This document shows, piece by piece, positions 1-64,000 of a stretch of 64,000 bases of DNA. Location of the stretch: the NCBI GenBank assembly GCA_910576925.1, contig CAJTKB010000001.1, positions 41,803 to 105,802 of the forward strand. The letters run 5' to 3'. How positions within the stretch are numbered: position 1 is the stretch's first letter; every line of letters begins with the position of its first letter. Source of the DNA: an uncultured Bacilli bacterium. Lineage in GTDB: Bacteria; Bacillota_I; Bacilli_A; RF39; UBA660. The notes below the pieces were generated by a model that ran no database searches, was not told where the DNA came from, and saw nothing but the letters and a program-made list of their open reading frames with translations. The translations under genes and the position numbers were made by a program.

Positions 1-1269
1 TCCTATTAAGACAGTTAGTACTTCATCTTTTAATCTAGCTCCATTACAAGTTTCGCAAACGTGTTCTACCATATAGTTTTCTAGCCAATCTCTTATCCAA
101 CTACTACTTGTTTCCATATAACGTCTTTCTAAATTATTGATTATTCCTTCATAATAGTCACTACTATTATAGTTATTACCACTTTTTGATTTGTATTTGA
201 ATGATATTATTTCGTCACTTCCATATAATATATAGTTTTGCTGCTGTTTTGTAAGTTTATTGAAAGATTTATTCATATTTATTTTATAGTGTTTACACAT
301 ACATTCTAATTTTTTATAATCAATGCTATTTTGGTCATCAGTTAGAGTTTTAATACAACCTTCATTTATACTTAGGCTTTTATCTGGAATTACTAAATCT
401 ACATCTATTTGAAGTTTTAAACCTAATCCCTTACAATCTGGACATGCACCATATGGAGCATTAAAACTGAATGTTCTTGGCTCTAGTTCTGCTAGAGAAA
501 ATTCACAATATGGACAAGCGAAAGATTCTGAGAATACTAATTCTTTATGATTTTCTCCAAGTAGCTCTATTATAACTTTTCCTTTTGATAGTTTAGTGGC
601 ATTTTCTATTGCTTCTGTAAGTCTTGGATAACTTTCTTCTTTTAAAACAATACGATCTATTATAACTTCTATTTTATCTTTTTTATTTTTTTCTAAGTTT
701 ATCTCTTCTGATAAATCGTAGTTTTCTCCATTAATTCTTACTCTTATATAACCTTCTTTTCTAAGTTCGTCTAATAAATCCTTATGTGTTCCTTTTTCTC
801 CGTCAACTACTGGAGACATTATAATCATTTTAGTTCCCTCATCATATTCTTTTAATTTATTAACCATTTCTTCAACACTTTGTCTTGATATTGGTATATG
901 ATGGTTTGGACAGTATGATGTACCTACTCTTGCATATAAAAGTCTTAAGTAATCATAAATTTCTGTTACTGTTCCTACAGTCGATCTTGGATTTTTACTT
1001 GTTGTTTTCTGGTCTATACTAATTGCTGGACTTAACCCTTCAATTGAATCCACATCTGGTTTTTCACTGTTTCCTAAAAACTGTCTAGCATAAGCTGAAA
1101 GACTTTCCATATATCTTCTTTCTCCTTCAGCATAAATAGTATCAAAAGCTAGACTACTTTTTCCACTTCCTGATACTCCAGTCATTACTATTAATTTATT
1201 TTTAGGTAGCTCTAGTGAGATATTTTTTAAATTATTTTCACGAGCTCCTTTAATTATTATTTTATCCAT
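1..1269 (-). CDS. uvrA: Excinuclease ABC subunit A, N-terminal part (continues beyond window start)
   Basis: Minus-strand translation from the ATG at 1269 (RBS GGTGATG) gives MDKIIIKGARENNLKNISLELPKNKLIVMTGVSGSGKSSLAFDTIYAEGERRYMESLSAYARQF. This is the UvrA Walker A and signature N-terminus. The frame stays open to position 1. Confidence 0.85.
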   Translation of the reverse strand, partial: MDKIIIKGARENNLKNISLELPKNKLIVMTGVSGSGKSSLAFDTIYAEGERRYMESLSAYARQFLGNSEKPDVDSIEGLSPAISIDQKTTSKNPRSTVGTVTEIYDYLRLLYARVGTSYCPNHHIPISRQSVEEMVNKLKEYDEGTKMIIMSPVVDGEKGTHKDLLDELRKEGYIRVRINGENYDLSEEINLEKNKKDKIEVIIDRIVLKEESYPRLTEAIENATKLSKGKVIIELLGENHKELVFSESFACPYCEFSLAELEPRTFSFNAPYGACPDCKGLGLKLQIDVDLVIPDKSLSINEGCIKTLTDDQNSIDYKKLECMCKHYKINMNKSFNKLTKQQQNYILYGSDEIISFKYKSKSGNNYNSSDYYEGIINNLERRYMETSSSWIRDWLENYMVEHVCETCNGARLKDEVLTVLIG

Positions 1270-1407
1270 ACTACATCACCTGTCCCATATTATAGCATAG
1301 ATTTTTTTATTTTTTGATAGTATTTTGTGGTAATTGTTATTTTTTGTATTTTTTGTTACTTATAGGTTTTATTTACTTAATAATTTATATACAAAAGTAT
1401 ATTATTA

Positions 1408-1416
1408 TGATATAAT
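1408..1416 (+). promoter_or_regulatory. Extended -10 (TGaTATAAT) upstream of the tandem-GNAT gene
   Basis: TGATATAAT lies about 25 nt upstream of the GAGGGG RBS and the ATG at 1441. Confidence 0.3.
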
Positions 1417-1440
1417 ATGCTCCATTGAGGGGATGATGGC

Positions 1441-2928
1441 ATGTGTTTTATACCAAAATTTAAAACTAATAAGTTTTTTATAGGTAGTTTTGATACTTAT
1501 TACAATTTAACATTAAAACTTATAAAATCGAATTCTAAGATTTCAACAAAAAAAGCGGAAAATGTTATAAATAGTTTAAATGAGGAGTATAGGGCAGCGA
1601 TTACTGATTGTAATAAAAATTATATAGGATTTATAGGTTTGTATAATATTGATGAACAAGAGCATATGGCATCAATTAGATTAGAAATAAATTATCCACT
1701 TATGAGCGAAGATGATAAAAATGAAATTCTTAGCGAATATAGAAGTTGGTTGTGGGATTCTTTAAGATTTACAGTAGAAGAAGAAATCATTTTTAAAGAT
1801 CCAAGTTATTCTGAAATAAAGAAAAATAATCATACATCTTATGGAAAACAAACAAGATCCAATAGTTTATTGGTTCCTGGTATATCGCAAAAAGTGTTAG
1901 ATAAATTTTCTGAGTATTATTCTATCCCTAATATGAATTTTTCTTTTTCGATAAGATATAGAGATAGAATAATTGGTATTATAGGGTTAAGTAATATTAT
2001 ATGGTCTAATGAACGAGCTAACTTAAATTTATTTTTTGATAAAGATTTAGGAGATGATATTATTGAATTTTTTTCTAGTTCTGTAATTGATGATTATCTT
2101 GATTATGTTCATAGTCTTAATATCTATAATGTGAGTTTTAATGTTTCTGGAAGTGATTATAATACACTTGATATAATAGAGCAGTCTAATCTGAACTTTT
2201 ATGGACAAATACCTTTTGCTTCCATAAATGGAAATAATATAGAAGCAAAATTTATGTTTCAACATATCCCTAAAATGAAAATAAGCGAAAAACCTATTAT
2301 TCCAGAAAATATTTCTTATGACCAATCCATTTTTAATACAGATAAAAAAGAATTTGATGATGTTATACAATTAAAAAATGGTTATAGGTTAATACAACCT
2401 AAAAGACTTCAAGAAAATGGAATAGATAGTGAAAATGTATTTTTAGGACATATGATTGCAATGCAAGATAGGGATAAGTTCACAATTCCTTTAGGAGAAG
2501 ATAAGTATATGTTGCAAAAAATTGATGGGGCTAGTTGTTTATTAAATAAGTTTATGAACTATAGTTATATACTTATTGATAGTTGTGATGATTATTCTGG
2601 TTTTATAAATATATCGAGAAACAATGCTAATAATAAAAATGCTGAAATAGAAATAGGAATTGATCCTTCGTTACAGAGAAGAGGTCTTGGTTCTATAGTT
2701 CTCAATAAATTTTACGATGAACTTTTTTCTATAGGATATGCAAGTGTTACTAGTGCTATTTTTGCATTTAATGAACCATCACTTAATTTGCACAAAGAAA
2801 ATTGTGAATTTAATGGTACTAGATTAAGCTCCTATTATATAAATGGTAGACTTTGGGATATGTGTTATTATACTAAAATAAATGATTTAGTTTTAGACGA
2901 AAATAAATGCTTAAAAAAGTTTAAATAA
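1441..2928 (+). CDS. Tandem GNAT-fold acetyltransferase-like protein (three GNAT-like repeats; only the C-terminal one keeps an acetyl-CoA motif)
   Basis: 495-aa ORF with GAGGGG RBS. Three repeats carry GNAT beta4-like strands (YIGFIGLYNIDEQEHMASIRLEI; IIGIIGLSNIIWSNERANLNLFF; AEIEIGIDPSLQRRGLGSIVL). Only the last has the Q/R-x-x-G-x-G/A acetyl-CoA motif (LQRRGLGS). It lies antisense between uvrB and uvrA. Confidence 0.6.
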   Translation: MCFIPKFKTNKFFIGSFDTYYNLTLKLIKSNSKISTKKAENVINSLNEEYRAAITDCNKNYIGFIGLYNIDEQEHMASIRLEINYPLMSEDDKNEILSEYRSWLWDSLRFTVEEEIIFKDPSYSEIKKNNHTSYGKQTRSNSLLVPGISQKVLDKFSEYYSIPNMNFSFSIRYRDRIIGIIGLSNIIWSNERANLNLFFDKDLGDDIIEFFSSSVIDDYLDYVHSLNIYNVSFNVSGSDYNTLDIIEQSNLNFYGQIPFASINGNNIEAKFMFQHIPKMKISEKPIIPENISYDQSIFNTDKKEFDDVIQLKNGYRLIQPKRLQENGIDSENVFLGHMIAMQDRDKFTIPLGEDKYMLQKIDGASCLLNKFMNYSYILIDSCDDYSGFINISRNNANNKNAEIEIGIDPSLQRRGLGSIVLNKFYDELFSIGYASVTSAIFAFNEPSLNLHKENCEFNGTRLSSYYINGRLWDMCYYTKINDLVLDENKCLKKFK

Positions 2929-2959
2929 TTAATTTAATATTTAAACTTTTTATTTTTTT
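2919..2959 (+). terminator. Rho-independent terminator (AT-rich stem plus T-run)
   Basis: GTTTAAATA / TATTTAAAC perfect 9-bp stem, followed by TTTTTATTTTTTT. Confidence 0.4.
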
Positions 2960-3032
2960 AATGTTTTAATTTTGATGTACAAGAACTATGTTTCTAGTTT
3001 ATACAAGGAACGTAGTTCTTATCGACACTTAT

Positions 3033-4979
3033 TTATTTTGTTTTTAATTCAAATAAAATATCGCGTAATTCCATTGCTCTTTCAAAATCTAAGTTTTTAG
3101 CAGCTTCTTTCATCTCTTGTTCTAAATTATCGATATGAAGTTGTTTTTCTTTTTTGGACATTTTTACTTTTTTGTCTTTAGAAGTATCAATATTTGATAT
3201 TACTTCTCTTATTTCTTTCTTGATTGTAGTTGGTGTAATATTGTGATTCTTATTATATTCTTCCTGTATTGCACGACGACGTGCTGTTTCTGTCATAGCT
3301 TTATTCATACTATCAGTTATTTTATCAGCATACATTATAACGTGTCCGTTTGCATTTCTAGCACATCTACCTATCGTTTGAATTAGACTTCTTTCACTTC
3401 TCAGGAAGCCTTCTTTATCAGCATCAAGTATTGCTATTAGTGATACTTCTGGTATATCTATTCCTTCACGAAGAAGATTTATTCCTACTACGCATTCATA
3501 TTTACCAGTTCTTAAATCATGTATTATTTGCAAGCGTTCTAAAGTTTTTACTTCAGCGTGAAGATAAGCTACTTTTATGTCTGTCTCTTTTAAATAATTA
3601 GTTAATTCTTCTGCCATACGAATAGTTAGAGTTGTTATTAAAGTTCTTTCATTTTTCTCAATCCTATCTTTTATTTCGCTAATTAAGTCATCTATTTGAC
3701 CTTCTGTTTGTCTAATTTCTATTGTAGGATCAAGTAATCCTGTAGGTCTTATTATCTGTTCAACATATTCGTTATTAGTGTGTTCAAGTTCGTAATCTCC
3801 TGGTGTTGCTGATACATATATTGCTTGTTTTATTTTACTTTCAAATTCGTCAAATTTTAATGGCCTATTATCAAGGGCACTAGGCAATCGAAAACCAAAG
3901 TCAACTAAATTCATTTTACGAGCTCTATCTCCATTATACATTCCTCTGACTTGTGGAAGTGTTACATGTGACTCATCAACTATCAACAAAAAGTCGTCTC
4001 CTAAAAAGTCTATCAAAGTAGTTGGTGTTTCTCCTTCTTCTCTTCCAGACATTGGACGTGAATAGTTTTCAATACCTGTACAAAAGCCTGTTTCTTCTAG
4101 CATTTCCATATCATAGTTTGTTCTTTGTTCTATTCTTTCAGCTTCTAATGGCTTATTATTTTCTTTAAAGTATTTTATACGACTTTTTAGTTCTTCTTTT
4201 ATTCTTTTAATAGCTTCATGAAGCTTTTCATCGCTTACAACAAAGTGACTGGCTGGAAATATGCTTATACTTTTTTTGTTAGTAATTATATTTCCTGTTA
4301 GGCTATCAATTTCACTTATCCTATCTATCTCATCGCCAAAAAATTCTATTCTATATCCAGTAGTATTTTGGTTTGTAGGAATAATTTCTAGAACATCCCC
4401 TCTAACTCTAAAAGTTCCTCTTTTAAAGTCTAAGTCGTTTCTTTCATAAAGCATTTCTACAAGTTTTGCTAATACTTTGTCGCGTTTTACATCTTCACCT
4501 ACTGAAAGAGTTAACATTTTATTCTTATATTCTTCAACTTCACCTATACCATAAATGCAGGAAACGCTTGCAACTACTATAACGTCATCACGAGAAAGAA
4601 GGTTACTTGTAGCATAATGTCTAAGTTCGTCTATTTCATCATTTATAGATGAGTCCTTTTCTATATATGTGTCTGTTGATGGTACATATGCTTCTGGTTG
4701 GTAGTAATCATAATATGATACGAAATAACATACTGCATTATTTGGAAATAATTCTTTCATTTCACTATATAGTTGACCTGCTAAGGTTTTGTTATGAGCA
4801 AGAATTAATGTTTTTTTACCAGTTTCTTGAATGACATTAGCCATCGTAAAAGTTTTTCCTGTTCCTGTAGCTCCTAGTAAAACTTGCTCTTTCTTGCCGT
4901 TTTGTACTCCTTCAACTAACCTTTTTATCGCATCTGGTTGGTCACCACTTGGCTTAAATTTTGATACTAAATTGAACAT
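3033..4979 (-). CDS. uvrB: Excinuclease ABC subunit B
   Basis: 648 aa. [24 protein letters not shown]...GATGTGKTF Walker A, helicase motifs, C-terminal UvrB/UvrC interaction motif [23 protein letters not shown]. Confidence 0.95.
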
Positions 4980-5210
4980 TTTGTCACTCCTTAATCTTAC
5001 TATGGTTATTAATAAACTAAATTATTCGCCATCTTTAAAAGAAATGTATCTACTTTATATGAACTATTTTATTTGAAGAGAGAGGCAAATAGAAAGTACA
5101 GAGTTTATTTGCTGTACTTTATAACAATAATTAATATTATTTAATTTTTTCTGATAACCATTAGATAATCATTAATGAAATACTTTTTCTTATTAGTTAA
5201 ACTTAATTTT

Positions 5211-5714
5211 TTATTTTATTAATACTTTTTGTTTAAATTTCTTTAATGCCTCTTCTGTTTCACTGTAATGTTTTTTCTTACTATATTTATATATAGATAA
5301 TATTTCATCTATATTCATTACTTTAGGTTCCCATAATTCTTCTAGCCTATTAATTGGTTCAATTTTATTTTCTAATCCTTTTTCCATATCAATCATACAA
5401 TGATAATAATCTTTTATTGTCTTTATGTATACTTCGTTAAGCTTATTATTTACACGTTCAAGAAGCTTAACATATTTCAAAAACTGTAAAAAGCAATTCA
5501 TTTTGTCACTTTCAAATGAAATATTTGTTAACTCTTGTATTTGTGAAATAAAATCATTTTCTGAGCTTGTCATAACTGTTGGTAATGAGAAACTTAGATT
5601 ATTTTCATATACTAGTATCTCGTTATTTTCATTATGAAAAATCATTTTCTTTGAATTTTTAGATACTCGTGCTAACTTTTTATATTCCTTTCCATCTAAT
5701 ATTATTGTTTCCAT
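5211..5714 (-). CDS. Hypothetical protein
   Basis: 167-aa ORF with no recognisable motif. Confidence 0.45.
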   Translation of the reverse strand: METIILDGKEYKKLARVSKNSKKMIFHNENNEILVYENNLSFSLPTVMTSSENDFISQIQELTNISFESDKMNCFLQFLKYVKLLERVNNKLNEVYIKTIKDYYHCMIDMEKGLENKIEPINRLEELWEPKVMNIDEILSIYKYSKKKHYSETEEALKKFKQKVLIK

Positions 5715-5946
5715 TAAATATCATTCCTTTCTCTTCGTAATTATATATTTTATCATTCTTATTATAAAATAATATTTTAATATTCTTTAATTATCGTATC
5801 TTATATTTTCATATAGTTTGTAACTTTACAATTGATGTGACACCATTAATATAGAAAAAAGCAATAAATCCGATAAAGTATTAATTGAAATGAAAAATAT
5901 ATAAAGCACTTATTGCTTATGACAATTATATCACAAACTCAATGTT

Positions 5947-6192
5947 ATATTCCACATGATTTAAATACAAAATTTGGAGAAACTAAACGATCTACAATTG
6001 ATAAGTCCCATAATCATTAATTCCTTATCCTAATGCTCACAGTGAATAGAAATTAAAATAGATTAAAGATTTAATAAGAAGAAATCATCATATTTCTATG
6101 TATGAACTTTATGGTAATTCAAAAACTGAAAAAAGTTTTTCTAAAACAACTTCTGCCTTATTTAGAGTACTAAGAAAGCTTAACTTCTATGT
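5947..6192 (+). repeat. Perfect direct repeat, copy 1 (about 246 bp)
   Basis: Identical to 8028..8272 by eye. Flanks outside the core are diverged but homologous. Confidence 0.7.
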
Positions 6193-6685
6193 AGATAAAG
6201 AATGCTATACTGATAATACTCCTGATAAATTTTATCAATACACTATCATTGATGAAGCATCTCGAGAGAGATTTATCTATCCTTATAAAGAACAATCCTC
6301 TTATTCTACTGTTGATTTTGTTAAAAGAGCCATTGTTTACTTCGAATATCAACCTGAAATTATTCAAACAGATAATGGACAAGAATTTACATATACAATG
6401 AAAACAGATAAAATTCATCCTCTAGATGTACTACTAAATAGTTTAAATATTAACCATCAATTGATTAGATCTAGAACTCCAAGACACAATGGTAAAGTTA
6501 AAAGAAGTCATAGAAATGATCAAAATAGATTTTATAATTATCTAAGATTTTACTCTTATGATGATCTAAAGTATCAAATGAAATCTTACTTAAAACGTTC
6601 TAATAATATTCCTATGCAAGTACCTAATTGGTTAACACCTATTGAAAAAAGAAACAAAATAAATGAAACTAAAACTATCGTTTAG
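6098..6685 (+). CDS. Truncated DDE-type transposase/integrase core (rve domain; N-terminal HTH missing)
   Basis: D...D...E pattern: YTIIDEASRERF, IQTDNGQEF, TPRHNGKVKRSHRNDQNRFY (IS3/IS481-like NGKVER motif). 195 aa is too short for a full transposase. Confidence 0.55.
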   Translation: MYELYGNSKTEKSFSKTTSALFRVLRKLNFYVDKECYTDNTPDKFYQYTIIDEASRERFIYPYKEQSSYSTVDFVKRAIVYFEYQPEIIQTDNGQEFTYTMKTDKIHPLDVLLNSLNINHQLIRSRTPRHNGKVKRSHRNDQNRFYNYLRFYSYDDLKYQMKSYLKRSNNIPMQVPNWLTPIEKRNKINETKTIV

Positions 6686-7032
6686 CTTCACGAATTAACA
6701 TTTTATCTGTTTATTGCTTTTTGGTCTCACATCATTGACAACTACACAGCTATTATCACAAACTAAAACTCAAGTAATAAACTTGAGCAAATTATATTTC
6801 TTCAATAAAACTAACTACTTAAAAATCTATTTAGGTTATTAAAAAGATGCTTTTTGTATCTTATGTCTTTTAATAATGATTCTTTTTCTTTATAACATAA
6901 AAATCATCACTTATACTATTCTCAAATACCTTTTGGTATTTCAAAATCATTTAACTAAAACTAAGTTTAGATCATCTTGTTGAGCCTATCTAATCAAATT
7001 AATATATTGTTTATAAAATGTATCTCTTTTGT

Positions 7033-7797
7033 TTATTTTATATAAATTTTCTCTTTTGGTTTTTCATAAACAAAATTTTTATCATATTGTCCGTTTTTTA
7101 TTCTTTCAATTATATCAAATATATTTTTATATAATTCATCTATATTAATACCTTTATAACTTTCATTATATCTTGTTTTAAGTCTATCATATCCTCTCTT
7201 TAAAAGTTCTAAATATTGATCACTCATTAAAGACTGCTGATATTTTTTAGATATATCTTCTAAATAAGATTTTTTATAATTCATATCATACAAATAAATT
7301 TGTGAAATGAGTAAAATAGAATCTCTGAAAGATAAATTCTCATATTTTTGTAAATATTTTATATTATTTAAATGAATTCCACATCCATAACAGTTTAATC
7401 TGTTTTTAATATCATTTACTTGCATAGAAGGATTAATTTCATTATGAAATTGACATTTAAAGAGATACCCATTATCTCCAGTTATTTTTACTCTCTCTCC
7501 TTCAGAATTAGCAAGTACTAATGGTAAAAGCATTGCCTGATTTTGTATATATTGAATATTATTAGTAGAAAATTTATTAAAAAGGCCCTCACTATAAATA
7601 GCTATTTTTAAACCTTCTAACTCATAATAAAAACTACTCCACTCTTCATCCTCTGCCACTAAAATGGGATCAATCGCTTCCTGTAATTCTTTAATTTCAA
7701 CATAATCCTTGATAGTTAGTCCTTCATTTTGTCCTTTGCTAATTTTATCACTAAGAAATTTATAATTTTCTTTAAATTCTCTTTTTTCCATAACCAA
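7033..7797 (-). CDS. Stand-alone CHC2 (DnaG-type) zinc-finger protein
   Basis: FKCQFHNEINPSMQVNDIKNRLNCYGCGIHLNNIKYL matches the zf-CHC2 consensus (C-x2-H-x17-C-x2-C). No TOPRIM/primase domain. The gene sits between IS-remnant direct repeats. Confidence 0.6.
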   Translation of the reverse strand: MVMEKREFKENYKFLSDKISKGQNEGLTIKDYVEIKELQEAIDPILVAEDEEWSSFYYELEGLKIAIYSEGLFNKFSTNNIQYIQNQAMLLPLVLANSEGERVKITGDNGYLFKCQFHNEINPSMQVNDIKNRLNCYGCGIHLNNIKYLQKYENLSFRDSILLISQIYLYDMNYKKSYLEDISKKYQQSLMSDQYLELLKRGYDRLKTRYNESYKGINIDELYKNIFDIIERIKNGQYDKNFVYEKPKEKIYIK

Positions 7798-8027
7798 ACC
7801 TCCATATAAAAACAGTTATATAAATAACTGGATTTTATTTTATAAATTTTAAACCATTTTTAAGATATTGTCAAGCATAGCTGTTTTTCATCAACATGCT
7901 TCTGTAACATATAATTAATGTGCACCACTTATATAGAAAAAAGCTATAAATCAGATGAAATATTAATTGCGACAAAAATTATCGAAAGAGCTATCGATTA
8001 TGATATGTAATATTACAAACGAAATGC

Positions 8028-8272
8028 TATATTCCACATGATTTAAATACAAAATTTGGAGAAACTAAACGATCTACAATTGATAAGTCCCATAATCATT
8101 AATTCCTTATCCTAATGCTCACAGTGAATAGAAATTAAAATAGATTAAAGATTTAATAAGAAGAAATCATCATATTTCTATGTATGAACTTTATGGTAAT
8201 TCAAAAACTGAAAAAAGTTTTTCTAAAACAACTTCTGCCTTATTTAGAGTACTAAGAAAGCTTAACTTCTAT
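8028..8272 (+). repeat. Perfect direct repeat, copy 2
   Basis: Identical to 5947..6192. Confidence 0.7.
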
Positions 8273-8449
8273 ATGTATACAAAAAAATATATCACTAAGG
8301 AATACTATATTAGTAATACTCTTGATAAGTTTTATCTATATACTATTATTAATAAAGTAACACAAGAAAGTTCTATTTATCCTGATAAAGCCCCGTCTTA
8401 TTCTAATATTGATTTCCTTAAAAAGGATCTTGTCCATTGCAAGTTTTAA
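8180..8449 (+). pseudogene. Degenerate transposase fragment
   Basis: The first 31 aa are identical to ORF 6098..6685, followed by a diverged, truncated reading frame. Confidence 0.4.
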
Positions 8450-8560
8450 TTTGTATTTCATATATTCAAAACAAAATAAATGAAGCTAAATATATCATTT
8501 AGCTTCGCAAATTAATATTTTTTCTAATATATTGTGCTTTATATATCTAAATTTCTTTAT

Positions 8561-11500
8561 TTAATTTTCTTTTATACTTTTATAAAATATATAACTTACT
8601 CCAATTATTGTAATAAATAGAGGTATTCCAATAATGTACCAAAGTATACTATTATCACTTTTTATAATTTTTTGTGTTTCATTTTTATTATCATTAACAG
8701 TTTTCTTTATGTAATCATCATTTTCTTCTTCATATTCAATAATATACTTATCTAAATTATCTATGTCTAGTTCAATTTGATTATTGTTAATTCTTTTATA
8801 TATTAGCTTTTGTGTATTTCCATCATTATTAACTCTATATATTCCTAAAAATTTCTTTAAAGAGTCTATAGTTATTATCATTTTTATTTTTCCTTCGTTT
8901 AGTTTTACTCTTGTATTTTTAGTATCTAATAAATATAGTTCAAAGTACTCACTATTATTTCCATACTTTTCTATTAGATTTTGATTTAATCTTAACTCAT
9001 TTTTTATTAAAGAAAATTTTTCTGTTATATTGCTTTCTAGAATACTAATCTTAATATTTTTAGAATAGTATGTTTGTTTTACATCAACTTTATTAGGTTC
9101 ATTATCCTGCGATATAGTATTATTATTTCCCTTGTTTTGTTCAATTTGTGGTTTATTTGGTTTTTTATTATTGCTTTGATTATTATTAGTTGGTGGGTTA
9201 TTATTTGTTTCATTATTATCTGATGGTTGTTTTTTATTTATCCAATTAACCTTAGCTGTTGTTTGTCCTTTTATTCCATTTTCATCTTCAAATTCAAAGG
9301 TAAATTCTCCATTTTCAGTAAATATATATGTATCTTTTCCATCATTGTTAGTAATTGTTATTTTTCTATTTGCATTAATTAACTTTGCAATAACATTATT
9401 TTCAGTTGGGCTAATTGTGCTGTATTCAATATCTGCTGTTAGTTCTTCTACCTTGGTTGTATCTTCGAATATGTTAAACATTCTAGCTACCATCCAATTT
9501 CCATTAGAAGCTCTATCTGCTACTATTTTTATATAGTGTACTTTTTTTGATTCTTCTAATTCAAATGATTTAATATTTTCATTTGCTGCCCAGTTAGTTA
9601 CTTTATTTAGAAGAGTCCAATTTTCACCATCAACACTTCCATATAAAGTTCCATCTAAAATTTTGCCATTTCCTCCACCACCTGGTACATATTCAACGGC
9701 TGATAGATAAATTGGTTTATCTAATTTAATAGAAATATATCTTTCTGTATCTGTTCCATTCCAAGCTGAATGCCAGTTAGTATAATAGTTTCCATCTATA
9801 GCATTTTTGGCATATCGTCCTTGATTAGTTGCTTCAGTTGAGACACTATGTATTGATAAATGAGAAATAGGAACATATTTTCTTTTTTCATTTATATTAT
9901 CTTTACTAAATCTAAGAGTCTTCTCCTCACTTGCTAAAAATACTCCATGTTTTCCAGATCTTACATAAATAGTTTTATCACCAGTTAAATCTGGTTCTTT
10001 TTCATTAAAAGATGTCCACTCATCATTTTTTCCAATGCGCCATTCCATTGTATCATTTATACCTATTACTTTGTTTTCTAAATCATTATTATAGATATTT
10101 TCAGGAACATCTTGAGTTCTAATATCAATTACAAATATATCATCAGCTGCTGCTCCTACTAAATGAATAGCTATGTCATCAGATGCATTAATTTGGCTTA
10201 ATTCATCTGGTGTAAGTTTAACTTTATGGTCAAGTGTTTGTTTCCAAGTATGTTTTCCATCTAGACTATATTCGTAATGAACTTGTGTTCCTTCAAATTT
10301 GTCTGATAATACTATTTTACCTGCATCTTCACCATCAAAGGAAAAGGTAGCGATAGAATAGTCATTTTTTCCTAGTAAGAATTTTGCCATTGTTTTAGTA
10401 ACATTAGATAATCCTATTTGTCCTACTGAAGTATCTGTTGCTGTTGTTGCTTCTTCTAATATATTTTTTTCAAGTAATGTATACTTAACTTGATATTCTG
10501 GTTCAGTTATTTCTTGTTTAAATAAGTTTAATAAGTCCATCATAGGTAGTGGAAAGTTTTTCAAACTATTCATTAAGTCTTTTGCTAGATTATAATATTC
10601 TTTATCAGTTGTATTACCTTTATTTTTATATAATTGAATTAATCCATACCAAGCATCCATATTTATTTCTTCATATTCAAGTGCTTTACGATAAATTTCT
10701 TCTTGTTTAGTAGTATTGTTAGGATAAATATCAAGTAACAATAACATTTCTACTGCTTTATTATATTCTTCAACGTGATTTTGAGCATATTGTCCATAAG
10801 GTACATAACTAACTTGGTAATAACTATCCCATTTATAAGAACCCCAGGCATTTAATAAGCGTTCACCCTTTTCTGATTGGGTCCAACCGCTGATGTTATT
10901 TTGAATCCCCCAATAACCATCTCCATTAGCTGCTTGCCAATATTCTAGATAGGCAGCGTGTCCTGGTTGACCAATAACTGCTGTTGGATATCCAAATACA
11001 GCATTGAAGTTTGATCCTAATTTAGAAGTAGCTCCGCATACTCCGCCTTCTTCAAATACTATCCAAAGTTTTGGATGACCTTTTTGATATGTTAAGTTAT
11101 ATTTTTTTAAAAAGTATTTTTGATTCCATTTTTCGTAATTTTCTTCACTATAGTATTGTTCTCTACCGTAATTGTATCCATTAGTATAAGCTATATAACG
11201 GTATGGTTCTCTATTATAAGGTCCTTTTCTATTTCCACTTTCGACAGGAAATTGTCTAGCCCAGTCATTTAACCATTCAATTTCTTCATCTGCAATTTGA
11301 TTATTCATAACCCAACGCATTTCTTCAACAGTTAATGTTTCAAAGATTTTGTTTTCTAGTTTTTCTTCTTTTTGTAATTTTTTATATATTTCATAACGAG
11401 TGTTAGCATCTGAGCATTGTCCTCTATCATACCAAGCACAAACATTAGCTGAGTGTGTTAATGATAAAGTAATCATCATTCTTTTATATAAATCAGATAG

Positions 11501-12493
11501 TTTTATATTGAATTTGGTGATATTAGAATTTTCTAAATCAGTTTTATTATTAGTATAAAGTTTTACAAAAATTTTCAAGGCATTAGCATAAGATCCTGAA
11601 GGAGCACCACCCGTTATAAAATAACGTAGTGCTTCTTTATCAGTTATTAACCATTCGATAGCTTCTTTATATTCATCACTATAATTAGTATAGGCTTGTA
11701 ATACATCATAGCCAATAGAACTTATAAGTTTTCTTTGTAGTAGGGTTAGTTCTTCATCTTTTAAAATGTTATCAATATTTTCTTTTTTTAGTTTTGCATC
11801 ATATTCTGCTACTGGTTTTATAATGTCTGTTGTAGTAATATTTTCAACATAATTTTCTTTTATCAGTTTTGCATTTGCAAAAACAGAGTGATCTGACCAA
11901 TTGTTTCTTCCAGATTCTGTTACTAATTTTAAGTAATTAATGTTTTTTATATCTATTTTTATTTCTTTAGAATCCATTGATGAAGTATAAAATTTATTAT
12001 CATTTAAAACTTCAGTCCAATTATTACCGTCAATAGAAGTATATATTTTGAAACGAACTCCATCTCCTTCATTGGCTGCTCTATTTGCTATATCTAATCC
12101 AATATAGGCTGTAAAATAATCATAATCTTGACTACTTATATCATAAACTGCTTCTCCTGCTGAATGTAAAAATAGTCCTTTTAAAAATATAGTATCCTTA
12201 CCATTTATAGATACTGTAATTAGATTATTAGAAACGTTTTGATCAATTCTAAGGTATGGACTAGAAGTTAGTTCCTTATTGTATTCAAGATCTGTTAAAT
12301 AAACAAAATCTTTATTTTCTTTACTACTATGTCCTGTAAAGTATGTAGATGAGCTTTTATCTGTAGATAGTATTTTATTTAGTGGTTCTTGTTTAGTTAA
12401 AAATACAGATAGTATCATAATAAATATTGTTAATGTAGTAATTATTTTGAATTCTGGTTTTATTTTTTTATATCTATTATTATAATTTTTCAT
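8561..12493 (-). CDS. Large membrane-anchored surface protein with F5/8 type C (discoidin) domains and a transglutaminase-like Cys-His core
   Basis: 1310 aa. N-terminal signal/TM anchor and C-terminal TM. Discoidin-like segments (NAIDGNYYTNWHSAWNG...; GLFLHSAGEAVYDIS...). GGVCGATSKLGSNFNAVFGYPTAVIGQPGHAAYLEY resembles the transglutaminase/cysteine-protease core. N/Q/P-rich low-complexity linker. Confidence 0.75.
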   Translation of the reverse strand: MKNYNNRYKKIKPEFKIITTLTIFIMILSVFLTKQEPLNKILSTDKSSSTYFTGHSSKENKDFVYLTDLEYNKELTSSPYLRIDQNVSNNLITVSINGKDTIFLKGLFLHSAGEAVYDISSQDYDYFTAYIGLDIANRAANEGDGVRFKIYTSIDGNNWTEVLNDNKFYTSSMDSKEIKIDIKNINYLKLVTESGRNNWSDHSVFANAKLIKENYVENITTTDIIKPVAEYDAKLKKENIDNILKDEELTLLQRKLISSIGYDVLQAYTNYSDEYKEAIEWLITDKEALRYFITGGAPSGSYANALKIFVKLYTNNKTDLENSNITKFNIKLSDLYKRMMITLSLTHSANVCAWYDRGQCSDANTRYEIYKKLQKEEKLENKIFETLTVEEMRWVMNNQIADEEIEWLNDWARQFPVESGNRKGPYNREPYRYIAYTNGYNYGREQYYSEENYEKWNQKYFLKKYNLTYQKGHPKLWIVFEEGGVCGATSKLGSNFNAVFGYPTAVIGQPGHAAYLEYWQAANGDGYWGIQNNISGWTQSEKGERLLNAWGSYKWDSYYQVSYVPYGQYAQNHVEEYNKAVEMLLLLDIYPNNTTKQEEIYRKALEYEEINMDAWYGLIQLYKNKGNTTDKEYYNLAKDLMNSLKNFPLPMMDLLNLFKQEITEPEYQVKYTLLEKNILEEATTATDTSVGQIGLSNVTKTMAKFLLGKNDYSIATFSFDGEDAGKIVLSDKFEGTQVHYEYSLDGKHTWKQTLDHKVKLTPDELSQINASDDIAIHLVGAAADDIFVIDIRTQDVPENIYNNDLENKVIGINDTMEWRIGKNDEWTSFNEKEPDLTGDKTIYVRSGKHGVFLASEEKTLRFSKDNINEKRKYVPISHLSIHSVSTEATNQGRYAKNAIDGNYYTNWHSAWNGTDTERYISIKLDKPIYLSAVEYVPGGGGNGKILDGTLYGSVDGENWTLLNKVTNWAANENIKSFELEESKKVHYIKIVADRASNGNWMVARMFNIFEDTTKVEELTADIEYSTISPTENNVIAKLINANRKITITNNDGKDTYIFTENGEFTFEFEDENGIKGQTTAKVNWINKKQPSDNNETNNNPPTNNNQSNNKKPNKPQIEQNKGNNNTISQDNEPNKVDVKQTYYSKNIKISILESNITEKFSLIKNELRLNQNLIEKYGNNSEYFELYLLDTKNTRVKLNEGKIKMIITIDSLKKFLGIYRVNNDGNTQKLIYKRINNNQIELDIDNLDKYIIEYEEENDDYIKKTVNDNKNETQKIIKSDNSILWYIIGIPLFITIIGVSYIFYKSIKEN

Positions 12494-12831
12494 AAATATG
12501 CCCCTTCTATATTTTATTTATTCTCAGTTTAATTATAGCATTAGATGAGATTGACATAAATATCTAAAACTGTTAATTTAACACTTTTTTACATACAAAA
12601 ATATGTAAATTTAGAATTTAGTTATAATCAACTTTACATTATACAAAATAATTTATTCTATATTTAACTTATTTTATACTAAATACGCTTTTAGTATCAT
12701 TTGTTATTTTTCATAATAATAAACAGAAAAAGTATTACATATACTTATATATACAATATTTATATATGTAAATATGATAAATATTGTGAAATTTATGTGA
12801 AATATTATGTTGTTTATGTTATAATAATTTT

Positions 12832-13302
12832 GTGAGGAGGAATATTATGAAGAAATTTTTAGCGGTAGTAATGTGTGTAGGAGTTTTATTTTTAACTGGT
12901 TGTGGTGCTGAGGAAGAAAAAACACTTAAATGTACACGTACTCTTAATCAATCTGGTATTAAGATGGACTTATCTTATAACGTAAGCTATAAAGGTGATT
13001 ATGTAACTAAAGTTAAAAGTGTAGAAAAAATTATATCAAATGATAGTGCAACTCTTGAAGCTTATAAAGAACAACTTAAGAAAACAACAGAGTCTGTTAG
13101 TAAAATTGAGTATTATGATCACGATGTAAAAATTGATGGTGATACTTTAACTAGTACAATTACTATTGATTATACAAAAATAGATACTGATAAATTAATT
13201 GAAACTGATTCATCTTTAAAACAATTAATTAAAAAAGGAAAAGTATCTGTTAAAGACATTAAGACTTTATATAATGGACTTGGTGTTACTTGTGAAGATT
13301 AA
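12832..13302 (+). CDS. Lipoprotein (YehR/DUF1307-like)
   Basis: MKKFLAVVMCVGVLFLTGC lipobox. 156 aa. Confidence 0.65.
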   Translation: MRRNIMKKFLAVVMCVGVLFLTGCGAEEEKTLKCTRTLNQSGIKMDLSYNVSYKGDYVTKVKSVEKIISNDSATLEAYKEQLKKTTESVSKIEYYDHDVKIDGDTLTSTITIDYTKIDTDKLIETDSSLKQLIKKGKVSVKDIKTLYNGLGVTCED

Positions 13303-13331
13303 AAAAACCTATCTACTGTTAGGTTTTTTTA
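13303..13331. terminator. Bidirectional rho-independent terminator
   Basis: AAAAAACCTA-loop-TAGGTTTTTTT between convergent genes. Confidence 0.5.
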
Positions 13332-13348
13332 TTTGTTTAAATTATATT

Positions 13349-14104
13349 TTATTGTATCTTAATTCCTCCATCTATTCTTATTGTTTGGCCATCAATATAC
13401 CTAGCCTTATCAGATGCTAAGAATAGTACTAGTTCTGCTATTTCTTCTGGTTCTGCAAAACGTTTTAGAAGAATTTTTTCTTTTTCTTCCTTTAAATATT
13501 TTTTCGATAATTCACTATTCATTTCTGTTTCTACCCATCCTGGTGCTACAGCATTTACATTTATATAAGGACTAAATTCAATTGCTAAATTCTTAGTTAA
13601 ATTTATTAATCCAGCTTTGGAAGCATCATAGTCAATACTATAAGGATATATTGTATCAATTCCGTTAGTTGATGATATGTTTATTATTTTTCCATATTTA
13701 GCTTCTTTCATATATTTACCAGCGTATTTAGAAACTAAAAATACTCCTATTAAATTTGTATTTAAAGTATCTTGCCAATCTTTTATTTTTTTATCATCAA
13801 AATTAGTATCTATAGCAATACCAGCATTATTTACTAATATATCTATTTTGCCATATTTACTTATAATTGTTTCTATCATATTTTTTACATCATTTTCATT
13901 AGAAACATCTGCTTTTATACAAATACATTTGTGATTATAACTTGATATTATTTCTGTTATTGTCTCTGCTTCTCTAGTATTATTTTTATAATTAATTATT
14001 ACTTGGGCACCTTTCTTGGCAAATTGAACTGCTATACTTCTACCTATTCCTCTAGATGAACCTGTAACTAATACTACTTTATTTAAGAAATCCATTAAAA
14101 TCAT
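13349..14104 (-). CDS. SDR family oxidoreductase (FabG-like 3-oxoacyl-ACP reductase)
   Basis: VVLVTGSSRGIGRSIA Rossmann motif, NNAGI, YDASKAG catalytic YxxxK. Confidence 0.85.
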   Translation of the reverse strand: MILMDFLNKVVLVTGSSRGIGRSIAVQFAKKGAQVIINYKNNTREAETITEIISSYNHKCICIKADVSNENDVKNMIETIISKYGKIDILVNNAGIAIDTNFDDKKIKDWQDTLNTNLIGVFLVSKYAGKYMKEAKYGKIINISSTNGIDTIYPYSIDYDASKAGLINLTKNLAIEFSPYINVNAVAPGWVETEMNSELSKKYLKEEKEKILLKRFAEPEEIAELVLFLASDKARYIDGQTIRIDGGIKIQ

Positions 14105-15035
14105 CCTCCGAATTTATTTTATAACCGTATTCATTCATTATATATGTAAAGATTTTATTATATTCTTCTAATGTATTTTTGTTACAATCTACATAACCAA
14201 GAGAAAATTCATCTTTGTATGTATCTATGTAAACACAATTCTCATAAATAATAATCCCATCAAGTACTTTTTCCATTAGTTCTTTTTCTTTAGATTGGAA
14301 ATTTTCTTTATCTATTAAGTAAATATTATATGTAGGTGAAATATTTGCTAGCAGTAACTTAAAGAACAAATTATTTTTTAATCTCTTAAATTCTTCTTTT
14401 GTACATATAAATAAATCAATATTCTTGGAACTTTTTATATTCATTATTTTTTCTGTCAAATAATTAATTTCTTTTGAGGAATCATTATATACAACTGCTT
14501 CATTATAGAAGCTTATTTCTTTTCTAATAAATTCTTTAGGTAGACTATTATTCATTTTTGATAACCAGGCATATGTTTCTGTAATTGAATCAAATTTAAA
14601 TGTCCAATCATTTGGAATACTTTTTATTTCTGTGATGTCATATATAATATTTTTATAATTGTTTTTATTTTCTAATAATTCATCTATTATATTTAGAAAT
14701 GTGTTATATAGGCCTTTCTTAAATAAATATTCTTGTTGCACAAAGGTGTATTCTGTTTTATCAGTTAGTAATTTAGTAATAATATAATTTATATTAGGAT
14801 AGTCTATTATTTTCTTTTTATCACTTATATATATTATGTTTACATTATTTATTATTCGTAAATTATCCAAGTTTCTTTTATCGTCATCAATATAAATGAT
14901 TGTAGTGATTTTTTTATCTATTCTCTCTATGCTATTAGATATTTCATATTTTAGTTTTTCATTGTTTAGATAGTATTCTATTGAACTTAATAGATTGCTA
15001 TTTTTACTTGTTACTATTAAAATATTTTGTTCCAT
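14079..15035 (-). CDS. Hypothetical protein
   Basis: 318-aa ORF overlapping the SDR gene start by 26 bp. No recognisable domain. Confidence 0.45.
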   Translation of the reverse strand: MEQNILIVTSKNSNLLSSIEYYLNNEKLKYEISNSIERIDKKITTIIYIDDDKRNLDNLRIINNVNIIYISDKKKIIDYPNINYIITKLLTDKTEYTFVQQEYLFKKGLYNTFLNIIDELLENKNNYKNIIYDITEIKSIPNDWTFKFDSITETYAWLSKMNNSLPKEFIRKEISFYNEAVVYNDSSKEINYLTEKIMNIKSSKNIDLFICTKEEFKRLKNNLFFKLLLANISPTYNIYLIDKENFQSKEKELMEKVLDGIIIYENCVYIDTYKDEFSLGYVDCNKNTLEEYNKIFTYIMNEYGYKINSEDDFNGFLK

Positions 15036-15266
15036 ATTTTATTTCCTTTCATTTACTATATTTTATCATAAATATTTATTTTTAATTATTTTATTGTTAA
15101 CTTTCCCTTATTCTTTAAATAAAAATGTTAGTATTTGATATTATAATTCTTTTCACTATACTTATTAACATAAAAATTAATAATTTTTAGTGGGATTAAT
15201 TTTGTTTCGCTATAATTTTATAATATATATGGATAAGTTTAAATTTAACAAGTTTTATTGTAAAAC

Positions 15267-15545
15267 TTGGAGGTGAAGTATATGGAAGCTATGGAGTTAG
15301 TTGGGTTAAATACTAAATGGCATAGATATCAAAAAGGACTTACACAGGAACAATATGCTGCTAAGACTAATTTTAAGATTGCTTATATTAGTAATATTGA
15401 AACTGGTGAAGCTAATCTTACTTGTAAAAATATCGATGCTATAGCCAAATCTTTTGGTATTAAGACTAAACAGTTATTTGACGAAGAAACTGCTTTGGAA
15501 GCAAAAAATTTACCAACTAGAGTTGATAAATATATAAAGAAATAA
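15267..15545 (+). CDS. XRE-family HTH transcriptional regulator
   Basis: LTQEQYAAKTNFKIAYISNIETGEANLTCKNIDAIAKSFG is a typical HTH_3 motif. Confidence 0.75.
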   Translation: MEVKYMEAMELVGLNTKWHRYQKGLTQEQYAAKTNFKIAYISNIETGEANLTCKNIDAIAKSFGIKTKQLFDEETALEAKNLPTRVDKYIKK

Positions 15546-15551
15546 TTATAT

Positions 15552-16070
15552 TTAATTTTTTTCTATTTGAAAGGGGATAATACTTTTTATTGTATATCCT
15601 TTTTTTTGTACTTCATAGTAAATACTATCTAAAATATATTTACTTTTCTTTTTATCAATTTCTTCTTTATATAATGGCTCAATATGTTTATTAATTGTAT
15701 TAAAGAAATCAATGTTACTATTTTCTGTTAATTCTTTGACTATACTTTTTATTGTATTAGTAATATTCTTATTATTTGTATCATTCGCTAAAGACTCCAT
15801 TATTATTTCATTGAATTTTTCTTCATCTACTAAGGCCCATTTATTATTAGGACATATATATAAATTACTAGGTATTAGTTTTATTATGTTTATATAATAG
15901 TCTTCTAGCATATATATATATTTAGAATTAATTCGCTCTTTAACTAATTCATTAAAACTTTTATTTACTTCTATATTATTCTCATATAATTCTATTATTT
16001 CTTTCATTATCTTTTTACAATCATTATTTATTATACTTTTTATTTCCTCATCATATTCAAATTTTTCCAT
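15552..16070 (-). CDS. Hypothetical protein
   Basis: 172-aa ORF, no motif. Confidence 0.4.
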   Translation of the reverse strand: MEKFEYDEEIKSIINNDCKKIMKEIIELYENNIEVNKSFNELVKERINSKYIYMLEDYYINIIKLIPSNLYICPNNKWALVDEEKFNEIIMESLANDTNNKNITNTIKSIVKELTENSNIDFFNTINKHIEPLYKEEIDKKKSKYILDSIYYEVQKKGYTIKSIIPFQIEKN

Positions 16071-16351
16071 ATAATATCACTCTCCTAATATTAAAATATA
16101 AATTGTTAAAATACGAATTAAGTAATATATATTATAACACTTATATGTATAATGTATTTATTTTTTTATTAAAATTTTCTTTTTTTTATTAAAATTCTTG
16201 TTTAATTTTTATTTAAGTTATTATTTTATAATCATTGTGAAATTAAAATAATAATACTATTATATATATTGGATATCATATTATTTTTTTATATTAAGAG
16301 TATTTATTTGATATTATATCTAGAAGTAACTTTAGGGCACTAGAATATAGC

Positions 16352-16381
16352 AAAAAAGGATATAAATAGTTAATTATTTAT
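16352..16381 (-). terminator. Terminator downstream of the ftsEX-M23 operon
   Basis: GGATATAAATA-loop-TATTTATATCC perfect stem, followed on the minus strand by TTTTTT. Confidence 0.45.
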
Positions 16382-16401
16382 ATCCTAAAATAAGTTTGTA
16401 G

Positions 16402-17616
16402 CTATCTGTTATTCCAATTACTAGGTAAATTAATTAGACTCTTTGGGTTTATTGTTCTATACACATAGTCACCATAATAATCTGGGCAACCACCTTTCTT
16501 ATGCCAACTACATGATGTTATTTCTAGATGAAGGTGTGGTCCAAAAGAGTAACCTGTATTTCCCATATTTCCTATAGAAGTATTATGATCTATATATGGA
16601 CCGTTAGAAATACTACTACTACTTCCTTTTTTGTAATCAACATAGTTAGACACAATACTACTAAACCTTGATAGATGAGCATAAGTTGAATATGTATAAC
16701 GTCCACCTACATTATGTCTTAATACTACTATTAAAGCTCCTGCATTATCATATCCAGCGAAAAACAATTGTCCATCAGCTATTGGATATATTGGAATAGT
16801 TTTATTGCTGCTTCCTATATCAACTCCTAAGTGTACTGGATACCCTTTGTATCCTTGTGTTATGTATCCATATTCTATAGGCCTATAATAACCGTTTGCA
16901 CTAGGCAAAGAAGAGCCTCCCTCAACTCTATATTGACACTTTAATATATCTTCATTTTCTCCACATCCTAGTCCCTTGTAGTATGTTAAATTACTTTTAG
17001 CTGATTTTATTTGTTCTTCTATTTTAGGCACACCTACTTTTAAACTAGCTGTATCTGCTTCTATTCTTTCCTTTTCGCTTTGTAGATTACTTTTTAATTT
17101 AGATAACTCATTTTTTTTGACTGATAGACTTTCTTTCTTTTTATTATTTTCCATTATTAGATTTTTTAATTCTTCCATTATTTGTTTATTATATTCTGTT
17201 AATTGTTCTACTATTGACATTCTATATATCATATCTGTAATAGTTGTTGCTCCAAAGGCATATTCTAAATAAGCATTTCCACCATTTTCTATTTGATAGT
17301 AGGCCATTATTTGTTTACTTTCTTCATTTTTTTCTGCTATCTTTTTATTACTTTCTTCTATTTCTTTTTGTAAAATTGCTATTTCATCTTCTGTTTGTTT
17401 TATTTGTCCTTCCAAGGATTTTATATTTTTCTTAATTTCTGCAACTTCTGTTTCGTTTTTTGCTATCTTATTTTGTTTTTCTTGTAATTCCTTAGTATAT
17501 TTTTCTACTTCCTGTTCAAATTCTTTTATTGTTTTAGCATATATGTTAAGTGGAGAAATAGTTAATGTTATAACTATTACTAATAATACTATTTTAGCTT
17601 TTTTTATTTTTTTCAT
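16402..17616 (-). CDS. M23 family peptidoglycan hydrolase with coiled-coil N-terminus (PcsB/EnvC-like)
   Basis: Signal peptide, long coiled coil, C-terminal M23 motifs (HLGVDIG..., GNTGYSFGPHLHLEI). Immediately downstream of ftsEX. Confidence 0.8.
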   Translation of the reverse strand: MKKIKKAKIVLLVIVITLTISPLNIYAKTIKEFEQEVEKYTKELQEKQNKIAKNETEVAEIKKNIKSLEGQIKQTEDEIAILQKEIEESNKKIAEKNEESKQIMAYYQIENGGNAYLEYAFGATTITDMIYRMSIVEQLTEYNKQIMEELKNLIMENNKKKESLSVKKNELSKLKSNLQSEKERIEADTASLKVGVPKIEEQIKSAKSNLTYYKGLGCGENEDILKCQYRVEGGSSLPSANGYYRPIEYGYITQGYKGYPVHLGVDIGSSNKTIPIYPIADGQLFFAGYDNAGALIVVLRHNVGGRYTYSTYAHLSRFSSIVSNYVDYKKGSSSSISNGPYIDHNTSIGNMGNTGYSFGPHLHLEITSCSWHKKGGCPDYYGDYVYRTINPKSLINLPSNWNNR

Positions 17617-17626
17617 TTTTCAACTC

Positions 17627-18538
17627 CTATACTTTTAGGTATTTTCTAACAGCAGAAGATGAACCAATCATACCTACTATAATACCGATAATTATAGTTA
17701 TTCCTACTATTGTGTATATAAATGGTGTTGGGGTAATTAGTGTTACTAGCGGAGTAAAAACATACCCATTCATAGCTTCATATAAATAAGGATAGCCAAA
17801 TATTACAACGAGCACAGGTAAGATTGATCCTAATAATCCTAATATTATTCCTTCTATTATAAATGGTATTTTTATTGTGAAGTTACTCGCTCCTACTAAT
17901 CTCATAATACTAATTTCTCTTTTTCTTGAGTATATTGTTAGTTTGATTGTATTTATTATTAAAAATATAGTTACTAGTATTAGTGCAATAACAGCACCAT
18001 ATGTTACTTTTTGAATAGAACTAAATGCTGATATTAACTTATCAACCATACCTTCTCCATATCTTACAACTGATACTTTATCTATTTTTTCAATTTTCTT
18101 TGCTGTATCTTTTATTTTTGCTACATCTTTTACCTTTATTTGGAAAGTATCTTTTAAGGGATTTGCTTCATCATTCCATTCTTCCATTACTGAGTTAAAA
18201 ATATCTGATTCTTTTTGCATCTCTTTTTTTACATCAGCTTTACTTTTATACACAGTCTCTTTTTGAATTATATTTTCTATTCTTTGAAGTTCTAATTTTA
18301 TGTTTTGAATCTCTTCTTCTGTTGCTCCACTATCTGCAAATACTACTATGGTCAAATCTTTTTCTATTTCTTGAGTAAAATTAGTAACATTATAAGATAA
18401 TATTATTGATATCGCTACTATAATTAAGGTTATTGTAATACAAGAAATAGATGCTAAGGATAAACTGAAATTACGGAAGACACTTTTTAGCGCATCTCTG
18501 ATACCCCTTCCTATCATTCTAAGTATTTTCATTATCAT
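17627..18538 (-). CDS. ftsX: Cell division permease-like protein FtsX
   Basis: Four-TM FtsX topology with a large extracellular loop. Follows ftsE. Confidence 0.85.
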   Translation of the reverse strand: MIMKILRMIGRGIRDALKSVFRNFSLSLASISCITITLIIVAISIILSYNVTNFTQEIEKDLTIVVFADSGATEEEIQNIKLELQRIENIIQKETVYKSKADVKKEMQKESDIFNSVMEEWNDEANPLKDTFQIKVKDVAKIKDTAKKIEKIDKVSVVRYGEGMVDKLISAFSSIQKVTYGAVIALILVTIFLIINTIKLTIYSRKREISIMRLVGASNFTIKIPFIIEGIILGLLGSILPVLVVIFGYPYLYEAMNGYVFTPLVTLITPTPFIYTIVGITIIIGIIVGMIGSSSAVRKYLKV

Positions 18539-19238
18539 ATGTTCCTTTCGCTTTATTATTTACAAGACGTCCTTCTTTTAAAGTGATTACTTGTTTTTTT
18601 AATTTATTTACTATTTCTTTATCATGCGTTACTACCAAAACAGTTGTTCCCCATTCTTCATTTATTTTTTCTATTATTTTCATAACTTCCATACTCATTT
18701 CTGGATCTAGGTTTCCTGTTGGTTCATCACATATAAGCATCTTAGGGTTATTAACGATAGCTCTTGCTATTGCAACACGTTGTTGTTCTCCTCCTGATAA
18801 TTGATTTGGATAATTATGTATTTTACTCTTTAAACCAACTATTTCTAAGGACTTCAAAACCTTTACTCTTATTTCTTGTTTTTTAGCTCCTATTACTTCC
18901 ATTGCAAAAGCTACATTTTCATACACTGTAAGTTTTGGTAAAAGGCGGTAGTCTTGAAAAACAATTCCCAGTTTTCTTCTTAATTTATATACTTTACTAT
19001 TTCTTAGTTTGGCAACATTTATTCCACCTACTATTATTTGACCTGATGTTGGTTTTTCTTCTCGATATAGTAGTTTCATTAAAGTACTTTTACCGCTTCC
19101 TGAACCTCCAATTATGAAGACGAATGACCCTTTTTCTATATTTAAATTCAAATCGTACAATGCTGTTGTACCATTTTTGTATTGTTTTTTGACATTTTTG
19201 AGTCTTATTATATCCACTTCTATCATCCACCTTAACAT
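18519..19238 (-). CDS. ftsE: Cell division ATP-binding protein FtsE
   Basis: GGSGSGKST Walker A, LSGGEQQRVAIARA ABC signature. Confidence 0.9.
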   Translation of the reverse strand: MLRWMIEVDIIRLKNVKKQYKNGTTALYDLNLNIEKGSFVFIIGGSGSGKSTLMKLLYREEKPTSGQIIVGGINVAKLRNSKVYKLRRKLGIVFQDYRLLPKLTVYENVAFAMEVIGAKKQEIRVKVLKSLEIVGLKSKIHNYPNQLSGGEQQRVAIARAIVNNPKMLICDEPTGNLDPEMSMEVMKIIEKINEEWGTTVLVVTHDKEIVNKLKKQVITLKEGRLVNNKAKGTYDNENT

Positions 19239-19297
19239 AATTAGTATAGCATATATTTAGGCATAAAAAAAGACAATTATCGTCAAAATTATTGCCT

Positions 19298-20170
19298 TTA
19301 TTTGCCACCTTTCACTTCATAGGCATTGTTTACTAAATAAAATACTTGTGGGTCTAATAATTTTATACTTTCTGTTATTTCAAAGTATTCGCTTGTTGGA
19401 ATAACCGTTAAAATCATTTGACGTTTTTGATTTAAAAATCCTCCTTTAACATTAAATATTGTTGCTGAGTGTTTCATATCATTAAATAGAAAATCTTTAA
19501 TGGTTTGCTCTTTCGATGTAAATATGTATATAGCTTTGCTTTTAGAACTTCCTAATATTATCTTATCTACGATAAGGCTGTTTATATATAATATTATTAT
19601 GGCATACATTATCATATTAGTTCCAAAGAAGTAACTTCCTATTAATATTATAATAACATTTATTATAAAGTTTGTTTTTCCTATTGGAATACCATATTCT
19701 TCAAAGAGTATTTGACTAATTATTGGAAGTCCTCCATTTGAAAAGCCTGTTTTATAAATCATTCCATTAGCAAGTCCTCCAATAACACCTATAAATATTG
19801 ATATGACTAATAAGTCTGTTAGATCTATATAAATATATTTAGTTAAGTAACTAGTTAACTCTACTAATATCGGATAGGCGAAAGTTGCTATTAATGTTCC
19901 TAGAGTACGTTTTTTGCCTAGATAAATATAGCTTAATACCAACATAATTAGAGAAACAACAAAGATTGTTATTGACGGATTAATACCATTTAAGTATTTA
20001 TTTATAACAGCAAGTCCATTTACTCCACCTGTTACTATTTTAGTTGGTTGGAGTAATAGATTATATAAGAGCGCTGATACAAATAATGCTATTAACATTA
20101 TTATATATCTTGATAAAAGTGTCTGATTTGACTTTTGTATTACTTTTTCTTTAATTGTTTTATCTTCCAT
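19298..20170 (-). CDS. YitT family membrane protein (DUF161/DUF2179)
   Basis: TGGVNGLAVI motif and C-terminal DUF2179-like region. Paralog of the next gene. Confidence 0.7.
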   Translation of the reverse strand: MEDKTIKEKVIQKSNQTLLSRYIIMLIALFVSALLYNLLLQPTKIVTGGVNGLAVINKYLNGINPSITIFVVSLIMLVLSYIYLGKKRTLGTLIATFAYPILVELTSYLTKYIYIDLTDLLVISIFIGVIGGLANGMIYKTGFSNGGLPIISQILFEEYGIPIGKTNFIINVIIILIGSYFFGTNMIMYAIIILYINSLIVDKIILGSSKSKAIYIFTSKEQTIKDFLFNDMKHSATIFNVKGGFLNQKRQMILTVIPTSEYFEITESIKLLDPQVFYLVNNAYEVKGGK

Positions 20171-21042
20171 TAAGCACCTCCAACCACTTCATAGGCATCG
20201 GTTACAACGAAAAATGCATTTTTATCTATTTCATTTATTCCTTCTTTTAGACGGTAATATTCTTTAGTTGGTAAAACACACATTAGAACAGTTTCTTTTT
20301 TGCTTTTAAATCCTCCTTCTGCACTTAATACTGTTACACTATGATGTAATTCATCAATGATATAATCTCTAATTTGTTGCTCCTTTTTAGTTATGATATA
20401 GAAAGCTTTAGAATCCGATATTCCTAATATTACTCGATCTGTTATATAACTTAATATATATAGTAGGACAATCGCATACATTATTTTATTAAGGCCAAAT
20501 ACCAACCCACTTAGAATTATTATTAGACCATCACTGAAATACATAGCATTTCCAATACTTATTTTACAGTATTTTGAGATTATTTGATTAACAATATCAG
20601 TTCCGCCTGTTGAAAATCCCGCCTTAAATACTAGTCCTGAACCAAATCCTTGAATTACTCCTGCAAAAATAGCTGATAGGAGTAGTACTGAAGTATCTAG
20701 GTTTAAGACATCATTTATATTTTGAGTCAGTTTTATGAAAAGGGGAAAAAGAAGACTTCCTAAAGCTGAATGTATTGTTTTTTCTTTTCCTAAAGCAAAA
20801 TAACTAATTATTAAAAGAAGAACATCTATTACTGCGACAAATAATGATTGATCTATATTAAATAGATAATTGATTATTATAGAAGTTCCACTTACTCCTC
20901 CAGCTACTAGTTCATTTGGTGAACAAAATAAGTTAAAGGAAATAGCTGATAAAAGTACTCCTATTATTAGTTGTAAGTATCTTTTGAATTTTCCCTTTTG
21001 ATATATGTCATGTAATATATTTTCTTTATTTTTTTCTATCAT
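20170..21042 (-). CDS. YitT family membrane protein (paralog)
   Basis: AGGVSGTSII. Same architecture as 19298..20170. Start overlaps the stop of the upstream gene. Confidence 0.7.
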   Translation of the reverse strand: MIEKNKENILHDIYQKGKFKRYLQLIIGVLLSAISFNLFCSPNELVAGGVSGTSIIINYLFNIDQSLFVAVIDVLLLIISYFALGKEKTIHSALGSLLFPLFIKLTQNINDVLNLDTSVLLLSAIFAGVIQGFGSGLVFKAGFSTGGTDIVNQIISKYCKISIGNAMYFSDGLIIILSGLVFGLNKIMYAIVLLYILSYITDRVILGISDSKAFYIITKKEQQIRDYIIDELHHSVTVLSAEGGFKSKKETVLMCVLPTKEYYRLKEGINEIDKNAFFVVTDAYEVVGGA

Positions 21043-22130
21043 ATTTCATTTGCTCCTTTAAGTATCCATCGATAAATAAGTCTATATATCCGTCTAAAAC
21101 TTTTGAAACATTAGAAGTTTCGATATTCGTTCTATGATCTTTCACTAGTGAATATGGATGCATTACATAACTTCTGATTTGTGAGCCAAATTCTATATTT
21201 TTAGTTTCTCCTTTTATATGACTCATTTCTTTTTCTCTTTTCTCCTCTTCTAATATTTGAAGTTTTATTTTTAACACTCTTAAAGCTTCTTCTTTATTTT
21301 GAATTTGACTTCTTTCATTTTGACAAGTAACAACAGTCTTAGTTGGTAAATGAGTAATTCTTACAGCAGAATCTGTTGTATTTACTCCTTGCCCTCCACA
21401 ACCTGATGAGCGGTAAACATCTATTTTAAGATCTGTTTCTTGAATTTCTATACTTATATCATTGTCTATTTCTGGCGTTAATTCAACTGATGCAAAGGAG
21501 GTATGTCTTTTATTATTTGCATCAAATGGTGATAGTCTAACTAAGCGATGTACTCCTTTTTCACATTTTAAATAGCCATATGCATTTTCTCCTGATACTT
21601 CAATAGAACAACTTTTTATACCAGTTTCATCGCCTTCTTGATAATCTAATATTTTAATTTTATAACCTTTTTTTTCACACCATCTACAGTACATTCTATA
21701 AAGCATCATTGCCCAATCACAGGCTTCTGTTCCTCCTGCACCACTATGAATTTCTAATATGCAATTTTTATTATCATACTTTCCACTTAGTAAGAGAAGT
21801 TTTTCTAATTCTTCTATTTTTTCAGTTATTTTATCTATATCTTCTTCAATACTTTTTAATATTTCATTATCATCAAGTTCTAATAATTCAATATTAGTAT
21901 CTATATCATTTTTTGTTTTTTCTAGTGGAAGTACTATATTTTTTAACGAAGATATATCAGCAAAGATTTTTTTAGAAAGTTTCTCGTCACTCCAAAAGTT
22001 ATCAGCTTGAGTTTGTTCTTCTAATTTTCTTATTTTCTCTTTTTTATTTTCAACGTCAAAGAGTCCTCCATAAGTCATTTATTTTATCTTTTTGTTTATT
22101 TAGTTCTCTTTTTAATTCATTTATATCCAT
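21026..22130 (-). CDS. prfB: Peptide chain release factor 2 (programmed +1 frameshift)
   Basis: GGQ motif and SPF tripeptide (RF2-specific). ORF1 from the ATG at 22130 (MDINELKRELNKQKDKINDLWRTL*) ends at an in-frame TGA. The main ORF continues in the +1 frame. Confidence 0.85.
22055..22061 (-). promoter_or_regulatory. prfB: RF2 autoregulatory +1 frameshift site CTT TGA C
   Basis: Minus-strand sequence ...ACT CTT TGA CGT.... This is the classical frameshift motif. Confidence 0.7.
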
Positions 22131-22267
22131 TTTATCCCAACTTTCTAATCTTATTATACACATTGTTTTTTCATTTTAAACATTTTTATGTATATTTTTT
22201 TATTCTTTACATATTATATTAGTGAGGAAGGTTCACTATGTAGTGTGAAGATCCTCTGTATATAGAT

Positions 22268-22291
22268 TGGAGCATATATGCTCCTTTTTTT
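22268..22291 (+). terminator. Palindromic hairpin plus T-run (possible terminator at island left border)
   Basis: GGAGCATATATGCTCC followed by TTTTTTT. Confidence 0.35.
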
Positions 22292-22321
22292 GTTTCAATT
22301 ATATTGATAAATTTATATATT

Positions 22322-23362
22322 TTAATTTAATTTTTCAAGACAATGTATATATTCTACTGTTGTATTTTTTAAATATGTTCTTTTTTTATCTGCTTTGAAT
22401 CTTTTATGCTCTTTTTCATATAATTTGTATCTTCCGTATTTTGACATTATATTTTTTATTTCTTCTAATGGTATTATACCCTCGTCATTATAACTTAGTA
22501 GAATATATTTAAAATCTGCTTTTTCTATTATTTCTTCTAAGGCTTTAGTAGCTTCTTTTTTTATGCAATATTTGGATTTTTTATTTTCTTCTTTTCTTAT
22601 TCCTGTTTTACCTTTTATTTCTGGATTATCATATAGTGCTATTGTTTCTAACATATGATAATTTGTATCATACTTTCTAGTATTGTATGGTGGATCCATA
22701 TATAAAATATCACCTTTTATTTTTTTTATTAAGTTGTTACTATCTTCATTATATACTTCTAATTTTTTGCACTTTTTATTAATTATTACTTCTACAGGTT
22801 TTAATTCTAAATTATTACAAGCAGATTTTTTCATTTTTTTTAGAAAAGCTTCGTATACAGAAGCAGTATTAGCAACTTTATCAGCTGATTCTATTAAACT
22901 TGATATTAAGAAATTATATTCTGTTTCATTAATCATTTTTTCTTTTTTCCAAACTTCTATTTGTACTCTTATAGCATCTATTTTTTGGGCATTTTCTGCA
23001 CTAAAGTATTGTCTTTCAAATTCGTTTCCTGCTGTTCCTTCTAATGAGTAGTTCTTATATATAAATCCTTTTTTATTTCTAATTTTATTTAAGTATTCGA
23101 ATGGTTCTATATCATTTTCTTTTAATATTCTAAATTCTAATGTTTCATTGTTTTTTATAAAATGTTTTGCTGTTATGTAACTGTAATATTGAATATCATT
23201 AGAAATGATACTATAGCCTTTCTTTTTGAAGTATTTACCAACTGCACTTGTTCCTGCGAAAATATCACAAAATACAATATTATTTGACTCTGGTTTTATA
23301 AAGTCTTCTATTGTATCATCTATATATTGAAGTATTGAAGTTTTTGATCCTATATAGTTCAT
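22322..23362 (-). CDS. D12-class (Dam-like) N6-adenine DNA methyltransferase
   Basis: N-terminal YIGSK (Dam WAGGK-like), motif I DIFAGTSAVG, motif IV DPPY. 346 aa. Confidence 0.8.
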   Translation of the reverse strand: MNYIGSKTSILQYIDDTIEDFIKPESNNIVFCDIFAGTSAVGKYFKKKGYSIISNDIQYYSYITAKHFIKNNETLEFRILKENDIEPFEYLNKIRNKKGFIYKNYSLEGTAGNEFERQYFSAENAQKIDAIRVQIEVWKKEKMINETEYNFLISSLIESADKVANTASVYEAFLKKMKKSACNNLELKPVEVIINKKCKKLEVYNEDSNNLIKKIKGDILYMDPPYNTRKYDTNYHMLETIALYDNPEIKGKTGIRKEENKKSKYCIKKEATKALEEIIEKADFKYILLSYNDEGIIPLEEIKNIMSKYGRYKLYEKEHKRFKADKKRTYLKNTTVEYIHCLEKLN

Positions 23363-23452
23363 ATTAAGCCTCCTCTTTTATTATAACATAATATGTATTG
23401 GTATAATTTGTAATATTTATATATAAAGCGTTTTATGTTATAATTTCATAAG

Positions 23453-24265
23453 GTGATTGTAGTGAAGAAAAAGAAGATTAATGATATCGACATGAAAAAT
23501 TGGAAAAATTATGATGATATTATTACAGATAGTCTTTGGATTATAGATAAGAGAGATAATTCAGGTAATCATTTGGGTGACTATCATGGGAATTTCATAC
23601 CACAAATACCTAATCAATTAATGAAGAGATATACTAAAGAAGATGATTGGGTTTTAGATGCTTTTGCTGGTAGTGGCACTACTTTAATAGAATGTCGAAA
23701 ACTTAATAGAAATGGAATTGGGATAGATATAGATAAGGATATTTTAGAGGTTGCTAAGGAAAGATCAACTACAGAGATCGGTACTTCTGAACTAGAATTT
23801 ATTAATGCTGATAGTGCAGTTGTTGATTTGAATAATATTTTGGTTAAAAATAAAATCGATAAAGTTCAGTTAATAATATATCATCCACCTTATTGGGATA
23901 TAATAAAATTTAATGATTTAAAAGGAAATTTAGCTAATCTTAGTACTCTTGATGAGTTTTTGGATGGTTTTTCTAAAGTTATTGATAATACTGCTAAGTA
24001 TTTAGAGCGTGATAGATATCTTGCAATTGTGATTGGTGATATTTATAAAAAAGGCAAATGGATACCTCTTAATTCGTATATTACGCAACTAATGTTAGCT
24101 AAGAATTTTTTATTAAAGTCTGTAGTTGTTAAAAATGTTTCTGAAACTAAAGCTAAACAAAATAATAAATCTATATGGAGATATAGGTCTTTGCTTGGCG
24201 GCTTTTATGTATTTAGTCATGAATATATTTTAATTTTTCAAAAAACGAAAAAGACAAATATTTAA
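23453..24265 (+). CDS. Putative SAM-dependent DNA (N6-adenine/N4-cytosine) methyltransferase
   Basis: DAFAGSGTTLIECRKLNRNGIGIDID (PF01555-type motif I) followed by HPPY (motif IV-like). 270 aa. Likely GTG start at 23462. Confidence 0.55.
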   Translation: MIVVKKKKINDIDMKNWKNYDDIITDSLWIIDKRDNSGNHLGDYHGNFIPQIPNQLMKRYTKEDDWVLDAFAGSGTTLIECRKLNRNGIGIDIDKDILEVAKERSTTEIGTSELEFINADSAVVDLNNILVKNKIDKVQLIIYHPPYWDIIKFNDLKGNLANLSTLDEFLDGFSKVIDNTAKYLERDRYLAIVIGDIYKKGKWIPLNSYITQLMLAKNFLLKSVVVKNVSETKAKQNNKSIWRYRSLLGGFYVFSHEYILIFQKTKKTNI

Positions 24266-24290
24266 AAATTTATTGAACTACAATAAATTT

Positions 24291-24533
24291 TTATTTGTCT
24301 TCTTTTAAGTGTTTTCTAAACTCAAGTGGATCATACCAAAAGCAACCTATACAACCCTGAGAACTTCCATCGTGATTTTCATCTCCACTATAAAATGACA
24401 TAGGATAACCTAATTTTGTAGCATCAAACCTTTTGTTTGTTCTTCTGCATTCTTTACAAATTTGCCTTTTGGCATCATTTGCTGCTTTACTTAATGGTTG
24501 AAAGTCCTCTAATTTTTGAGTTCTAATATCCAT
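24291..24533 (-). CDS. Small Cys-rich (CxxC...CxxC) protein, hypothetical
   Basis: 80 aa. CKEC...CIGC suggests a zinc ribbon. Last gene of the three-gene operon. Confidence 0.4.
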   Translation of the reverse strand: MDIRTQKLEDFQPLSKAANDAKRQICKECRRTNKRFDATKLGYPMSFYSGDENHDGSSQGCIGCFWYDPLEFRKHLKEDK

Positions 24534-24586
24534 TGCAGTATCATTTTTCCAGCCATTTTTATGATCTACCTCTGGTTTTGAAGTAT

Positions 24587-24910
24587 TTAGTATAACACAT
24601 CTTTTATTTTTGTAGTAGTTTTTATATCTGTTCTTATTACTTGACTTCCTATTCTGTCTTCTTCTTTTTTTAATCCATTTAGTCTGATTCTATCAATACC
24701 TCTAGATCTTTTATCAAATTCTATATAATAGTATTTGGCAATTGTTGACTCTTTTCTACACCAATCTGCTCCATTTTTAAACATCAAACTAGCATATTCA
24801 TTAACAAATTCTGATTTTGATACCCATCTACTTTTTCCTTCATCATCAGGTTGTGCTAATTCAATAAATAAGTAGGGCTTGGTTCCTATTTTAAATTTTG
24901 GTTGATTCAC
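24587..24910 (-). CDS. Hypothetical protein, translationally coupled to the upstream nuclease-like gene
   Basis: The GTG start overlaps the TAG stop of the upstream gene (TAGTGA). RBS GGAGG sits 8 nt upstream. Confidence 0.45.
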   Translation of the reverse strand: MNQPKFKIGTKPYLFIELAQPDDEGKSRWVSKSEFVNEYASLMFKNGADWCRKESTIAKYYYIEFDKRSRGIDRIRLNGLKKEEDRIGSQVIRTDIKTTTKIKDVLY

Positions 24911-26025
24911 TATTTTTCCTCCTCAAAGATAATTTCTTTATTTTCTTCTTTAAATGATATATATCTAATGGTTTCTATTTTATACTGTTTTTCTATCCTA
25001 ATAGTATAGTTTTTTATGTCTTGATACATTTTTTTATTTTTTTTATTAGGAGTAGGGGCAATTATTGTAGGATGTATGACTACTAATTTGTTATAAGTAG
25101 GAACTATATAATCTTTAATCCAGTTAACATACTTTAACAACTGATTTTTTATAGATTCTTTAGGTTGTTCATCTTTTAATTCACAAACAATAATATCAGT
25201 TCTTTCGTCATTTTCTTGTATAAGGCAAATATCTATACTTTGCATTCCAACTCCACAAGAAACTTCATTTCCAATCCAAGTTATTTTATCATCCGTTACT
25301 TTTAACGCATCTATATTTGAAATATTTTGTAAAATATATGCTTGCATATGAGCCTCATAAGCTAGTTTTATGTTTTTTTTGTAAATTAACCTATTTTTTA
25401 TATTTAAGGATTCCTTTTTACCTTTATAGGTTTCTGAGTTATTAGATGTAACTATTTTGTTTTCAGCTATGTCATAATTATAGTTATTTCCTATTAGTTT
25501 TTTATAATTATTTTTATGTCTAATTTTATTCATTATTTTATCATATTCATAATCTGTTATCATAGTGCATCCTCTATTACCCTTTAGTTTTCTATATATA
25601 AGGCTCCAGCACATTTCGCTTGGATGTTTTATATTATCTAATGAGTCTAGGCACTCTCTTTCTGTAATTCCTTGTTCATATACTTCATCAGGAGTAAACA
25701 TAACTCTAAAAGTTAGATTTTTATTCAATTCATAGTTTAAATACTTGTCGTTGCATAGAAAAGGAGCTTCTATTGCCTTAAAACTTGCAAAAAACATTCC
25801 ATCATGATCTTGTGTTTTTTGTAAGTAAAATAATATATTATCATTTTTTTTAATTCTAGATATATCGGCTATCATTTCAGTTAATTGTCTTTCTACTATT
25901 CCTTCTATTTTGATATCGTTATTTATTAAGTAATTACAATCATATTTTTTTGCTCCTGTACCAGCAAATTTATATTGCAAGTGGATTGATAATGTTCTTC
26001 CGTCAACGATAAAAACATGAGCCAT
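24910..26025 (-). CDS. PD-(D/E)xK nuclease-like protein (candidate restriction/defense endonuclease)
   Basis: C-terminal IDICLIQENDERTDIIVCELKDEQ fits the D...E-x-K nuclease motif. Likely start is the ATG at 26025 (MAHVFIVDG, RBS AGGTGA); the track start at 26079 uses TTG. Confidence 0.5.
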   Translation of the reverse strand: MAHVFIVDGRTLSIHLQYKFAGTGAKKYDCNYLINNDIKIEGIVERQLTEMIADISRIKKNDNILFYLQKTQDHDGMFFASFKAIEAPFLCNDKYLNYELNKNLTFRVMFTPDEVYEQGITERECLDSLDNIKHPSEMCWSLIYRKLKGNRGCTMITDYEYDKIMNKIRHKNNYKKLIGNNYNYDIAENKIVTSNNSETYKGKKESLNIKNRLIYKKNIKLAYEAHMQAYILQNISNIDALKVTDDKITWIGNEVSCGVGMQSIDICLIQENDERTDIIVCELKDEQPKESIKNQLLKYVNWIKDYIVPTYNKLVVIHPTIIAPTPNKKNKKMYQDIKNYTIRIEKQYKIETIRYISFKEENKEIIFEEEK

Positions 26026-26585
26026 TTTATCACCTACTTCATTGAAGAATATTTTATCATAATTTTTATCTATATACAATTTTAATTTTTCTTCCCTTAT
26101 TATTAAGTGTAAACAGTATCAAAACTTTTGAATGTAATTTTCTGCTTCTTGTAAAATCCGTTAAATTTATTCTGCTTTTTATTAAGTTGTCACTATTTAT
26201 TTTTCTTCTTAACTATTCTATACTATATATCAAATACTTCATTATTAACTCTTTATTCTAATATTATTCTATCAAAAAAAGATAGACATTTAAAACTATC
26301 TTTATAAAAAGTCTCATAGGTATCAATGCCTTTAATTAATGATATTGCATATTTATGGCCTTTAAGCTACTTCCCACAGCATTGCTTACATTTCTTACCA
26401 TTTTCATACTCTTCTGATCTTAAGTATATATAGTATTTGTAAATATTTTTAAATAAAATTTACATTTATTCGCTAAACTGATTATATCGTATTTTATTTT
26501 TCTTAAATTCTTTTTATTCAATTAATACTTATCCATACCAGATTGATAGGAAACTCGAACTTTTCGAGTAGTAATAGAAAACGAC

Positions 26586-26614
26586 TTGTCAAAAAGTCGT
26601 TTTTATGATATTAT
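26586..26614 (+). promoter_or_regulatory. Strong sigma-A-type promoter (TTGTCA, 17-nt spacer, TGaTATTAT) driving an antisense transcript
   Basis: TTGTCA at 26586-91, extended -10 at 26606-14. Embedded in the palindrome ACGACTTGTCAAAAAGTCGT. Confidence 0.5.
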
Positions 26615-26704
26615 GCATATAGATGAAGAATTCTTCATACAATAAAAAGGGAATACTTAACCTTTCCTTGTTTGAGTGTTCACCAGAATGTGGTTAGCAC
26701 TTAA

Positions 26705-26830
26705 TCTACGAAAGTAAATTGAGTGCTTTTGTCTTATTATAGATTACTATATTACCAAAGTAAAAAGTAAGGCTATGAGTAAGAAGATAATTAGAATAAG
26801 TGATAAGATTAAAAAATCTTTCTTATGCAT
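26705..26830 (-). CDS. 41-aa hydrophobic peptide (candidate type I toxin, Fst/TxpA-like)
   Basis: MHKKDFLILSLILIIFLLIALLFNFGNIVIYNKTKALNLLS. RBS AAAGGAGG 8 nt upstream. The 5'UTR can pair the SD with an upstream GCCTACTTT segment. Confidence 0.45.
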
Positions 26831-26892
26831 ATCATCAGCCTCCTTTCATTTGAAAGTAGGCAAACACTCAACGATTAAATATTCCTAAAATA

Positions 26893-26921
26893 ATTATACA
26901 AAACAAATGTTTTTATTACAA
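26893..26921 (-). promoter_or_regulatory. Promoter for the small-peptide mRNA (TTGTAA, 17 nt, TATAAT)
   Basis: Minus-strand TTGTAA (26916-21) and TATAAT (26893-98) give a leader of about 56 nt. Confidence 0.4.
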
Positions 26922-27003
26922 TAAATTTATACTAAGTTATGACAATTTAGTAAAACACACTTGCATATTGACAATATCAATATGTATATATGGAGATATT
27001 TAA

Positions 27004-27489
27004 ATGAATAATACTATTAAAGGTACAAGTTGTTATGCAAATGCTAAATCAGGAAATCTCGTTTCAATAACAGGTGACGGTGGAAATGCTTGGGGATTTT
27101 ATGGACAATCATATAAAAAGTTAGCACCAAGTCTAAAATTATATGAATACTGGCGTGATAATCCTGATCATTTAAGTGATATGGAATTAATTGAATATTA
27201 TGTACAACAATACTATAATCATCGTTTAATAAATTTAAATGTTGAAGAACTTTTTAATATTTTAAGAAACAAATTTGGAGAAGAAATTATTCTTTTATGC
27301 CATGAATTACCAAGCGAATCACCAATGATGGATAAAAAACATTTTTGTCATAGAAGATTAGATGTAGATTATTTTGAACTTGAAACTGGAATAATCATTC
27401 CTGAAATAGGTATTGATGAAAGTGGTATTATAACTTATTATGAACAACCAAATTATAAAACTATTTTAAAAAAAGTTATGAAAAAATAA
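27004..27489 (+). CDS. DUF488-family (YeaO-like) protein
   Basis: LAPSLKL and ILLCHE...HFCHRRL fit the DUF488 LLCxE...CHR signature as I recall it. 161 aa. Confidence 0.5.
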   Translation: MNNTIKGTSCYANAKSGNLVSITGDGGNAWGFYGQSYKKLAPSLKLYEYWRDNPDHLSDMELIEYYVQQYYNHRLINLNVEELFNILRNKFGEEIILLCHELPSESPMMDKKHFCHRRLDVDYFELETGIIIPEIGIDESGIITYYEQPNYKTILKKVMKK

Positions 27490-27770
27490 TATTTTATATA
27501 GCAAAAGTTGTTATACCTCATCCTTTAGGGTACATATAGATAGCATAATCATACCTTTTCCCTTTTTAACATCTACACTTAATAAGGCTTCATTAATTAC
27601 TCATTTCTTGATTACAGGCTTCTGTTTCTATCATTATTTTATCAAGCTTGTTATATTCTAAGACCATTTAATTTGTGTTCTCACTTATACTCTTGATAAA
27701 TAATTTAACCTGAAAAATAAGATATAAATATTAAATTATTTACATCTAAAGTATACTTGTAATCTATCTT

Positions 27771-28658
27771 TCAAAATAATGCTATTTGTTCATTGTTTTT
27801 TATTTCTTTTTTATACGCACTAATAATATCTTTCATATTATATAATATTCCATATTTATCGCATTCATCAGTAAATATTTTGTATAAGTACTTATGATTA
27901 GGCACAGTACAATAATATTTATTCCCATAATATTCAATATACTTTTGTTTCAAGCCTTTAAAATTTCTGTCTAACACTTCAAAATAGTAATCTCTTTGAT
28001 TATCTCTTAAAGTCATTCCCATATAAGTATGAATAAATCTTGCACCATATTGGCTTGCTAGTCTCACTAATTCCTTTATATCTTCTTCTTTATCAGTAAT
28101 AAATGGCAAAATAGGATTCAACATAATACCTGCAAATATTCCGTTCTTACTTAATTCACTAATTGCTTTAAATCTATTTGAAGAAGCACATACATTAGGC
28201 TCTATTATTTTAGATAAATCATCATTTGATGTTGTTATAGTAAATTTAACAATGACATCATTTTTAGCATTTATTTTTTTTAATAAATCTATATCTCTCA
28301 AAATTAAATCACTTTTTGTGTCAATAGAAACTCCATATCCATATTTTGAAAATAGTTTTAATGCACTTCTAGTCTGTTCATATTTTATTTCTAATGGATT
28401 ATAAGTATCTGACATTGATCCAATACCTACAACACCTTTTTCTCGTTTTCTTGATAATTCTTGTTCTAAAATTTGAAGTGCATTTTCTTTTCCTTTAACA
28501 AGATCAAAATTTTCTATATGATAGCAATTACTTCTGCTATCACAATAAATACATTTATGAGAGCATCCTCTGTATAAATTGATATTATAATTAACACCAT
28601 ACCATTCAGATCCGTCTTTTACTTTTGTAAGCATTGTTTTTGCTTTTATGTATTCCAT
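27771..28658 (-). CDS. Radical SAM protein, SplB-like (spore photoproduct lyase / DNA repair photolyase COG1533 family)
   Basis: YRGCSHKCIYCDSRS CxxxCxxC cluster in the COG1533-type context. 295 aa. Confidence 0.7.
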   Translation of the reverse strand: MEYIKAKTMLTKVKDGSEWYGVNYNINLYRGCSHKCIYCDSRSNCYHIENFDLVKGKENALQILEQELSRKREKGVVGIGSMSDTYNPLEIKYEQTRSALKLFSKYGYGVSIDTKSDLILRDIDLLKKINAKNDVIVKFTITTSNDDLSKIIEPNVCASSNRFKAISELSKNGIFAGIMLNPILPFITDKEEDIKELVRLASQYGARFIHTYMGMTLRDNQRDYYFEVLDRNFKGLKQKYIEYYGNKYYCTVPNHKYLYKIFTDECDKYGILYNMKDIISAYKKEIKNNEQIALF

Positions 28659-28661
28659 TTT

Positions 28662-29408
28662 TTACTCCTTTATCAATTTTTCAAATGAACTTGCATTTAA
28701 TATTGTATTTGAAATAAATTTTCCTTTATAAAAATTAGCCCAATTATTAAATATGCAAGGAGCATTTTTTGCTTTATCTAAAGTATCTATTTTTATAAAG
28801 TTAATTTTAATATTATTATCTTTTGCATATTCAGTTAGTTCTTTTACTTCATATTCAACATAAGGACATTCTGGACTATAATAAATCGTAAATTCATCAT
28901 TATCAATTTTCATATTTCTAGCATTATCATTAAATTTAGGTGTTTCATTATCATCAAATTGTAATGCCAATAATTCATAATCCCCTATACTATCTACAAC
29001 TTTAAATCCATAGTGCTCAAAAAATTTCTTTTCTCCAATAAATGGTTTTTTCTTTTTAGAAGTTAAAGTACACATTCCACTCATACCTTTTTCTTTAGAG
29101 TCATTGATAGCATACTCTAACAATTCTTTTGCAATACCTTTTCCTTTAAAACTTCCTGCTACCCATAGACAGTAAATATATTCATAATTCTTACCACTAA
29201 TAGGAATCCAGGCAGTTTCTATTGGCTCATATTCAATGAATGTTTTTCCTCTTGCATTTAATTTTCTAAATACATGACCATTTTTTAATTTTCCTTTTAT
29301 CCATTCTTTCTTTTTATCTACTCCATATTGATGTTTAGGATCACCAATAGCACAGCATATATGCTCATCATCTATGTTTTCTAATGTTAAATTTATATAT
29401 TCATTCAT
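28662..29408 (-). CDS. GNAT acetyltransferase with C-terminal YoaP-like domain
   Basis: N-terminal GNAT (WVAGSFKGKGIAKELLEYAI) plus an approximately 110-aa C-terminal extension of YoaP type. 3-nt gap to the radical SAM gene. Confidence 0.6.
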   Translation of the reverse strand: MNEYINLTLENIDDEHICCAIGDPKHQYGVDKKKEWIKGKLKNGHVFRKLNARGKTFIEYEPIETAWIPISGKNYEYIYCLWVAGSFKGKGIAKELLEYAINDSKEKGMSGMCTLTSKKKKPFIGEKKFFEHYGFKVVDSIGDYELLALQFDDNETPKFNDNARNMKIDNDEFTIYYSPECPYVEYEVKELTEYAKDNNIKINFIKIDTLDKAKNAPCIFNNWANFYKGKFISNTILNASSFEKLIKE

Positions 29409-29441
29409 TTTACTTTACTCCTTAATAAATTAAAATTTAAA

Positions 29442-30030
29442 TTACTATTTCCTCTTAATTGGATGTCTTATAACAGTCTTTAATTTGCTTACATCACATT
29501 TTCTTGGGTCACTTAAATATATTTCATGATGATATCTTGTATCTGTTATATCTAATTCGTATCATTGATCCATAACAAATTTGTGCATATCCTCAACTGT
29601 TGCTGGTTCATTATCATAGGAACCTATATGCATACATTGAACGCAAGCACCCTCATCATAAGTGAAAAATTCAACTTTTGAAAAATCTTGTTTCTTTTTT
29701 GCTTCAGAAATAGCCCAGTCAAAATCTTTTTTCGTTACAAAATCAGGTAATCTAATTATTGATATAAAGTTCATTGTTCCTTTATTATTATAATCAATAG
29801 TTCCTTTTATACCATCTTGCCACCAAAAGCCCTCTAACGGTGTACAACATATTCAAAGAAGCTATCAATTTTATATAGTAACCCTATTGTGTTTTGATAT
29901 TCTCTATTTTCTTCATTAGGATTTCATTTTCCTCTTACTGCAATATAATTCATTTTGGAACTTCAACTATACTAGATTTATTCTTCGGCAGATAAAACTC
30001 CTTATATTCTTTCTTATAATCAAATGCCAT
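29442..30030 (-). pseudogene. GyrI-like small-molecule-binding domain gene, disrupted (in-frame TGA plus frameshifts)
   Basis: MAFDYKKEYKEFYLPKNKSSIVEVPK...FISIIRLPDFVTKKDFDWAISEAKKK...EGACVQCMHIGSYDNEP. Stop at 29562-64 with the same frame continuing (YELDITDTRYHH). Several stops/frameshifts lie between 29780 and 29960. Confidence 0.6.
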
Positions 30031-30096
30031 ATTTTATCCCTCCCATCACTTGATACATAAATTATAGCAAACTTAATATGACAAAAGATTGTCATA

Positions 30097-30987
30097 TTAA
30101 AAATAATTATTTATACTTTTATTTAATATATCTATAATTTCCTTTTTCACAAAAGATGGCTCTAACACTTTTATATGCTCACCAAAAGAAAGAATATATC
30201 CATAAATCCAATCATTAAAAGGTAACTGGGCTTTTACTAGAAAGGTATTATCAATATCTGTTATTTCTGATTCATCAAATTCATCATAAACTCTATAGGC
30301 TAAACATTTATCAATTTGCAACACTAATTTTACCATCTTAGGTGGTTTATCATTTTTATCAAAATCAATATCCATAGTTCTTTCAAAGTTTTGACTTAAA
30401 GTTTTAAAATTTTTAATTCGCATCAACTTAAAAAAGCGATAATCATTTTTTTCTTGATCAAATCCACATAAATACCAAGAATTATATCTAAAATATAATT
30501 TTAAAGGTTCAACTTTTCTTTTTGTAGTCTTTCCATAAGAATTAAAATAAGAAAATTCGACAACCTGTTTATTTAAAATGGAATTTTTAATTAAATTAAA
30601 AACTTGATTATGTGTATCGGATTCACCCCAAACAGAAAAATCAACATCAAACCAGCTTTCTTCATCTTTAGAGAAAATATTTTTTAATTTTTCATAAATA
30701 TTATTATTATCAATTTGTAATTTATTCATTCCTTCTAATGAAAAGAGAATTTGATTTTGTTCTTCATTTGTTAATAGTGATTTATCAAATTTATAATCTT
30801 CTAATAAAAATATCCCACCATTTTTTCCTTTAGACATATATATTGGTATATTTAATTCACTTAACAGTTCTATATCCCTGTATATTGTTCTTGTTGATAC
30901 TTCAAAATATTCTGACAACTCTTTCGCAGTCATTGTTTTTTTAGAAAGTAATAAGTATATTATTCCAAATAAACGATTTTGTTTCAT
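30097..30987 (-). CDS. WYL-domain transcriptional regulator (YafY-like HTH plus WYL)
   Basis: MKQNRLFGIIYLLLSKKTMTAKELSEYFEVSTRTIYRDIELL HTH, then a WYL-type C-terminal region. The track start at 31005 is GTG; the ATG at 30987 is more likely. Confidence 0.7.
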   Translation of the reverse strand: MKQNRLFGIIYLLLSKKTMTAKELSEYFEVSTRTIYRDIELLSELNIPIYMSKGKNGGIFLLEDYKFDKSLLTNEEQNQILFSLEGMNKLQIDNNNIYEKLKNIFSKDEESWFDVDFSVWGESDTHNQVFNLIKNSILNKQVVEFSYFNSYGKTTKRKVEPLKLYFRYNSWYLCGFDQEKNDYRFFKLMRIKNFKTLSQNFERTMDIDFDKNDKPPKMVKLVLQIDKCLAYRVYDEFDESEITDIDNTFLVKAQLPFNDWIYGYILSFGEHIKVLEPSFVKKEIIDILNKSINNYF

Positions 30988-31130
30988 CTTACAGCTCACT
31001 TTCAAATAACTATTTATCTATTAGATACATTATATCAAAAAAAGAACATCTTTTATAGATGCTCTACTAAATAAATTGTAATTTACTATTATTATCTTCA
31101 ATAGTTTTAGTTATTTCATCTTCAGATAAC

Positions 31131-31337
31131 TTAACAAAATTCTGAACATCTAGTTACTATTGCTTTTGCATTAATTTTTTTTGTTCCTTTTTCCATAAAG
31201 TAAAGTATCTCATCTTTAAAAATTCTACTATGAGGTATTTTCCTTCCCACTGCACCTATTATAATCATTGTTTTACTACCATCTAAAATTTTTGATAATT
31301 CTTTTGATTTATCATCACAATATACTAAATGTACCAT
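31131..31337 (-). CDS. Hypothetical small protein (possibly a gene fragment)
   Basis: 68-aa ORF preceded by an AAATAGTAATTTG leader word. Confidence 0.3.
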   Translation of the reverse strand: MVHLVYCDDKSKELSKILDGSKTMIIIGAVGRKIPHSRIFKDEILYFMEKGTKKINAKAIVTRCSEFC

Positions 31338-31489
31338 AATTACATCCCCAATCTTTTAAACAAATTACTATTTGTCTATTATTTCTATTATATTAAAGTT
31401 GTGTTCAACTTAAGTTTAATAAAAGCTAATTTATAAAATTCAATATCTAGCACATATTGTCATTATTCAAGTTTTCTAACATGATATCG

Positions 31490-31855
31490 TTAATATATTA
31501 CCATTATTATCAAAAATAGCGAATTCGTCTTTTCCATAGAAAGTTTTGTGAATTTTTTTGCAATATAAACCTTATCCTTTAATTCTTCATATAGACCATT
31601 TACATCATCTACATTGATAAACAAAGTAAATGTTGGAATGATTTCAGCTTTTTTTAAAGTGGAATACTCTTCTAACAAATTGTTTTATTCCTGAAACATT
31701 ATAGAAATATTATCTTTGCATACTATAGAAAATTCTAATACCTCCCCATTTTCTGGAACACTTAAAACCTTTTGAAATCCTAATTTTTCTTCATAAAATT
31801 TTACTGTTTCTTTTACATTTTTCACCATAATATTAACTGTTATATTTTTATACAT
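31490..31855 (-). pseudogene. VOC/glyoxalase-bleomycin-resistance family gene with in-frame TAA
   Basis: MYKNITVNIMVKNVKETVKFYEEKLGFQKV...IMFQE*NNLLEEYSTLKKAEIIPTFTLFINVDDVNGLYEELKDK. The same frame continues after the stop. Confidence 0.55.
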
Positions 31856-31920
31856 ATTCTATCGCCTCCGAACTTAATTATATAATAAGAAAAATTATAT
31901 ATATTGTAAAAAACAGACAT

Positions 31921-32700
31921 TTACCTATATTTCTCTAATAGTTGTAATGGAGAAAAACCTGTGTACTTTTTTATTTCTTTTATGAAATGAGACTGATCAT
32001 AAAAACCACACATATTTGTAATATCAATTAAAGTCATTTCATTATCTATCAATAAAGTTAAACAGAAATGTAATCTTAAAATATTTAACATTACTTTAGG
32101 AGATACCCCATAATTTGCTTTAAATATTCTATAAAGTTTTCTTTCATGATAACCATAGTCTTTAGCAATCTTTACAGCATTTTGTTCTTGTGGACTTTCA
32201 TATAATTTATCTATTATTTTTATAGTTTGATTAAAAGAACTATTCTTAATTTTTTCTAATAAATAATCTCTAAAAATATTCAATCTCTCATTAACATTAA
32301 TAGTATTCAATATTTTTTCTAGATAACCATATTTATCGATTTCAAAAAAGGGTATAGGATGATCCATAATCTTATCAGTATTGACTCCAAATAAAATAGA
32401 AAAAGCACTAGGTTTTAATCTAACCCCCATAAAATCGGTTCTTTTATTTAATTCAAAAGGAACAGTATCTTTACTAAATCCTGCAAAACAAATAGTTCTA
32501 TTAGAAAAATTAACTACTATGTCAATACAAGCATCTGGAAGTATATAATTGTATATTGTTTTATTTAATATTTTTTGAGTTTGCATTATCGAAATGCACA
32601 TGCAATAATCATTTAATTCCTCAAATTGATATTCGGTATATATAATATTTTCATTAAATTCTTTATCTAATAAATATGGTATTTGTTTTGGATAATACAT
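31921..32700 (-). CDS. AraC-family transcriptional regulator
   Basis: C-terminal AraC HTH (HERKLYRIFKANYGVSPKVMLNILRLHFCLTLL...MCGFYDQSHFIKEIKKYTGFSP). Confidence 0.75.
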   Translation of the reverse strand: MYYPKQIPYLLDKEFNENIIYTEYQFEELNDYCMCISIMQTQKILNKTIYNYILPDACIDIVVNFSNRTICFAGFSKDTVPFELNKRTDFMGVRLKPSAFSILFGVNTDKIMDHPIPFFEIDKYGYLEKILNTINVNERLNIFRDYLLEKIKNSSFNQTIKIIDKLYESPQEQNAVKIAKDYGYHERKLYRIFKANYGVSPKVMLNILRLHFCLTLLIDNEMTLIDITNMCGFYDQSHFIKEIKKYTGFSPLQLLEKYR

Positions 32701-32734
32701 TTATTTCAACTAACTTTCATATTGTAATTTCTAG

Positions 32735-32938
32735 TTATACTCTATTGAAAATTATTGTTTTATCTTTTATTGATATTTTACCAACTTCATATCCAAATTC
32801 TTTTGCCTCTTTCTTATAATTCAAAAAGGAATGATCTATTTCAAATCCTATAATGTTTTTAATTTCTTCATAAGTTAATTTATAATTTTTTTTATTATTA
32901 TTTTTCAAATACTTCCATAATGTCTCATATTTGCTCAT
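32735..32938 (-). CDS. Small hypothetical protein (67 aa)
   Basis: MSKYETLWKYLKNN.... Has its own conserved leader. Confidence 0.4.
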   Translation of the reverse strand: MSKYETLWKYLKNNNKKNYKLTYEEIKNIIGFEIDHSFLNYKKEAKEFGYEVGKISIKDKTIIFNRV

Positions 32939-32964
32939 ACCTTAACACCTCTAAAACTTATAAT

Positions 32965-33132
32965 TCAATCTTCAATTTTAATAATAATATCGTACGCAGT
33001 AGAACATTCTTCTTTTGATAATTTTGTTTCTTTAACAAGATATTCTATTGCTTCATCTTTGTTAGAAAAATCTTTTAATTTTTTTTTTACTTTTTTAAAT
33101 TTCTCAATAACATCTTTAATTTTGTTATTCAT
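32965..33132 (-). CDS. Small hypothetical protein (55 aa)
   Basis: RBS GTGAGG, ATG at 33132 (MNNKIKDVIEKFKK...). Preceded by the conserved leader. Confidence 0.3.
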   Translation of the reverse strand: MNNKIKDVIEKFKKVKKKLKDFSNKDEAIEYLVKETKLSKEECSTAYDIIIKIED

Positions 33133-33266
33133 AATTTTACCTCACTTTCAAAGTGTAATTTGTAGTTATTTCCAATAACCTGACATTTCAAAATCTACAC
33201 AATTAAATTCTTTATTTCTTCAAAAGTGTGTTTTGCCATAATCTCACACTCCTAAATTGTAATTTA

Positions 33267-33842
33267 TCATTGTGATAGAACAATCAAGTCTTCTTTTTTA
33301 TACTTATTATGACCTTTTAGGCTTTTCTTATATTTCCAACATTTAATTGCTTCATCTAAACTTTTATCTTTATTACACTCGAAAAAATCTCTAATATAAG
33401 TGTTATATTCAAATTGTTTATCAATAGTAGTTTTATTTTTCTTTTTATCTTCTAGTATCTGATAATATGCTTGTATTGATTCTTGATAAGTTTTTCCTGC
33501 ATTATTTTTTAACCATTTTTGAAATAATACATTAAAAGAAAAACTATTTCCTATTTGTTCTTTATAAAACTTTCTATGCTTTTCGGAACAAACAAAATTG
33601 CTCTCTATTTTTGTATCAAGTGTGATAATATCAGGTATATTTGTTTTTGCTTTATTATGAGTTTTAAATGTCTTTTTTCCTGTTTCTAAAAATTCTATTA
33701 TTCTATCAGTTAATTCTTCTTTACTACCTGTTGCTTGTAAATTATTGTTTTTACAAAAACTTACTAATTCTTCTTTTAAATAATAAAACTCTTTAAAAAT
33801 TTTACTATCCAAATTTATATCTAATATAGGTCTTTCACTCAT
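33267..33842 (-). CDS. SAP-like / DUF6434-like protein
   Basis: MSERPILDINLDSKIFKEFYYLKEELVSFCKNNNLQATGSKEELTDRIIEFLETGK. The ATG at 33842 follows the GGAGTGAGG leader; the track start is GTG at 33854. Confidence 0.5.
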   Translation of the reverse strand: MSERPILDINLDSKIFKEFYYLKEELVSFCKNNNLQATGSKEELTDRIIEFLETGKKTFKTHNKAKTNIPDIITLDTKIESNFVCSEKHRKFYKEQIGNSFSFNVLFQKWLKNNAGKTYQESIQAYYQILEDKKKNKTTIDKQFEYNTYIRDFFECNKDKSLDEAIKCWKYKKSLKGHNKYKKEDLIVLSQ

Positions 33843-33848
33843 AATAAA

Positions 33849-33873
33849 CCTCACTCCTAAATTGCAATTTGTT
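33849..33873 (-). promoter_or_regulatory. Conserved leader motif AAATTGCAATTTAGGAGTGAGG (one of about ten related copies, 31.0-36.5 kb)
   Basis: Near-identical 20-25-nt elements abut the start codons of consecutive minus-strand genes at 33242-33267, 33140-33163, 35581-35603, 36444-36480, 34341-34380, 34661-34690, 32711-32734, 32941-32975 and 31006-31045. Each contains a TACAAT -10-like word plus the SD. Confidence 0.45.
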
Positions 33874-34207
33874 ATTTAATCGGAATGTAGATTTCAATAA
33901 TAGAATCTTCTTTATTCCTATGAAATCTATAATCATATCTTTCAAAATAAACAAATCGTCTGTTTTTTATTAAAATATTATTTCTTAATTTACTATTAAA
34001 TATTTTACGATAATTTTGTGATAATTTCACATTGTTACTTAATGACCTTGATAGTCATACCTTATTCCTATTACATTAAATTCTTCTAATTCTATTATTT
34101 GATAATCCATCTCTTTTACCTTTTAAATTTGTGTGTTGTTATAATTGTGTAACTATATGAGTTAATAGTTATTGTTATATTATCAATTTCACAATACCAA
34201 TTTTTAT

Positions 34208-34339
34208 CTAAAACTTTACTCTTACAATACTCACAACATCATCAGTATCTAATTTAAGATTTTTCATAATTCTATAAATCCCCGTTTTGGTAGTATGAAA
34301 TTTATCTATATTATCTAATAATATTTGCTTATTTTCCAA
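34208..34339 (-). CDS. Small ORF, possible DUF3781-like fragment (TTG start)
   Basis: (M)ENKQILLDNIDKFHTTKTGIYRIMKNLKLDTDDVVSIVRVKF. RBS GAGGAG sits 8 nt upstream of the TTG. Confidence 0.25.
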   Translation of the reverse strand: MENKQILLDNIDKFHTTKTGIYRIMKNLKLDTDDVVSIVRVKF

Positions 34340-34420
34340 TATTTCAACTCCTCTGCGAACTACTATTTATCGTTCTGTTTATATTTATAATTGTATCATG
34401 AAAAAAGCAAATCTTCTATA

Positions 34421-34660
34421 TCAGTTTTTTTCTCTTATATCATTACTTATTATATTATTTTCACTATCAAGAATAAATACATCTCCAGAATCTCTTTCAA
34501 TTATATCAAGTATTGAATTAAGCGTTGTACTTTTTCTTGCTCCATTTTCTCCTATTAGTCCAACAATACTTCCTTTTGGAACATTAAATGAAATATTATC
34601 CAAAGGAAAATCATCATATTCTTTTGTTATATTTTCGATTTTTAAAGCATAATCTGACAT
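34421..34660 (-). pseudogene. ABC transporter ATP-binding protein, N-terminal fragment only
   Basis: MSDYALKIENITKEY...GLIGENGARKST Walker A, then a stop after about 80 aa. Confidence 0.55.
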
Positions 34661-34812
34661 TTTATTTTTCCTCCTCAATGTACTTGTTTGATAAGCACAT
34701 TATGTTACATTTTATATTCTATGTCAACAAAAATTAAAAAAGGTCTATCATTTCTGATAACTTTAATATTACAGGTTAATAATTTTCTGAAGTTTCTAAA
34801 CTATTTTATCTT

Positions 34813-35589
34813 TCACTTTTTTATAATATAAAAACTATAAATTCCAAGTAATAAATAAGTTGGTAAAATAATATATAAACTTATACTTGGATAAGTTGTC
34901 GTAGTTGTAAAACAATATGGTAAAGCACATACATCTATTATAAAATGAATAATAATTGGTAGCCAGAGATTATTAGTTTTTTTATATATTGCACCAAAGT
35001 ATATACCCATAGCAATAGTCCATATTACTTTTGTAATTATAATAAGAATTGGTTGTCCTAAAACACCTAATATATGTCCTAAACCAAAAATAACAGATGA
35101 TGCAATAATTGCTATAGTCGTATTATCTTTCTTTTTATAGCATATTTTTTCAATAAAATTTAACAATAAACCTCTTACATATAATTCTTCAACTATTGAA
35201 ACACCTATATAATATATAATTCCCTCAATTAATACTTTCCATATTGTTGGATTATAATTAAATGGTTTTAGTCCTATATAAAATGCGATTCCTGATATGA
35301 TTCCTACAATAATTCCTACTATACCATATTTATTTAATCCATTTTTTAAGTTGTTTACACTAAGTCCTAGTTTCCAATTAGGACAAAGATATTTTAAAGT
35401 TAAAAATGCGATTATGCTAATAATTATAAAGTTAAACATTAAAATAAAATAAAATGGTGTTATATCTAATATTTCAATATTTATAAATAAGGCACTTGGT
35501 AATCCACTTATATCCATAAATGCTAATACAATTGTAAGAATACCTATTATTACTAATTCTTGTTTTTTCATCATATGCCTCACTTCCAA
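34813..35589 (-). CDS. CPBP family intramembrane metalloprotease (CAAX protease / Abi immunity-like)
   Basis: EELYVRGLL (EExxxR), FGLGHILG (FxxxH), FIIDVC. Multi-TM. 258 aa. Confidence 0.7.
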   Translation of the reverse strand: MEVRHMMKKQELVIIGILTIVLAFMDISGLPSALFINIEILDITPFYFILMFNFIIISIIAFLTLKYLCPNWKLGLSVNNLKNGLNKYGIVGIIVGIISGIAFYIGLKPFNYNPTIWKVLIEGIIYYIGVSIVEELYVRGLLLNFIEKICYKKKDNTTIAIIASSVIFGLGHILGVLGQPILIIITKVIWTIAMGIYFGAIYKKTNNLWLPIIIHFIIDVCALPYCFTTTTTYPSISLYIILPTYLLLGIYSFYIIKK

Positions 35590-35597
35590 ATTGTAAT

Positions 35598-36443
35598 TTA
35601 ATGATATATTTTATTTTTATTTTTTCTATAAATCACATAGATAATAATAAATGATAAAATCTGAGCAATCATTATTCTTATTATCTGTAATTCATCTGCA
35701 CCAGATTTTGTTACTATATGAATAAGATTTGTAGCAATAATATTATTAAATAAATGATCTCCTATTCCAATAAACAAACTACCAGTCATTTGATATAACA
35801 AGCCCCATTTAATACTCATAATTCCAGCAAGAATAATATAGCCTATTGTCATTACAAGTAAATTAACCAAATTTATCTCGCCATATACATATGATTTTAG
35901 AGGCATTACAAAATGCCATATTCCAAATAATAATGCCACTATTAAATTTGCATTAAAAAAAGTATTTTTGTTATTAATTATTTTCAAAAAGAAACCTCTA
36001 AACATTCCTTCTTCCATAATAACATTTATAATATTCATAACGATGCATAAAAGAAAGAATACTAGTTCTGTTCTTTTAACTTCTTTTCCAACTAAAGAAA
36101 ATCCATTAACATATATTTCAAAATTAGGACTATTTGAATTTAGATATAGAATGAGATATTCTATGAAATAAGATATTCCAAAACAAAGTAAACCTAGTAA
36201 TAATCCATATGATAAATATTTATACCAATTACTTTTCGTAAAACCAATATCTTCAAATTTATAATTCATAATTTTGATTAAGATAACTAATATTATGATT
36301 GCTATTAGTTTGTGAATGAAATTTTCTGCTATAAATGTTTCATCAGTTTTAATAATAAAATATTCTATCATTCTTACTGCTATACACAATATGAATATAA
36401 AAATGCTACTCAAAATTGGCTTATTTAAAATATACTTTTTCAT
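35598..36443 (-). CDS. CPBP family intramembrane metalloprotease (second copy, diverged)
   Basis: MEEGMFRGFF, FGIWHFVMP, GDHLFNN. Multi-TM. 281 aa. Confidence 0.7.
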   Translation of the reverse strand: MKKYILNKPILSSIFIFILCIAVRMIEYFIIKTDETFIAENFIHKLIAIIILVILIKIMNYKFEDIGFTKSNWYKYLSYGLLLGLLCFGISYFIEYLILYLNSNSPNFEIYVNGFSLVGKEVKRTELVFFLLCIVMNIINVIMEEGMFRGFFLKIINNKNTFFNANLIVALLFGIWHFVMPLKSYVYGEINLVNLLVMTIGYIILAGIMSIKWGLLYQMTGSLFIGIGDHLFNNIIATNLIHIVTKSGADELQIIRIMIAQILSFIIIYVIYRKNKNKIYH

Positions 36444-36644
36444 ATGTCATCTCCTCAAATTACTATTTTTTTGTTCTGTTTACTTTAATATTATATCACG
36501 TTTCCTAATATTATTATAGATATCGTGTTTATTCTATTTCATATTCATAATCATCAAATAGATTGTAATCTACTTCTTTTTCTTTAAACCATCCTATATC
36601 TTCATCCCACTCTATTTCTTGATTTTTAAGTTTATCAAGATTAT

Positions 36645-36875
36645 TTAAAATTGAAGATTAAAATATCCTTTTTCTCCTCTAACTTTTTCGATAATTAAAT
36701 ATCCATATTCCTTTAATTCTTTAAGCGTAGACTTAATAGCTCGTTATTGTTCTTTACATACTTTGCAAATACCATTTAAAGAATAATTCCAATTTTCGGG
36801 TAATGACAACATAAAATACAATAACCCTTTTGCTTTTAAACTTAAATTTTTATCCATTAAATGGTAGTTACTCAT
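36645..36875 (-). pseudogene. RepA_N-like (Firmicute plasmid/ICE replication initiator N-terminal) gene remnant with internal stop
   Basis: MSNYHLMDKNLSLKAKGLLYFMLSLPENWNYSLNGICKVCKEQ*RAIKSTLKELKEYGYLIIEKVRGEKGYFNLQF. Family assignment is from memory. Confidence 0.35.
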
Positions 36876-37214
36876 TACTGTATAATTTGTAGTTTTTTAT
36901 ATCTTAAACCCCATAAACATCACCCTTTCATTTTTATTGATTTATTAACTAAATTTTATGCAACAAAATACTTTTCAAATTTACTAACTATTTCTTCTTT
37001 TGTGAATATATGTGCTAGATCTCTATCAGGTTCATCATACTTGGAAATCTTACTTTAATAGATGAATCATATTTTATAAATTGAACTATTTAAGCAGCCT
37101 ATGCAAAAGATGATTTAATTACTTTAAGTATCTTTTCAAGTCTCATCTTTAAATGATTTTTAATAATATATTGATATGTTTCATTGTATGATGTTTTAGT
37201 TTTATATAACAATA

Positions 37215-37460
37215 TTATTGCATCCGATAATCTAAATAATCACTATAAGATACTTCAGATGGTTTAAAATTGTGCCCTGTTTCTAAATAATAATTTAAGG
37301 CTTTAATTCCTACTCGTTCTGCTTCCACCTTAGTTTTAAAACCAGATTTATTAATATATTTTCTTTTTCCATCTTGAGGTGCTATTTCAAATCTATATTG
37401 AAATACATCTTCTATTTTCCGAACACTTACTTTTGATATTTCTTTTCCTCCTACTAATTT
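37215..37460 (-). pseudogene. Tyrosine recombinase (phage integrase) N-terminal arm-binding fragment
   Basis: KISKVSVRKIEDVFQYRFEIAPQDGKRKYINKSGFKTKVEAERVGIKALNYYLETGHNFKPSEVSYSDYLDYRMQ*. No start codon and no catalytic domain. Confidence 0.5.
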
Positions 37461-37565
37461 ATTAGTAAGCGAAGAAAAAAGATGGCACGAATGCTATCTT
37501 AAATTTGTTTTCATAAAATTTTTCCTTTATTTTAAAGGTTTTTTGCTTTTTTAGATGATCCAAAA

Positions 37566-37618
37566 AATTTTTATGGGAACAAAATGGGAACATTTTACAT
37601 ATTTTTCTTTCCATTTTG
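37566..37618. terminator. Strong bidirectional terminator at the secA 3' end / island right border
   Basis: GGAACAAAATGG(G)AA-loop-TTCCATTTTGTTCC perfect 14-bp stem followed by TTTTTT. A-run on the other side. Confidence 0.6.
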
Positions 37619-37662
37619 TTCCTTTTTTAATTTTAGATTACTGAAAAACCTTATAAAATATG

Positions 37663-40161
37663 TTATTTACCACAACATTGTTTGTATTTCTTACCAGAGC
37701 CACAAGGGCACTTATCATTTCTACCTATTTTTTCGCTTTTTTTAGGTGATTTTTTTGTGTTTTCTTTAACTTCATTAGTCATTAATTTTTCCTTTTTTAC
37801 TGATTTTCTTTCAATATTCTGACTTTTATGTATTTCAGCTTTTGATAAAAATACTGTTACATCTTTATCTATTTTTGCTAACATACTATCAAACATATCA
37901 AATCCTTCAACAGTATATGCATGTAGCGGATCTTCTTGACCATATCCTCTTAAATATATACCTTCTCTTAGATGTGACATTGTATTAATATGCTCCATCC
38001 AATAATTATCTATAACTTGAAGAGTTAGGGCTTTTTCAAATTCATCTTTTACTTCTGTTGGAATTTCTTTTAGTTTTTCTTCGTATTCTTCTATTAATTT
38101 TTTATAAAGTGTATCTATAACTTCTTCTTTTTCTAATTTATTAATAGATGATTTTTTAATATCGTTTTTTAGTAAATTTTCGTTTGCAAATTCTACTATT
38201 TCTGTAAAATCATCGTCATTTAATTCATTATCAATTATATAATGAGAGTTTACTAAGTCTTCTATATAATGTCTAAATGTCTCTAGGGTTTCTGTATGAA
38301 TTGAATCATTATCTAAAATATTATTTCTTCTATCATAAATTATCTCTCTTTGACTATTTATTACATCATCATATTGTAGAAGTTGTTTTCTAACATCGAA
38401 GTTATTTCCTTCAACGCGTGCTTGAGCAGTTCCAATTGATTTAGTAATTGTTTTACTTCTAATAGCTTGTTCTCCAATACCAAGGGATTGCATCATTACT
38501 TTAATCCTATCAGAACCAAATCTTACCATCAGTTCGTCTTCCATTGAAACGAAGAATTGAGTATATCCAGGATCTCCTTGACGTCCAGAACGTCCTCTTA
38601 GCTGATTATCTATACGGCGAGATTCGTGTCGTTCTGTTCCAATTACACATAATCCCCCTAAATTTCTTATTTCTTCTGATAATTTGATGTCAGTTCCACG
38701 TCCTGCCATGTTGGTAGCTATAGTTACTGATTTGTGTAGACCTATTTTAGAAATAATTTCTGCTTCACGTTCATGATTTTTTGCATTAAGTACTTCATGT
38801 GGAATTTTAGCTTGCTTTAACATACTACTTATTAATTCACTAGTTTCTATTGCAATTGTACCTATTAATACAGGCTGACCTTGTTCATATTTTTCTTTTA
38901 CAAACTTTATAATTGCTTGATATTTAGCACCTTTTGTAGCATAAACTAAATCTGCAGCATCAATTCTTTCAATTTCTTTATTGGTAGGTATTTCTATAAC
39001 ATACATATTATATATATTCCTAAATTCTTCTTCTTCTGTTTTAGCTGTTCCTGTCATTCCTGATAATTTTTTATACATTCTAAATAAGTTTTGGAAAGTT
39101 ATTTGTGCTAATGTCTTAGTTTCTTCGTTTATTTGTACACCTTCTTTAGCTTCTATCGCTTGATGCAGTCCATCACTGTAGGCACGCCCTTTCATCAAAC
39201 GTCCAGTAAATTGGTCTACAATTACAATTTCTCCGTCTTTTACAACATAATCAACATCATTAGCCATAGAATAATTTGCACGTAATGCTTGATTAATAAA
39301 ATGTACTAAAGTAGCATTATCCATATCATAAAGGTTTTTTATATGAAATATTTTTTCTGCTTTTTCACTACCCTTATCAGTTAAATTAACGCTTTTTGTT
39401 TTTTCATCATATATAAAATCTTCTTCCTTTTTTAAACTTTTAGCAAAACGATCTGCATCGATATATAGATTGGCACTATTCATTCTTCCACCAGATATAA
39501 TTAATGGAGTACGTGCTTCATCTATTAAAACAGAATCTACTTCATCTATGATAGCAAAATTTAGTGGTCGTTGGACTCTTTCTTCTTTATGAGATACCAT
39601 ATTATCTCTTAAATAATCGAAGCCAATCTCATTATTAGTAGAATATAGTATGTCACAGTTATATTCTGCTTGCTTTTCCTTAGTAGATAATTCTCTTAAG
39701 TTTACTCCTACTGTTAATCCTAAAAATCTATGTATTCCGCCCATCCAATTAGCATCACGACTTGCTAGATATTCATTAACCGTAATTACATGTACTCCTT
39801 CTCCTGTTAAGGCATTTAAATAGGCTGGTAGCACACTAGTTAAAGTTTTTCCTTCTCCTGTTTTCATTTCAGCAATATTACCATAATGAATTGCACAAGC
39901 TCCTAGTATTTGTACATAATATGGTTTTTCACCAATTACTCGAAAACAAGCTTCTCTTGCTACTGCAAATGCTTCTACTAAAATATCATCTAAGGTTTTT
40001 CCATTTTTTAATTCTTCCTTAAATTTTTCTGTTTTTGCTTGTAATTCAGTATCTGTTAGAGCTTGCATCTCTTCATCCAATTCTAATACTTCATTAGCTA
40101 TTTTAGAAAACTTTTTAAGTTGTTTATATTCATGATCAAATAATTTTCTTAATAAATTCAT
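37663..40161 (-). CDS. secA: Preprotein translocase subunit SecA
   Basis: 832 aa. DEAD-like motor motifs and C-terminal zinc-binding CPCGSGKKYKQCCG. Confidence 0.95.
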   Translation of the reverse strand: MNLLRKLFDHEYKQLKKFSKIANEVLELDEEMQALTDTELQAKTEKFKEELKNGKTLDDILVEAFAVAREACFRVIGEKPYYVQILGACAIHYGNIAEMKTGEGKTLTSVLPAYLNALTGEGVHVITVNEYLASRDANWMGGIHRFLGLTVGVNLRELSTKEKQAEYNCDILYSTNNEIGFDYLRDNMVSHKEERVQRPLNFAIIDEVDSVLIDEARTPLIISGGRMNSANLYIDADRFAKSLKKEEDFIYDEKTKSVNLTDKGSEKAEKIFHIKNLYDMDNATLVHFINQALRANYSMANDVDYVVKDGEIVIVDQFTGRLMKGRAYSDGLHQAIEAKEGVQINEETKTLAQITFQNLFRMYKKLSGMTGTAKTEEEEFRNIYNMYVIEIPTNKEIERIDAADLVYATKGAKYQAIIKFVKEKYEQGQPVLIGTIAIETSELISSMLKQAKIPHEVLNAKNHEREAEIISKIGLHKSVTIATNMAGRGTDIKLSEEIRNLGGLCVIGTERHESRRIDNQLRGRSGRQGDPGYTQFFVSMEDELMVRFGSDRIKVMMQSLGIGEQAIRSKTITKSIGTAQARVEGNNFDVRKQLLQYDDVINSQREIIYDRRNNILDNDSIHTETLETFRHYIEDLVNSHYIIDNELNDDDFTEIVEFANENLLKNDIKKSSINKLEKEEVIDTLYKKLIEEYEEKLKEIPTEVKDEFEKALTLQVIDNYWMEHINTMSHLREGIYLRGYGQEDPLHAYTVEGFDMFDSMLAKIDKDVTVFLSKAEIHKSQNIERKSVKKEKLMTNEVKENTKKSPKKSEKIGRNDKCPCGSGKKYKQCCGK

Positions 40162-40191
40162 TTTTATCTCTCCTTAAGTATTTATTCTATC

Positions 40192-40220
40192 AAAAAAGAA
40201 GCTTAATTTAAAGAGCTTCT
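40192..40220 (-). terminator. hpf terminator
   Basis: GAAGCT-loop-AGCTTC followed on the minus strand by TTTTTT. Confidence 0.5.
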
Positions 40221-40241
40221 ATATATTTTTAATTAATTTAA

Positions 40242-40763
40242 TTATTCTGATGTTATTACACCATAATCATTATTTTTTCTTCTATAAACAACTGATGGTT
40301 TATTTGTTTCACTATCAATATACATATAGAAATCATGATCAAGTAGTTCCATTTGAAGAACAGCCTCTTCTTCACTCATTGGTTTTACTGGTATTTTCTT
40401 TCTTTTAGCTATTGGAGTATCATTTTCTTCACTTTCCATTTCTTCAATATTGAAGTCTTTCTTTACTTTGTTATGTTTCATGATTTTGGTTTTGTTTTTT
40501 CTAATTTGTCTTTCTAGTTTATCTGTTGCTTTATCTACTGCTTTATAAAAGTCTGTTTGAACTTCTTCTGTTCTTAAGATACATGATTTTAGAGGAATAG
40601 TGATTTCTACAATTTGATTAATATTTCTAATTTTGACTACTATATTTGCACGAACTGATTCGCTATTATCTAGAAATTTTTCTAGCTTTTCAATTTTTTC
40701 TTTTATATAGTCTTTCATAGAGTCTGTTATCTGTATTTTATCTCCTCTAATAATAATTTCCAT
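40242..40763 (-). CDS. hpf: Ribosome hibernation promoting factor (long form)
   Basis: 173 aa. MEIIIRGDKIQITDSMKDYIKEKIEKLEKF. Conserved position upstream of secA. Confidence 0.85.
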   Translation of the reverse strand: MEIIIRGDKIQITDSMKDYIKEKIEKLEKFLDNSESVRANIVVKIRNINQIVEITIPLKSCILRTEEVQTDFYKAVDKATDKLERQIRKNKTKIMKHNKVKKDFNIEEMESEENDTPIAKRKKIPVKPMSEEEAVLQMELLDHDFYMYIDSETNKPSVVYRRKNNDYGVITSE

Positions 40764-40841
40764 AATATCATCCTCCTATTTATATTGTAACAGATTGTAA
40801 TTTTTAAATCTATATTTTTATCATAAAAAAGGAAAGAACCA

Positions 40842-41060
40842 CTATTTTGAGGTAGCTGGTTCTTTCACCAAATTGACTTCTTGGGCTTGATATCCCTTGT
40901 TTGTGCTGATTAATTTAAATTCTACATATTGTCCTTCGCTTAAGGTTTTATACCCTTCAGAATGTATTGCAGAATAATGAACAAATATATCCTCATCTTC
41001 CTTATATTCTATGAAGCCATATCCCTTTTCATTGTTGAACCATTTTACGCGTCCAATCAT
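40842..41060 (-). CDS. cspA: Cold-shock protein (CspA family)
   Basis: MIGRVKWFNNEKGYGFIEYKEDEDIFVHYSAI RNP motifs. Confidence 0.9.
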   Translation of the reverse strand: MIGRVKWFNNEKGYGFIEYKEDEDIFVHYSAIHSEGYKTLSEGQYVEFKLISTNKGYQAQEVNLVKEPATSK

Positions 41061-41281
41061 ATTAACACCTCACCTTCTTACTACTATCAGTAACCCTAAA
41101 GTATTAGGGCCAACTGATACAACATATTTGCTTGTGCGCATTATTATTGTAGCAAATGTAAAATGTATTTGAAATATTTTTCCTTTAATTGTTATTTTTG
41201 ATCCTTTTTTGGTTATTTTTTATTTCGTTTAAAAAGTATTTTTATATTTTAATGTATAAACTATTCTATTTAGCTCTTTTA

Positions 41282-41311
41282 ATATGAATTATTAATTCAT
41301 ATTGCTATAAT
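41282..41311 (+). promoter_or_regulatory. Perfect 21-bp palindrome abutting the extended -10 (TGcTATAAT) of agrB
   Basis: ATATGAATTATTAATTCATAT (41282-41302), then TGCTATAAT at 41303-41311. Confidence 0.4.
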
Positions 41312-41331
41312 GATTGAGTGAGGTTGGTAGT

Positions 41332-41931
41332 ATGAAAGAAAAATTTTTAAATAGTTCTATTAATCTGATTTCTAAATATCAGAAAGTAGATGAAGGTGAT
41401 ATTTTAAAATTAAGATATGGTTTAGAAGGTTTATATCTTACATTAACTAAATTGATTGTTATAATTTTATTGGCTTCTATTTTAGGAATCTTTAGGGAGA
41501 TTATTATATTACTTATATTGTTTAATATTATTAGGTATACTGGTTTTGGTTTTCATGCTAAAAATAGTTTGGAATGCTTAATTATTTCTACTATATCTTT
41601 TGTACTTTTACCATATTTATTATTAAAATTAAATCTTAATAGGGATATAATTTTAATAATTGGGGTTTTTAGTATAATATATCTTTTCTTTTATGCACCT
41701 GCTGACACACCCAAAAGGCCTCTTCCTAATAAAAGAAAGAGAATCATTAGGAAAGCTATAACAGTATTCACAGCTTGTGTATTTACAATAGTTGCTTTTA
41801 TTTTAAATAATTATAATATTTCAATTTTGCTAGTTTGTGCTGTTATTATTGAAAGTATAATGGTTAGTCCTATTACTTATAAAATATTTGGACAACCTTA
41901 TAGAAATTATTTAAACTATAATAAGGCTTAA
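41332..41931 (+). CDS. agrB: Accessory gene regulator B (AgrD-processing membrane peptidase)
   Basis: GFHAKNSLECLIIST (conserved His/Cys pair), RYGLE, multi-TM, about 200 aa. Likely ATG at 41332 (MKEKFLNSS) after GTGAGG; the track start at 41314 is TTG. Confidence 0.8.
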   Translation: MKEKFLNSSINLISKYQKVDEGDILKLRYGLEGLYLTLTKLIVIILLASILGIFREIIILLILFNIIRYTGFGFHAKNSLECLIISTISFVLLPYLLLKLNLNRDIILIIGVFSIIYLFFYAPADTPKRPLPNKRKRIIRKAITVFTACVFTIVAFILNNYNISILLVCAVIIESIMVSPITYKIFGQPYRNYLNYNKA

Positions 41932-41980
41932 ATATCATGGCAGTGATATTAAGTAATAGAATACAAAGGAGGGATTTTAA

Positions 41981-42100
41981 GTGAAACTAATAACAAAAGT
42001 TATGGCTGCTGTTGCTATGATGGTTGTTGGAAGTGCTAGTATGGGTTGCGTTATGCTTTTAATAGATGAACCACAAGCATTAGATTCAATGATTGATTAA
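41981..42100 (+). CDS. agrD: Autoinducing peptide precursor AgrD (39 aa)
   Basis: GTG start after the AAGGAGGG RBS. MKLITKVMAAVAMMVVGSASMGCVMLLIDEPQALDSMID: amphipathic leader, Cys-containing core (CVMLL could form a 5-residue thiolactone) and an acidic tail with a DEP motif. Confidence 0.6.
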   Translation: MKLITKVMAAVAMMVVGSASMGCVMLLIDEPQALDSMID

Positions 42101-42118
42101 TTTTTTTAAGGATAATAA

Positions 42119-43444
42119 TTATCCTTTTTTTATTTCCATTTTTTTATTTGATATTATAATCTTTTGAACATACATTTTATTAATTATTTTTGTTTCAGCA
42201 TTTATCCATTCTGTTTTTTCTACTAGCTTTTTTGCTAAATACAACCCTCTTCCGTGATTTTTTCCTTTTGTAGTATAACCATTTTTACTTAATTTATCTA
42301 TATCTATTTTTTCTTCAGCAAATGTATTTGAAAAGACAAATTCTATTTTATTATCTATTGAATACATTTCTATACCTAATAGTTTATTTTTACTTTTTGA
42401 TGATGCTTCGATGGCATTATCTAAATATATTCCTATTAAATTACATATTAGTTTTATATCTTCTATATCAAGACTTTTTAATTTTCCTTTTATACTTTTA
42501 CTTATATCTATAGTTACTTTCAATCTATTATTTGTTGCGACTATAAATTTATAATATAATAACCCCTTTATTCCTCCCTTTGGTATATTTTTTAAACTAT
42601 TTATTATATGACTATCATTCTTCTTATATTCTAATATTATATCATCTATTATATTAAGTGCTTTATTTTTTTTATTTTCTTTTATATAACTTCTTAATAC
42701 TATAATCTCATTTTTAAATTCATGATTATTTAAATTTATCTTATCGATACTATCTTCGAATGTTTGTATATATTTAAATAATGAATCATTTTCCTTTTGT
42801 AATTCTTGATATTTATTATTATCAATAAAAAATATAATTAATATTATCATAAATGTTATAACTACCATTACGTTTATAAAATATGACATATTAAATTCAA
42901 ATATATCTCCTATATTGTATAATATACATGCCATTAATAAAAAAATTGATACGCATATTATAATCAATGAAATTATGTTATTATTATTATGATTATTCAG
43001 TATTAGTTTCAACTTATTATTTATATATTTTATATTAAATATTATATATGTGCTTATTATTGAAAGCACATTAGATAATATCATTATATTAGGTTCATTT
43101 CTAATTTCTTCTAAACTATATATATTCATTAAAATACTAGCACTTAAAATATCGCCTAAGGAATTTAGAATCATTACTAATGTAAATAAAAATGTGGATT
43201 TATATATTGACTCATCAAATATTATTTTGAATACTATTATATATGATATGAATCTAATTATTACTGCTTCTATCATGTATTCAGCAGTATGTGTTATTTC
43301 AGATATAAGTATTAATCCTCCTAAAATAAGGAGATTTTTTTTATTGCATATTTTTATATTTGAATTAAGCATTTTTTTTATCATATATGTATATAGAAAT
43401 GTAAGCAATATGAAACATATTATTTTAACTACTATTTCTGACAC
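42119..43444 (-). CDS. agrC: AgrC-like sensor histidine kinase, copy 1
   Basis: Six or seven N-terminal TM helices, H-box NNHEFKNEI, HATPase_c (GKNHGRGLYLAKKL). GTG start overlaps the 3' end of the duplicated agrA tail. Confidence 0.75.
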   Translation of the reverse strand: MSEIVVKIICFILLTFLYTYMIKKMLNSNIKICNKKNLLILGGLILISEITHTAEYMIEAVIIRFISYIIVFKIIFDESIYKSTFLFTLVMILNSLGDILSASILMNIYSLEEIRNEPNIMILSNVLSIISTYIIFNIKYINNKLKLILNNHNNNNIISLIIICVSIFLLMACILYNIGDIFEFNMSYFINVMVVITFMIILIIFFIDNNKYQELQKENDSLFKYIQTFEDSIDKINLNNHEFKNEIIVLRSYIKENKKNKALNIIDDIILEYKKNDSHIINSLKNIPKGGIKGLLYYKFIVATNNRLKVTIDISKSIKGKLKSLDIEDIKLICNLIGIYLDNAIEASSKSKNKLLGIEMYSIDNKIEFVFSNTFAEEKIDIDKLSKNGYTTKGKNHGRGLYLAKKLVEKTEWINAETKIINKMYVQKIIISNKKMEIKKG

Positions 43445-44760
43445 GTTCCATCAACTCCTTCTTATATTATAATCTTTTGAACATACATTTTATTAATTAT
43501 TTTTGTTTCGGCATTTATCCATTCTGTTTTTTCTACTAGCTTTTTTGCTAAATACAACCCTCTTCCGTGATTTTTTCCTTTTGTAGTATAACCATTTTTA
43601 CTTAATTTATCTATATCTATTTTTTCTTCAGCAAATGTATTTGAAAAGACAAATTCTATTTTATTATCTATTGAATACATTTCTATACCTAATAGTTTAT
43701 TTTTACTTTTTGATGATGCTTCGATGGCATTATCTAAATATATTCCTATTAAATTACATATTAGTTTTATATCTTCTATATCAAGACTTTTTAATTTTCC
43801 TTTTATACTTTTACTTATATCTATAGTTACTTTCAATCTATTATTTGTTGCGACTATAAATTTATAATATAATAACCCCTTTATTCCTCCCTTTGGTATA
43901 TTTTTTAAACTATTTATTATATGACTATCATTCTTCTTATATTCTAATATTATATCATCTATTATATTAAGTGCTTTATTTTTTTTATTTTCTTTTATAT
44001 AACTTCTTAATACTATAATCTCATTTTTAAATTCATGATTATTTAAATTTATCTTATCGATACTATCTTCGAATGTTTGTATATATTTAAATAATGAATC
44101 ATTTTCCTTTTGTAATTCTTGATATTTATTATTATCAATAAAAAATATAATTAATATTATCATAAATGTTATAACTACCATTACGTTTATAAAATATGAC
44201 ATATTAAATTCAAATATATCTCCTATATTGTATAATATACATGCCATTAATAAAAAAATTGATACGCATATTATAATCAATGAAATTATGTTATTATTAT
44301 TATGATTATTCAGTATTAGTTTCAACTTATTATTTATATATTTTATATTAAATATTATATATGTGCTTATTATTGAAAGCACATTAGATAATATCATTAT
44401 ATTAGGTTCATTTCTAATTTCTTCTAAACTATATATATTCATTAAAATACTAGCACTTAAAATATCGCCTAAGGAATTTAGAATCATTACTAATGTAAAT
44501 AAAAATGTGGATTTATATATTGACTCATCAAATATTATTTTGAATACTATTATATATGATATGAATCTAATTATTACTGCTTCTATCATGTATTCAGCAG
44601 TATGTGTTATTTCAGATATAAGTATTAATCCTCCTAAAATAAGGAGATTTTTTTTATTGCATATTTTTATATTTGAATTAAGCATTTTTTTTATCATATA
44701 TGTATATAGAAATGTAAGCAATATGAAACATATTATTTTAACTACTATTTCTGACACGTT
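42135..44760 (-). repeat. Tandem direct duplication, 2 x 1313 bp (agrC plus the last 8 codons of agrA)
   Basis: Internal ORF pairs 42322/43635 and 43050/44363 are offset by exactly 1313 bp. Junction sequence: only one mismatch noticed by eye (CAGCAT versus CGGCAT). Confidence 0.8.
43462..44757 (-). CDS. agrC: AgrC-like sensor histidine kinase, copy 2 (identical over 431 aa)
   Basis: Translation is identical to copy 1 apart from the C-terminal extension in copy 1. Confidence 0.75.
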   Translation of the reverse strand: MSEIVVKIICFILLTFLYTYMIKKMLNSNIKICNKKNLLILGGLILISEITHTAEYMIEAVIIRFISYIIVFKIIFDESIYKSTFLFTLVMILNSLGDILSASILMNIYSLEEIRNEPNIMILSNVLSIISTYIIFNIKYINNKLKLILNNHNNNNIISLIIICVSIFLLMACILYNIGDIFEFNMSYFINVMVVITFMIILIIFFIDNNKYQELQKENDSLFKYIQTFEDSIDKINLNNHEFKNEIIVLRSYIKENKKNKALNIIDDIILEYKKNDSHIINSLKNIPKGGIKGLLYYKFIVATNNRLKVTIDISKSIKGKLKSLDIEDIKLICNLIGIYLDNAIEASSKSKNKLLGIEMYSIDNKIEFVFSNTFAEEKIDIDKLSKNGYTTKGKNHGRGLYLAKKLVEKTEWINAETKIINKMYVQKIII

Positions 44761-45508
44761 CCATCAACTCCTTCTTATTATCTCTTGATACCAAGCTAGA
44801 TTCATATCCATTAATAAAATTAATTGTATTAGTTTTTGAATCAAACCCTCTAATATTTTTGAGATTTACAATTAAACTTCTACTTGCTTTCATAAAGTTT
44901 TCATCTAATTGTTTATATAAATCGTTTAATGATGATTGAACTACTCTCTTACCATAACTTGTCACAATAATACATTTTTTACTATCTATTTCCTTTTCTA
45001 TATATATTATATCCCTTAGTTCTATTCTATGAATTGAATAATCATACTCTAAAATTATACTTTTACTACTTCTTGTATATTGTTTGAGAATGTTTGTTAA
45101 ATCTATTTCTAGATTTTTTTCAAAGTTATTCATTTTATTTATAAAATCAAATAAGTATAATCTGTTACTCAAAGCTTCATATCTGAATTCTTCATGAGCA
45201 GTGACTATTATAATTACAGAATTCCAGTCATCATACTTTTCTCTTATCAATCTCGCTGCATCTAGTCCTGAGATACTTCTAGTTTCTATATCTAAGAAAT
45301 ACACTTTAAATGTTGTTCCTATTTGCACTATTTTTTCAAACTCTTTTCCATAGCCACTATAACAGTGGAATTTACACTCAATTTCTTTATATTTCGACAT
45401 AAATTGTGAAATTTTATTTTTGAGCATAATATTAAAATCCTTGTTATCATCACATATCACAAATTCTATCATTCTCTCACCTCTTTTTAAACATAGATAT
45501 TTTATCAT
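44738..45508 (-). CDS. agrA: LytTR-family response regulator (AgrA-like)
   Basis: Receiver domain (FLDIE phospho-acceptor context) plus C-terminal LytTR DNA-binding domain. Ends ...MERVRNSS. Confidence 0.8.
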   Translation of the reverse strand: MIKYLCLKRGERMIEFVICDDNKDFNIMLKNKISQFMSKYKEIECKFHCYSGYGKEFEKIVQIGTTFKVYFLDIETRSISGLDAARLIREKYDDWNSVIIIVTAHEEFRYEALSNRLYLFDFINKMNNFEKNLEIDLTNILKQYTRSSKSIILEYDYSIHRIELRDIIYIEKEIDSKKCIIVTSYGKRVVQSSLNDLYKQLDENFMKASRSLIVNLKNIRGFDSKTNTINFINGYESSLVSRDNKKELMERVRNSS

Positions 45509-45593
45509 ATTAATTTCTAAAACTGGTAAAAATTAACAAAAAAGCAACTATAATTTAAATGAATATCTTTATTTATAAGTCATTGTATTATAG

Positions 45594-46724
45594 TTACTTT
45601 TTATTCTTATTATTATTTTTATTCTTTCTTATCTTTTGTGGTAATTCTTTAGTTTTATCTGATATTATACTTGTCTTAAATACAAACCACGCAATTATTA
45701 TAAATAGAATTATATATACTGTAATACTTAGTTTTGAATTTTTTACCATATATAAGATTGTTGCAGTTGAAAATAGTATATCCATTATATATATTATTAG
45801 TACTGTAGTTCTTTGACTAAAGTTCATCCCTAACAGTTGATGATGAAGATGCTGTTTGTCGGCTGAAAATATTGGTTTCCCTTTTAGAGATCGTCTTATT
45901 ATCGCAAATAATGTATCTAGTATTGGTATTGCTAATATTAACAGAGGTACAAAGAATGAAGTTAAGGCTGGACCTTTGAATTCAAGCATTGAAATTATCG
46001 ATATAATGAATCCCATAAAGGTTGCTGAGTCCCCTGCAAAAATTGTTGCTGGATAAAAGTTGTGAAGTAAAAAGCCCAAAGTTGAACCTAACATTACAAA
46101 AGTTAATATCATAACAAGACTTCCACTTCTTCCTTGGTATAATCCTATTATCCCTATCGTTAAGTAGAAAATAGAACAAATTCCTCCACTTAATCCATCA
46201 AGTCCATCTATTAAGTTTATAATATTAGTGCAAGCTATTATAAATAGTATAGTAATCAAATATGACCATACACCAAAATCGAGAGAAAAACCGAATGCTG
46301 TTACATTATTTAAAGTTATTTGTCCATAAAAGACTATTACAAAAGCTGCTATTAAATGACCTATTAATTTTTGCCAGGCTTTAATTGGATTAATATCATC
46401 TGTTATACTTGTTAAAATAATTATAAAGCTTCCTATTAAAATGGAATTCATTTGTATACTTTGACTTCCAAATATCATATATCCTATTAAAAAGCTTAAA
46501 AATATTCCTACTCCTCCAAATTTTGCTGTTTTCTTTTTATGAATATGTCTATTTTCTTCGTCCTTTCTCGGAATGTCTATAGCATTTACATGGAACGCTA
46601 CTTTTTTCATTATTGGCATAATAAATGCTGAACATAAGAATGTTACCGCAATAATTTTTATGCTTTCTATTATCTCTTTTGTCATATTACTCCTCGCTTC
46701 TATCATAATTATAGCATGTACCAT
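45594..46724 (-). CDS. tagO: Undecaprenyl-phosphate N-acetylglucosaminyl-1-phosphate transferase (MraY/WecA family, TagO-like)
   Basis: Polytopic membrane protein, NLIDGLDGLSGG motif, basic C-terminal tail. Confidence 0.75.
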   Translation of the reverse strand: MVHAIIMIEARSNMTKEIIESIKIIAVTFLCSAFIMPIMKKVAFHVNAIDIPRKDEENRHIHKKKTAKFGGVGIFLSFLIGYMIFGSQSIQMNSILIGSFIIILTSITDDINPIKAWQKLIGHLIAAFVIVFYGQITLNNVTAFGFSLDFGVWSYLITILFIIACTNIINLIDGLDGLSGGICSIFYLTIGIIGLYQGRSGSLVMILTFVMLGSTLGFLLHNFYPATIFAGDSATFMGFIISIISMLEFKGPALTSFFVPLLILAIPILDTLFAIIRRSLKGKPIFSADKQHLHHQLLGMNFSQRTTVLIIYIMDILFSTATILYMVKNSKLSITVYIILFIIIAWFVFKTSIISDKTKELPQKIRKNKNNNKNKK

Positions 46725-46824
46725 ACTTTTGAAGCAATATTTTAGATTTTATATGCCATTAATAGTATTTTATAAATTAATAAAAAATTATAATACTCTT
46801 GAAGAGGAGTATTATAATTTTTAT

Positions 46825-47832
46825 CTAGTTAGTATTTTTCTCTAATGATCTTACATTATCAAGTAAAATTCCTGTTCCTTCAGCAACACAAGTTAGTGGA
46901 GAATCGGCTATTAAGGTTGGAACTTTTAATTCTTTTTCAAATAAATCTGTTAACCCTGATAATAACGCTCCTCCTCCTGTCATTACTATTCCACAATCAA
47001 CTATATCAGCTGACAATTCTGGTGGAGTTTGTTCTAAAACAGTAGTTGCTGCTTTTACTATTTTTTGGATACTTTCTTTTAGAGCATCTTTCATCTCTTC
47101 TTGATTTATTGTTATTGTATGAGGAAGTCCAGTTAGTAAATTTCTTCCTCGTACTTCCATTGTCTCATTTTTTCTTGGTTCATAAACATTTATGAAGTTT
47201 ATTTTAATTTCTTCGGCAGTTTTTTCTCCTATTAGAAGTTTATATTTATCTTTTATATATTTTATTATGTCTTGATCAAATACATTTCCTGCTATTCTAA
47301 CTGATTGTGATGTTACTATTTCGTTAAGAGATAAAACAGCGATATCTGTTGTTCCTCCACCGATATCTATTACCATATTAGCACTTGGTTTAGATATATC
47401 CATACCTGCTCCAATAGCTGCTACTTTTGGTTCTTCTTCGATATATACTCTTCTAGCTCCAGTTCTCTCTGCTGCTTCTTTTATAGCATTTTTTTCTACA
47501 GGTGTAATATTTGATGGACAACATATAAGAATTCGTGGACGTGCAAATATTGTTCTTGCTTTTATTTTTTTGATGAAAGTGTTAAGCATTATTTCAGTTA
47601 CTTCAAAGTCTGCTATTACTCCATCTTTCATAGGTTTTATTGCTTTGATATTATCTGGAGTTCTACCAAACATTTCACTGGCTTCTTTTCCAGCTGCAAT
47701 AACTTTTTTGTTTTCTGTATCTATTGCAACAATACTTGGCTCATTTAATACAATACCTTCACCTTTTACATATATTAATACATTAGCTGTTCCTAAATCT
47801 ATTCCTATGTCCTTTGCTAACACTTTTGTCAC
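46825..47832 (-). CDS. mbl: Rod shape-determining actin homolog (MreB/Mbl family)
   Basis: DIGIDLGTANVLIY phosphate-1 motif. 335 aa. Position downstream of spoIIID matches B. subtilis mbl. Confidence 0.85.
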   Translation of the reverse strand: MTKVLAKDIGIDLGTANVLIYVKGEGIVLNEPSIVAIDTENKKVIAAGKEASEMFGRTPDNIKAIKPMKDGVIADFEVTEIMLNTFIKKIKARTIFARPRILICCPSNITPVEKNAIKEAAERTGARRVYIEEEPKVAAIGAGMDISKPSANMVIDIGGGTTDIAVLSLNEIVTSQSVRIAGNVFDQDIIKYIKDKYKLLIGEKTAEEIKINFINVYEPRKNETMEVRGRNLLTGLPHTITINQEEMKDALKESIQKIVKAATTVLEQTPPELSADIVDCGIVMTGGGALLSGLTDLFEKELKVPTLIADSPLTCVAEGTGILLDNVRSLEKNTN

Positions 47833-47884
47833 ATCCTTTCACAACGTATTTATTTTATCATATTTTTTTAGTTTTTTAACCATT

Positions 47885-48136
47885 TTATGGTAAATTTTTA
47901 TATTTATTTCTTGTTGCTTCTCCACCTAAATAGCATCTTATATCTAAATGTTTTTTAAATACTATTTGTACTTTTTCATACAATTCTTTATCTAATTTAA
48001 CTAATCTTTTTTGCATATCTTTATGTATTGTACTTTTTGATATTCCAAGTCGTCTTGCTAACTCTCTTAAAGTAATTTCTGTATTAGTAATAATATTGGC
48101 TTCTTCAAGTACTCTTCTTTCAATTCTTTTATTCAT
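47885..48136 (-). CDS. spoIIID: Stage III sporulation protein D
   Basis: 83 aa. HTH ITLRELARRLGISKSTIHKDM. Confidence 0.85.
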   Translation of the reverse strand: MNKRIERRVLEEANIITNTEITLRELARRLGISKSTIHKDMQKRLVKLDKELYEKVQIVFKKHLDIRCYLGGEATRNKYKNLP

Positions 48137-48205
48137 AAAATTTCTCCTTAATAAATTATATAAACTTGGATTAAATTTTATGAAAAAAGAAGATTACTCT
48201 TCTTA

Positions 48206-48856
48206 CTATTCTGATTTTGTATTGTCTGTTATTTCTTTATCGATGTATAAACTTGGATCTACTGCTTTTGCTTTGATGTATAGTTCGAAATGTAAATGAT
48301 TTCCCATATCTTTATCCATTTCGTTTGTTCCACTTTTTCCTATTGTTTGGCCTTGTGTTACTGTATCACCTTTTTTAACATCAACTGTACTTAAGCTTTG
48401 ATATACTGAAATGTAATCATTATCGTGTTTTATTTCTACAATTTTTCCTAGTACATCATCTGATGTTACAGAAGTAACTGTTCCATCTAGGATACTTACT
48501 ACATCAAAACTTTCTTCTAAAATATAATCAACACCTGAATTTTGCATATATGTGTTATCATGATATGTTATTGAATTTTCTTGTTTTTTATCTTCATCAG
48601 TTTGATTATAGAAGTATTTACCTATACTTACTTTTTCATTAGTATATGGTTTTATTATTTTTTTTGTCTCCTTTATAACTGGCTTTTCCTCATCAATTAT
48701 AGTTTCTGAGACATAATCCATATTTTCTGTATTTTTATTAGTACTTTTCTTTGTTAATGAATTAGATACTAATAATGTTACATAAAAAGTAAATATAAAT
48801 AGGCATACATATAAACTTGGTAAAACATAGGGTTTTAATCTTAATTTTCTTTTCAT
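48206..48856 (-). CDS. spoIIQ: Stage II sporulation protein Q-like (M23/LytM domain membrane protein)
   Basis: N-terminal TM, LytM domain with HLHFEL. Gene order spoIIQ-spoIIID-mbl as in B. subtilis. Confidence 0.6.
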   Translation of the reverse strand: MKRKLRLKPYVLPSLYVCLFIFTFYVTLLVSNSLTKKSTNKNTENMDYVSETIIDEEKPVIKETKKIIKPYTNEKVSIGKYFYNQTDEDKKQENSITYHDNTYMQNSGVDYILEESFDVVSILDGTVTSVTSDDVLGKIVEIKHDNDYISVYQSLSTVDVKKGDTVTQGQTIGKSGTNEMDKDMGNHLHFELYIKAKAVDPSLYIDKEITDNTKSE

Positions 48857-48906
48857 TTTTCCACCTCATTAAGAGTTTTTACCAAAAATGAAAATTTATA
48901 CATTAT

Positions 48907-49116
48907 TTAATAAAATTTTGAAGTTAAAAAAAAGTCCCATATAAAATTAGTCACTAAATAGATTAAAGAAAGTGCCAATAATAAGTAAAAAACTTTGGCT
49001 TGTAATTCTTTATTTTTTTTAAATATTTTAGTAATATTTACTGAATCTAATGCCCATATTACTAATATTGTTATTAAAAAATAAAGTAGTGCTTTAACAC
49101 TCATTATTTTCCTCAT
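48907..49116 (-). CDS. Small membrane protein, hypothetical
   Basis: Two predicted TM helices. Start overlaps rpiB. Confidence 0.3.
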   Translation of the reverse strand: MRKIMSVKALLYFLITILVIWALDSVNITKIFKKNKELQAKVFYLLLALSLIYLVTNFIWDFFLTSKFY

Positions 49117-49540
49117 ATTTCATTATTTTATCAACTCTTCTTTTATGTCTCTCATCATTTATTACTTCAGCATTTATAAAAGCATCAATATATTTTTTTA
49201 TATTTTCCATATTTTCTGTATAGTTAAATGTCATAACATTGGCTCCATTATCATTTCTACTTAAAATAGCATCTTCTAAGGAATTTATTTTAGCACATCT
49301 TATTCCTTTTACCTTGTTAGCTGCTATTGACATTCCTATTCCTGTTCTACATACTAATATTCCTATTTCTGCTTCTTTATTTACGACTTTTTTGCAAACT
49401 TTAAAAGCAAAGTCAGGATAGTCATCTGTTTCTGTATTAATAGGACTGCAATCTAATACTTTATATTTTTTTTCTTCTAAATATTTTATAATCTCTTTTT
49501 TATATTCTACTCCTCTATGGTCACTTGCTATTGCAATAGT
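49094..49540 (-). CDS. rpiB: Ribose-5-phosphate isomerase B (RpiB/LacAB family)
   Basis: MTIAIASDHRG...VCRTGIGMSIAANK. Confidence 0.85.
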   Translation of the reverse strand, partial: TIAIASDHRGVEYKKEIIKYLEEKKYKVLDCSPINTETDDYPDFAFKVCKKVVNKEAEIGILVCRTGIGMSIAANKVKGIRCAKINSLEDAILSRNDNGANVMTFNYTENMENIKKYIDAFINAEVINDERHKRRVDKIMKYEENNEC

Positions 49541-49790
49541 CATATTTTTTTCATTTTCCATTTTTTAGTCTCCTTTATTTTTTTGATAAATAGCTTTTTA
49601 TCTATATTTATATAATAACAAAATATTTTTAATTATTAAATAGATATTTTTTAGCCTTTTCCACATTTTTTAGGGATATTTTATTTTTACAAGCACTTTT
49701 TCCACAATTTCTGTTGATATTATTTTATACTTTTTTAGTTTATCCACAATTCTTGTTAATTATTATTAATGCAAAATAAAAAAACAACTC

Positions 49791-50003
49791 TTAAGCTGCT
49801 TCTTTTGTATCAAATCCATATTTTTTATTGAACTTATCAACACGTCCTGCACGAGATGCTCTATTTTGTTTTCCTGTATAGAATGGATGACATTTTGAAC
49901 ATACTTCTACTGATATTTCTTCCTTTGTACTTCTTGCAGTAAAAGTTTCCCCACAAGCACAAGTTATTTTCGCTTCTTTATATTCTGGATGTATTTCTTT
50001 TTT
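49791..50003 (-). CDS. rpmE: 50S ribosomal protein L31 (type A, Zn-binding)
   Basis: MKKEIHPEY...CACGETF...[10 protein letters not shown]. Confidence 0.9.
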
Positions 50004-50113
50004 CATTAGACTCTCTCCTTCCGCCATGATTAGTTACTAATCATAGTAATTTATAAACAACGTTATTATAACAACAATTTCCTTATTTGACAAGTGATAA
50101 TGTTTTATCTTGA

Positions 50114-50842
50114 TTATTTATTTTGTATTAATAAATTATGTTCATACTCATTTATCATAAGATTTGCTATTTCTTTATAGCCTTTAGTATTTGGATAGTA
50201 TGAGCTAGGACTATCAAAGTACTTTTCTTCATTTGAAATAATATTTGTATTTATAAATATATCATTATCTTTTTTGCATATATTTTTATACTTTTCATTT
50301 AATTTTTGTAATATACTATCATATTTAGTATTATTTTCGTAATATCCTATTACATAAATTGGATTTTTGTAGTACTTTCTTATTTCTGTTATTAATTTTT
50401 TATATTTTTTTGTTATTTCTTCTACTATTCTATTTTCTTTGTAATCTGTAATATAATTTTCTCTATTTACTTCTAATATTACGTCATTTAAACCTATAGA
50501 AATTGATACTATGTCTGCATCCGATAATAGTCTTCTTATATTGTGATTTGAATTATTAATTGTCATCGTTTCTTCTATTAGTAAATCATTGTACAAATCT
50601 GTTATTGTTTTATTTTTACTTGTATAACTTTTATCATAAAAGGATAATTTATCATTTTTATCTAAATAATCTTTGAAATAATCACTATAACTGTAGCTTA
50701 TTGCACCATATGAATTTTCTCCTAATGATATAGAATCTCCCAAAGAAATATATGTTATATTGCTTTTATTAGTTAAATTATATATAAAGTATGTTGATGA
50801 GGTTAATAGTATTAATATAACTAGTTTTATTTTTTTATGCAC
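50114..50842 (-). CDS. Secreted SGNH/GDSL-like hydrolase
   Basis: Signal peptide, ISLGDSIS block I (GDS motif). Confidence 0.6.
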   Translation of the reverse strand: MHKKIKLVILILLTSSTYFIYNLTNKSNITYISLGDSISLGENSYGAISYSYSDYFKDYLDKNDKLSFYDKSYTSKNKTITDLYNDLLIEETMTINNSNHNIRRLLSDADIVSISIGLNDVILEVNRENYITDYKENRIVEEITKKYKKLITEIRKYYKNPIYVIGYYENNTKYDSILQKLNEKYKNICKKDNDIFINTNIISNEEKYFDSPSSYYPNTKGYKEIANLMINEYEHNLLIQNK

Positions 50843-50878
50843 TTTAATTCCTCCAAAATAAAAAAGTCTTTAATATAT

Positions 50879-52132
50879 TTATATTTCTCGACTCTTTATT
50901 TTAGCACCTACTTTGGTTAATTTTTCAACTATATTTTCATATCCTCTTAATATATGTTCAACATTAGTAATCATTGTTGTACCTTCTGCTATTAATGATG
51001 CTGCAACAAGGCTTGCGCCAGCTCGAAGATCTGTTGCAACTACTTCTTTTCCTTTTAGTTTTGTTGGTCCTATAAAGGTTGCTGTTTGATTTTTAACTGT
51101 TATATCAGCTCCCATTTGACACAAATATGGAATATGCATAAATCTATTTTCCCATATTGTTTCCTCTATTTTTGATTTTCCATTGCATTGTGTTAAAAGT
51201 ATTGAAAATGGTTGTTGCAAATCGGTTGGAAAACCTGGGTATGTTGCTGTTTTAATATTTGTTGGTTTATATTTTTCGTTTTTACTAATTTTTATATAGT
51301 CAGAACCAATTTCTAATTTTGTTCCTATTTCTTGTAATTTTGATATTAATGATTCTAAATGTTCTGGGATAATATTATCTATTTTCAAGTTTTCTCCACA
51401 TAAAGCTCCTATTATAGTGTATGTTCCAGCTTCTATTCTATCTGGTATTACTTCGTGAAAGCATCCATGTAAATGTGTTACTCCTTCTATTTTTATTGTT
51501 GAAGTTCCTGCACCTGTAATATGAGCTCCCATATTATTTAGGAAAGTAGCAACATTTACTATTTCTGGTTCTTTTGCGGCATTATCAATTGTTGTTTTAC
51601 CTTCTGCTTTGACAGCTGCTAGCATAATGTTTATTGTGGCTCCAACTGATGCAATATCTAAGTATATTGGGCATCCTACTAGCTTTTCTGCTTCTACGGT
51701 GTATTTGTTAGCATCAATTTTTATTTTTGCGCCTAATGCTTCAAAACCCTTCAAATGTAAATCTATTGGTCTAGCGCCTATTGAACATCCTCCTGGAAAA
51801 TACATTACAGCCTTTTTATATTTACCTAAAAGGGCTCCCATAAAATAATATGATGCTCTAAGTTTTTTAGAAAACTCTTCTCCTATTTCTTCGTTTTTCA
51901 TATTAGATGAGTCTATTATTATACTTTCGCTTGCTCTTTTTGTACTAACCCCTAGATGAGATAATATTGAACAAAGATTATCTGTATCAGTTATTTCTGG
52001 AATATTACAAATTGTTGTCTCAGTATCAGCAAGTATTGCCGCTGGAATTAAGGCTACAGCACTGTTTTTTGCACCGCTTATCCTTATAGTACCAGATAAT
52101 TTTTGTCCGCCTGTTATTTCTAATATTTTCAT
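50879..52132 (-). CDS. murA: UDP-N-acetylglucosamine 1-carboxyvinyltransferase
   Basis: 417 aa, full-length MurA similarity (KISGAKNSAVALIPAA, active-site Cys context GGCSIGARPIDLH). Confidence 0.95.
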   Translation of the reverse strand: MKILEITGGQKLSGTIRISGAKNSAVALIPAAILADTETTICNIPEITDTDNLCSILSHLGVSTKRASESIIIDSSNMKNEEIGEEFSKKLRASYYFMGALLGKYKKAVMYFPGGCSIGARPIDLHLKGFEALGAKIKIDANKYTVEAEKLVGCPIYLDIASVGATINIMLAAVKAEGKTTIDNAAKEPEIVNVATFLNNMGAHITGAGTSTIKIEGVTHLHGCFHEVIPDRIEAGTYTIIGALCGENLKIDNIIPEHLESLISKLQEIGTKLEIGSDYIKISKNEKYKPTNIKTATYPGFPTDLQQPFSILLTQCNGKSKIEETIWENRFMHIPYLCQMGADITVKNQTATFIGPTKLKGKEVVATDLRAGASLVAASLIAEGTTMITNVEHILRGYENIVEKLTKVGAKIKSREI

Positions 52133-52363
52133 AAAGCCTCCATCACTATATTGTATTTATTATTTGCTATTAAGTGCATTATTAAATTTTAAATATTAGA
52201 GTTTTCTTATTTTTTTATATATTTTATTATAATTTTAAATGTTTTAACTGCTAACACTTTTATCACTTAACTATCTATATGTATCATATTAAAGATATTT
52301 TTCTTTGTCAATAAAGCTGTTAAAAAAAATAAGTAAAGTTTGTATAGATTTTACTTATTTTGT

Positions 52364-52900
52364 CTATATATTTAAAAGATATTTTATTGATAGTAATAGA
52401 AGTAAAATACCTCCTATTGTACTGGCTCTTTTTTCTACTTTTTTATTCAAGTATTTTCCTATTGTTAAACCTATTATGGTAAAGATAAAACTTGTTATGG
52501 AAAATATTAGACTTGATAGATATGTATATTCTTCGGTTAATGAAAGACCTAAACCTACTGTGAAGCTATCAATACTTACTGTTATAGCAATTACTATTAA
52601 GTAAATTAGACTTATTTTTAAATATTGTTCTTTTTCTTTTCCTGTTAGTACTTCTAATCCTAGTACTAGAAATATTATTCCTAATATATAATTAGCAATT
52701 AATTGAAGATTTACGGATATCATAAGTCCTACACAATTTCCAAGTAGAGGCATTACAAAGTGAAGAATTCCTACTATTATTGGGAAAATTATTAGTTTCT
52801 TTTTGTTTAATAAATTACTTGTTGTAAGACAAATTGATATCGAAAAAGCATCCATACTAAGTGCTACTGCTATTATGAGATCTGTTATTATTTTATTCAT
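52364..52900 (-). CDS. mntP: Putative manganese efflux pump MntP (DUF204)
   Basis: ALSMDAFSISI repeated-domain signature. Six TM helices. Confidence 0.65.
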   Translation of the reverse strand: MNKIITDLIIAVALSMDAFSISICLTTSNLLNKKKLIIFPIIVGILHFVMPLLGNCVGLMISVNLQLIANYILGIIFLVLGLEVLTGKEKEQYLKISLIYLIVIAITVSIDSFTVGLGLSLTEEYTYLSSLIFSITSFIFTIIGLTIGKYLNKKVEKRASTIGGILLLLLSIKYLLNI

Positions 52901-52959
52901 AGTTTCACCTAGTATAAATTTATTATTAGTAATCGTTTTTATGATTACTTTTTTACGAC

Positions 52960-53502
52960 TTATTTTAAAGAAGTATATTTTTTTATAATATCTTTTACTA
53001 ATAGATGATATTCAATATCTTTACTTTCTTGTTCTTCATCTATAAAACATAATGGAGGAAACAAAACACACCAGAAGTTCTGACCTTCTCCCTTTCCTAA
53101 TTTTACAACAAGGGACTCATATTTTCCTTCTTTATATATGACATTTTTATATTCTTTTGTTGGAAAATAATTTTCACCATAATTTATATCATAATCTATC
53201 TTAGCATTATTCTCTTTTAAAGTTTTATTTATTGTTTCTTTAAGTAAAGGCATATTATCTTCAATTGACTTTCTACTATCTATCATATTTTTTTTATTAC
53301 TTAAAATTTTTTCAATGTCTTTATTTAGATTTTCTTTTACTTTTAATTTTAGTTCTTGGTCTTCTTCTTTATCAGAATTAGCAATCACTCTAAATCTTAT
53401 TGATTCTTTTGGTATTATCACTTCTTCTTTTGATAAATCATTTGATACAAATACTATAGTTAAAACAACTAGAAATACGAATAATTTTTTCATTTTTATC
53501 AC
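52960..53502 (-). CDS. spoIIR: Stage II sporulation protein R
   Basis: Signal peptide. GEGQNFWCVLFPPLCF SpoIIR signature. Confidence 0.8.
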   Translation of the reverse strand: MIKMKKLFVFLVVLTIVFVSNDLSKEEVIIPKESIRFRVIANSDKEEDQELKLKVKENLNKDIEKILSNKKNMIDSRKSIEDNMPLLKETINKTLKENNAKIDYDINYGENYFPTKEYKNVIYKEGKYESLVVKLGKGEGQNFWCVLFPPLCFIDEEQESKDIEYHLLVKDIIKKYTSLK

Positions 53503-53562
53503 CCTTCATTATAGTAAAGGGTTATATTCTATTATGTTATTCATTTTCTGTTTGACAAAATA

Positions 53563-54399
53563 CTACTTTAATAGATTATTTGAATATATAAATATCATTC
53601 TATCTCTGTTTTGCATATCTTTAAGGCATTCAATTTGTACATTTTTAAGATGTTCTTTAATAATAGAGGTTATTTCTTCTTTTTGGGTATAACCTATTTC
53701 AAATGCTATTAGAAATTCTTCTTTTAAGTTATTTTCAATAGTACTTAGAATTCGTTTATAATACTCTAGGCCATTATCCTTGGCATATAGCGCTAAATGT
53801 GGCTCATTATCTTTAACAACACTTTCTATTTTTTCATCGTAACTTATATATGGTGGATTACTTATTATTACATCAAACTTTTTATTTATATTTTCTAACA
53901 TATCATTTTTTATAAAATTTACTTGTAAATTTAGCTTGTCAGCATTTTTTTTGGCAACTTCTAATGCTTCATCAGAGATATCTAATAGTGTTACATCTGT
54001 ATTAATATTATTTAGTTTTTGCTTTAAAGTTAGTCCAATTGCTCCACTACCACAACCTAGATCAATTATAGATATTTCTTTATTAAATAATTTATTTATA
54101 TATTTTATAGTATTTTCTACTAGTTCTTCTGTTTCAAATCGTGGTATTAAGACATTTTCATTTACTATTAATTTATTTCCATAAAAATTAGTATAACCAA
54201 GGACATATTGTAATGGTTTATTATTTCTTAATGCTTCTACTTCTTTTTTATATAGTTCTACTTTTTCATTTGATACGTCTTCTTCTAAATGTATAAGTAA
54301 TTCTAAAGGATTAAGATTTAGGAGATTTCCTAGTAGAATTCTTGCATGGTCTTTATGAATTTTTGATTGAGCATAAATTAACAACTCTTCTATTTTCAC
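53563..54399 (-). CDS. prmC: Release factor glutamine methyltransferase PrmC (HemK)
   Basis: DLGCGSGAIG motif I, NPPY motif IV. Directly downstream of prfA. Confidence 0.9.
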   Translation of the reverse strand: MKIEELLIYAQSKIHKDHARILLGNLLNLNPLELLIHLEEDVSNEKVELYKKEVEALRNNKPLQYVLGYTNFYGNKLIVNENVLIPRFETEELVENTIKYINKLFNKEISIIDLGCGSGAIGLTLKQKLNNINTDVTLLDISDEALEVAKKNADKLNLQVNFIKNDMLENINKKFDVIISNPPYISYDEKIESVVKDNEPHLALYAKDNGLEYYKRILSTIENNLKEEFLIAFEIGYTQKEEITSIIKEHLKNVQIECLKDMQNRDRMIFIYSNNLLK

Positions 54400-55457
54400 T
54401 ATTTTTCTCCAGCTAGTTTTCTTGCTTGATCTTCAGTTATTAAAGCATCTATTATTCCATCTAAATCGCCATCTATTACTCTATCTAAATTTTTGGTAGT
54501 ATAACCTATTCTATGGTCAGTTACTCTATTTTGTGGATAATTATAAGTTCTTATTTTTTCTGCCCTATCTCCTGTTCCAATTTTGCTACGCCTTTCGTTT
54601 CCTTCTTCTTGATCTTTCTTTTCTCTCTCTAGTTCATAAAGACGTGCTTTCAAAACTTTCATTGCTTGTTCTTTATTCTGAATTTGACTTCTTTCATTTT
54701 GGCAAGTTACTACAGTATTTGTTGGCAAGTGAGTAATTCTTACAGCAGAATCTGTTGTATTTACTCCTTGTCCTCCACAACCTGATGAACGGTAAATATC
54801 TATTCTTAAGTCAGATTGTTTTATTTCTATATCTACTTCTTCTGCTTCTGGCATTACAAGGACTGTCGCAGTTGAAGTCTGTAAACGTCCATTTGATTCT
54901 GTAACTGGTACTCTTTGAACTCTGTGTGAACCACTTTCGTATTTAAACTTGCTGTATGCTCCGTCTCCTTTTATCATAAATTCTATTTGACTGAATCCTC
55001 CAGCATCACCATCTATTGAGTTGTAGACTTCGTATTTAAAACCTTTTTTTTCGGCATATCTTGTATACATTCTAAACAAATCGCCTGCAAAAATATTAGC
55101 TTCATCCCCTCCAGCTGCTCCTCTTATTTCAACAATTACATTTTTATTATCATTAGGATCTTTAGGAATTAATAATATTTCAAGAGATTTCTCTAATTTT
55201 TCTTTTTGTTCTTCTAGGGCTGTTAATTCTTCTCGAGCTATTTCTTCTAAATCCTTGTCCTTTAACATTTCTTTAGTGTCTTCTATTCCTGTTAATACTT
55301 TTTTATATTCTTTAAAACAATTTACTATCTCTTCTAATTCACTTAATTCTTTTGATAATTCTCTTGTTTTTTTTACATCACTTAATACTTCTGTTTTTGT
55401 TAACTCTTTTTCTATTTCATTATATCTATTTGCAATTTGTTCTAAGTGTTCAAACAT
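54399..55457 (-). CDS. prfA: Peptide chain release factor 1
   Basis: GGQ motif, PVT tripeptide (RF1-specific). Confidence 0.95.
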
Positions 55458-55561
55458 ATTATCTCTCCTTTTTGCTGTAGTTATTATAGCATATTATTTT
55501 TTTATCCTCAATAATTATGTATGCTTACTTGGCACATTTATTTATATATTATTACATTATT

Positions 55562-55592
55562 AAAAGCACATTTCAGATATTGTGCTTCTTTT
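55562..55592. terminator. Hairpin terminator (AGCACA / TGTGCT flanked by A and T runs)
   Basis: AAAAGCACATTTCAGATATTGTGCTTCTTTT. Confidence 0.4.
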
Positions 55593-55626
55593 ATTAATAT
55601 TTTCTATTTATATTATATAATAGTAT

Positions 55627-56187
55627 TTAATTTATTATTTTATTTTTGTATTCTTCTATGTCTATACTTGAAACCTTTTCTATAAATTCATCTAGTTTTT
55701 CATAAGGTAAAATATTAGTTCTTTTACTATTATCTACTTCTTTTTCTTTATTATCTTTTTTTATGTTATTTTCTATTTTTTCTTTATAATTTCCATAATA
55801 TATTTGATACTTGTCTTCTAAGTATTGATTGCATATATCGTAACTATAATATAAGTCTTTACAAAAGTCTTTATATCCTGTTTTTAATAGATATTTTTCA
55901 TTAAAAAAATCAGTAAAAAATAAATAATCTGTTATTAAATGAAGAAAAACTCCTTTGTCATATGTACTTTCTATACTATTTTCTTCTAAATATTTATCTA
56001 ATTGTACTTTATTTTTTAAGGCATTTAATATATCATTTTTATCTCGGTAACCACTATAATGGGCCTTGTCATCATCTTCTGCTAGATCTGGTGCAACTAT
56101 GCCTCTTATGAATTCATCTTTATTTTCTATTTGGTTTTTATCAATATATCTTTTTGCAATACTTAAGTGTATATTGAAACTTGGCAT
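55627..56187 (-). CDS. Hypothetical protein
   Basis: 186-aa ORF, no confident motif. Confidence 0.4.
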   Translation of the reverse strand: MPSFNIHLSIAKRYIDKNQIENKDEFIRGIVAPDLAEDDDKAHYSGYRDKNDILNALKNKVQLDKYLEENSIESTYDKGVFLHLITDYLFFTDFFNEKYLLKTGYKDFCKDLYYSYDICNQYLEDKYQIYYGNYKEKIENNIKKDNKEKEVDNSKRTNILPYEKLDEFIEKVSSIDIEEYKNKIIN

Positions 56188-56222
56188 TAATATTACTTCC
56201 TTCTTTTATAGGATATATAATT

Positions 56223-56669
56223 CTATTCTTCTATTTCTAATTCATCTTCATCTAATACTACTAAGTCTTTTAAGTCTTCTGTCGAATCATTAAATGGTGT
56301 ATCTTCATCACTATAGTCATCTTCAACTTCTTCGTCTTGTATTTCATCTTCATCAGGTATCTCATCTTCATCTTCTTCATCATCATCTGATATATCTACT
56401 TGATTTTTAAGTTTATCTGAGGTGTGATTACTTTTTAAATCCCAAGTACCATCATCTAAAAGGATAAATCTTTTATCTGTTGATAGCGATGTATAATAGT
56501 CTCCTATTTTAGTTTCGAATATTGAATCTGGTAACTTTAATAGTTTAATTATTTTTTTAAATAAAGTTGCTGTATTCATCGGCTTTTTACTTTCTTCTAA
56601 AATTAGTTTTGTTATATCCTTATTAGATAATAATTCTAATTCTTCTATTTTCATTTTGCTAATACTCAT
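56223..56669 (-). CDS. rpoE: DNA-directed RNA polymerase delta subunit (RpoE-like)
   Basis: N-terminal HARE-HTH-like region and a long poly-acidic C-terminal tail (DDDEEDEDEIPDEDEIQDEEVEDDYSDED). Confidence 0.65.
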   Translation of the reverse strand: MSISKMKIEELELLSNKDITKLILEESKKPMNTATLFKKIIKLLKLPDSIFETKIGDYYTSLSTDKRFILLDDGTWDLKSNHTSDKLKNQVDISDDDEEDEDEIPDEDEIQDEEVEDDYSDEDTPFNDSTEDLKDLVVLDEDELEIEE

Positions 56670-56791
56670 AGTATCCTCCTATTCAAGTCATTATATGTAA
56701 TTTTTTTAGACTTGTTTAATTTTTTAGATCAAAATACAGGAATATTTATATCATACATTTTTTTTATATGCAATAACTTTGATATATATTT

Positions 56792-58537
56792 TTACATTTT
56801 TTCTGGAATATCTATTCCTAGAATATTTAAAATCTCTATATTAGTATTATAAACTAAGGCTGTAAGGGCTAACCAACTTTCTTTTAAATCATTATCTTCT
56901 TCTGTTATAACTTTGTTTTCGTTATAGAAAGTATTATAAGAACTAGTTAATTTATATATATAATCTGTTAATTCATTTAATGACTTTTGCTCTAGACATT
57001 TTGTTAATACTTGTGGTAGTTTTAGTAGTAATAAGGCTGGATTTCTATCTGTATTATCTTTAAACCTTTTTATTGCATATTTTTTTGTATTTGCTTTTGA
57101 TAGAAGAGACTTCATTCTAATTGTTGAATAGAGTAGGTAAGGTCCTGTTTTTCCATCTAGGCTTACAAATTTTTCAGGGTCAAAAATGTAGTCTGTTTCT
57201 CTATATGGAATTAAGTCCGCATATTTTAAAGCGGCAATTGCTATTTTTTTAGCTGTTTCTTCTCTTTTATCTTCTTCTACCATTTCTTTATTTAATCTTT
57301 TTTGTGTTTCATCTTGTAAAATATTTATTAATTCTTTGAGGCTCATAACACTTCCATCTCTTGTTTTAAAAGGTTTACCATCTTTACCATTCATTGTTCC
57401 AAATCCATAAAATCCTAATATTAAGTTATTTGGTACAAGGGACGATTTTTTTACAGCTCGAAATACCTGTTCGAAATATAATGATTGTCTAAAGTCTGCG
57501 AAATACCATATTTCGTCTAGATTATATCTTTTAATTCTAGAATACATTGTGGCAAGTTCACGAGTAGCATAAAGTGTTGCTCCATTTGATTTTATAACAA
57601 CTAATGGAGGCATAGGGGAATTGTCTGTTTCTTCTGAAACATCAATTATTTTAGCATCTTCGCTTTCAATTAAATAATTATTTTTTTCTAAATATTCTAT
57701 TACTTCTGGAATATATGGATAACAGGTACTTTCTCCTTCATATAAATCAAAGGTAGTATTAATATCTTTGTATACATTTTTTATATCTTTTATGGAAGTT
57801 TCTTTGATTTTTTCCCATAGAGCATTATAAGCTTTGTGTCCTTCTTCTAAATCTTTAGTAATTTCAACTACTTCTTCCATTCTTTTTTCATCGTTTTTAG
57901 CAGCAATTGATGCGGTTGGATATATTTCACCTAATTCTTCTGGTGTTATTGTAAATTCTATATCTTCATAGTTTCCTTTAAAATCATTATTAAAATATTC
58001 TAGGTTAGGGTATCTTCTTTTTATTTCGGAAATAACCATTCCTGATTGTCTTCCAATATCTCCAAAATGAACATCACTAATTACTTCTAATCCTAGATAT
58101 TTGGCAAGGCGCTTTACGGCTTCTCCTATATTTGCTGAACGAAGATGACCTACGTGGAGAGTTTTAGCAATGTTCGCTCCTCCATAATCCATAAATATTT
58201 TTTTTGGTGCTTCTTTATCAATATTTACTTCAAAGTCATCTAGTATTTGATTTAGAGAAGTTTGTAAAAAATAGGGACTTAATGTCAAATTAATAAATCC
58301 AGGTCCTGCAATATTAATATTGATAAATCTAGAGTCTTTTTTTAAATATGATACTATATTTTCAGCTATATTTTTTGGATTGTCATTATAAATTTTAGAA
58401 AGTCGCATAGCATCGTTTATTTGAAAGTCTCCTAAATCAGGTCTTGACGATGATACAAAAGTTATGTCGTCTAGTTCATAACCTGCTTGTTTTATTATTT
58501 CTTTTATAGAAGTTTTTAGATTTTTTAATATACTCAT
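56792..58537 (-). CDS. argS: Arginine--tRNA ligase
   Basis: HVGHLRS HIGH motif. 581 aa. Confidence 0.95.
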   Translation of the reverse strand: MSILKNLKTSIKEIIKQAGYELDDITFVSSSRPDLGDFQINDAMRLSKIYNDNPKNIAENIVSYLKKDSRFININIAGPGFINLTLSPYFLQTSLNQILDDFEVNIDKEAPKKIFMDYGGANIAKTLHVGHLRSANIGEAVKRLAKYLGLEVISDVHFGDIGRQSGMVISEIKRRYPNLEYFNNDFKGNYEDIEFTITPEELGEIYPTASIAAKNDEKRMEEVVEITKDLEEGHKAYNALWEKIKETSIKDIKNVYKDINTTFDLYEGESTCYPYIPEVIEYLEKNNYLIESEDAKIIDVSEETDNSPMPPLVVIKSNGATLYATRELATMYSRIKRYNLDEIWYFADFRQSLYFEQVFRAVKKSSLVPNNLILGFYGFGTMNGKDGKPFKTRDGSVMSLKELINILQDETQKRLNKEMVEEDKREETAKKIAIAALKYADLIPYRETDYIFDPEKFVSLDGKTGPYLLYSTIRMKSLLSKANTKKYAIKRFKDNTDRNPALLLLKLPQVLTKCLEQKSLNELTDYIYKLTSSYNTFYNENKVITEEDNDLKESWLALTALVYNTNIEILNILGIDIPEKM

Positions 58538-58547
58538 AGCCTTCTCC

Positions 58548-58937
58548 TTAGTCTTGTTTTTCTATTTTATATATGTATTTTTCATCAAAAAGATTATATT
58601 CTATTTCAATATTCTCTTTATTTTTAATTATTTTATTGGTGAATAAGTCTAGCTCTATTTTTTTTCCTAATTCTTTTAGAAACATATTATTAGTAGTAGT
58701 TTTATTATTTTCGAATTTTAATTCTAAATACATTTTTTCATTATCTCTTTTTAAAATATTTTCTTTGTAATTAAAAATGGTTACTGTTTTTAAATCATCT
58801 TTTTCAATGTAGTAAACATATTGTTTTTCTTTATCATAATTTACATCTATTTCATTTAATATAGTTTCTTCTTTATTTTTCACAGTAATTTTTGCATTAA
58901 ATTTTTCCATTCTTTCTCCTAGTTTTTTCTTCATCAA
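58548..58937 (-). CDS. DUF1934 protein (YwiB-like)
   Basis: 129 aa. Conserved position immediately upstream of argS as in B. subtilis ywiB-argS. Confidence 0.6.
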   Translation of the reverse strand: MMKKKLGERMEKFNAKITVKNKEETILNEIDVNYDKEKQYVYYIEKDDLKTVTIFNYKENILKRDNEKMYLELKFENNKTTTNNMFLKELGKKIELDLFTNKIIKNKENIEIEYNLFDEKYIYKIEKQD

Positions 58938-59030
58938 TAAAATTTTCAGCTTAAATTATATCATATGTTTAAAAATTTGAATACATATTTTTAGCTATTT
59001 GTCTAATACTAATTTTGAAGGTGATACTTT

Positions 59031-60995
59031 ATGAAGCATTTAAAAAAATTAAGAAACATTTGTTTATTTGGAATTCTTGGTTGTTTTGTTCTTTTTATTA
59101 GTACTATTTTATATGCTAAGTTTTCTCCAAAACTTGAGATACGTGCTGCTAATAGACTCGTTCTTTATGATAGTGAAGATATGGTGTTTTTCCACGGTAG
59201 TGATAATAAGGAATGGGCTAATTTAAGTGATATTTCTAGTAATGTAATTAATGCTACGATCTCTACTGAAGATAAAAATTTTTATAAACATAAAGGATTT
59301 GATATTCTTAGAATTTTAAAGGCTACTTATATAAATATTGTTAATAGAGCTACTAAACAAGGAGCTTCAACTATTTCTCAACAATATGCCAAAAACTTGT
59401 TTTTAGATTTTGATAAAACTTGGAAAAGAAAGTGGGATGAAGCTTTATATACAATTAGACTAGAGGCTAACTATAGTAAAGATGAGATATTAGAGGGATA
59501 TTTAAATACAATTAATTATGGACATGGAATGTATGGAATTGAAAATGCTAGTCACTTTTATTTTAATAAGGATGCAAAAGATCTTACTTTAGCTGAAGCA
59601 AGCATTTTAGTTGGAGTTCCTAAGTCGCCTAGTAATTATTCTCCATTAGTAAATTTGGAAATTGCTAAAAAAAGGCAAAAGATCATCTTAGATTTAATGG
59701 TTAGCAATTCTTATATAACAAGAGAGGAAGCTGATAAGGCATATAATGAGGAACTTCAATTTTATGGTAAAAAGGATGAAAACAATTCTACAACACTTAT
59801 GTATTATCAAGATGCTGTCTTAAATGAATTAAAAAATATAAGTAGTATTCCTAAAAACTATACACAAACTAAAGGTTTAAAAATTTATACTAATTTGGAT
59901 CTTAAGGCTCAAACTGAGCTTGAAAAGAATATCAATGAGAGTTTACAGGATGATGCTGAACTTCAAGCTGCTGCTATTATGATGAAGCCAGATACTGGAG
60001 AAATTGTTGCTCTTGTTGGAGGAAGGGATTATAATACTTCCCAGTATAATCGAGCTACTACTGCTAAAAGACAAGTTGGTTCTACTATGAAACCATACCT
60101 TTATTATGCGGCTCTTGAAAGTGGATTTACTACTAGTAGTTCATTTACTAGTGAAAAGACTACATTTACTTTTTCTGAAAGAGATGATTATTCGCCTAAA
60201 AATTATAATGAAAAGTATGCTAACAAGGCTATTTCTATGGCAACTGCTGTTAGTTATTCAGATAATATTTATGCTGTTAAGACTAATTTGTTTTTAGGGA
60301 GTGATGCAATGATTAATGTAGCAAATAGGGTAGGGATAACAGCTAAACTAGAAGATGTTCCATCACTTCCTTTAGGTACAAATGAGATTAGTATGATTGA
60401 AATGACAGCAGGATATGCGGCGTTTGCTAACTTAGGTTATAAAGTTATTCCTCACTTGATTAGAAAGGTAGAGGATGAAAATGGGAATATACTTTATGAG
60501 GCACCAAATAGTAAAAGTTTAGTACTTAATTCTAGTATTACGTTCATTTTGAACAATATGTTAACTGCAACTTATGATCCTCTTTATATTGATTATAATT
60601 ATCCAACTGCTATTGGGCTTGCTTCAAAACTTAAGCATACATATTCTTTAAAGAGTGGGACCACTGATACTGATGAGTGGTATATTGGTTATAATAAAGA
60701 TATAGTAACTTCTGTTTGGCTAGGATATGATGATAATAAAAGTATTCCTAGTAAGGCTCCTACATATGCACAAAATATTTGGTATAAAAGTATAGAAAGT
60801 TATGAAGAGGGGAAAGAAGATCAGTGGTATGAGAGACCTGATAATGTGTCAGCTGTATTAGTTGATCCTATTTCTGGTCAGATAGTTGATGAAAATGCTG
60901 ATAAAAAGAAATTAATGTATTTTATAAAAGGAACTGAACCTAGCAATAGTCAAGTAGTATTTGATGAAAAGCTTAATAATAGTAGAGCAGAGTAA
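59031..60995 (+). CDS. Class A penicillin-binding protein (transglycosylase/transpeptidase)
   Basis: GT51 motif EDKNFYKHKGFD. Transpeptidase motifs STMK, SYSDN, KSGTT. N-terminal TM anchor. Confidence 0.85.
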   Translation: MKHLKKLRNICLFGILGCFVLFISTILYAKFSPKLEIRAANRLVLYDSEDMVFFHGSDNKEWANLSDISSNVINATISTEDKNFYKHKGFDILRILKATYINIVNRATKQGASTISQQYAKNLFLDFDKTWKRKWDEALYTIRLEANYSKDEILEGYLNTINYGHGMYGIENASHFYFNKDAKDLTLAEASILVGVPKSPSNYSPLVNLEIAKKRQKIILDLMVSNSYITREEADKAYNEELQFYGKKDENNSTTLMYYQDAVLNELKNISSIPKNYTQTKGLKIYTNLDLKAQTELEKNINESLQDDAELQAAAIMMKPDTGEIVALVGGRDYNTSQYNRATTAKRQVGSTMKPYLYYAALESGFTTSSSFTSEKTTFTFSERDDYSPKNYNEKYANKAISMATAVSYSDNIYAVKTNLFLGSDAMINVANRVGITAKLEDVPSLPLGTNEISMIEMTAGYAAFANLGYKVIPHLIRKVEDENGNILYEAPNSKSLVLNSSITFILNNMLTATYDPLYIDYNYPTAIGLASKLKHTYSLKSGTTDTDEWYIGYNKDIVTSVWLGYDDNKSIPSKAPTYAQNIWYKSIESYEEGKEDQWYERPDNVSAVLVDPISGQIVDENADKKKLMYFIKGTEPSNSQVVFDEKLNNSRAE

Positions 60996-61047
60996 TATTT
61001 TCCTTTTTCTTTACATATTCTTATGATGTATAGGAAAGGATGATTTT

Positions 61048-61368
61048 ATGAATAACAATTATATGTATCCTAATTATCAAGGAAATAATATGGGAAGTAA
61101 TATAGGTAATGTACGTTTCAATCAAATGAGAGGTAATAATCAAATGCAAGCATATGATGGTGTTCTTTCTTCTCATATAGGTAAAGCTGCATCATTTTAT
61201 TTAACTTTTAGTGATTCTACAGAGTGGAGAGATACTATTTTTAAAGGAACTATTCAGGATTCTAATGATGATTATACTCTTATTACAGATGCAACTACTG
61301 GAAAACCTATTCTAGTTTGGAATAAATATATTAATTATATTATCTTTGATGAAAATGTAAATTTATAG
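61048..61368 (+). CDS. gerQ: Spore coat protein GerQ-like
   Basis: N/Q/M-rich N-terminus, then FYLTFSDSTEWRDTIFKGTIQD...ILVWNKYINYIIFDE, similar to the B. subtilis GerQ C-domain. Confidence 0.55.
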   Translation: MNNNYMYPNYQGNNMGSNIGNVRFNQMRGNNQMQAYDGVLSSHIGKAASFYLTFSDSTEWRDTIFKGTIQDSNDDYTLITDATTGKPILVWNKYINYIIFDENVNL

Positions 61369-61370
61369 AA

Positions 61371-61398
61371 AAGGACTAGTATCCTTTTTTTTTATTTG
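61371..61398 (+). terminator. Rho-independent terminator
   Basis: AAAGGACTAGTATCCTTT followed by TTTTTTT. Confidence 0.5.
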
Positions 61399-61431
61399 AT
61401 ATAATTTGAGTGTAGAAAGGATACAGTAGTT

Positions 61432-61950
61432 ATGAAGTTAGTAGAAGTATTAATTATTACAGCAATAGTGGGGATTTTTATTTTATTTATTGTTTATTCT
61501 ATTATAAAGACTAGAAAGAATTCTAGTAGAATAGTATTAAAAATAGAGGAGGCTTCCGCTGAAATAGATATTCATCTAAATAGGGGAGTTGAGTTATTAG
61601 AAGATACTACTAAATATATAACTGAAGAAGATTATATTGAAGATTTTCATAAAATAAATTTTAAAGTAATGGGTAGTGATGAAATTTATCAAATTATTAA
61701 AAAATATAATACTATATTAAAAAATAAAATATTAGAAAATGAAGATTTAAATAAAAATAGTGATTTTTTTAAAGTTGCTGATAGTTTTAGAGAAACAATT
61801 AGTTATATTGATGGTTCTGTTAAATATTATTCTTTTAATGTAGAAGAATATAAAAATATATTTAATAGATTTCCTGCTAAGTTTGTTAAGATATTTTGTG
61901 GATATAGAGATTTTGTGGATTTTAAAGAAGAAAAAATGGGAAAATTATAA
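61432..61950 (+). CDS. Hypothetical membrane-anchored protein
   Basis: N-terminal TM helix, 172 aa. Confidence 0.4.
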   Translation: MKLVEVLIITAIVGIFILFIVYSIIKTRKNSSRIVLKIEEASAEIDIHLNRGVELLEDTTKYITEEDYIEDFHKINFKVMGSDEIYQIIKKYNTILKNKILENEDLNKNSDFFKVADSFRETISYIDGSVKYYSFNVEEYKNIFNRFPAKFVKIFCGYRDFVDFKEEKMGKL

Positions 61951-61985
61951 TTTTTCTAATATTTATTAAGCTTTGTGTAATAAAA

Positions 61986-62014
61986 AATTTCCTACAATTT
62001 TTAGGAAATTTTTT
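61986..62014. terminator. Bidirectional terminator between convergent genes
   Basis: AAATTTCCTA-loop-TAGGAAATTT with flanking A and T runs. Confidence 0.5.
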
Positions 62015-62672
62015 ATATTTGCCAATTTATTGGTTTTATACCTTTGTTTATTAAATAGTTATTAGCTTTAGAAAATGGTTTACTTCCAAAGAAGCCATTT
62101 CTTGCTGAGAATGGAGAAGGGTGGGGGGACTCAATAATATAGTGATTAGCATTCGTTATTAATGACTTTTTACTTCTAGCATAATTACCCCATAATATGA
62201 ATACTACTGGTTCTTTTTTCTCATTTATTATTTTTATGACATTATCAGTAAATATTTCCCAACCCTTTTTTTGGTGAGAGGCTGGGCTATCTTTAATAAC
62301 TGTTAAAACAGAGTTTAGTAATAATACTCCTTGTTCAGCCCAAGGTACTAATGAATTATTTTGAGATATTTTTATTTTTAAGTCTTCTTCAATTTCCTTA
62401 AAAATGTTTTGAAGTGAGGGTGGTCTTTTGATATTATTATTTACTGAAAAGGATAATCCTTGAGCTTCATTTTCTCCATGATATGGATCTTGTCCTAATA
62501 TTACAACTTTTAAATTTTCATATTTTGTGTGCCTAAATGCATTGAATATCTCACTTTTTGGTGGATATATTGTTTTTTCTTGATATTCTTTATTAACAAA
62601 GTCTAATAATTCCTTAAAATATTCCTTTTCATATTCTTCTTTTAAATATAAGTCCCAACTATTTCCTATCAT
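62013..62672 (-). CDS. ung: Uracil-DNA glycosylase (family 1)
   Basis: ILGQDPYHG water-activating motif. HPSPFSA. Confidence 0.9.
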   Translation of the reverse strand: MIGNSWDLYLKEEYEKEYFKELLDFVNKEYQEKTIYPPKSEIFNAFRHTKYENLKVVILGQDPYHGENEAQGLSFSVNNNIKRPPSLQNIFKEIEEDLKIKISQNNSLVPWAEQGVLLLNSVLTVIKDSPASHQKKGWEIFTDNVIKIINEKKEPVVFILWGNYARSKKSLITNANHYIIESPHPSPFSARNGFFGSKPFSKANNYLINKGIKPINWQI

Positions 62673-62684
62673 ACTATACCTCCT

Positions 62685-63140
62685 TTATTTGTGATAAGTT
62701 TCATTATTATTTATTTTATATGCTCTATATATTTGTTCTAGTAAAAATACCCTAAAGAGCTGATGAGGAAAAGTTAGTCGTGAAAATGATATTTTTTCAT
62801 TAGCAATTTTTGATATTTCTTCTGATAAACCTAGGCTTCCTCCTATTATAAAAGTAATATTTGAATAATCAATACTAATTTTATCTAACTTTTCAGCAAA
62901 GGAGATAGATGTATATTCCTTTCCATTTATTTCTAATGTTATAATATAATCCTTTTTATTTATATGTTTTAATATATTAAGAGCTTCTGTTTTGATAACT
63001 TTCTTTTCATCTGGAAACGATTCGTCTGGCAACTCTATTATTTCTATATTAGTATATTTTTTTATTCTCTTAGTGTATTCTATAATGGCTTCTTTCAAAT
63101 ATTTTTCTTTTATTTTGCCTACACATATTATTCTAATCAT
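62685..63140 (-). CDS. rlmH: 23S rRNA (pseudouridine1915-N3)-methyltransferase RlmH
   Basis: MIRIICVGKIKEKYLKEAI... SPOUT fold. 151 aa. Confidence 0.9.
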   Translation of the reverse strand: MIRIICVGKIKEKYLKEAIIEYTKRIKKYTNIEIIELPDESFPDEKKVIKTEALNILKHINKKDYIITLEINGKEYTSISFAEKLDKISIDYSNITFIIGGSLGLSEEISKIANEKISFSRLTFPHQLFRVFLLEQIYRAYKINNNETYHK

Positions 63141-63148
63141 ATTTACCT

Positions 63149-63925
63149 CTATACTTCTATTAATGGGCTTGCCTCATTTTGATGGGCTATTAGTATTTCT
63201 ATATTCTTTTCTTCTAAGGCTTCCTTTGTAGTATTATATGCTAGTGTTTCATTGTTATTTTTTTCACTTAAATGTGCTAGTAGAACATATTTAGTATTAT
63301 CTCCTGTTATTTCTTTTAAGTATTTTGCTGTTGTATTGTTTGATAGATGACCTCTGTCACTTATTACTCTTTGTTTTAAAAAGGAAGGGTAGGGGCCATT
63401 CATTAACATTTCTTCATCGTGATTGCTTTCTATTAAATATATGTATTTATTTTCTAACATTTTTAGGTATTTTCTATTAATATAACCTGTATCTGTTATA
63501 TAAACTAGACTTTTTTTATGATAGGTTATGATATAGCCTACAGAATATGCTGTATCGTGAGAAGTTGGAATAAGTTCAAGTTCTACATCAGCTATTTTAT
63601 TTTTTTCTTCTATAAAAATTATTCTATTAAGTGGTACTATATTTTTTAATTCATCATACATTTTTTTAGTAATCATTATTTTTAGATTAGTGTGTTTAAT
63701 TATTCCATCTAGTCCTTTTATATGGTCATTGTGAGAGTGAGTTATTAATATTCCAAAAAAAGAAGAGAAATCTAAATCATTTTCTTCTAATCTTCTTTTT
63801 AGTGTTCTTTGAGAAATACCAGCATCTATTATTAGATTTATTTTTCCGCATAAGACTATTGCACAGTTTCCTTTGGAACCGCTTGCTAGAGTTTGGAATT
63901 TTAGATTAGTACATTGACATTGCAT
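63149..63925 (-). CDS. yycJ: MBL-fold metallo-hydrolase (YycJ/WalJ-like)
   Basis: THSHNDHIKGL metal-binding motif. Adjacent to rlmH as in Firmicute wal loci. Confidence 0.75.
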   Translation of the reverse strand: MQCQCTNLKFQTLASGSKGNCAIVLCGKINLIIDAGISQRTLKRRLEENDLDFSSFFGILITHSHNDHIKGLDGIIKHTNLKIMITKKMYDELKNIVPLNRIIFIEEKNKIADVELELIPTSHDTAYSVGYIITYHKKSLVYITDTGYINRKYLKMLENKYIYLIESNHDEEMLMNGPYPSFLKQRVISDRGHLSNNTTAKYLKEITGDNTKYVLLAHLSEKNNNETLAYNTTKEALEEKNIEILIAHQNEASPLIEV

Positions 63926-64000
63926 TTAATACTCTTCCTCCATAATATGGATATCCTGTCCAAATTGAGAAGTGTAGATGTACTCCAGTGGCATATCCTG
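63906..64000 (-). CDS. Partial CDS (C-terminus only); M23-like HLHF motif
   Basis: Minus-strand frame ...GYATGVHLHFSIWTGYPYYGGRVLNAMSMY* overlaps the yycJ start. The N-terminus lies outside the window. Confidence 0.25.
   Translation of the reverse strand, partial: GYATGVHLHFSIWTGYPYYGGRVLNAMSMY

Follow-up and report, generated by a model that had tools for sequence, protein, structure and literature searches.

We analysed a window of 64,000 nucleotides from an uncultured Bacilli bacterium (GCA_910576925.1, CAJTKB010000001.1:41803-105802; coordinates are counted from its first letter), in which ORF calling and inspection of the sequence placed hpf (40242-40763), secA and prfB on the minus strand. 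The true start of prfB lies at 22128, and the secA-prfB interval therefore spans 15.5 kb. The preliminary description of this region, according to which about 15 kb of accessory genes split secA from prfB in an hpf-secA-prfB layout, was accurate in both respects. The genes and gene remnants of the locus are as follows.

37663-40161, minus strand: secA, the target gene (ORF and translation; Pfam domains listed for an identical protein)
36985-37460, minus strand: tyrosine integrase pseudogene, arm domain and part of the SAM-like domain (tblastn, Arm-DNA-bind_4)
36650-36875, minus strand: replication-initiator-type winged-HTH fragment with an internal stop (HTH_36, PHROGs)
34813-36443, minus strand: two CPBP (Rce1-like) intramembrane protease genes, cargo (Pfam, NCBIfam)
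34421-34678, minus strand: N-terminal fragment of an ABC ATPase, pseudogene (ABC_tran, profile residues 1-49 only)
31490-33854, minus strand: cargo block with a SAP/DUF6434 protein (33267-33854), two small ORFs, an AraC regulator (31921-32700) and a split glyoxalase-family pseudogene (31490-31855) (Pfam)
29562-31337, minus strand: 68-aa ORF, WYL/HTH_11/WCX regulator (30097-31005; Pfam, PADLOC WYL) and GyrI-like pseudogene fragment (29562-29774; Pfam)
27771-29408, minus strand: GNAT-YoaP acetyltransferase (28662-29408) and Rv2578c-type radical SAM gene (27771-28658), a pair that other secA-tail elements also have as cargo (Pfam/NCBIfam)
27004-27489, plus strand: 161-aa ORF matching phrog_2450, a function-unknown family (ORF, PHROGs)
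22322-26079: restriction-modification (R-M) cluster (Pfam; PADLOC MTase_II) with a D12 methyltransferase (22322-23362; Pfam, PADLOC), an N4/N6 methyltransferase (23453-24265, plus strand; Pfam, PADLOC) and an IceA-type endonuclease pseudogene split in two by a stop (24291-24533 and 24587-24910; Pfam)
22129-22284, minus strand: conserved prfB leader, the prfB-side edge of the island, with hairpins at 22269-22284 and, smaller, at 22224-22256 (cross-species identity)
21026-22128, minus strand: prfB, with the programmed +1 frameshift CTT TGA C at 22055-22061 (sequence, ORF)

This gene content was confirmed by Pfam, PADLOC and NCBIfam, which bore out the methyltransferases, nuclease-like genes, WYL and AraC regulators and CPBP genes named earlier. 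At least six pseudogenes were counted (IceA, glyoxalase, ABC ATPase, GyrI-like, integrase and the HTH gene), in agreement with the earlier estimate of at least four. A 21-nt motif, AAATTACAMTTTGRAAGTGAG, occurs in five copies (0.03 expected) upstream of genes at 32710-35599, extending from within the cargo block at 31490-33854 to just past it. Base composition gave no sign of the island in this genome of 25% GC: GC content is 0.22-0.28 and the skew is unchanged, so that the suggested check showed no shift in GC or skew. No tRNA or known RNA family that might have served as an alternative target was found in the region 20-41 kb.

On the prfB side, the leader at 22129-22284 shows 87% identity to the related locus L020 and 70% to L013 and L042, in each case upstream of their prfB, and its consensus fold contains one compensatory pair. 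The hairpin at 22268-22291, previously placed at the prfB-proximal edge, is not an end specific to the island, since 22269-22284 borders a leader that is conserved in other species.

The ends of a large part of the interval were recognized instead from a repeat of the secA tail. A second copy of the final ~38 nt of this gene lies at 26363-26400, preceded by a region of arm-type repeats. The features concerned are listed below.

37659-37696, minus strand: putative attL core, comprising the final ~34 nt of secA and 4 nt more, proximal repeat copy (direct repeat; profile match)
37461-37662, minus strand: putative P' arm of attL, with an ATAAGG box, repeats GGAACAAAATGG / TGTTCCCATTTTGTTCCC and a hairpin with T-run (inverted repeat, fold)
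26363-26446, minus strand: putative attR, a P arm with ATACT-type repeats, then the displaced secA tail (direct repeat; profile match)
26274-26303, minus strand: AT-rich hairpin with T-run, ~60 nt past the displaced stop (read from the sequence)

The two core copies form a direct repeat with 79% identity over 38 nt (8 mismatches), and the displaced tail encodes ...GKKCKQCCGK with the stop codon in register. A profile built from the attR sites of 13 relatives matched 26368-26446 at 23.9 bits (E 2.1e-6), whereas none of 200 shuffles scored above 6.9 bits, and matched the secA tail itself at 37664-37710 (E 4.5e-11); it revealed no further att copies in the window. The register of the attL core and its sharp left edge were seen in 20 loci, and the segment shared across the family comprises the last ~42 nt of secA, starting with TGTGG. 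On these sequence features, the two copies are best read as attL and attR of an 11.3-kb segment (26363-37696), which is either one element or a fused series of elements with a single detectable, degenerate distal copy. The att direct repeats proposed as a check were therefore found, although they bound 11.3 kb and not the full 15 kb.

Between secA and the integrase remnant, element-specific direct and inverted repeats (GGAACAAAATGG / TGTTCCCATTTTGTTCCC) occupy 37564-37634, and the P' arm folds at -23 kcal/mol (z -3.3). The same layout with different repeat words was observed in 44 relatives. What had been described as a bidirectional terminator at 37566-37618 is this repeat array, a counterpart of which lies at the same position in every relative. 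The true terminator-like hairpin near the secA-side edge, with its T-run, lies at 37479-37500, immediately before the integrase RBS. RNAalifold returned no structure for this hairpin, MAFFT having misregistered the stems; the hairpins of the relatives are visible only by eye. The hairpin at 26274-26303 possibly represents the original secA terminator, by analogy with L060, where a hairpin and T-run follow the last core; a terminator scan of the window did not detect it.

The integrase remnant lies ~220 bp past the secA stop. The arm-domain fragment noted earlier at 37215-37460 is real: Arm-DNA-bind_4 was matched at E 3.5e-8, and tblastn aligned the remnant, which contains stops and an internal deletion, with residues 3-182 of the intact 423-aa integrase of L001. 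The homologues in L001, L003, L044 and L162 are intact and have Phage_integrase domains. The C-terminal catalytic domain (R..K..HxxR..H/W..Y), for which a search had been proposed, was not found by tblastn anywhere in the window. Queries with 14 backbone proteins of intact relatives, including two MobV relaxases and Xis, gave only the known N-terminal integrase fragment, with no relaxase, Xis or second integrase in the window. The neighbouring fragment at 36650-36875 (36645-36875 in the preliminary description) is indeed a broken replication gene with an internal stop, but not a RepA_N-like one, since its only matches are HTH_36 (E 2e-7) and phage replication-initiation PHROGs (E 5e-14), with none to Pfam RepA_N; its intact homologues in L044 and L162 have 162-175 aa.

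The comparison with related species showed that the secA tail is a target throughout this lineage. Of the 47 species-level loci with at least 1 kb of sequence downstream of secA, 27 have between one and three additional copies of the tail there, all of the same orientation and always beginning at TGTGG. In an independent metagenome sample anchored on the integrase (70 homologues, at least 55% identity), 68 had a secA-tail core 167-260 bp upstream of the integrase; 58 of the sampled integrases are located directly at secA, and the SecA of their hosts is only 39-78% identical to that of the window. The secA-prfB gap in related species ranges from 1.2 to more than 10 kb, with a different content in every species. 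In L060 and L162 the order is secA, elements, last core, prfB, with prfB 140-235 bp past the last core, which allows the ancestral secA-prfB adjacency to be reconstructed. Compared with L001 (98% SecA identity), the window shows a nucleotide identity of 86-96% as far as the stop codon, which drops to 32-46% (ungapped) right after it.

These data bear on the view that the interval is ancestral core genome of the lineage, with an incidental integrase fragment. All contigs with identical SecA (12) or identical YitT (14) that reach the interval carry the same island genes, as this view would have it, and no strain-level polymorphism or conspecific empty or different site was found among them; the empty junction that had been sought was thus not recovered within the species. 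Across species, only the GNAT gene, the radical SAM gene and one small ORF have homologues in the matching interval of 80 related species; where the interval is shortest, it contains just one gene, which differs from case to case. The cross-species comparison has already refuted this view, and we assign it a negligible probability; an invariant gene content between secA and prfB, which would have spoken against any insertion, is clearly not what the relatives show.

SEC-C motifs (Pfam PF02810) end many small proteins. The tail copies could on this account be SEC-C protein remnants or C-termini, or arise by chance, the island having grown through non-site-specific insertions beside an unrelated dead integrase. 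Such a view gains from a second class of distal copies, which follow a conserved in-frame peptide, EPSAPxSSQN...PCGSGKKYKxCCGK and stop (L039, L058, L064 and L071). For most copies, however, no ORF runs into the repeat and AT-rich repeat arms stand in front of it, while some reproduce the resident secA tail exactly over 30-45 nt within unrelated flanks. Moreover, the integrase lies at a fixed distance from the copies, and interspecies blocks of high identity end at them: positions 6924-8999 of L039 and 15905-17980 of L071 are 95.8% identical, against 73.9% for secA. The remnant view is thus already largely refuted, and we regard it as very improbable.

The interval is very probably an accessory island of composite make-up, which has grown at a hotspot of site-specific integration; the copy of this system in the window is immobilised and decayed. 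Lambda-type tyrosine integrases, with arm-binding, SAM-like and catalytic domains, would use as their core site the last ~42 nt of secA, which encode the SEC-C zinc finger CGSGKKYKxCCGK and the stop. An incoming element would bring its own copy of the secA tail and push the original tail to the far end as attR. Because the element carries its own copy, SecA stays intact, and the C-terminal SEC-C zinc finger (CPCGSGKKYKQCCGK, followed by the stop) is indeed intact after integration. One element, or a fused series, would have occupied 26363-37696 and then decayed. The repeats, the pseudogenes, the association of the integrase with the secA tail and the variable content in relatives are shown by the data. 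We infer that recombination takes place within the 42-nt core, where the crossover would be positioned, and that the P and P' repeats serve as protein-binding sites; the order of events given here is likewise deduced from the present arrangement.

The class of the element follows from what it has kept and lost. Target-duplicating flanking repeats, as expected of a tyrosine-recombinase element, are present (37659-37696 / 26363-26400), whereas the integrase lacks its catalytic domain and no mobilisation module of the kind carried by an integrative mobilizable element (IME) was found in the window by tblastn with two MobV relaxases and Xis. With the HTH gene broken, Xis and relaxase absent and the att copies at 79% identity, the element presumably cannot move by itself. 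Retention of attL and attR with loss or inactivation of recombination and transfer genes is the definition of a CIME (PMC5704250), and this is the state observed; the window element may accordingly be seen as a fossil comparable to a cis-mobilizable element. The 21% att divergence argues against its excision or transfer by a related integrase or element, in trans or in cis.

The earlier description had instead proposed a single old, immobilised ICE- or prophage-like element of about 15 kb, which would have reached from the hairpin on the prfB side to the terminator on the secA side and has since degraded. Its accessory character, site-specific integration next to secA and immobility are upheld, but neither its extent nor its ICE/prophage nature is. 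That proposal fits the integrase and replication-gene fragments on the secA side and the hairpin on the prfB side, as well as the frequency of R-M genes among mobile-element cargo. The attR signature at 26368-26446 nevertheless lies 4.1 kb short of prfB, with the R-M cluster beyond it, and the opposite hairpin borders the conserved leader. No type IV secretion or conjugation domain was found in any ORF of 22.2-37.7 kb (Pfam, PHROGs), and no virion, packaging, lysis or other prophage or satellite hallmark gene, PHROGs matching only the integrase, the initiator HTH and families of unknown function; not even a remnant of a conjugation, relaxase or virion gene was seen. The intact relatives are mobilizable elements of 2.5-9 kb, none has the R-M cluster within a repeat-bounded unit, and no second eroded tail copy lies near 22.3 kb. 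We therefore consider a single ICE or prophage improbable. A phage origin was rejected separately: IMG/VR contained 7 integrase relatives, all at most 40% identical, and the best phage integrases were 34% identical.

The R-M cluster (~4.1 kb, 22.3-26.1 kb) lies between attR and the prfB leader. Both of its methyltransferase genes are intact (PADLOC MTase_II, E 1e-104 to 1e-110), and its 389-aa protein gave only a weak PDC-S11 match. No homologues of the cluster apart from weak methyltransferase matches were found among 160 related loci, and no direct repeat brackets it in the window; it was either inserted separately or is what remains of an older unit with an eroded distal repeat. Processes other than secA-tail integration also fill the secA-prfB interval, as indicated by six loci (L020, L021, L037, L043, L047 and L049) with accessory genes there and no detectable tail repeats, and the cluster may be an example. 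The designation of the whole as a defense island holds for the R-M part only, one endonuclease of which is dead. The remainder consists of regulators, CPBP proteases and small-molecule enzymes, and the cargo of the window (the GNAT and radical SAM pair, regulators and CPBP proteases) is ordinary accessory content. Within the att-bounded part, the 161-aa ORF at 27004-27489 is the sole gene on the opposite strand.

The GNAT and radical SAM pair shows 81-82% nucleotide identity over 1.65 kb to L150, L166, L167 and L170, where it is in each case located downstream of an integrase in a secA array; in L150 the pair is directly followed by a P arm and core, and L068 has a cassette flanked by cores with the GNAT gene as its sole content. 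The intact relatives (2.5-9 kb) encode Int, an HTH_17 Xis, a Mob_Pre (MobV) relaxase (found in L044, L162 and L120) and an HTH_36 protein, and the combination of Int, Xis and relaxase identifies them as integrative mobilizable elements. Of the att-bounded units, half lack an integrase and are cassettes with just one or two genes; single-gene examples are an NTPase unit (L009, L059 and L078) and a GH10 unit (L039 and L071). Many of these measure 0.7-1.7 kb, with conserved P and P' arms, differing cargo and near-identical recurrence across species, and they have a terminator-like hairpin and an upstream region of their own. For some, identity reaches 92-96% between species that share only 72-74% identity in secA. 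With slightly less than even confidence, we suggest that the secA tail is a shared platform for gene-cassette exchange among reduced-genome gut Bacilli, of which the window would be a burnt-out array. The minimal unit would comprise a full attP (P arm, 42-nt secA core and P' arm) and one or two cargo genes, and integrases of neighbouring mobilizable elements could excise such units in trans and, after their transfer between species, re-insert them.

What was a vague island in the window thus becomes a structure with defined ends, origin and state (dead). Across many uncultured low-GC Bacilli of the gut, sampled from human, rumen, rabbit and chicken, the secA 3' end comes out as a conserved docking site; these bacteria have small genomes, and their gene acquisition is little known. 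Conservation of the SEC-C motif at the nucleotide level may explain how one integrase family serves hosts with SecA less than 50% identical. The site also interrupts MAG assemblies: out of 80 contigs, 29 stop less than 600 bp past secA, whereas 5 do so on its upstream side, and the accessory genes located there are therefore systematically under-recovered. The integrase-less interspecies cassettes with conserved arms offer a tractable case for studying the trans-mobilisation of minimal integrative elements.

Among known systems, the closest are the IMEs and CIMEs that accrete in tandem at the 3' end of housekeeping genes, such as ICESt1/ICESt3 and CIMEs at fda in Streptococcus thermophilus and the IMEs of streptococci (PMC5704250). 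Here too, a tyrosine integrase targets and restores the 3' end of an essential gene, gene-end direct repeats flank small elements with Int, Xis and a MobV relaxase, and tandem arrays mix functional elements with integrase-less attL/attR units. The secA elements differ in their target, a SEC-C coding tail, and in their hosts, uncultured low-GC gut Bacilli, while the cassettes are more regular in size, arms and interspecies recurrence than CIMEs as they are usually pictured, as random deletion products. The review makes no mention of secA as an integration site, and nothing relevant was found in the literature searched; the kind of element is known, and the secA target site and its cassette arrays appear to be undescribed. 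The R-M cluster recalls the type II systems NlaIII and IceA-HpyIM in combining a D12-class N6-adenine methyltransferase with an IceA-family endonuclease, but a stop divides the latter, and the cluster has a second methyltransferase and the 389-aa protein interleaved.

The tycheposons of Prochlorococcus (bioRxiv 10.1101/2020.12.28.424599) are likewise tyrosine-recombinase elements at the 3' end of conserved genes. They leave repeats of part of the gene behind and accumulate in tandem within genomic islands, and some of their units carry cargo only and lack a recombinase. They mostly target tRNA genes in marine cyanobacteria; the secA elements have relaxases, which points to conjugative mobilisation. 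The cassette exchange suggested above would parallel tycheposon satellites and integron cassettes in function, but with a lambda-type integrase and a protein-coding target. Integron cassettes resemble the secA arrays as single-gene units of the same orientation, bounded by recombination sites, lying next to a tyrosine recombinase gene and with cassettes common to several species. An integron was nevertheless rejected: the secA integrase has arm-binding and SAM-like domains and only weak IntI4 similarity, the junctions consist of a 42-nt duplex core with arms of ~80-200 bp rather than folded attC hairpins, the units bring their own terminator-like hairpin and upstream region, and the array lies inside the 3' end of a gene and not at attI.

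The order on the minus strand of the window is hpf, secA, 15.5 kb of other genes and prfB. The following features are referred to below (agr-type locus labelled from the Pfam matches of an identical contig):

22128 (start), minus strand: prfB, with the usual +1 frameshift (CTT TGA C, 22055-22061)
22224-22256, minus strand: hairpin element upstream of prfB (relatives: L020 18192-18292; L013 21887-21987; L042 20492-20592)
32710, 33141, 33245, 33850 and 35579, minus strand: copies of AAATTACAMTTTGRAAGTGAG (span 32710-35599)
37663-40161, minus strand: secA
40242-40763, minus strand: hpf
41314-41931, plus strand: AgrB
about 41981-42100: AgrD-like ORF, 39 aa
42119-43444 and about 43462-44757: two HATPase_c_5 histidine kinases
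about 44738-45472: LytTR response regulator

The last ~38 nt of secA (37659-37696) are repeated in the same orientation at 26363-26400, where the displaced copy encodes ...GKKCKQCCGK with its stop codon in register. A profile was built from 13 distal copies of relatives, in each of which the secA tail follows an AT-rich arm that bears ATAATACT-type repeats spaced by ~10 nt. It matched the window at 26368-26446 (23.9 bits, E 2.1e-6) and, secA itself apart, nowhere else in it, the best of 200 shuffled-interval controls reaching 6.9 bits. The repeat and the profile match thus delimit an att-bounded segment of 11.3 kb, and the restriction-modification cluster (22322-26079) lies beyond attR, outside this segment; the single ~15-kb island of the preliminary description is therefore not upheld. 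An AT-rich hairpin with a T-run (26274-26303) follows the displaced tail and may be the terminator that secA originally had. Other species share the sequence from 22273 downward ahead of their own prfB, which places the island end between 22284 and 22322. The hairpin reported at this end does exist (22269-22284), but it sits at the edge of the conserved prfB leader. Upstream of the prfB promoter we also observed a conserved ~75-nt element with a 10-bp hairpin (GAGGA..UUCAC / GUGAA..UCCUC, one compensatory pair), the 3' arm of which resembles the anti-Shine-Dalgarno sequence; it has no Rfam match and is absent in the relatives L060 and L162.

Relatives anchored on secA (one genome per species; 80 loci, L001-L080, SecA identity 66-98%, all from uncultured low-GC Bacilli MAGs) carry one to three further secA-tail copies in 27 of the 47 loci that extend 1 kb or more downstream. 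All of these are co-oriented and begin at TGTGG of the Cys-Gly codons, and the crossover point would fall within the ~42-nt secA-tail core. Where prfB is visible, its distance from secA ranges from 1.2 to >10 kb, and the three shortest gaps each hold one gene, different in each case. secA and prfB are adjacent in Bacillus subtilis; in L060 and L162 prfB lies within 140-235 bp of the last core copy, an arrangement which reconstructs this ancestral adjacency. In 29 of the 80 loci the contig breaks off no more than 600 bp past secA, versus 5 before it, as would be the case at a locus that is repeated or varies between strains; assemblies break here systematically, and the accessory genes of this locus are therefore under-represented in MAGs. 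L001 (98% SecA identity) has an intact integrase. Its nucleotide identity to the window is 86-96% up to the secA stop codon and 32-46% (ungapped) directly after it, with only ~80% in the integrase region; the two thus carry different element alleles, with the break at the core.

An independent test was provided by a scan of metagenome contigs with an alignment of four intact integrases, in which copies of at least 55% identity with enough upstream sequence were counted (n = 70). The secA-tail core was located 167-260 bp upstream (median 236) in 68 copies: 58 at secA itself, in hosts with SecA 39-78% identical to that of the window, and 10 behind a P arm and core, in an inner unit of an array. 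IMG/VR contained only seven relatives of the integrase, all distant, and identity to known phage integrases peaked at 34%. Forty-four distinct P' arms had a common order: core, ATAAAATAAGGGTTTGCGAGG-like box, direct repeats, inverted copies of the same word, hairpin with T-run, RBS and int. The repeats (two or three per arm) are of a word of 7-9 nt, which varies from one element to another (TGTTTCC, TGTTTGCA, TGTTCGCA, TTGACAGCG and others); this arrangement, conserved despite changing sequence, suggests that they are candidate protein-binding sites. What had been taken for a bidirectional terminator (37564-37634; GGAACAAAATGG / TGTTCCCATTTTGTTCCC) is the window's version of these words, the terminator-like element of its attL being the hairpin at 37479-37500. 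In a second class of distal ends (L039 6745-6955 and 8780-8992; L071 17762-17972; L058 19100-19207; L064 13900-14008), a conserved ~210-nt arm, in frame as ...EPSAPxSSQNxxYxxPCGSGKKYKxCCGK-stop, precedes the secA-tail copy, and in the corresponding P' arms the direct repeats are of TTAGATAC. These ends probably belong to a second attP family, on which the Int2-type integrase may act.

Intact relatives do not support an ICE- or prophage-like origin: judging from their genes, L044, L162 and L120 are small integrative mobilizable elements (IMEs) in tandem, with a MobV relaxase, and neither ICEs nor phages. Between secA and prfB, L044 and L162 contain Int1, two cargo genes, an HTH_36 protein, an HTH_17 excisionase, Int2, the Mob_Pre (MobV) relaxase, cargo, and then P arm and core; L120 has an AAA ATPase in addition. 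The integrases recur as a pair from one family, 43% identical to each other, with Int1 directly after secA and Int2, preceded by the excisionase and alongside the relaxase gene, several kb further in (L044 12712-16958; L162 8001-13547; L120 4486-10283). No core was detectable between them in these three loci, and the architecture may represent either one element or a fused tandem.

Among 35 core-to-core units measured in relatives, 18 are of 0.2-1.7 kb, with one or two genes, nearly all co-oriented with secA, and no integrase. Cassette cargo includes NTPase, Nudix, SDR, RidA, KilA-N, GH10, PNP/UDP phosphorylase, a CfrBI-type restriction-modification pair, DUF3644 with a nuclease domain, and GNAT-YoaP. 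Within one array the P' (~80-190 nt) and P (~80-210 nt) arms are common while the cargo is different (L068, L039). The NTPase units of L009, L059 and L078 are 92-95% identical (comparisons with L009) versus 72% for secA, and L039 6924-8999 and L071 15905-17980 share 95.8% identity, ending at the cores (secA 73.9%). Conserved arms and cross-species core-to-core identity strongly suggest that small cassettes may be mobile as such, via an integrase that would act in trans. The GNAT-radical SAM pair of the window is 81-82% identical to cargo in four other secA arrays. Extra aminoacyl-tRNA synthetase genes or fragments also occur as cargo (MetRS-like, TrpRS-like and a ThrRS C-terminal piece; loci L058 17378-19009, L012 13037-14020 and L071 14584-15213), and could be resistance-type duplicates.

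In the window, domain searches bore out the gene list proposed for the interval: two type II methyltransferases, an IceA-family endonuclease in two pieces, a radical SAM/GNAT-YoaP pair, WYL and AraC regulators, a SAP/DUF6434 protein, two CPBP proteases, and glyoxalase, GyrI-like and ABC ATPase gene fragments. A 389-aa protein of unknown function is also encoded there. No tRNA or Rfam family was present in the island region, and base composition, suggested as a check, was uninformative. The 21-nt motif AAATTACAMTTTGRAAGTGAG occurs five times in the window (0.03 expected), always inside the island, and at least four copies precede a start codon by a few bases (AraC, a 55-aa ORF, SAP/DUF6434, CPBP); it recurs in the cargo of L137 (10830) and L166 (17018), both likewise secA arrays, and may be a shared leader/RBS or regulator site. 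Outside the interval, the agr-type quorum-sensing locus (41314-45472) is directly upstream of hpf, and two tandem 290-aa YitT/DUF2179 membrane protein paralogues (19298-21042) are directly downstream of prfB, which the pair overlaps by 17 nt.

The integrase remnant adjoins secA, lies as far from the core as its metagenome relatives do and carries Arm-DNA-bind_4. Its alignment to an intact 423-aa homologue covers residues 3-182 of the latter and is interrupted by stops and an internal deletion. The broken winged-HTH gene beside it, previously called RepA_N-like, has no Pfam RepA_N match and instead matches HTH_36 and phage replication-initiator families. This fragment and the integrase N-terminus are all that is left of the element backbone, as tblastn with 14 backbone proteins detected no further backbone genes in the window. 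Lacking a recombinase, with diverged att sites and several pseudogenes, the window copy would be a dead end.

Open-access papers and bioRxiv yielded no report of the secA tail as an integration target. The secA-tail islands follow the scheme of accretion and decay that has been described for the ICEs, IMEs and CIMEs (cis-mobilizable elements) of streptococci (PMC5704250).

Follow-up and report, generated by a model that had tools for sequence, protein, structure and literature searches.

An uncharacterised EVE-nuclease protein in a horizontally mobile NlaIII/HpyI-type restriction-modification cassette whose HNH endonuclease gene is broken

Organisation of the locus

The locus, situated within the 64,000-nucleotide stretch of DNA analysed here (the window), is a horizontally mobile NlaIII/HpyI-type restriction-modification (R-M) cassette of four genes, which encode the methyltransferases M1 and M2, an NlaIII/IceA1-type HNH endonuclease (IceA) and a protein that we call X. 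The R-M core (M1, M2 and IceA) is ordinary, and the unusual part is X, an uncharacterised nuclease. The open reading frames (ORFs) given in the first-pass annotation of this DNA were verified in the sequence at their coordinates, and the features are as follows (evidence in brackets):

22322..23362, minus strand: M1, D12-class N6-adenine DNA methyltransferase, 346 aa, with FAGTSAVG and DPPY (PF02086, PADLOC)
23363..23461, no strand: intergenic region separating the divergent genes of M1 and M2 (gene coordinates)
23462..24265, plus strand: M2, second amino-methyltransferase, N6_N4 family, permuted, with FAGSGTT then HPPY (PF01555, PADLOC)
24291..24910, minus strand: pseudogene of an NlaIII/IceA1-type HNH restriction endonuclease (PF05315 on both ORFs)
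24619..24623, minus strand: frameshift site, an A5 run where intact genes have A6, 1-nt deletion (DNA alignment)
24910..26025, minus strand: X, 371-aa EVE-reader and PD-(D/E)xK nuclease (homologue starts, gene calls, AF2 model)
24913..25305, minus strand: NucS-like PD-(D/E)xK nuclease domain, X residues ~241-371
25561..25611, minus strand: X family hallmark motif CWSLIYRKLKGNRGCTM, residues 139-155, inter-domain (invariant columns)
25636..26025, minus strand: EVE/PUA-superfamily domain, X residues ~1-130
26026..26085, minus strand: short, conserved leader 5' of X (includes the ribosome-binding site)

The D12-class assignment of M1 held against both Pfam (PF02086, E=2.8e-45) and PADLOC (MTase_II PDLC03257, E=9e-110), and the DPPY motif is kept in 69/69 members of its family. 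The suggestion that M1 is Dam-like and part of a GATC system had to be abandoned, since M1 scores 22.8 bits with TIGR00571, whose cutoff is 114.85; the system is probably of the CATG type instead. M2 could start at the GTG at 23453, giving 270 aa, or at the GTG at 23462, giving the 267 aa chosen by gene callers, and AGGTGA is found upstream of the second GTG. Its earlier description as methyltransferase-like, with FxGxG ahead of HPPY, was borne out by PF01555 (E=1.1e-27, in two stretches) and by PADLOC MTase_II PDLC03351 (E=1.7e-104). Among the PDB relatives of M2 are 2zie, labelled 'Putative modification methylase' (E=8e-15), and a chain entered as 'DpnA' (E=8e-8), and HPPY is kept in 52/52 family members. 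The promoters of M1 and M2 presumably lie in the intergenic region between them; a promoter scan of 23363..23461 did no better than shuffled sequence. Upstream of X, homology to locus L168 covers only ~54 nt (89% identity), and the 26026..26085 leader is the left edge of the sequence common with the sister species.

Inactivation of IceA

The 107-aa and 80-aa proteins encoded next to X had been described as without obvious family and as the last two members of a three-gene operon, but both match PF05315. The 107-aa ORF (24587-24910) covers positions 2-96 of the model (E=1e-23) and the 80-aa ORF (24291-24533) positions 127-200 (E=5e-29), so that the two are fragments of one gene; the missing HNH core is found in the third frame as '...CVILNTSKPEVDHKNGW...', with EVDHKNG. 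In a DNA alignment with five intact homologues a single A is missing from the A6 run, and the addition of one A yields a 206-aa IceA, which over its full length shares 84% identity with the intact 209-aa orthologue of the sister species. The 1-nt deletion was seen again in several independent assemblies, and the same split gene was called in all three of the M1-carrying places listed (from 14 contigs), namely two NCBI metagenome-assembled genomes (MAGs) and a Logan run assembly. IceA is thus inactivated by a single-base deletion in this lineage.

Domain structure of X

The first-pass annotation had left the length of X at 371-389 aa, and it is the shorter form that stands. The ATG at 26025 is preceded by AGGTGA at 26030-26035, the homologues begin with MAHVFIV or MTHVFIV, and X was called as 371 aa in the two NCBI MAGs; the TTG at 26079 (389 aa) was rejected on these grounds. 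At the other end, the TAG stop (24910-24912) shares one nucleotide with the GTG start of IceA, as had been noted before.

X joins an EVE-type flipped-base reader, in the N-terminal domain that had been left unassigned, to a NucS-like PD-(D/E)xK nuclease. Neither Pfam nor the curated NCBIfam and PADLOC models cover it, and its EVE domain is too divergent for PF01878. The AF2 model has a pLDDT of 89 and a pTM of 0.87. The invariant residues F20 and Y67 were paired by eye with the aromatics of the EVE pocket. The D...ELK motif seen earlier in the large ORF proved to be a conserved nuclease site: E254, D265 (codon 25231-25233) and E282-L283-K284 (25174-25182) are invariant across 29 aligned homologues, and under a strict pattern the E-x-K triad (mostly ELK) follows a GNE...ID motif in 75/81 members, with ELK or EMK recognised by eye in four of the remaining six. 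The most conserved stretch is the hallmark motif between the two domains, which was found by pattern in 71/81 loci and is still visible as WSWIFKKLKGNRG in members of only 26-28% identity. Local pLDDT is lower in this region (54-71), and the motif is a candidate DNA-recognition or coupling element.

Distribution of X and linkage to the cassette

X has 2573 homologues at E<=1e-3. The family forms ~227 clusters at 50% identity, its type of EVE domain having only 227 representatives at that level among 1.84 billion proteins; full-length proteins with this type of EVE domain show one architecture only, of roughly 345-410 aa. We compared 81 non-redundant X-anchored loci, that is, the window and 80 species genomes from Clostridia, Bacilli, Melainabacteria, Mucispirillum, Bacteroidota, Gammaproteobacteria and one Nanosyncoccaceae MAG. 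M1 is present in 69 of them, IceA in 57 and M2 in 57, in at least four gene orders, and contig ends account for most of the missing partners. All informative loci are this CATG-type cassette, and across many phyla the family was found nowhere else; X was found neither on plasmids nor in 2.9 million viral contigs. The restriction or defence module proposed by the first-pass annotation, with a nuclease-like large protein, is a unit conserved with its neighbours in other genomes. The surroundings of the X loci are mobile or defence islands, given the integrases, serine recombinases, DUF262 and GIY-YIG genes found there. In the commonest order an HTH controller gene precedes IceA and X, opposite M2, M1 and a second HTH gene (HTH > IceA > X, M2 < M1 < HTH), and X is often in a C-protein-controlled R operon, with R-like regulation. 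Two remote members (26-28% identity) keep the C-IceA-X-M2 context, one together with M1 and the other on a 5-kb contig without M1.

X is INDEPENDENCE from IceA and M2. In 13 X loci IceA is absent, and in two others besides the window it is split, with X and the methyltransferase(s) intact in both situations; four loci (L007, L010, L026 and L029) hold X and M1 alone. With adequate flanks, only two X loci, L009 and L014, have no M1 nearby, and since IceA is intact in L014, that genome must encode a CATG methylase at another place. Among the 41 IceA-anchored loci with full flanks, M1 adjoins IceA in every one, and 22 hold IceA, M1 and M2 without X, so M2 is not a private partner of X. In L112 the slot between IceA and M2 is occupied by unrelated cargo, a transmembrane pair of 243 and 161 aa; passengers do therefore occur there.

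Both M1 and M2 flank IceA-type enzymes in more than 100 loci, and they are not the orphans they had been taken for, being the cognate pair of a canonical NlaIII/IceA1-type restriction endonuclease (REase) whose gene is a pseudogene in this locus. A match of the methyltransferases to a known R-M system with a canonical REase had been named in advance as evidence against the original candidate, and this is what was found.

Target sequence and comparison with known systems

The NlaIII system of Neisseria lactamica and the HpyI (iceA1-hpyIM) system of Helicobacter pylori likewise place an ICEA (PF05315) HNH enzyme beside a D12-class adenine methylase. Published work gives CATG as the specificity of these prototypes; IceA1 is homologous to nlaIIIR, and hpyIM is a CATG methylase (PMC3261200, PMC4202330). 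We infer that CATG is the target of the cassette, for M1, IceA and X alike, and that M1 is the cognate methylase of the NlaIII/IceA-type enzyme, making m6A at CATG. The observed/expected ratio of CATG in the window is 0.36, the strongest depletion among the 4-bp palindromes with adequate counts, and it falls to 0.05-0.13 in three loci with X and M1 only. Depletion at loci that lack IceA may be historical, or may reflect another CATG enzyme elsewhere in the genome. The 'IceA1/NlaIII cluster' of C. jejuni ST-677 is reported to have two methyltransferases (PMC4202330), and thus shares the second methylase with our cassette. The endonuclease gene is often mutated in such systems, with full-length iceA1 in only ~20% of iceA1 H. 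pylori strains (PMC3261200), and it is broken in the window too. What our cassette adds to all three is X, which goes unmentioned in the papers on those systems that were considered here. Relatives differ from these systems in a further way: they carry an HTH controller gene or two and, in some cases, a fifth gene (p212). Within the window itself there is no controller gene.

The DpnII cassette of Streptococcus pneumoniae (DpnM, DpnA, DpnB) has the same core of one REase with D12 and N6_N4 methylases. However, its target is GATC as against a presumed CATG here, and M2 is a permuted HPPY variant; that M2 could act on single-stranded DNA as DpnA does is only an analogy. As for X, the order of N-terminal EVE/PUA reader, linker and C-terminal nuclease is that of the PUA-superfamily modification-dependent enzymes (VcaM4I/TspA15I EVE-HNH, ScoA3IV, ScoA3V and MspJI-type), and the pocket aromatics appear conserved as in those endonucleases, but in X the nuclease is NucS-like PD-(D/E)xK and the EVE domain lies beyond PF01878. 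From NucS/EndoMS (DUF91) X differs in its NCBIfam NucS score (13.4 bits, cutoff 216), in carrying an EVE domain where NucS has a dimerisation domain, and in belonging to a mobile R-M cassette instead of a repair locus.

Proposed role of X

We tentatively propose, as a reading with somewhat less than an even chance of being right, that the CATG-type cassette has a second endonuclease in X and that methylation by M1 gates it. X would act independently of IceA and would be kept off host DNA by the adenine methylation of M1. The EVE domain would flip out and inspect a base of the target site, either accepting unmethylated adenine or binding m6A, which would then act as a veto; the conserved WS-IYRKL-GNRG element could serve site recognition or domain coupling, and the C-terminal domain would cut at or near the site. 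M2 may have a DpnA-like auxiliary role, for example the methylation of incoming single-stranded DNA. Several points weigh on the other side. The characterised EVE-nuclease fusions are all modification-dependent and none is modification-blocked (PMC6765204, PMC7897488), so that an EVE domain choosing unmethylated DNA would be unprecedented, which counts against an M1-gated X. Also, common descent of a mobile unit, and not functional dependence, could lie behind the co-inheritance of X and M1. The unrelated cargo in L112, the other possible origins of CATG depletion at loci without IceA and the lack of a controller gene in the window count against this reading as well.

An unlikely alternative is a danger sensor of the Metis type, in which the EVE pocket binds a methylated breakdown product and not the methylation of intact DNA. 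The ligand would be m6dAMP or short m6A fragments from an M1-methylated host chromosome degraded by phage, it would switch on the PD-(D/E)xK nuclease and abort the infection, and M1 would stay beside X as supplier of the signal. Metis (MisA/MisB) and PUA-Cal-HAD join a PUA-like sensor domain to an effector, as X would on this view, and the domain senses Dam-derived m6dAMP and activates the effector (bioRxiv 10.1101/2025.11.05.686725; PMC12871103). The dependence on an N6-adenine methylase becomes a genetic linkage in the predicted 'type III' Metis, where a sensor homologue shares an operon with its own adenine methylase (bioRxiv 10.1101/2025.11.05.686725), and the PUA-like domains of the family in PMC12871103 lie within R-M operons that also encode N6-adenine methylases. 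The X and M1 pairs that outlast the loss of IceA would also fit. However, such a sensor could use any m6A methylase, whereas, apart from M2, X is seen with the one family of M1, in a pairing that spans phyla, holds down to 26% identity and includes loci without M2. X also has no MisB/HAD-type partner to clear basal m6dAMP, its EVE type keeps to one architecture with no shuffling to other effectors, and it usually lies within a controller-regulated R operon. Compared with Metis and PUA-Cal-HAD, whose effectors are an NAD+ diphosphatase, a calcineurin-like phosphoesterase or a membrane protein, X has a predicted DNA nuclease as its effector, and its methylase belongs to a full type II R-M system.

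We regard it as more doubtful still that X is an autonomous type IV enzyme which, like VcaM4I and other PUA-nuclease fusions, cuts foreign modified DNA (5mC, 5hmC or hypermodified), the CATG cassette being a mere vehicle for a complementary defence gene. Known modification-dependent enzymes have this architecture, THYN1 and VcaM4I, which are nearest to X in structure, bind 5mC or 5hmC, the IceA-M2 slot takes other defence-like cargo and the loci lie in mobile or defence islands. Yet fewer than 6% of PUA-nuclease ORFs are near DNA methylases (PMC6765204), while X is essentially always beside the specific pair M1 and M2 and a type II REase, which also makes it unlikely that X simply depends on the host's own mark. 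Nor does X occur in varied contexts, on plasmids or in the viral contigs, and its pairing with M1 has outlasted at least four rearrangements as well as the loss of IceA and M2. That X is an obligate helper of IceA, for example its partner subunit or an enzyme that trims IceA-cut ends to prevent their religation, seems very improbable, even though it adjoins IceA in most loci and the 1-nt stop/start overlap couples the two translationally in the window and in the sister species. X is full-length, with its motifs intact, in the 13 loci wholly without IceA, IceA cassettes function without X in more than half of the IceA-anchored loci, the NlaIII and HpyI systems known from publications likewise work without it, and the gene order varies so far as to place M1 between X and the HNH gene (X-M1-HNH-M2). 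As a helper, X would be a functionless remnant in the window and the methyltransferases effectively orphan. The original proposal of a novel defence operon of 389-, 107- and 80-aa proteins beside orphan Dam-like methylases is barely credible now: the ORFs exist and are closely packed, but the two small ones are halves of one PF05315 gene, the methyltransferases are cognate partners of that gene family and M1 is not a Dam equivalog.

What is left of the first candidate as unusual is the 371-aa EVE-nuclease X, apparently tied to this R-M family. If X is indeed gated by M1, the strain would still be restriction-proficient through X and M1 (and M2), despite its dead IceA.

The methylases and the broken iceA gene

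The five ORFs that the first-pass annotation described between 22322 and 26079 are all present in the window, whose G+C content is ~25%, and we read them as follows:

22322-23362, minus strand: M1, D12-class N6-adenine methylase, 346 aa (PF02086, E=2.8e-45; PADLOC type II MTase model, 9e-110)
23462-24265, plus strand: M2, permuted N6_N4 methylase with a GTG start, 267 aa (PF01555, E=1e-27; PADLOC type II MTase model, 1.7e-104)
24291-24910, minus strand: pseudogene of an NlaIII/IceA1-type HNH endonuclease (IceA, PF05315)
24910-26025, minus strand: X, 371 aa, with a predicted N-terminal EVE/PUA-type domain and C-terminal NucS-like nuclease domain

M1 belongs to the D12 class, scoring 155.5 bits against PF02086 (gathering cutoff 22) and carrying the FxGxG and DPPY motifs, the latter kept in 69/69 members of its family. 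It had been likened to Dam (GATC) but is no orthologue of it, with 22.8 bits on TIGR00571 against a curated cutoff of 114.85, and its plasmid homologues are annotated just as 'DNA adenine methylase', which is uninformative on specificity. M2 falls in the N6_N4 family with 97.9 bits against PF01555 (gathering cutoff 26.7); this match is in two stretches, indicating a permuted motif order, with the SAM motif ahead of an HPPY motif that is invariant in 52/52 members. Its GTG start at 23462 is favoured over GTG 23453 by the gene callers and by an AGGTGA six bases upstream. A long form of M2 (341-346 aa) occurs in remote cassettes (L173 3052-4077; L175 3750-4790), where ~75-85 additional N-terminal residues let it cover the PADLOC MTase model from end to end; the window M2 is the short form, and HPPY is invariant in both.

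The 107-aa and 80-aa ORFs, previously taken for two small proteins completing a three-gene operon, are halves of one PF05315 gene split by a 1-nt deletion, so that no such operon is left. Of a profile 218 positions long, the 107-aa ORF matches positions 2-96 (E=1e-23) and the 80-aa ORF positions 127-200 (E=5e-29), the two together matching the family as intact relatives do in one piece (positions 5-204, E=9e-70). The missing middle is encoded in the third frame and includes the HNH core '...CVILNTSKPEVDHKNGW...'; a DNA alignment with five intact homologous genes places the lesion at 24619-24623 (minus strand), where one A is missing from an A6 run, which interrupts the reading frame and puts the core motif EVDHKNG in another one. 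When the A is put back, a 206-aa IceA without further lesion is obtained, 84% identical end to end to its intact counterpart of 209 aa in a sister species, where the cassette lies at the same chromosomal site, beside prfB, two YitT genes and ftsE. A sequencing or assembly error can be ruled out, since the split recurs in independent assemblies: for the 14 contigs with M1, identical calls are seen at the three places shown, in two NCBI MAGs and one Logan run assembly. On its sequence, the window IceA is thus a real and recent pseudogene of the NlaIII/IceA1 family and not a functional member, or conceivably a phase-off allele.

IceA is also split in two unrelated loci, L066 and L079 (114+78 aa and 109+89 aa), which indicates that the HNH gene has been inactivated independently and repeatedly while X and both methylases stayed intact. 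In Helicobacter pylori, IceA1 is a homologue of N. lactamica nlaIIIR paired with the CATG methylase hpyIM, and only about one fifth of iceA1 strains carry a full-length iceA1 (PMC3261200, PMC4202330). The site is printed as 'CTAG' in PMC3261200 and given as CATG in PMC4202330 and in a Fusobacterium study (10.1101/2022.07.20.500824). In loci with the layout X-M1-HNH-M2 (HNH gene at L025 9282-9935 and L020 9247-9960), the HNH enzyme is a divergent variant of 217-237 aa, which has an N-terminal CxxC...CxxC zinc-finger region and is IceA-like in its C-terminal half only (PF05315, E=1e-12; PADLOC REase_II PDLC03537, E=2e-27).

CATG depletion

Of the 4-bp palindromes with enough counts to assess, CATG is the rarest relative to expectation in the window, at 50 occurrences observed against 138 expected (obs/exp 0.36). 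Pooling 28 complete cassettes gives a ratio of 0.45; three loci with X and M1 as their only cassette genes reach 0.05-0.13, and values in related loci go down to 0.03-0.13. Together with the prototype specificity from the literature, this depletion supports CATG as the probable target of the cassette, and it is compatible with, though no proof of, CATG restriction that continues without IceA. Over the whole window GATC is depleted as well (obs/exp 0.60) and CCGG does not occur at all, with 5.1 sites expected, which hints at other restriction pressures, past or present, in this lineage. A CATG enzyme without known domain, UpaP162I, has been described in Ureaplasma (PMC6191088), where the methylase is annotated as C5 type; it is a conceivable relative of X or p212.

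Protein X

The start of X is ATG 26025, preceded by AGGTGA; its homologues open with MAHVFIV or MTHVFIV and the gene callers give 371 aa, so that the TTG start at 26079 proposed earlier (389 aa) is a spurious extension. No match to X was found in Pfam, EVE (PF01878) included, nor in a sequence search of PDB chains even at E<=10; matches in NCBIfam were all sub-threshold (the best, NucS, at 13.4 bits for a cutoff of 216), and PADLOC gave one weak match to the nuclease part (PDC-S11, 5e-5). In the AF2 predicted structure, residues ~1-130 would adopt the EVE fold and residues ~241-371 the NucS-like PD-(D/E)xK fold, the latter with the E...D...ExK catalytic constellation, of which E254, D265 and E282-L283-K284 are invariant in the family. 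F20 and Y67 are invariant too and, from the motifs 'FAGTG' and 'FYLQ' as matched by eye and not by computed superposition, may be the counterparts of the aromatic pair stressed in the EVE pocket (W26/Y82 in 2eve and W22/W82 in VcaM4I; PMC7897488). The most conserved stretch of X lies between the domains (CWSLIYRKLKGNRGCTM, residues 139-155), is seen as WSWIFKKLKGNRG in members 26-28% identical, and is possibly a DNA-reading element.

The family is widespread, with 2573 homologues at E<=1e-3; among the matches listed, 1/120 carries PF01878. Its type of EVE domain is represented by just 227 sequences at 50% identity in a search of 1.84 billion proteins, and all the full-length ones have a single architecture.

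The 978 bp upstream of X (26026-27003, 24% G+C) hold no ORF of at least 50 aa and no Rfam match. Conservation with the sister species is confined to the ~54 nt adjoining X, the left flank in that species being a DUF2207_C gene instead, and the region may be a decayed gene or the boundary of the cassette insertion. An Rfam scan of 21900-27800 found no RNA family, and promoter and terminator scans did no better than on shuffled sequence in this AT-rich DNA. On the other flank, prfB (release factor 2) has a classical programmed +1 frameshift site at 22050-22135 (minus strand), where the short ORF MDINELKRELNKQKDKINDLWRTL stops at CTT TGA C, with GGAGG just upstream, and a 350-aa ORF goes on in the +1 frame.

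X is tied to one cassette family

The first two look-ups turned up this gene set once on an ICE-like element and once in a Nanosyncoccaceae MAG, with a 212-aa protein replacing M2 in the latter. Scanning one genome per species then gave 101 relatives of X, of which 80 loci were kept, and in these and the window (81 non-redundant loci) every ORF was called and clustered. M1 is a few kb at most from X in 69/81 loci, IceA is present in 57/81 and M2 in 57/81, and the loci 'missing' a cassette gene, M1 included, mostly end at a contig edge. With adequate flanks, X stands without a nearby M1 in two loci only; in L014, one of the two, IceA is intact, and a CATG methylase must therefore be encoded elsewhere in that genome. 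The methylase families beside X are M1, else M2 only, and some loci have no M2. Hosts include Clostridia, Bacilli, Melainabacteria, Mucispirillum, Bacteroidota and Gammaproteobacteria besides the Nanosyncoccaceae MAG; X was found neither among 72,556 plasmids (tblastn) nor among 2.9 million viral contigs.

At least four gene orders occur, the commonest being HTH > IceA > X opposite M2 < M1 < HTH, which places X in a controller-regulated R operon. Small HTH controller-type genes are found in more than 30 of the 81 loci (family C_a in 18, C_b in 15 and c28 in 3). Many relatives thus have a controller, whereas the window has no HTH ORF upstream of X and no significant tblastn match to the c28 family. 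Two of the remotest members of the X family, when looked up, are still in cassettes of the order C-IceA-X-(p212-like)-M2, where C is the controller; M1 is present in one of these, L175 (54% identical to the window M1), and there is none on the 5-kb contig of the other, L173. In L175 (5575-7063), an EcoRI-like endonuclease fragment (142 aa, PF02963) and an EcoRI-type methylase adjoin the CATG cassette, making a small R-M island.

Anchoring instead on IceA, among 41 metagenomic loci with full flanks M1 is present in 41/41, M2 in 37/41 and X in only 19/41. The core cassette is therefore IceA and M1, usually with M2, and X is an optional insert; such a core was already noted for C. jejuni ST-677 (PMC4202330). 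These counts also dispose of the earlier view of M1 and M2 as orphan methylases. Other loci have nothing in the X slot, or carry p212 or an unrelated transmembrane pair there. The small protein p212 (~205-213 aa) is encoded between IceA, X and the methylases in no fewer than 14 loci (L004 3162-3800, L020 9960-10580, L173 2395-3009 and others), and is counted in 7/81 X loci; its motif 'IDIYIDG..FDVK' is PD-(D/E)xK-like, Pfam and PADLOC give no match, and p212 may be a third nuclease of the cassette. The transmembrane pair (L112 5626-6832, in a locus with IceA, M1 and M2 and without X) consists of a 243-aa protein and a 161-aa protein, the latter with two transmembrane helices, on the methylase strand; similar gaps of ~1.2-1.3 kb occur in L111, L120, L121, L123, L126 and L146, and our guess is a Pycsar-like defence pair of small cyclase and membrane effector. 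As a kind of system the R-M core is known and ordinary; the remarkable component is X, a reader-nuclease genetically tied to a methylase.

Possible roles of X

The fidelity of X to M1, its place in the R operon, its survival without IceA and its conserved inter-domain element suggest a nuclease whose specificity must match that of M1. We therefore tentatively favour, at somewhat less than an even chance, X as a second endonuclease gated by CATG methylation, its EVE domain checking the methylation state of a flipped base. That X is an obligate helper of IceA is very improbable: IceA is absent from 13 X-anchored loci and is split in two more besides the window, with X and the methylase(s) intact, and X and M1 stand alone in L007, L010, L026 and L029. 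The hypothesis of a free-standing type IV enzyme that hitch-hikes on the cassette, which we hold to be distinctly unlikely, draws on the characterised EVE/PUA-nuclease fusions, which are modification-dependent. However, these lie near DNA methylases in <6% of cases (PMC6765204), and the absence of a cognate methylase from the neighbourhood is the very criterion of Lutz et al. 2019; X breaks this rule completely, M1 being near in 69/81 loci.

The main rival, unlikely in our view, is a Metis-like sensor of m6dAMP with a DNase effector. According to two recent preprints, PUA-like domains can sense m6dAMP that the Dam-methylated chromosome releases and thereupon trigger an effector; variants encoding a methylase of their own are predicted there, and PUA-like domains are noted in R-M operons with N6-adenine methylases (10.1101/2025.11.05.686725; PMC12871103). 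In the gene neighbourhoods of the 81 loci X has a strong genetic link to such a methylase, M1. Any m6A methylase would suffice for a sensor, yet X is faithful to M1; it has no MisB/HAD-type safety partner, no conserved phosphatase neighbour being found among the gene clusters of the 81 loci, and its type of EVE domain was never shuffled onto other effectors. In Metis and PUA-Cal-HAD the effector is an NAD+ diphosphatase, calcineurin-like or membrane protein with a MisB/HAD partner, whereas that of X would be a PD-(D/E)xK nuclease.

Other roles were rejected. X and M2 do not form a separate R-M pair, since 18 loci have M2 with IceA and no X, and in several X lacks M2. Nor would X cut m6A-CATG with M2 as a second protective mark, since a host with X and M1 but no M2 would then kill itself. 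A Vsr- or MutH-like repair role was set aside because the cassette occurs on ICE, integrase and defence-island DNA, and we know of no m6A-linked lesion.

Beyond the gated endonuclease that we favour, X might represent a new class of methylome-coupled nuclease, its EVE reader functionally wired to the cognate adenine methylase, a proposal that we regard as doubtful in either of its two versions. The m6A on intact DNA may be a self mark that vetoes the cut, so that the enzyme actively reads 'self' and is not passively blocked, or the breakdown products of the methylated host chromosome may be a danger signal that unleashes the nuclease. The latter would be a Metis-type system that sits inside a type II R-M cassette, brings its own methylase and acts through a DNase.

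A PUA/EVE-nuclease fusion is at present read as a sign of modification-dependent (type IV) restriction, in part since such fusions shun methylase neighbours, and the X family does the opposite, being found only beside one methylase family and inside a classical type II cassette. CATG systems are known barriers to transformation, for instance in Fusobacterium nucleatum (10.1101/2022.07.20.500824); a second nuclease that goes unannotated in these cassettes bears on the genetic tractability of gut anaerobes, and X could also be a new reagent enzyme. If X senses methylated nucleotides, the Metis principle would extend to DNase effectors and to Firmicutes without Dam. Should CATG methylation instead gate X, this would show a host-protective use of reader domains in R-M logic and would explain how cassettes remain restriction-proficient despite the frequent loss of the HNH enzyme, as long noted for H. 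pylori iceA1.

Follow-up and report, generated by a model that had tools for sequence, protein, structure and literature searches.

[quoted passage not shown] At one locus of an uncultured Bacilli bacterium, a short minus-strand ORF for a hydrophobic peptide faces a promoter on the opposite strand. A preliminary description of the 64,000-nt stretch of DNA that contains it (the window) had read the locus as a type I TA, and the in silico tests reported here uphold that reading: very probably, it is an intact copy of a type I TA family that had not been described before. Its predicted architecture is the standard Gram-positive one combined with a 5'-3' lock like that of hok and AapA. Toxicity of the peptide and its neutralisation by an antisense RNA (asRNA) are putative functions that we infer from the sequence. 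The window has a GC content of 25.6% and holds 20 promoter-like sites, where 13.1 +/- 3.4 are expected; a program scan of it for terminators returned none. The window alone would be insufficient; the significance of the observation comes from about 115 homologous loci in which all its elements are conserved.

These loci come from a scan with a degenerate pattern, which found at least 120 related loci with at least 162 copies of the module, up to four of them in tandem. The carriers are nearly all gut "Bacilli/Tenericutes/Mollicutes" MAGs; they represent uncultured low-GC gut Bacilli from samples of rabbit, ruminant, chicken, mouse and human. As lower bounds, there are more than 160 copies across about 120 species-level genomes; the family counts below are mostly over 114 loci, some over 117, 100 or 90. 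Hardly any experimental genetics exists for this lineage, and the family would fill a blank in it.

The peptide and its coding signature

The coordinates of all features in the window copy are collected in Table 1. The predicted toxin had been presented as a 41-aa product of an ORF ending at 26705, with a charged N-terminus, a hydrophobic stretch and a polar tail. The 3' end of the ORF reads ...CTT TTT ACT TTG GTA ATA TAG, so that the frame closes after 27 codons; the longer ORF was wrong, and the polar tail, 'NFGNIVIYNKTKALNLLS', is nonexistent, the product of a one-base slip. The charged N-terminus (MxKKD) and the hydrophobic stretch stand, the latter as 22 consecutive residues, with the peptide nearly all Leu, Ile and Phe. 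Such a stretch could span the membrane once as a helix, with the N-terminus inside. A polar or charged C-terminal tail is found in many of the characterised type I toxins. Here such a tail is absent: in 63/114 family peptides the last six positions are all uncharged, and proline occurs in only four of the 114. A 27-residue Leu/Ile/Phe peptide could serve as a minimal model for membrane-active toxins.

Table 1. Features of the window copy (positions in the window; + and -, strand).
Feature	Position	Strand	Basis or remark
Whole conserved module (homology unit)	26537-26986	-	about 450 bp; blastn vs relatives
Toxin-mRNA promoter: -35 TTGTAA (26916-26921), 17-nt spacer, -10 TATAAT (26893-26898)	26893..26921	-	10/12 match
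Long-distance interaction, 5' arm, from mRNA nt 1-2	26862..26885	-	MFE pairing with 26650-26681
SD-sequestering hairpin, anti-SD GCCUACUUUC / GAAAGGAGGC; SD GGAGG at 26839-26843	26838..26861	-	folding, family controls
Predicted toxin ORF, ATG at 26830, 27 aa MHKKDFLILSLILIIFLLIALLFTLVI + TAG stop (26749-26747)	26830..26747	-	frame read from sequence
Long-distance interaction, 3' arm, in the toxin 3' UTR, inside the asRNA-complementary region	26650..26681	-	MFE fold, covariation
Probable toxin-mRNA terminator in the window copy: 10-bp palindrome 26578-26603 + UUUUCUAUU; overlaps the asRNA -35	26569..26603	-	dG about -7
Second distal hairpin ACTCGAAAAGTTCGAGT + UUUCCUAUC, at the module border	26544..26569	-	read from sequence
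asRNA promoter: -35 TTGTCA (26586-26591), 17-nt spacer, extended -10 TGaTATTAT (26606-26614)	26586..26614	+	10/12 match
asRNA (predicted antitoxin), about 115 nt; inferred TSS 7 nt past the -10	26621..26738	+	complementary to the toxin 3' UTR only
asRNA 5' stem-loop AUGAAGAAUUCUUCAU	26624..26639	+	family conservation
asRNA intrinsic terminator: hairpin 26696-26727 + U-run 26728-26738	26696..26738	+	dG -14 kcal/mol

Pattern matches yielded 127 ORFs, most of them exactly 27 aa long with the consensus MNKKDFLILSLVIIIFLLLFLLFIVLI; among the 114 family ORFs this exact length is found in 75. Codons 16-27, the stretch left unconstrained by the search pattern, have entropies of 0.99, 0.41 and 1.05 at codon positions 1, 2 and 3. 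Leu17/18/21/22 are about 97% invariant, yet their codons vary (TTA, TTG, CTT, CTA, CTC and CTG), and all three stop codons are in use (TAA 51, TAG 18, TGA 6). Indels per column amount to 0.023 in the ORF vs 0.061 and 0.137 in the UTRs. A crude pN/pS of 0.46 is not clearly different from the +1-frame control (0.52) and is not relied on. Constraint at codon position 2, a fixed length of the ORF, few indels and synonymous Leu codons carry the argument instead and together indicate coding selection on the ORF across the 114 loci. Conservation of the ORF in related islands, on which the preliminary description had staked its proposal, is seen as a coding signature in more than 110 loci.

Two predicted RNAs and a long-distance helix

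The signals on the toxin strand were described correctly. The promoter, with an inferred TSS at about 26886/26885, is found as proposed; the family conserves its -10 TATAAT and, within the -35, the TTG; 100/114 loci have a 17-nt spacer, and a match of at least 10/12 is reached in 29 of the 114 loci vs 4/114 shuffles. The proposed SD, AAAGGAGG at 26839-26846, lies 8 nt upstream of the ATG, and the proposed pairing partner in the 5' UTR is there as well: the anti-SD GCCTACTTTCA (26851-26861) is 91% complementary to TGAAAGGAGGC (26838-26848) over 11 nt. Sequestration is significant family-wide, with an SD unpaired probability of 0.33 vs 0.47 when the upstream arm is shuffled (lower in 86/117 loci, p = 2e-10). 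In full-length mRNAs the median stands at 0.16; in the window copy the SD is moderately closed (0.28) and the AUG mostly open (0.73).

The most striking structural feature, which the preliminary description did not contain, is a covarying 24-bp helix that joins the mRNA 5' end to a stretch of the 3' UTR located some 205 nt further downstream. The window mRNA folds with an MFE of -83.9 kcal/mol (z = -6.85 vs shuffles). RNAalifold on the 117-sequence alignment gave no pairs, its columns being too gappy, and covariation was therefore counted by projecting the window MFE helices onto the alignment. Across the 117 loci, pairing in the long-distance helices reaches 82-97%, and compensatory changes occur, for instance CG62/UA25/UG12 and UA72/CG21. 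On each measure the value lies above those of all 500 shuffles, and 73.5% pairing compares with 34-49% for slid partners. Within the helix, G.U pairs are 3.4 times as frequent as A.C on the toxin strand (10.2% vs 3.0%), which places the structure on that strand. Because of this helix and the adjacent SD hairpin, the mRNA 5' end, SD and AUG are predicted to be largely paired; folding and covariation together show a toxin mRNA that would be made in closed form. When the asRNA target is masked in 90 loci, the SD (0.16 to 0.20) and the AUG (0.14 to 0.19) stay closed in the predicted folds and the mRNA 5' end is freed (0.04 to 0.55, p = 5e-15).

On the opposite strand, the near-consensus promoter embedded in a palindrome was also confirmed: a perfect 10-bp palindrome (26578-26587/26594-26603) holds its -35 in the loop. 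Both its position, which clusters at +192..+213 from the ATG, and its strand are conserved: the extended TG is present in 95/114 loci, and a match of at least 10/12 in 57/114, vs 10/114 for shuffles and 8/114 when the other strand of this region is scored. The hairpin plus T-run proposed to end the transcript likewise holds up. Its stem arms (26696-26709/26714-26727) are followed on the plus strand by TTTTGTCTTATT, and a hairpin with U-run is found on the antisense strand in 113/114 loci vs 37/114 on the other strand; the hairpin is 82% paired with covariation (e.g. CG74/UA32), its G.U pairs have no strand bias, and it also forms in the toxin 3' UTR. The predicted asRNA length has a family median of 115 nt (range 83-142), in agreement with the roughly 115 nt proposed earlier, and the asRNA fold has z = -4.36 vs shuffles. 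The 5' stem-loop is present in 91/100 loci, with a median dG of -5.0 vs 0.0 for shuffles, and its stems covary (e.g. AUGAAGGAAACUUCAU and AUGUCAAGGAAACUUGCAU). By sequence inspection, no conserved ORF was seen in the asRNA; a 24-codon plus-strand ORF from 26624 was rejected, having no SD and being absent from the family consensus.

The asRNA had been placed against the toxin 3' region. This is right for the 3' UTR and wrong for the coding sequence, which it does not overlap because the ORF ends at 26747: the terminator stem ends 1-25 nt past the toxin stop codon in most loci, and about 10 nt past it in the window. Conserved signals and geometry show a predicted asRNA with full complementarity to the 3' UTR of the toxin mRNA, the 3' arm of the long-distance helix included. 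Since the 5' UTR covaries with this asRNA-complementary segment, both RNAs are tied into one system. For pairing of the asRNA with the toxin 5' region, the window copy has z = -0.49, the family median is -1.54 with 36/100 loci below -2, and no conserved pairing motif was identified there.

The toxin mRNA must read through the asRNA hairpin because the covarying 3' arm lies beyond it. Its own 3' end is not conserved, a distal hairpin comparable to that of the window being present in only 27/114 loci, and the distal palindrome was accordingly rejected as a family-wide bidirectional terminator. The conserved U-run after the 3' arm is at most a tentative candidate for the toxin terminator, a local hairpin preceding it in only 51/114 loci and being absent in the window. 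In many relatives a convergent tRNA or tmRNA gene follows the second distal hairpin and ...CTATCAATCTGGTG.

Comparison with known systems and a proposed mechanism

The preliminary description had likened the translational lock to that of Fst/TxpA/BsrG-type toxin mRNAs. On all sequence criteria, the family belongs to none of these three. Pfam and NCBIfam gave no match for the peptides; a HokA model reached E = 0.12 and 12 bits, well under its cut-off of 89. Rfam had nothing relevant in window positions 25500-28000 at E <= 10 and no relevant match in the whole window at gathering thresholds, and no family peptide was found in a collection of 15 billion proteins. An Rfam or NCBIfam entry could be started from the degenerate pattern and the alignment, which could also make MAG annotation better.

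In layout, the toxin mRNA and asRNA match the Gram-positive type I arrangement in T1TAdb (PMC8594479), and the locking of 5' end and SD matches the logic of par/Fst, where a 5'-SL sequesters the SD and a second helix, 5'-UH, the extreme 5' end (PMC7472228). In Fst/par systems the asRNA lies on the 3' side and the ORF is not overlapped (PMC8594479). Like par/Fst of Enterococcus faecalis pAD1 and the Fst/Ldr superfamily with SprA1/SprA1as, the window family has convergent promoters and an asRNA 3' of the ORF; SD and 5' end are both sequestered, here by functional analogues of 5'-SL and 5'-UH; charged K/D residues precede a hydrophobic helix; and there are multiple chromosomal copies. There are also differences. 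[quoted passage not shown] The bidirectional terminator shared by the two RNAs of Fst/par is also absent here, with the U-run on the antisense strand only. The asRNA is about 115 nt long vs about 40 nt for RNA II (PMC7472228), and the 5'-end helix comprises 24 bp formed with the asRNA target itself. An Fst-type DRa/DRb second pairing site at the translation initiation region was considered and is unsupported in the window by the z-score given above.

A covarying 5'-3' closure is instead shared with hok/Sok (plasmid R1) and aapA/IsoA (Helicobacter pylori), as are multiple chromosomal copies. In these systems a long-distance 5'-3' interaction closes the full-length mRNA and local hairpins sequester the SD (PMC6733600); the 3' arm carries an anti-SD, 3' trimming activates the mRNA, and the antisense covers the 5' part or the ORF (PMC6733600, PMC8594479). 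In the window family, by contrast, a local hairpin closes the SD, and the asRNA is encoded against the 3' arm and overlaps nothing but the 3' UTR; the hosts are Gram-positive-type Bacillota, and sequence similarity is absent.

The Bacillus subtilis systems txpA/RatA, bsrG/SR4, bsrE/SR5 and yonT/SR6 hold the SD in structure and form a duplex, followed by RNase III-dependent decay; their toxins are longer, at 38-59 aa, and have polar C-termini. Convergent transcription and an asRNA of about 100-200 nt against the 3' part of the mRNA (layout in PMC8594479) are common to them and the window family, for which a like mode of action would be expected. Their overlap extends into the ORF (PMC8594479), whereas in the window it reaches no closer than about 10 nt past the stop codon; toxin sequence similarity is absent, with Pfam, NCBIfam and Rfam all blank. 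These systems are also borne by prophages or the skin element, and the window family was not found in the phage and viral collections searched.

The enterobacterial toxins Ibs and ShoB are shorter than 30 aa, almost fully hydrophobic and without a polar tail, and their loci are multi-copy. In being short, hydrophobic, tail-less and multi-copy, the window peptide resembles them. Their asRNAs are arranged differently, Sib extending over the entire ibs ORF and OhsC being divergent without overlap (PMC8594479); the phylum differs too, and sequence similarity is absent.

These features suggest the following model. The sigma-A-type promoter would yield a toxin mRNA of roughly 250-320 nt, whose first 24 or so nt pair with the 3' UTR and whose SD lies in the adjacent hairpin; the extended -10 promoter would yield an RNA of about 115 nt with its own 5' stem-loop and intrinsic terminator. 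The asRNA would pair with the 3' UTR, probably first at complementary hairpin loops, and the resulting duplex of about 90-115 bp would be an RNase III substrate. Because this pairing and the 5'-3' helix are mutually exclusive, it would also leave the mRNA 5' end open to 5'-dependent decay. Throughout, translation would be held off by the local SD hairpin. On loss of the asRNA, the stable closed mRNA would persist and eventually be translated, and the peptide would enter the membrane, resulting in growth arrest or cell death. The asRNA core is a near-copy of the toxin 5' UTR because its target is the 3' arm of the 5'-protecting helix, and the asRNA may thus compete with the 5' UTR for the same 3' UTR segment. 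Its binding would then switch the mRNA out of its closed, nuclease-resistant form; with the 5' end open, the mRNA would be destroyed, a separate hairpin keeping the SD shut. That the antitoxin acts in this manner, by strand displacement and not by ribosome blocking, is a tentative and rather doubtful proposition. To our knowledge, a decay switch combining a hok/AapA-type 5'-3' lock with a Gram-positive 3'-overlapping asRNA has not been described. The alignment of about 115 loci, with its rich covariation, amounts to a structural model for the two RNAs and leads to a mechanism that can be tested, competition between asRNA and 5' end.

Module boundaries and competing explanations

In a blastn comparison of window positions 18000-34000 with the 13 closest loci, similarity is confined to the module and the flanks are unrelated. 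The family profile (nhmmer) matches 26530-26950 with E = 3e-79 and finds a single copy in the window. DNA homology of 66-87% extends over about 415 nt, five times the ORF length. Copies reside in unrelated contexts with sharp boundaries, and in many relatives the module adjoins the 3' end of a tRNA or tmRNA; no tRNA was found in the window.

This organisation bears on whether the locus could instead be an ordinary gene for a non-toxic small membrane protein, e.g. a regulatory or accessory subunit, that is tuned by a cis-antisense RNA and is no addiction module. A peptide without polar tail, PXXXG or Pfam or NCBIfam toxin match would fit such a gene, as would the failure to find the family on the plasmids and phages searched. 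DNA similarity searches of plasmids and phages gave one spurious 46-nt match only, and translated searches with the peptide none, although a low-complexity filter may mask such a peptide. In viral contigs, strict patterns had 0 matches; a loose pattern had 113, which fell on the signal peptides of long proteins or on short, unrelated ORFs and were discarded. A role in stabilising mobile elements is not directly supported, given the negative searches of plasmids, phages and viral contigs. Housekeeping small proteins, however, keep their synteny, whereas the module is sharply bounded with unrelated flanks even in its closest relatives; 31 of the at least 120 loci carry 2-4 tandem copies, and the module often abuts tRNA or tmRNA 3' ends. 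A triple lock on 5' end, SD and AUG together with a dedicated asRNA is moreover the hallmark of a gene that is kept off. Taken together, we consider a non-toxic gene improbable and favour the TA reading.

The plus-strand RNA might also be the main product, either as a trans-acting sRNA or as a leader for the plus-strand gene at 27004, with the peptide mRNA secondary. It is indeed built like an sRNA, with a strong promoter, a 5' stem-loop, a single-stranded A-rich stretch and an intrinsic terminator, and the window has a plus-strand gene about 270 nt past that terminator. As the flanks are unrelated, though, the downstream gene differs in every relative, and loci with the closest homolog of the 161-aa protein carry no module. 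Nor would this account for the minus-strand ORF and 5' UTR, which lie outside the asRNA and are conserved as well as the asRNA region, or for the covariation of the 5' UTR with the asRNA-complementary segment, and we regard a primary plus-strand product as very unlikely. Least probable, and likewise very unlikely, is a non-coding repeat or mobile sequence (MITE-like, or an integration-site remnant by a tRNA) whose ORF, promoters and hairpins are incidental to AT-rich DNA: the module is multi-copy, context-independent, sharply bounded and frequently next to tRNA/tmRNA 3' ends, and chance promoter-like hexamers are common in such DNA, yet it has no terminal inverted repeats, indels avoid an ORF of fixed 27-codon length with three stop codons and Leu encoded by up to six codons, and compensatory changes with G.U asymmetry indicate selection on RNA of a defined strand.

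The putative TA module is, judged from its boundaries, an autonomous unit of about 450 bp. The window copy neighbours a decayed restriction-modification cluster, and the location in an accessory island proposed earlier holds only loosely. Exact look-ups of the flanking 161-aa and 389-aa proteins gave no match; an 80%-identical homolog of the 161-aa protein resides in a different context where the module is absent, and the module is therefore unlinked to its neighbour genes. The adjacency to tRNA and tmRNA genes may stem from a guarding role at integration hot-spots or islands of the reduced gut Bacilli genomes, and may help to mark island boundaries.

A conserved small peptide gene

The preliminary description proposed a type I toxin-antitoxin (TA) locus encoding a 41-aa hydrophobic peptide. 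Reading window 26300-27200 on both strands bears out this observation only in part, because the ORF had been misread. From the minus-strand ATG at 26830 the codons are ATG CAT AAG AAA GAT TTT TTA ATC TTA TCA CTT ATT CTA ATT ATC TTC TTA CTC ATA GCC TTA CTT TTT ACT TTG GTA ATA TAG, so that the ORF ends at 26747 with a 27-residue product; the longer peptide and its polar C-terminal tail arose from a one-base slip after codon 23, and the coordinates first assigned (26705-26830) translate as ...FTLVI, two stops, SIIRQ.... The regulatory elements listed, on the other hand, are all present: the Shine-Dalgarno (SD) sequence and its pairing leader, both promoters, the palindrome around the antisense promoter, and the antisense hairpin plus T-run. 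By themselves these signals are weak evidence in DNA of 25.6% GC; our scan turned up 20 promoter-like sites where 13.1 were expected, and no terminators by its rule.

Features of the module and its surroundings (window positions)
Feature	Position	Strand	Detail
D12-class adenine methylase	22322-23362	-	
N4/N6 methylase	23453-24265	+	
IceA/NlaIII-like endonuclease, two ORFs	24291-24533 and 24587-24910		Pfam ICEA positions 127-200 and 2-96
389-aa ORF	24910-26079		no Pfam domain
Module copy, family profile	26530-26950		E = 3e-79
Retained junction sequence	26540-26573		...CTATCAATCTGGTA
Second hairpin	26553-26569		then UUUCC
Palindrome, candidate toxin terminator	26578-26603		perfect, 10 bp; plus-strand -35 in loop; followed by UUUUCUAUU
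Antisense promoter	26586-26614	+	TTGTCA-17-TATTAT, extended TG, 10/12 match
Long-distance helix, 3' arm	26650-26681	-	in 3' UTR
Antisense hairpin	26696-26727	+	then TTTTGTCTTATT
Peptide ORF	26830..26747	-	MHKKDFLILSLILIIFLLIALLFTLVI; SD AAAGGAGG, 8 nt before ATG
SD hairpin	26838-26848 / 26851-26861	-	11 nt, 91% complementary
Long-distance helix, 5' arm	26885-26862	-	first ~24 nt of mRNA
Toxin promoter	26921..26893	-	TTGTAA-17-TATAAT, 10/12 match
161-aa neighbour gene	27004-27489		unannotated family

The peptide is too short for protein searches, no syntenic copies were obtained via the flanking genes, and the locus had no DNA match in plasmid or phage collections; we therefore devised a physico-chemical codon pattern (GGAGG, 5-10 nt, M-x-[KR]-[KR]-[DE]-hydrophobic x4-x-hydrophobic x5). 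In calibration on a viral collection the strict pattern gave 0 matches, and a version without the acidic residue gave 113, none related; applied to GTDB species-representative genomes, the strict pattern returned at least 120 loci. The predicted peptides at these matches form one clear family. Among the matches listed, ~80 of 127 ORFs are exactly 27 aa long (consensus MNKKDFLILSLVIIIFLLLFLLFIVLI), 22- and 24-aa subclasses end in FK or YK, and the closest relatives of the window copy, L226 and L230, differ from it by one residue. A 24-25-aa subclass, MTKKDFLIFALIVIIILLILLLFK, also ending in FK or YK, is seen in L163, L165, L175, L189, L197, L157, L220, L224 and others. Nearly all matches listed are from gut MAGs (rabbit, goat, deer, chicken, mouse and human) labelled uncultured Bacilli, Tenericutes, Mollicutes, Mycoplasma sp. 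or Erysipelotrichaceae, with Candidatus Coprosoma, Faecenecus or Onthousia as further labels, the same kind of organism as the window's host. Loci L133, L136, L137, L148 and L155 lie on contigs of MAGs labelled uncultured Muribaculaceae (Bacteroidota); their modules look like those of the Bacilli (e.g. L133, MHKKDFLILSLIIIIFLLIGLLFTLVK), and errors of binning or horizontal transfer may account for them. A 15-billion-protein collection contains none of eight representative peptides, and Pfam and NCBIfam gave no significant match (best HokA, E = 0.12, 12 bits against a cut-off of 89).

Absence of ORF conservation in related loci had been named beforehand as grounds for rejection; what we find is fixed length, scarce indels and synonymous leucine codons, and the putative toxin ORF is under coding selection. 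The stop falls exactly at codon 28 in 75 of the 114 full-length loci among the matches listed (TAA 51, TAG 18, TGA 6), and indel positions per column are scarcer in the ORF (0.023) than in the 5' UTR (0.061) or the 3' UTR (0.137). Over codons 16-27, the part unconstrained by the search pattern, entropy at codon positions 1/2/3 is 0.99/0.41/1.05, which is the NTN signature of a hydrophobic helix; Leu17, Leu18, Leu21 and Leu22 are found in 68-74 of the 75 sequences, although five or six codons specify them, with TTA/CTT two-step changes among the differences. For pN/pS, a crude estimate of 0.46, not clearly better than the shifted-frame control (0.52), was given no weight because the two are barely apart. 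The TGA stops (6 of 75 ORFs) include MAGs labelled Tenericutes, Mollicutes or Mycoplasma, which suggests genetic code 11, not code 4, in these organisms. In L228 (reverse-strand position 5070) a 20-nt internal tandem duplication, TCTTATCTTCTTATTAGTAT, shifts the frame to give a 24-aa variant, probably a decaying copy. Two other very hydrophobic window ORFs with weak SD-like motifs (26 and 27 aa; 8634-8714 (+) and 54213-54296 (+)) lie antisense within long minus-strand ORFs (8561-12493 and 53563-54399), resemble no member of the family and probably arose by chance in the AT-rich antisense sequence.

As judged by alignment, the unit of conservation is a ~450-bp module, not the ORF alone. The segment -120..+300 (relative to the toxin ATG) gives blastn alignments of ~415 nt with more than 100 loci, at identities of 66-87%, and against the 13 closest of the loci listed similarity is limited to window 26537-26986, with unrelated flanks. 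A family profile detects a single copy in the window and at least 162 copies in at least 120 8-kb loci; 31 of the 120 loci listed carry tandem arrays of 2-4 copies. In L181 a second copy (1311-1546), more diverged and sharing 70.6% identity with that of the window, sits ~1 kb away from the first and was missed by the peptide pattern, so the pattern-based census undercounts the family.

Predicted toxin mRNA and antisense RNA

Folding carries more weight than the sequence signals alone: the putative 317-nt mRNA (MFE -83.9 kcal/mol, z = -6.85) is predicted to pair its 5' end with the 3' UTR directly beside the SD hairpin, a long-distance helix absent from the preliminary description. RNAalifold returned nothing on the gappy alignment of 117 of the loci listed (-60..+275); we mapped the helices of the window's MFE fold to its columns and tallied the pairs. 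The four segments of the long-distance helix are paired in 82-97% of cells (CG62/UA25/UG12; UA72/CG21/UG9; UA67/UG28/CG13; UG54/UA40/CG15) and the 3' hairpin in 82% (CG74/UA32; UA57/CG19/UG18). All five whole-structure measures lie above 500/500 shuffles, and 73.5% of cells are paired versus 34-49% with partners slid 1-3 columns; the predicted structure is conserved by covariation. G.U exceeds A.C in the long-distance helix (10.2% vs 3.0%, ratio 3.4), which argues that this helix is selected in the toxin-strand RNA, and the 3' hairpin has no such bias (4.1% vs 5.7%), as a role on both strands would predict. Alignment of the SD hairpin is poor across the family because subfamilies use different anti-SD solutions, the 24-aa class having a textbook CCUCC-GAAA-GGAGG lock in place of the window's longer imperfect hairpin; by prediction they solve SD sequestration differently and keep the long-distance helix. 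Unpaired probability of the SD is 0.33, versus 0.47 with a shuffled upstream arm (lower in 86/117 loci; p = 2e-10), and full-length mRNAs have median values of 0.16 (SD), 0.14 (AUG) and 0.04 (first six nucleotides). The palindrome is a reasonable candidate toxin terminator in the window; only 27 of 114 loci listed have a comparable distal terminator, and a local hairpin ahead of the conserved U-run that follows the 3' arm is seen in just 51/114.

On the opposite strand, searched over +150..+300, a predicted antisense RNA (asRNA) gene is conserved across the family. Among the 114 loci listed, 95 have a sigma-70-type promoter with extended TG and 100 a 17-nt spacer, within the narrow range +192..+213; at least 10/12 matches occur in 57/114, compared with 10/114 shuffles and 8/114 on the toxin strand of the same region. 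A hairpin plus U-run terminator is found in 113/114 loci (toxin strand 37/114), its stem usually ending 1-25 nt downstream of the toxin stop codon. Predicted lengths have a median of 115 nt, in agreement with the ~115 nt proposed earlier, and a 121-nt plus-strand RNA folds with z = -4.36. The first ~20 nt form a 5' stem-loop with covarying stems in 91/100 loci (median dG -5.0 vs 0.0 in shuffles); the predicted asRNA has neither a conserved ORF nor a matching Rfam family. Its complementarity is confined to the toxin 3' UTR and includes the 3' arm, so that the core of the asRNA resembles the toxin 5' UTR.

Mode of regulation and relation to known systems

We show that the peptide gene sits on an mRNA predicted to be closed, that a convergent putative sRNA gene has its own signals, and that asRNA pairing and the 5'-3' helix should be mutually exclusive. 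When the asRNA target is masked in models of 90 loci, the SD (0.16 to 0.20) and AUG (0.14 to 0.19) both stay closed and the 5' end is freed (0.04 to 0.55, p = 5e-15). By analogy with Bacillus 3'-overlapping systems and the par 5'-UH (PMC8594479, PMC7472228), the asRNA would trigger decay, with RNase III cleaving the duplex and the 5' end becoming exposed, while the SD hairpin would block translation; upon loss of the asRNA, the stable mRNA would be translated into a membrane-active peptide. Such regulation is possibly a new twist.

The module follows the standard Gram-positive arrangement, in which the promoters converge and the asRNA lies at the 3' side; its overlap leaves the ORF free, as that of Fst/RNA II and SprA1 does (PMC8594479). 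It shares with par an SD stem-loop and a sequestered 5' end (PMC7472228), but PXXXG occurs in 0/114 family peptides, the charged tail and shared bidirectional terminator are absent from the family, and the window copy has no DR-type second site. The 5'-3' lock resembles hok and aapA, in which the anti-SD is part of the 3' arm and the antisense RNA overlaps the 5' side (PMC6733600), whereas here the asRNA lies opposite the 3' UTR and a local hairpin closes the SD. Given these differences from par, hok and aapA, the family falls outside every described one, yet its predicted working is clearly that of a type I TA. The conserved ORF, closed mRNA and convergent asRNA signals support the type I TA reading in silico: the window locus is likely a peptide-mRNA and cis-asRNA module of this kind, with a candidate toxin, and the comparisons support a real, intact member of a new family, apparently abundant in uncultured gut Bacilli.

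Genomic context

On one side of the module is a decayed restriction-modification cluster adjoining prfA (window 22322-26079), in which the split IceA/NlaIII-like endonuclease suggests a frameshifted pseudogene, and on the other a 161-aa gene of unknown function. The latter has 797 homologs, mostly in Bacilli MAGs (Bacilli/Bacillota), a few of them tagged PF22751; its 80%-identical relatives (L001-L010) have an overlapping 103-aa ORF before them, with an ABC transporter and an HD-domain gene after them, whereas the window's gene is solitary and comes immediately behind the module. In ~15 of 60 relatives among the loci listed (L125, L130, L133, L154, L158, L163, L165, L166, L172, L184, L189, L213, L219, L230, L240), a tRNA (Leu, Arg, Met, Ala or Thr) or tmRNA gene sits right against the module's distal end, in convergent orientation to the toxin gene; its 3' end is only 233-292 nt from the toxin ATG, behind a conserved hairpin, ACTCGAAAGTTCGAGT + TTTCCTATCAATC. 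The window retains the junction sequence and no tRNA was found in it, which suggests that the junction was rearranged or is a remnant, or that it marks an integration hot-spot. Across the 64-kb window Rfam yields a single family, an L31-Firmicutes ribosomal-protein leader (RF03156) at 50015-50046 (-), which scores 35.1 bits against a gathering score of 33.3 and is consistent with a Bacillota host.
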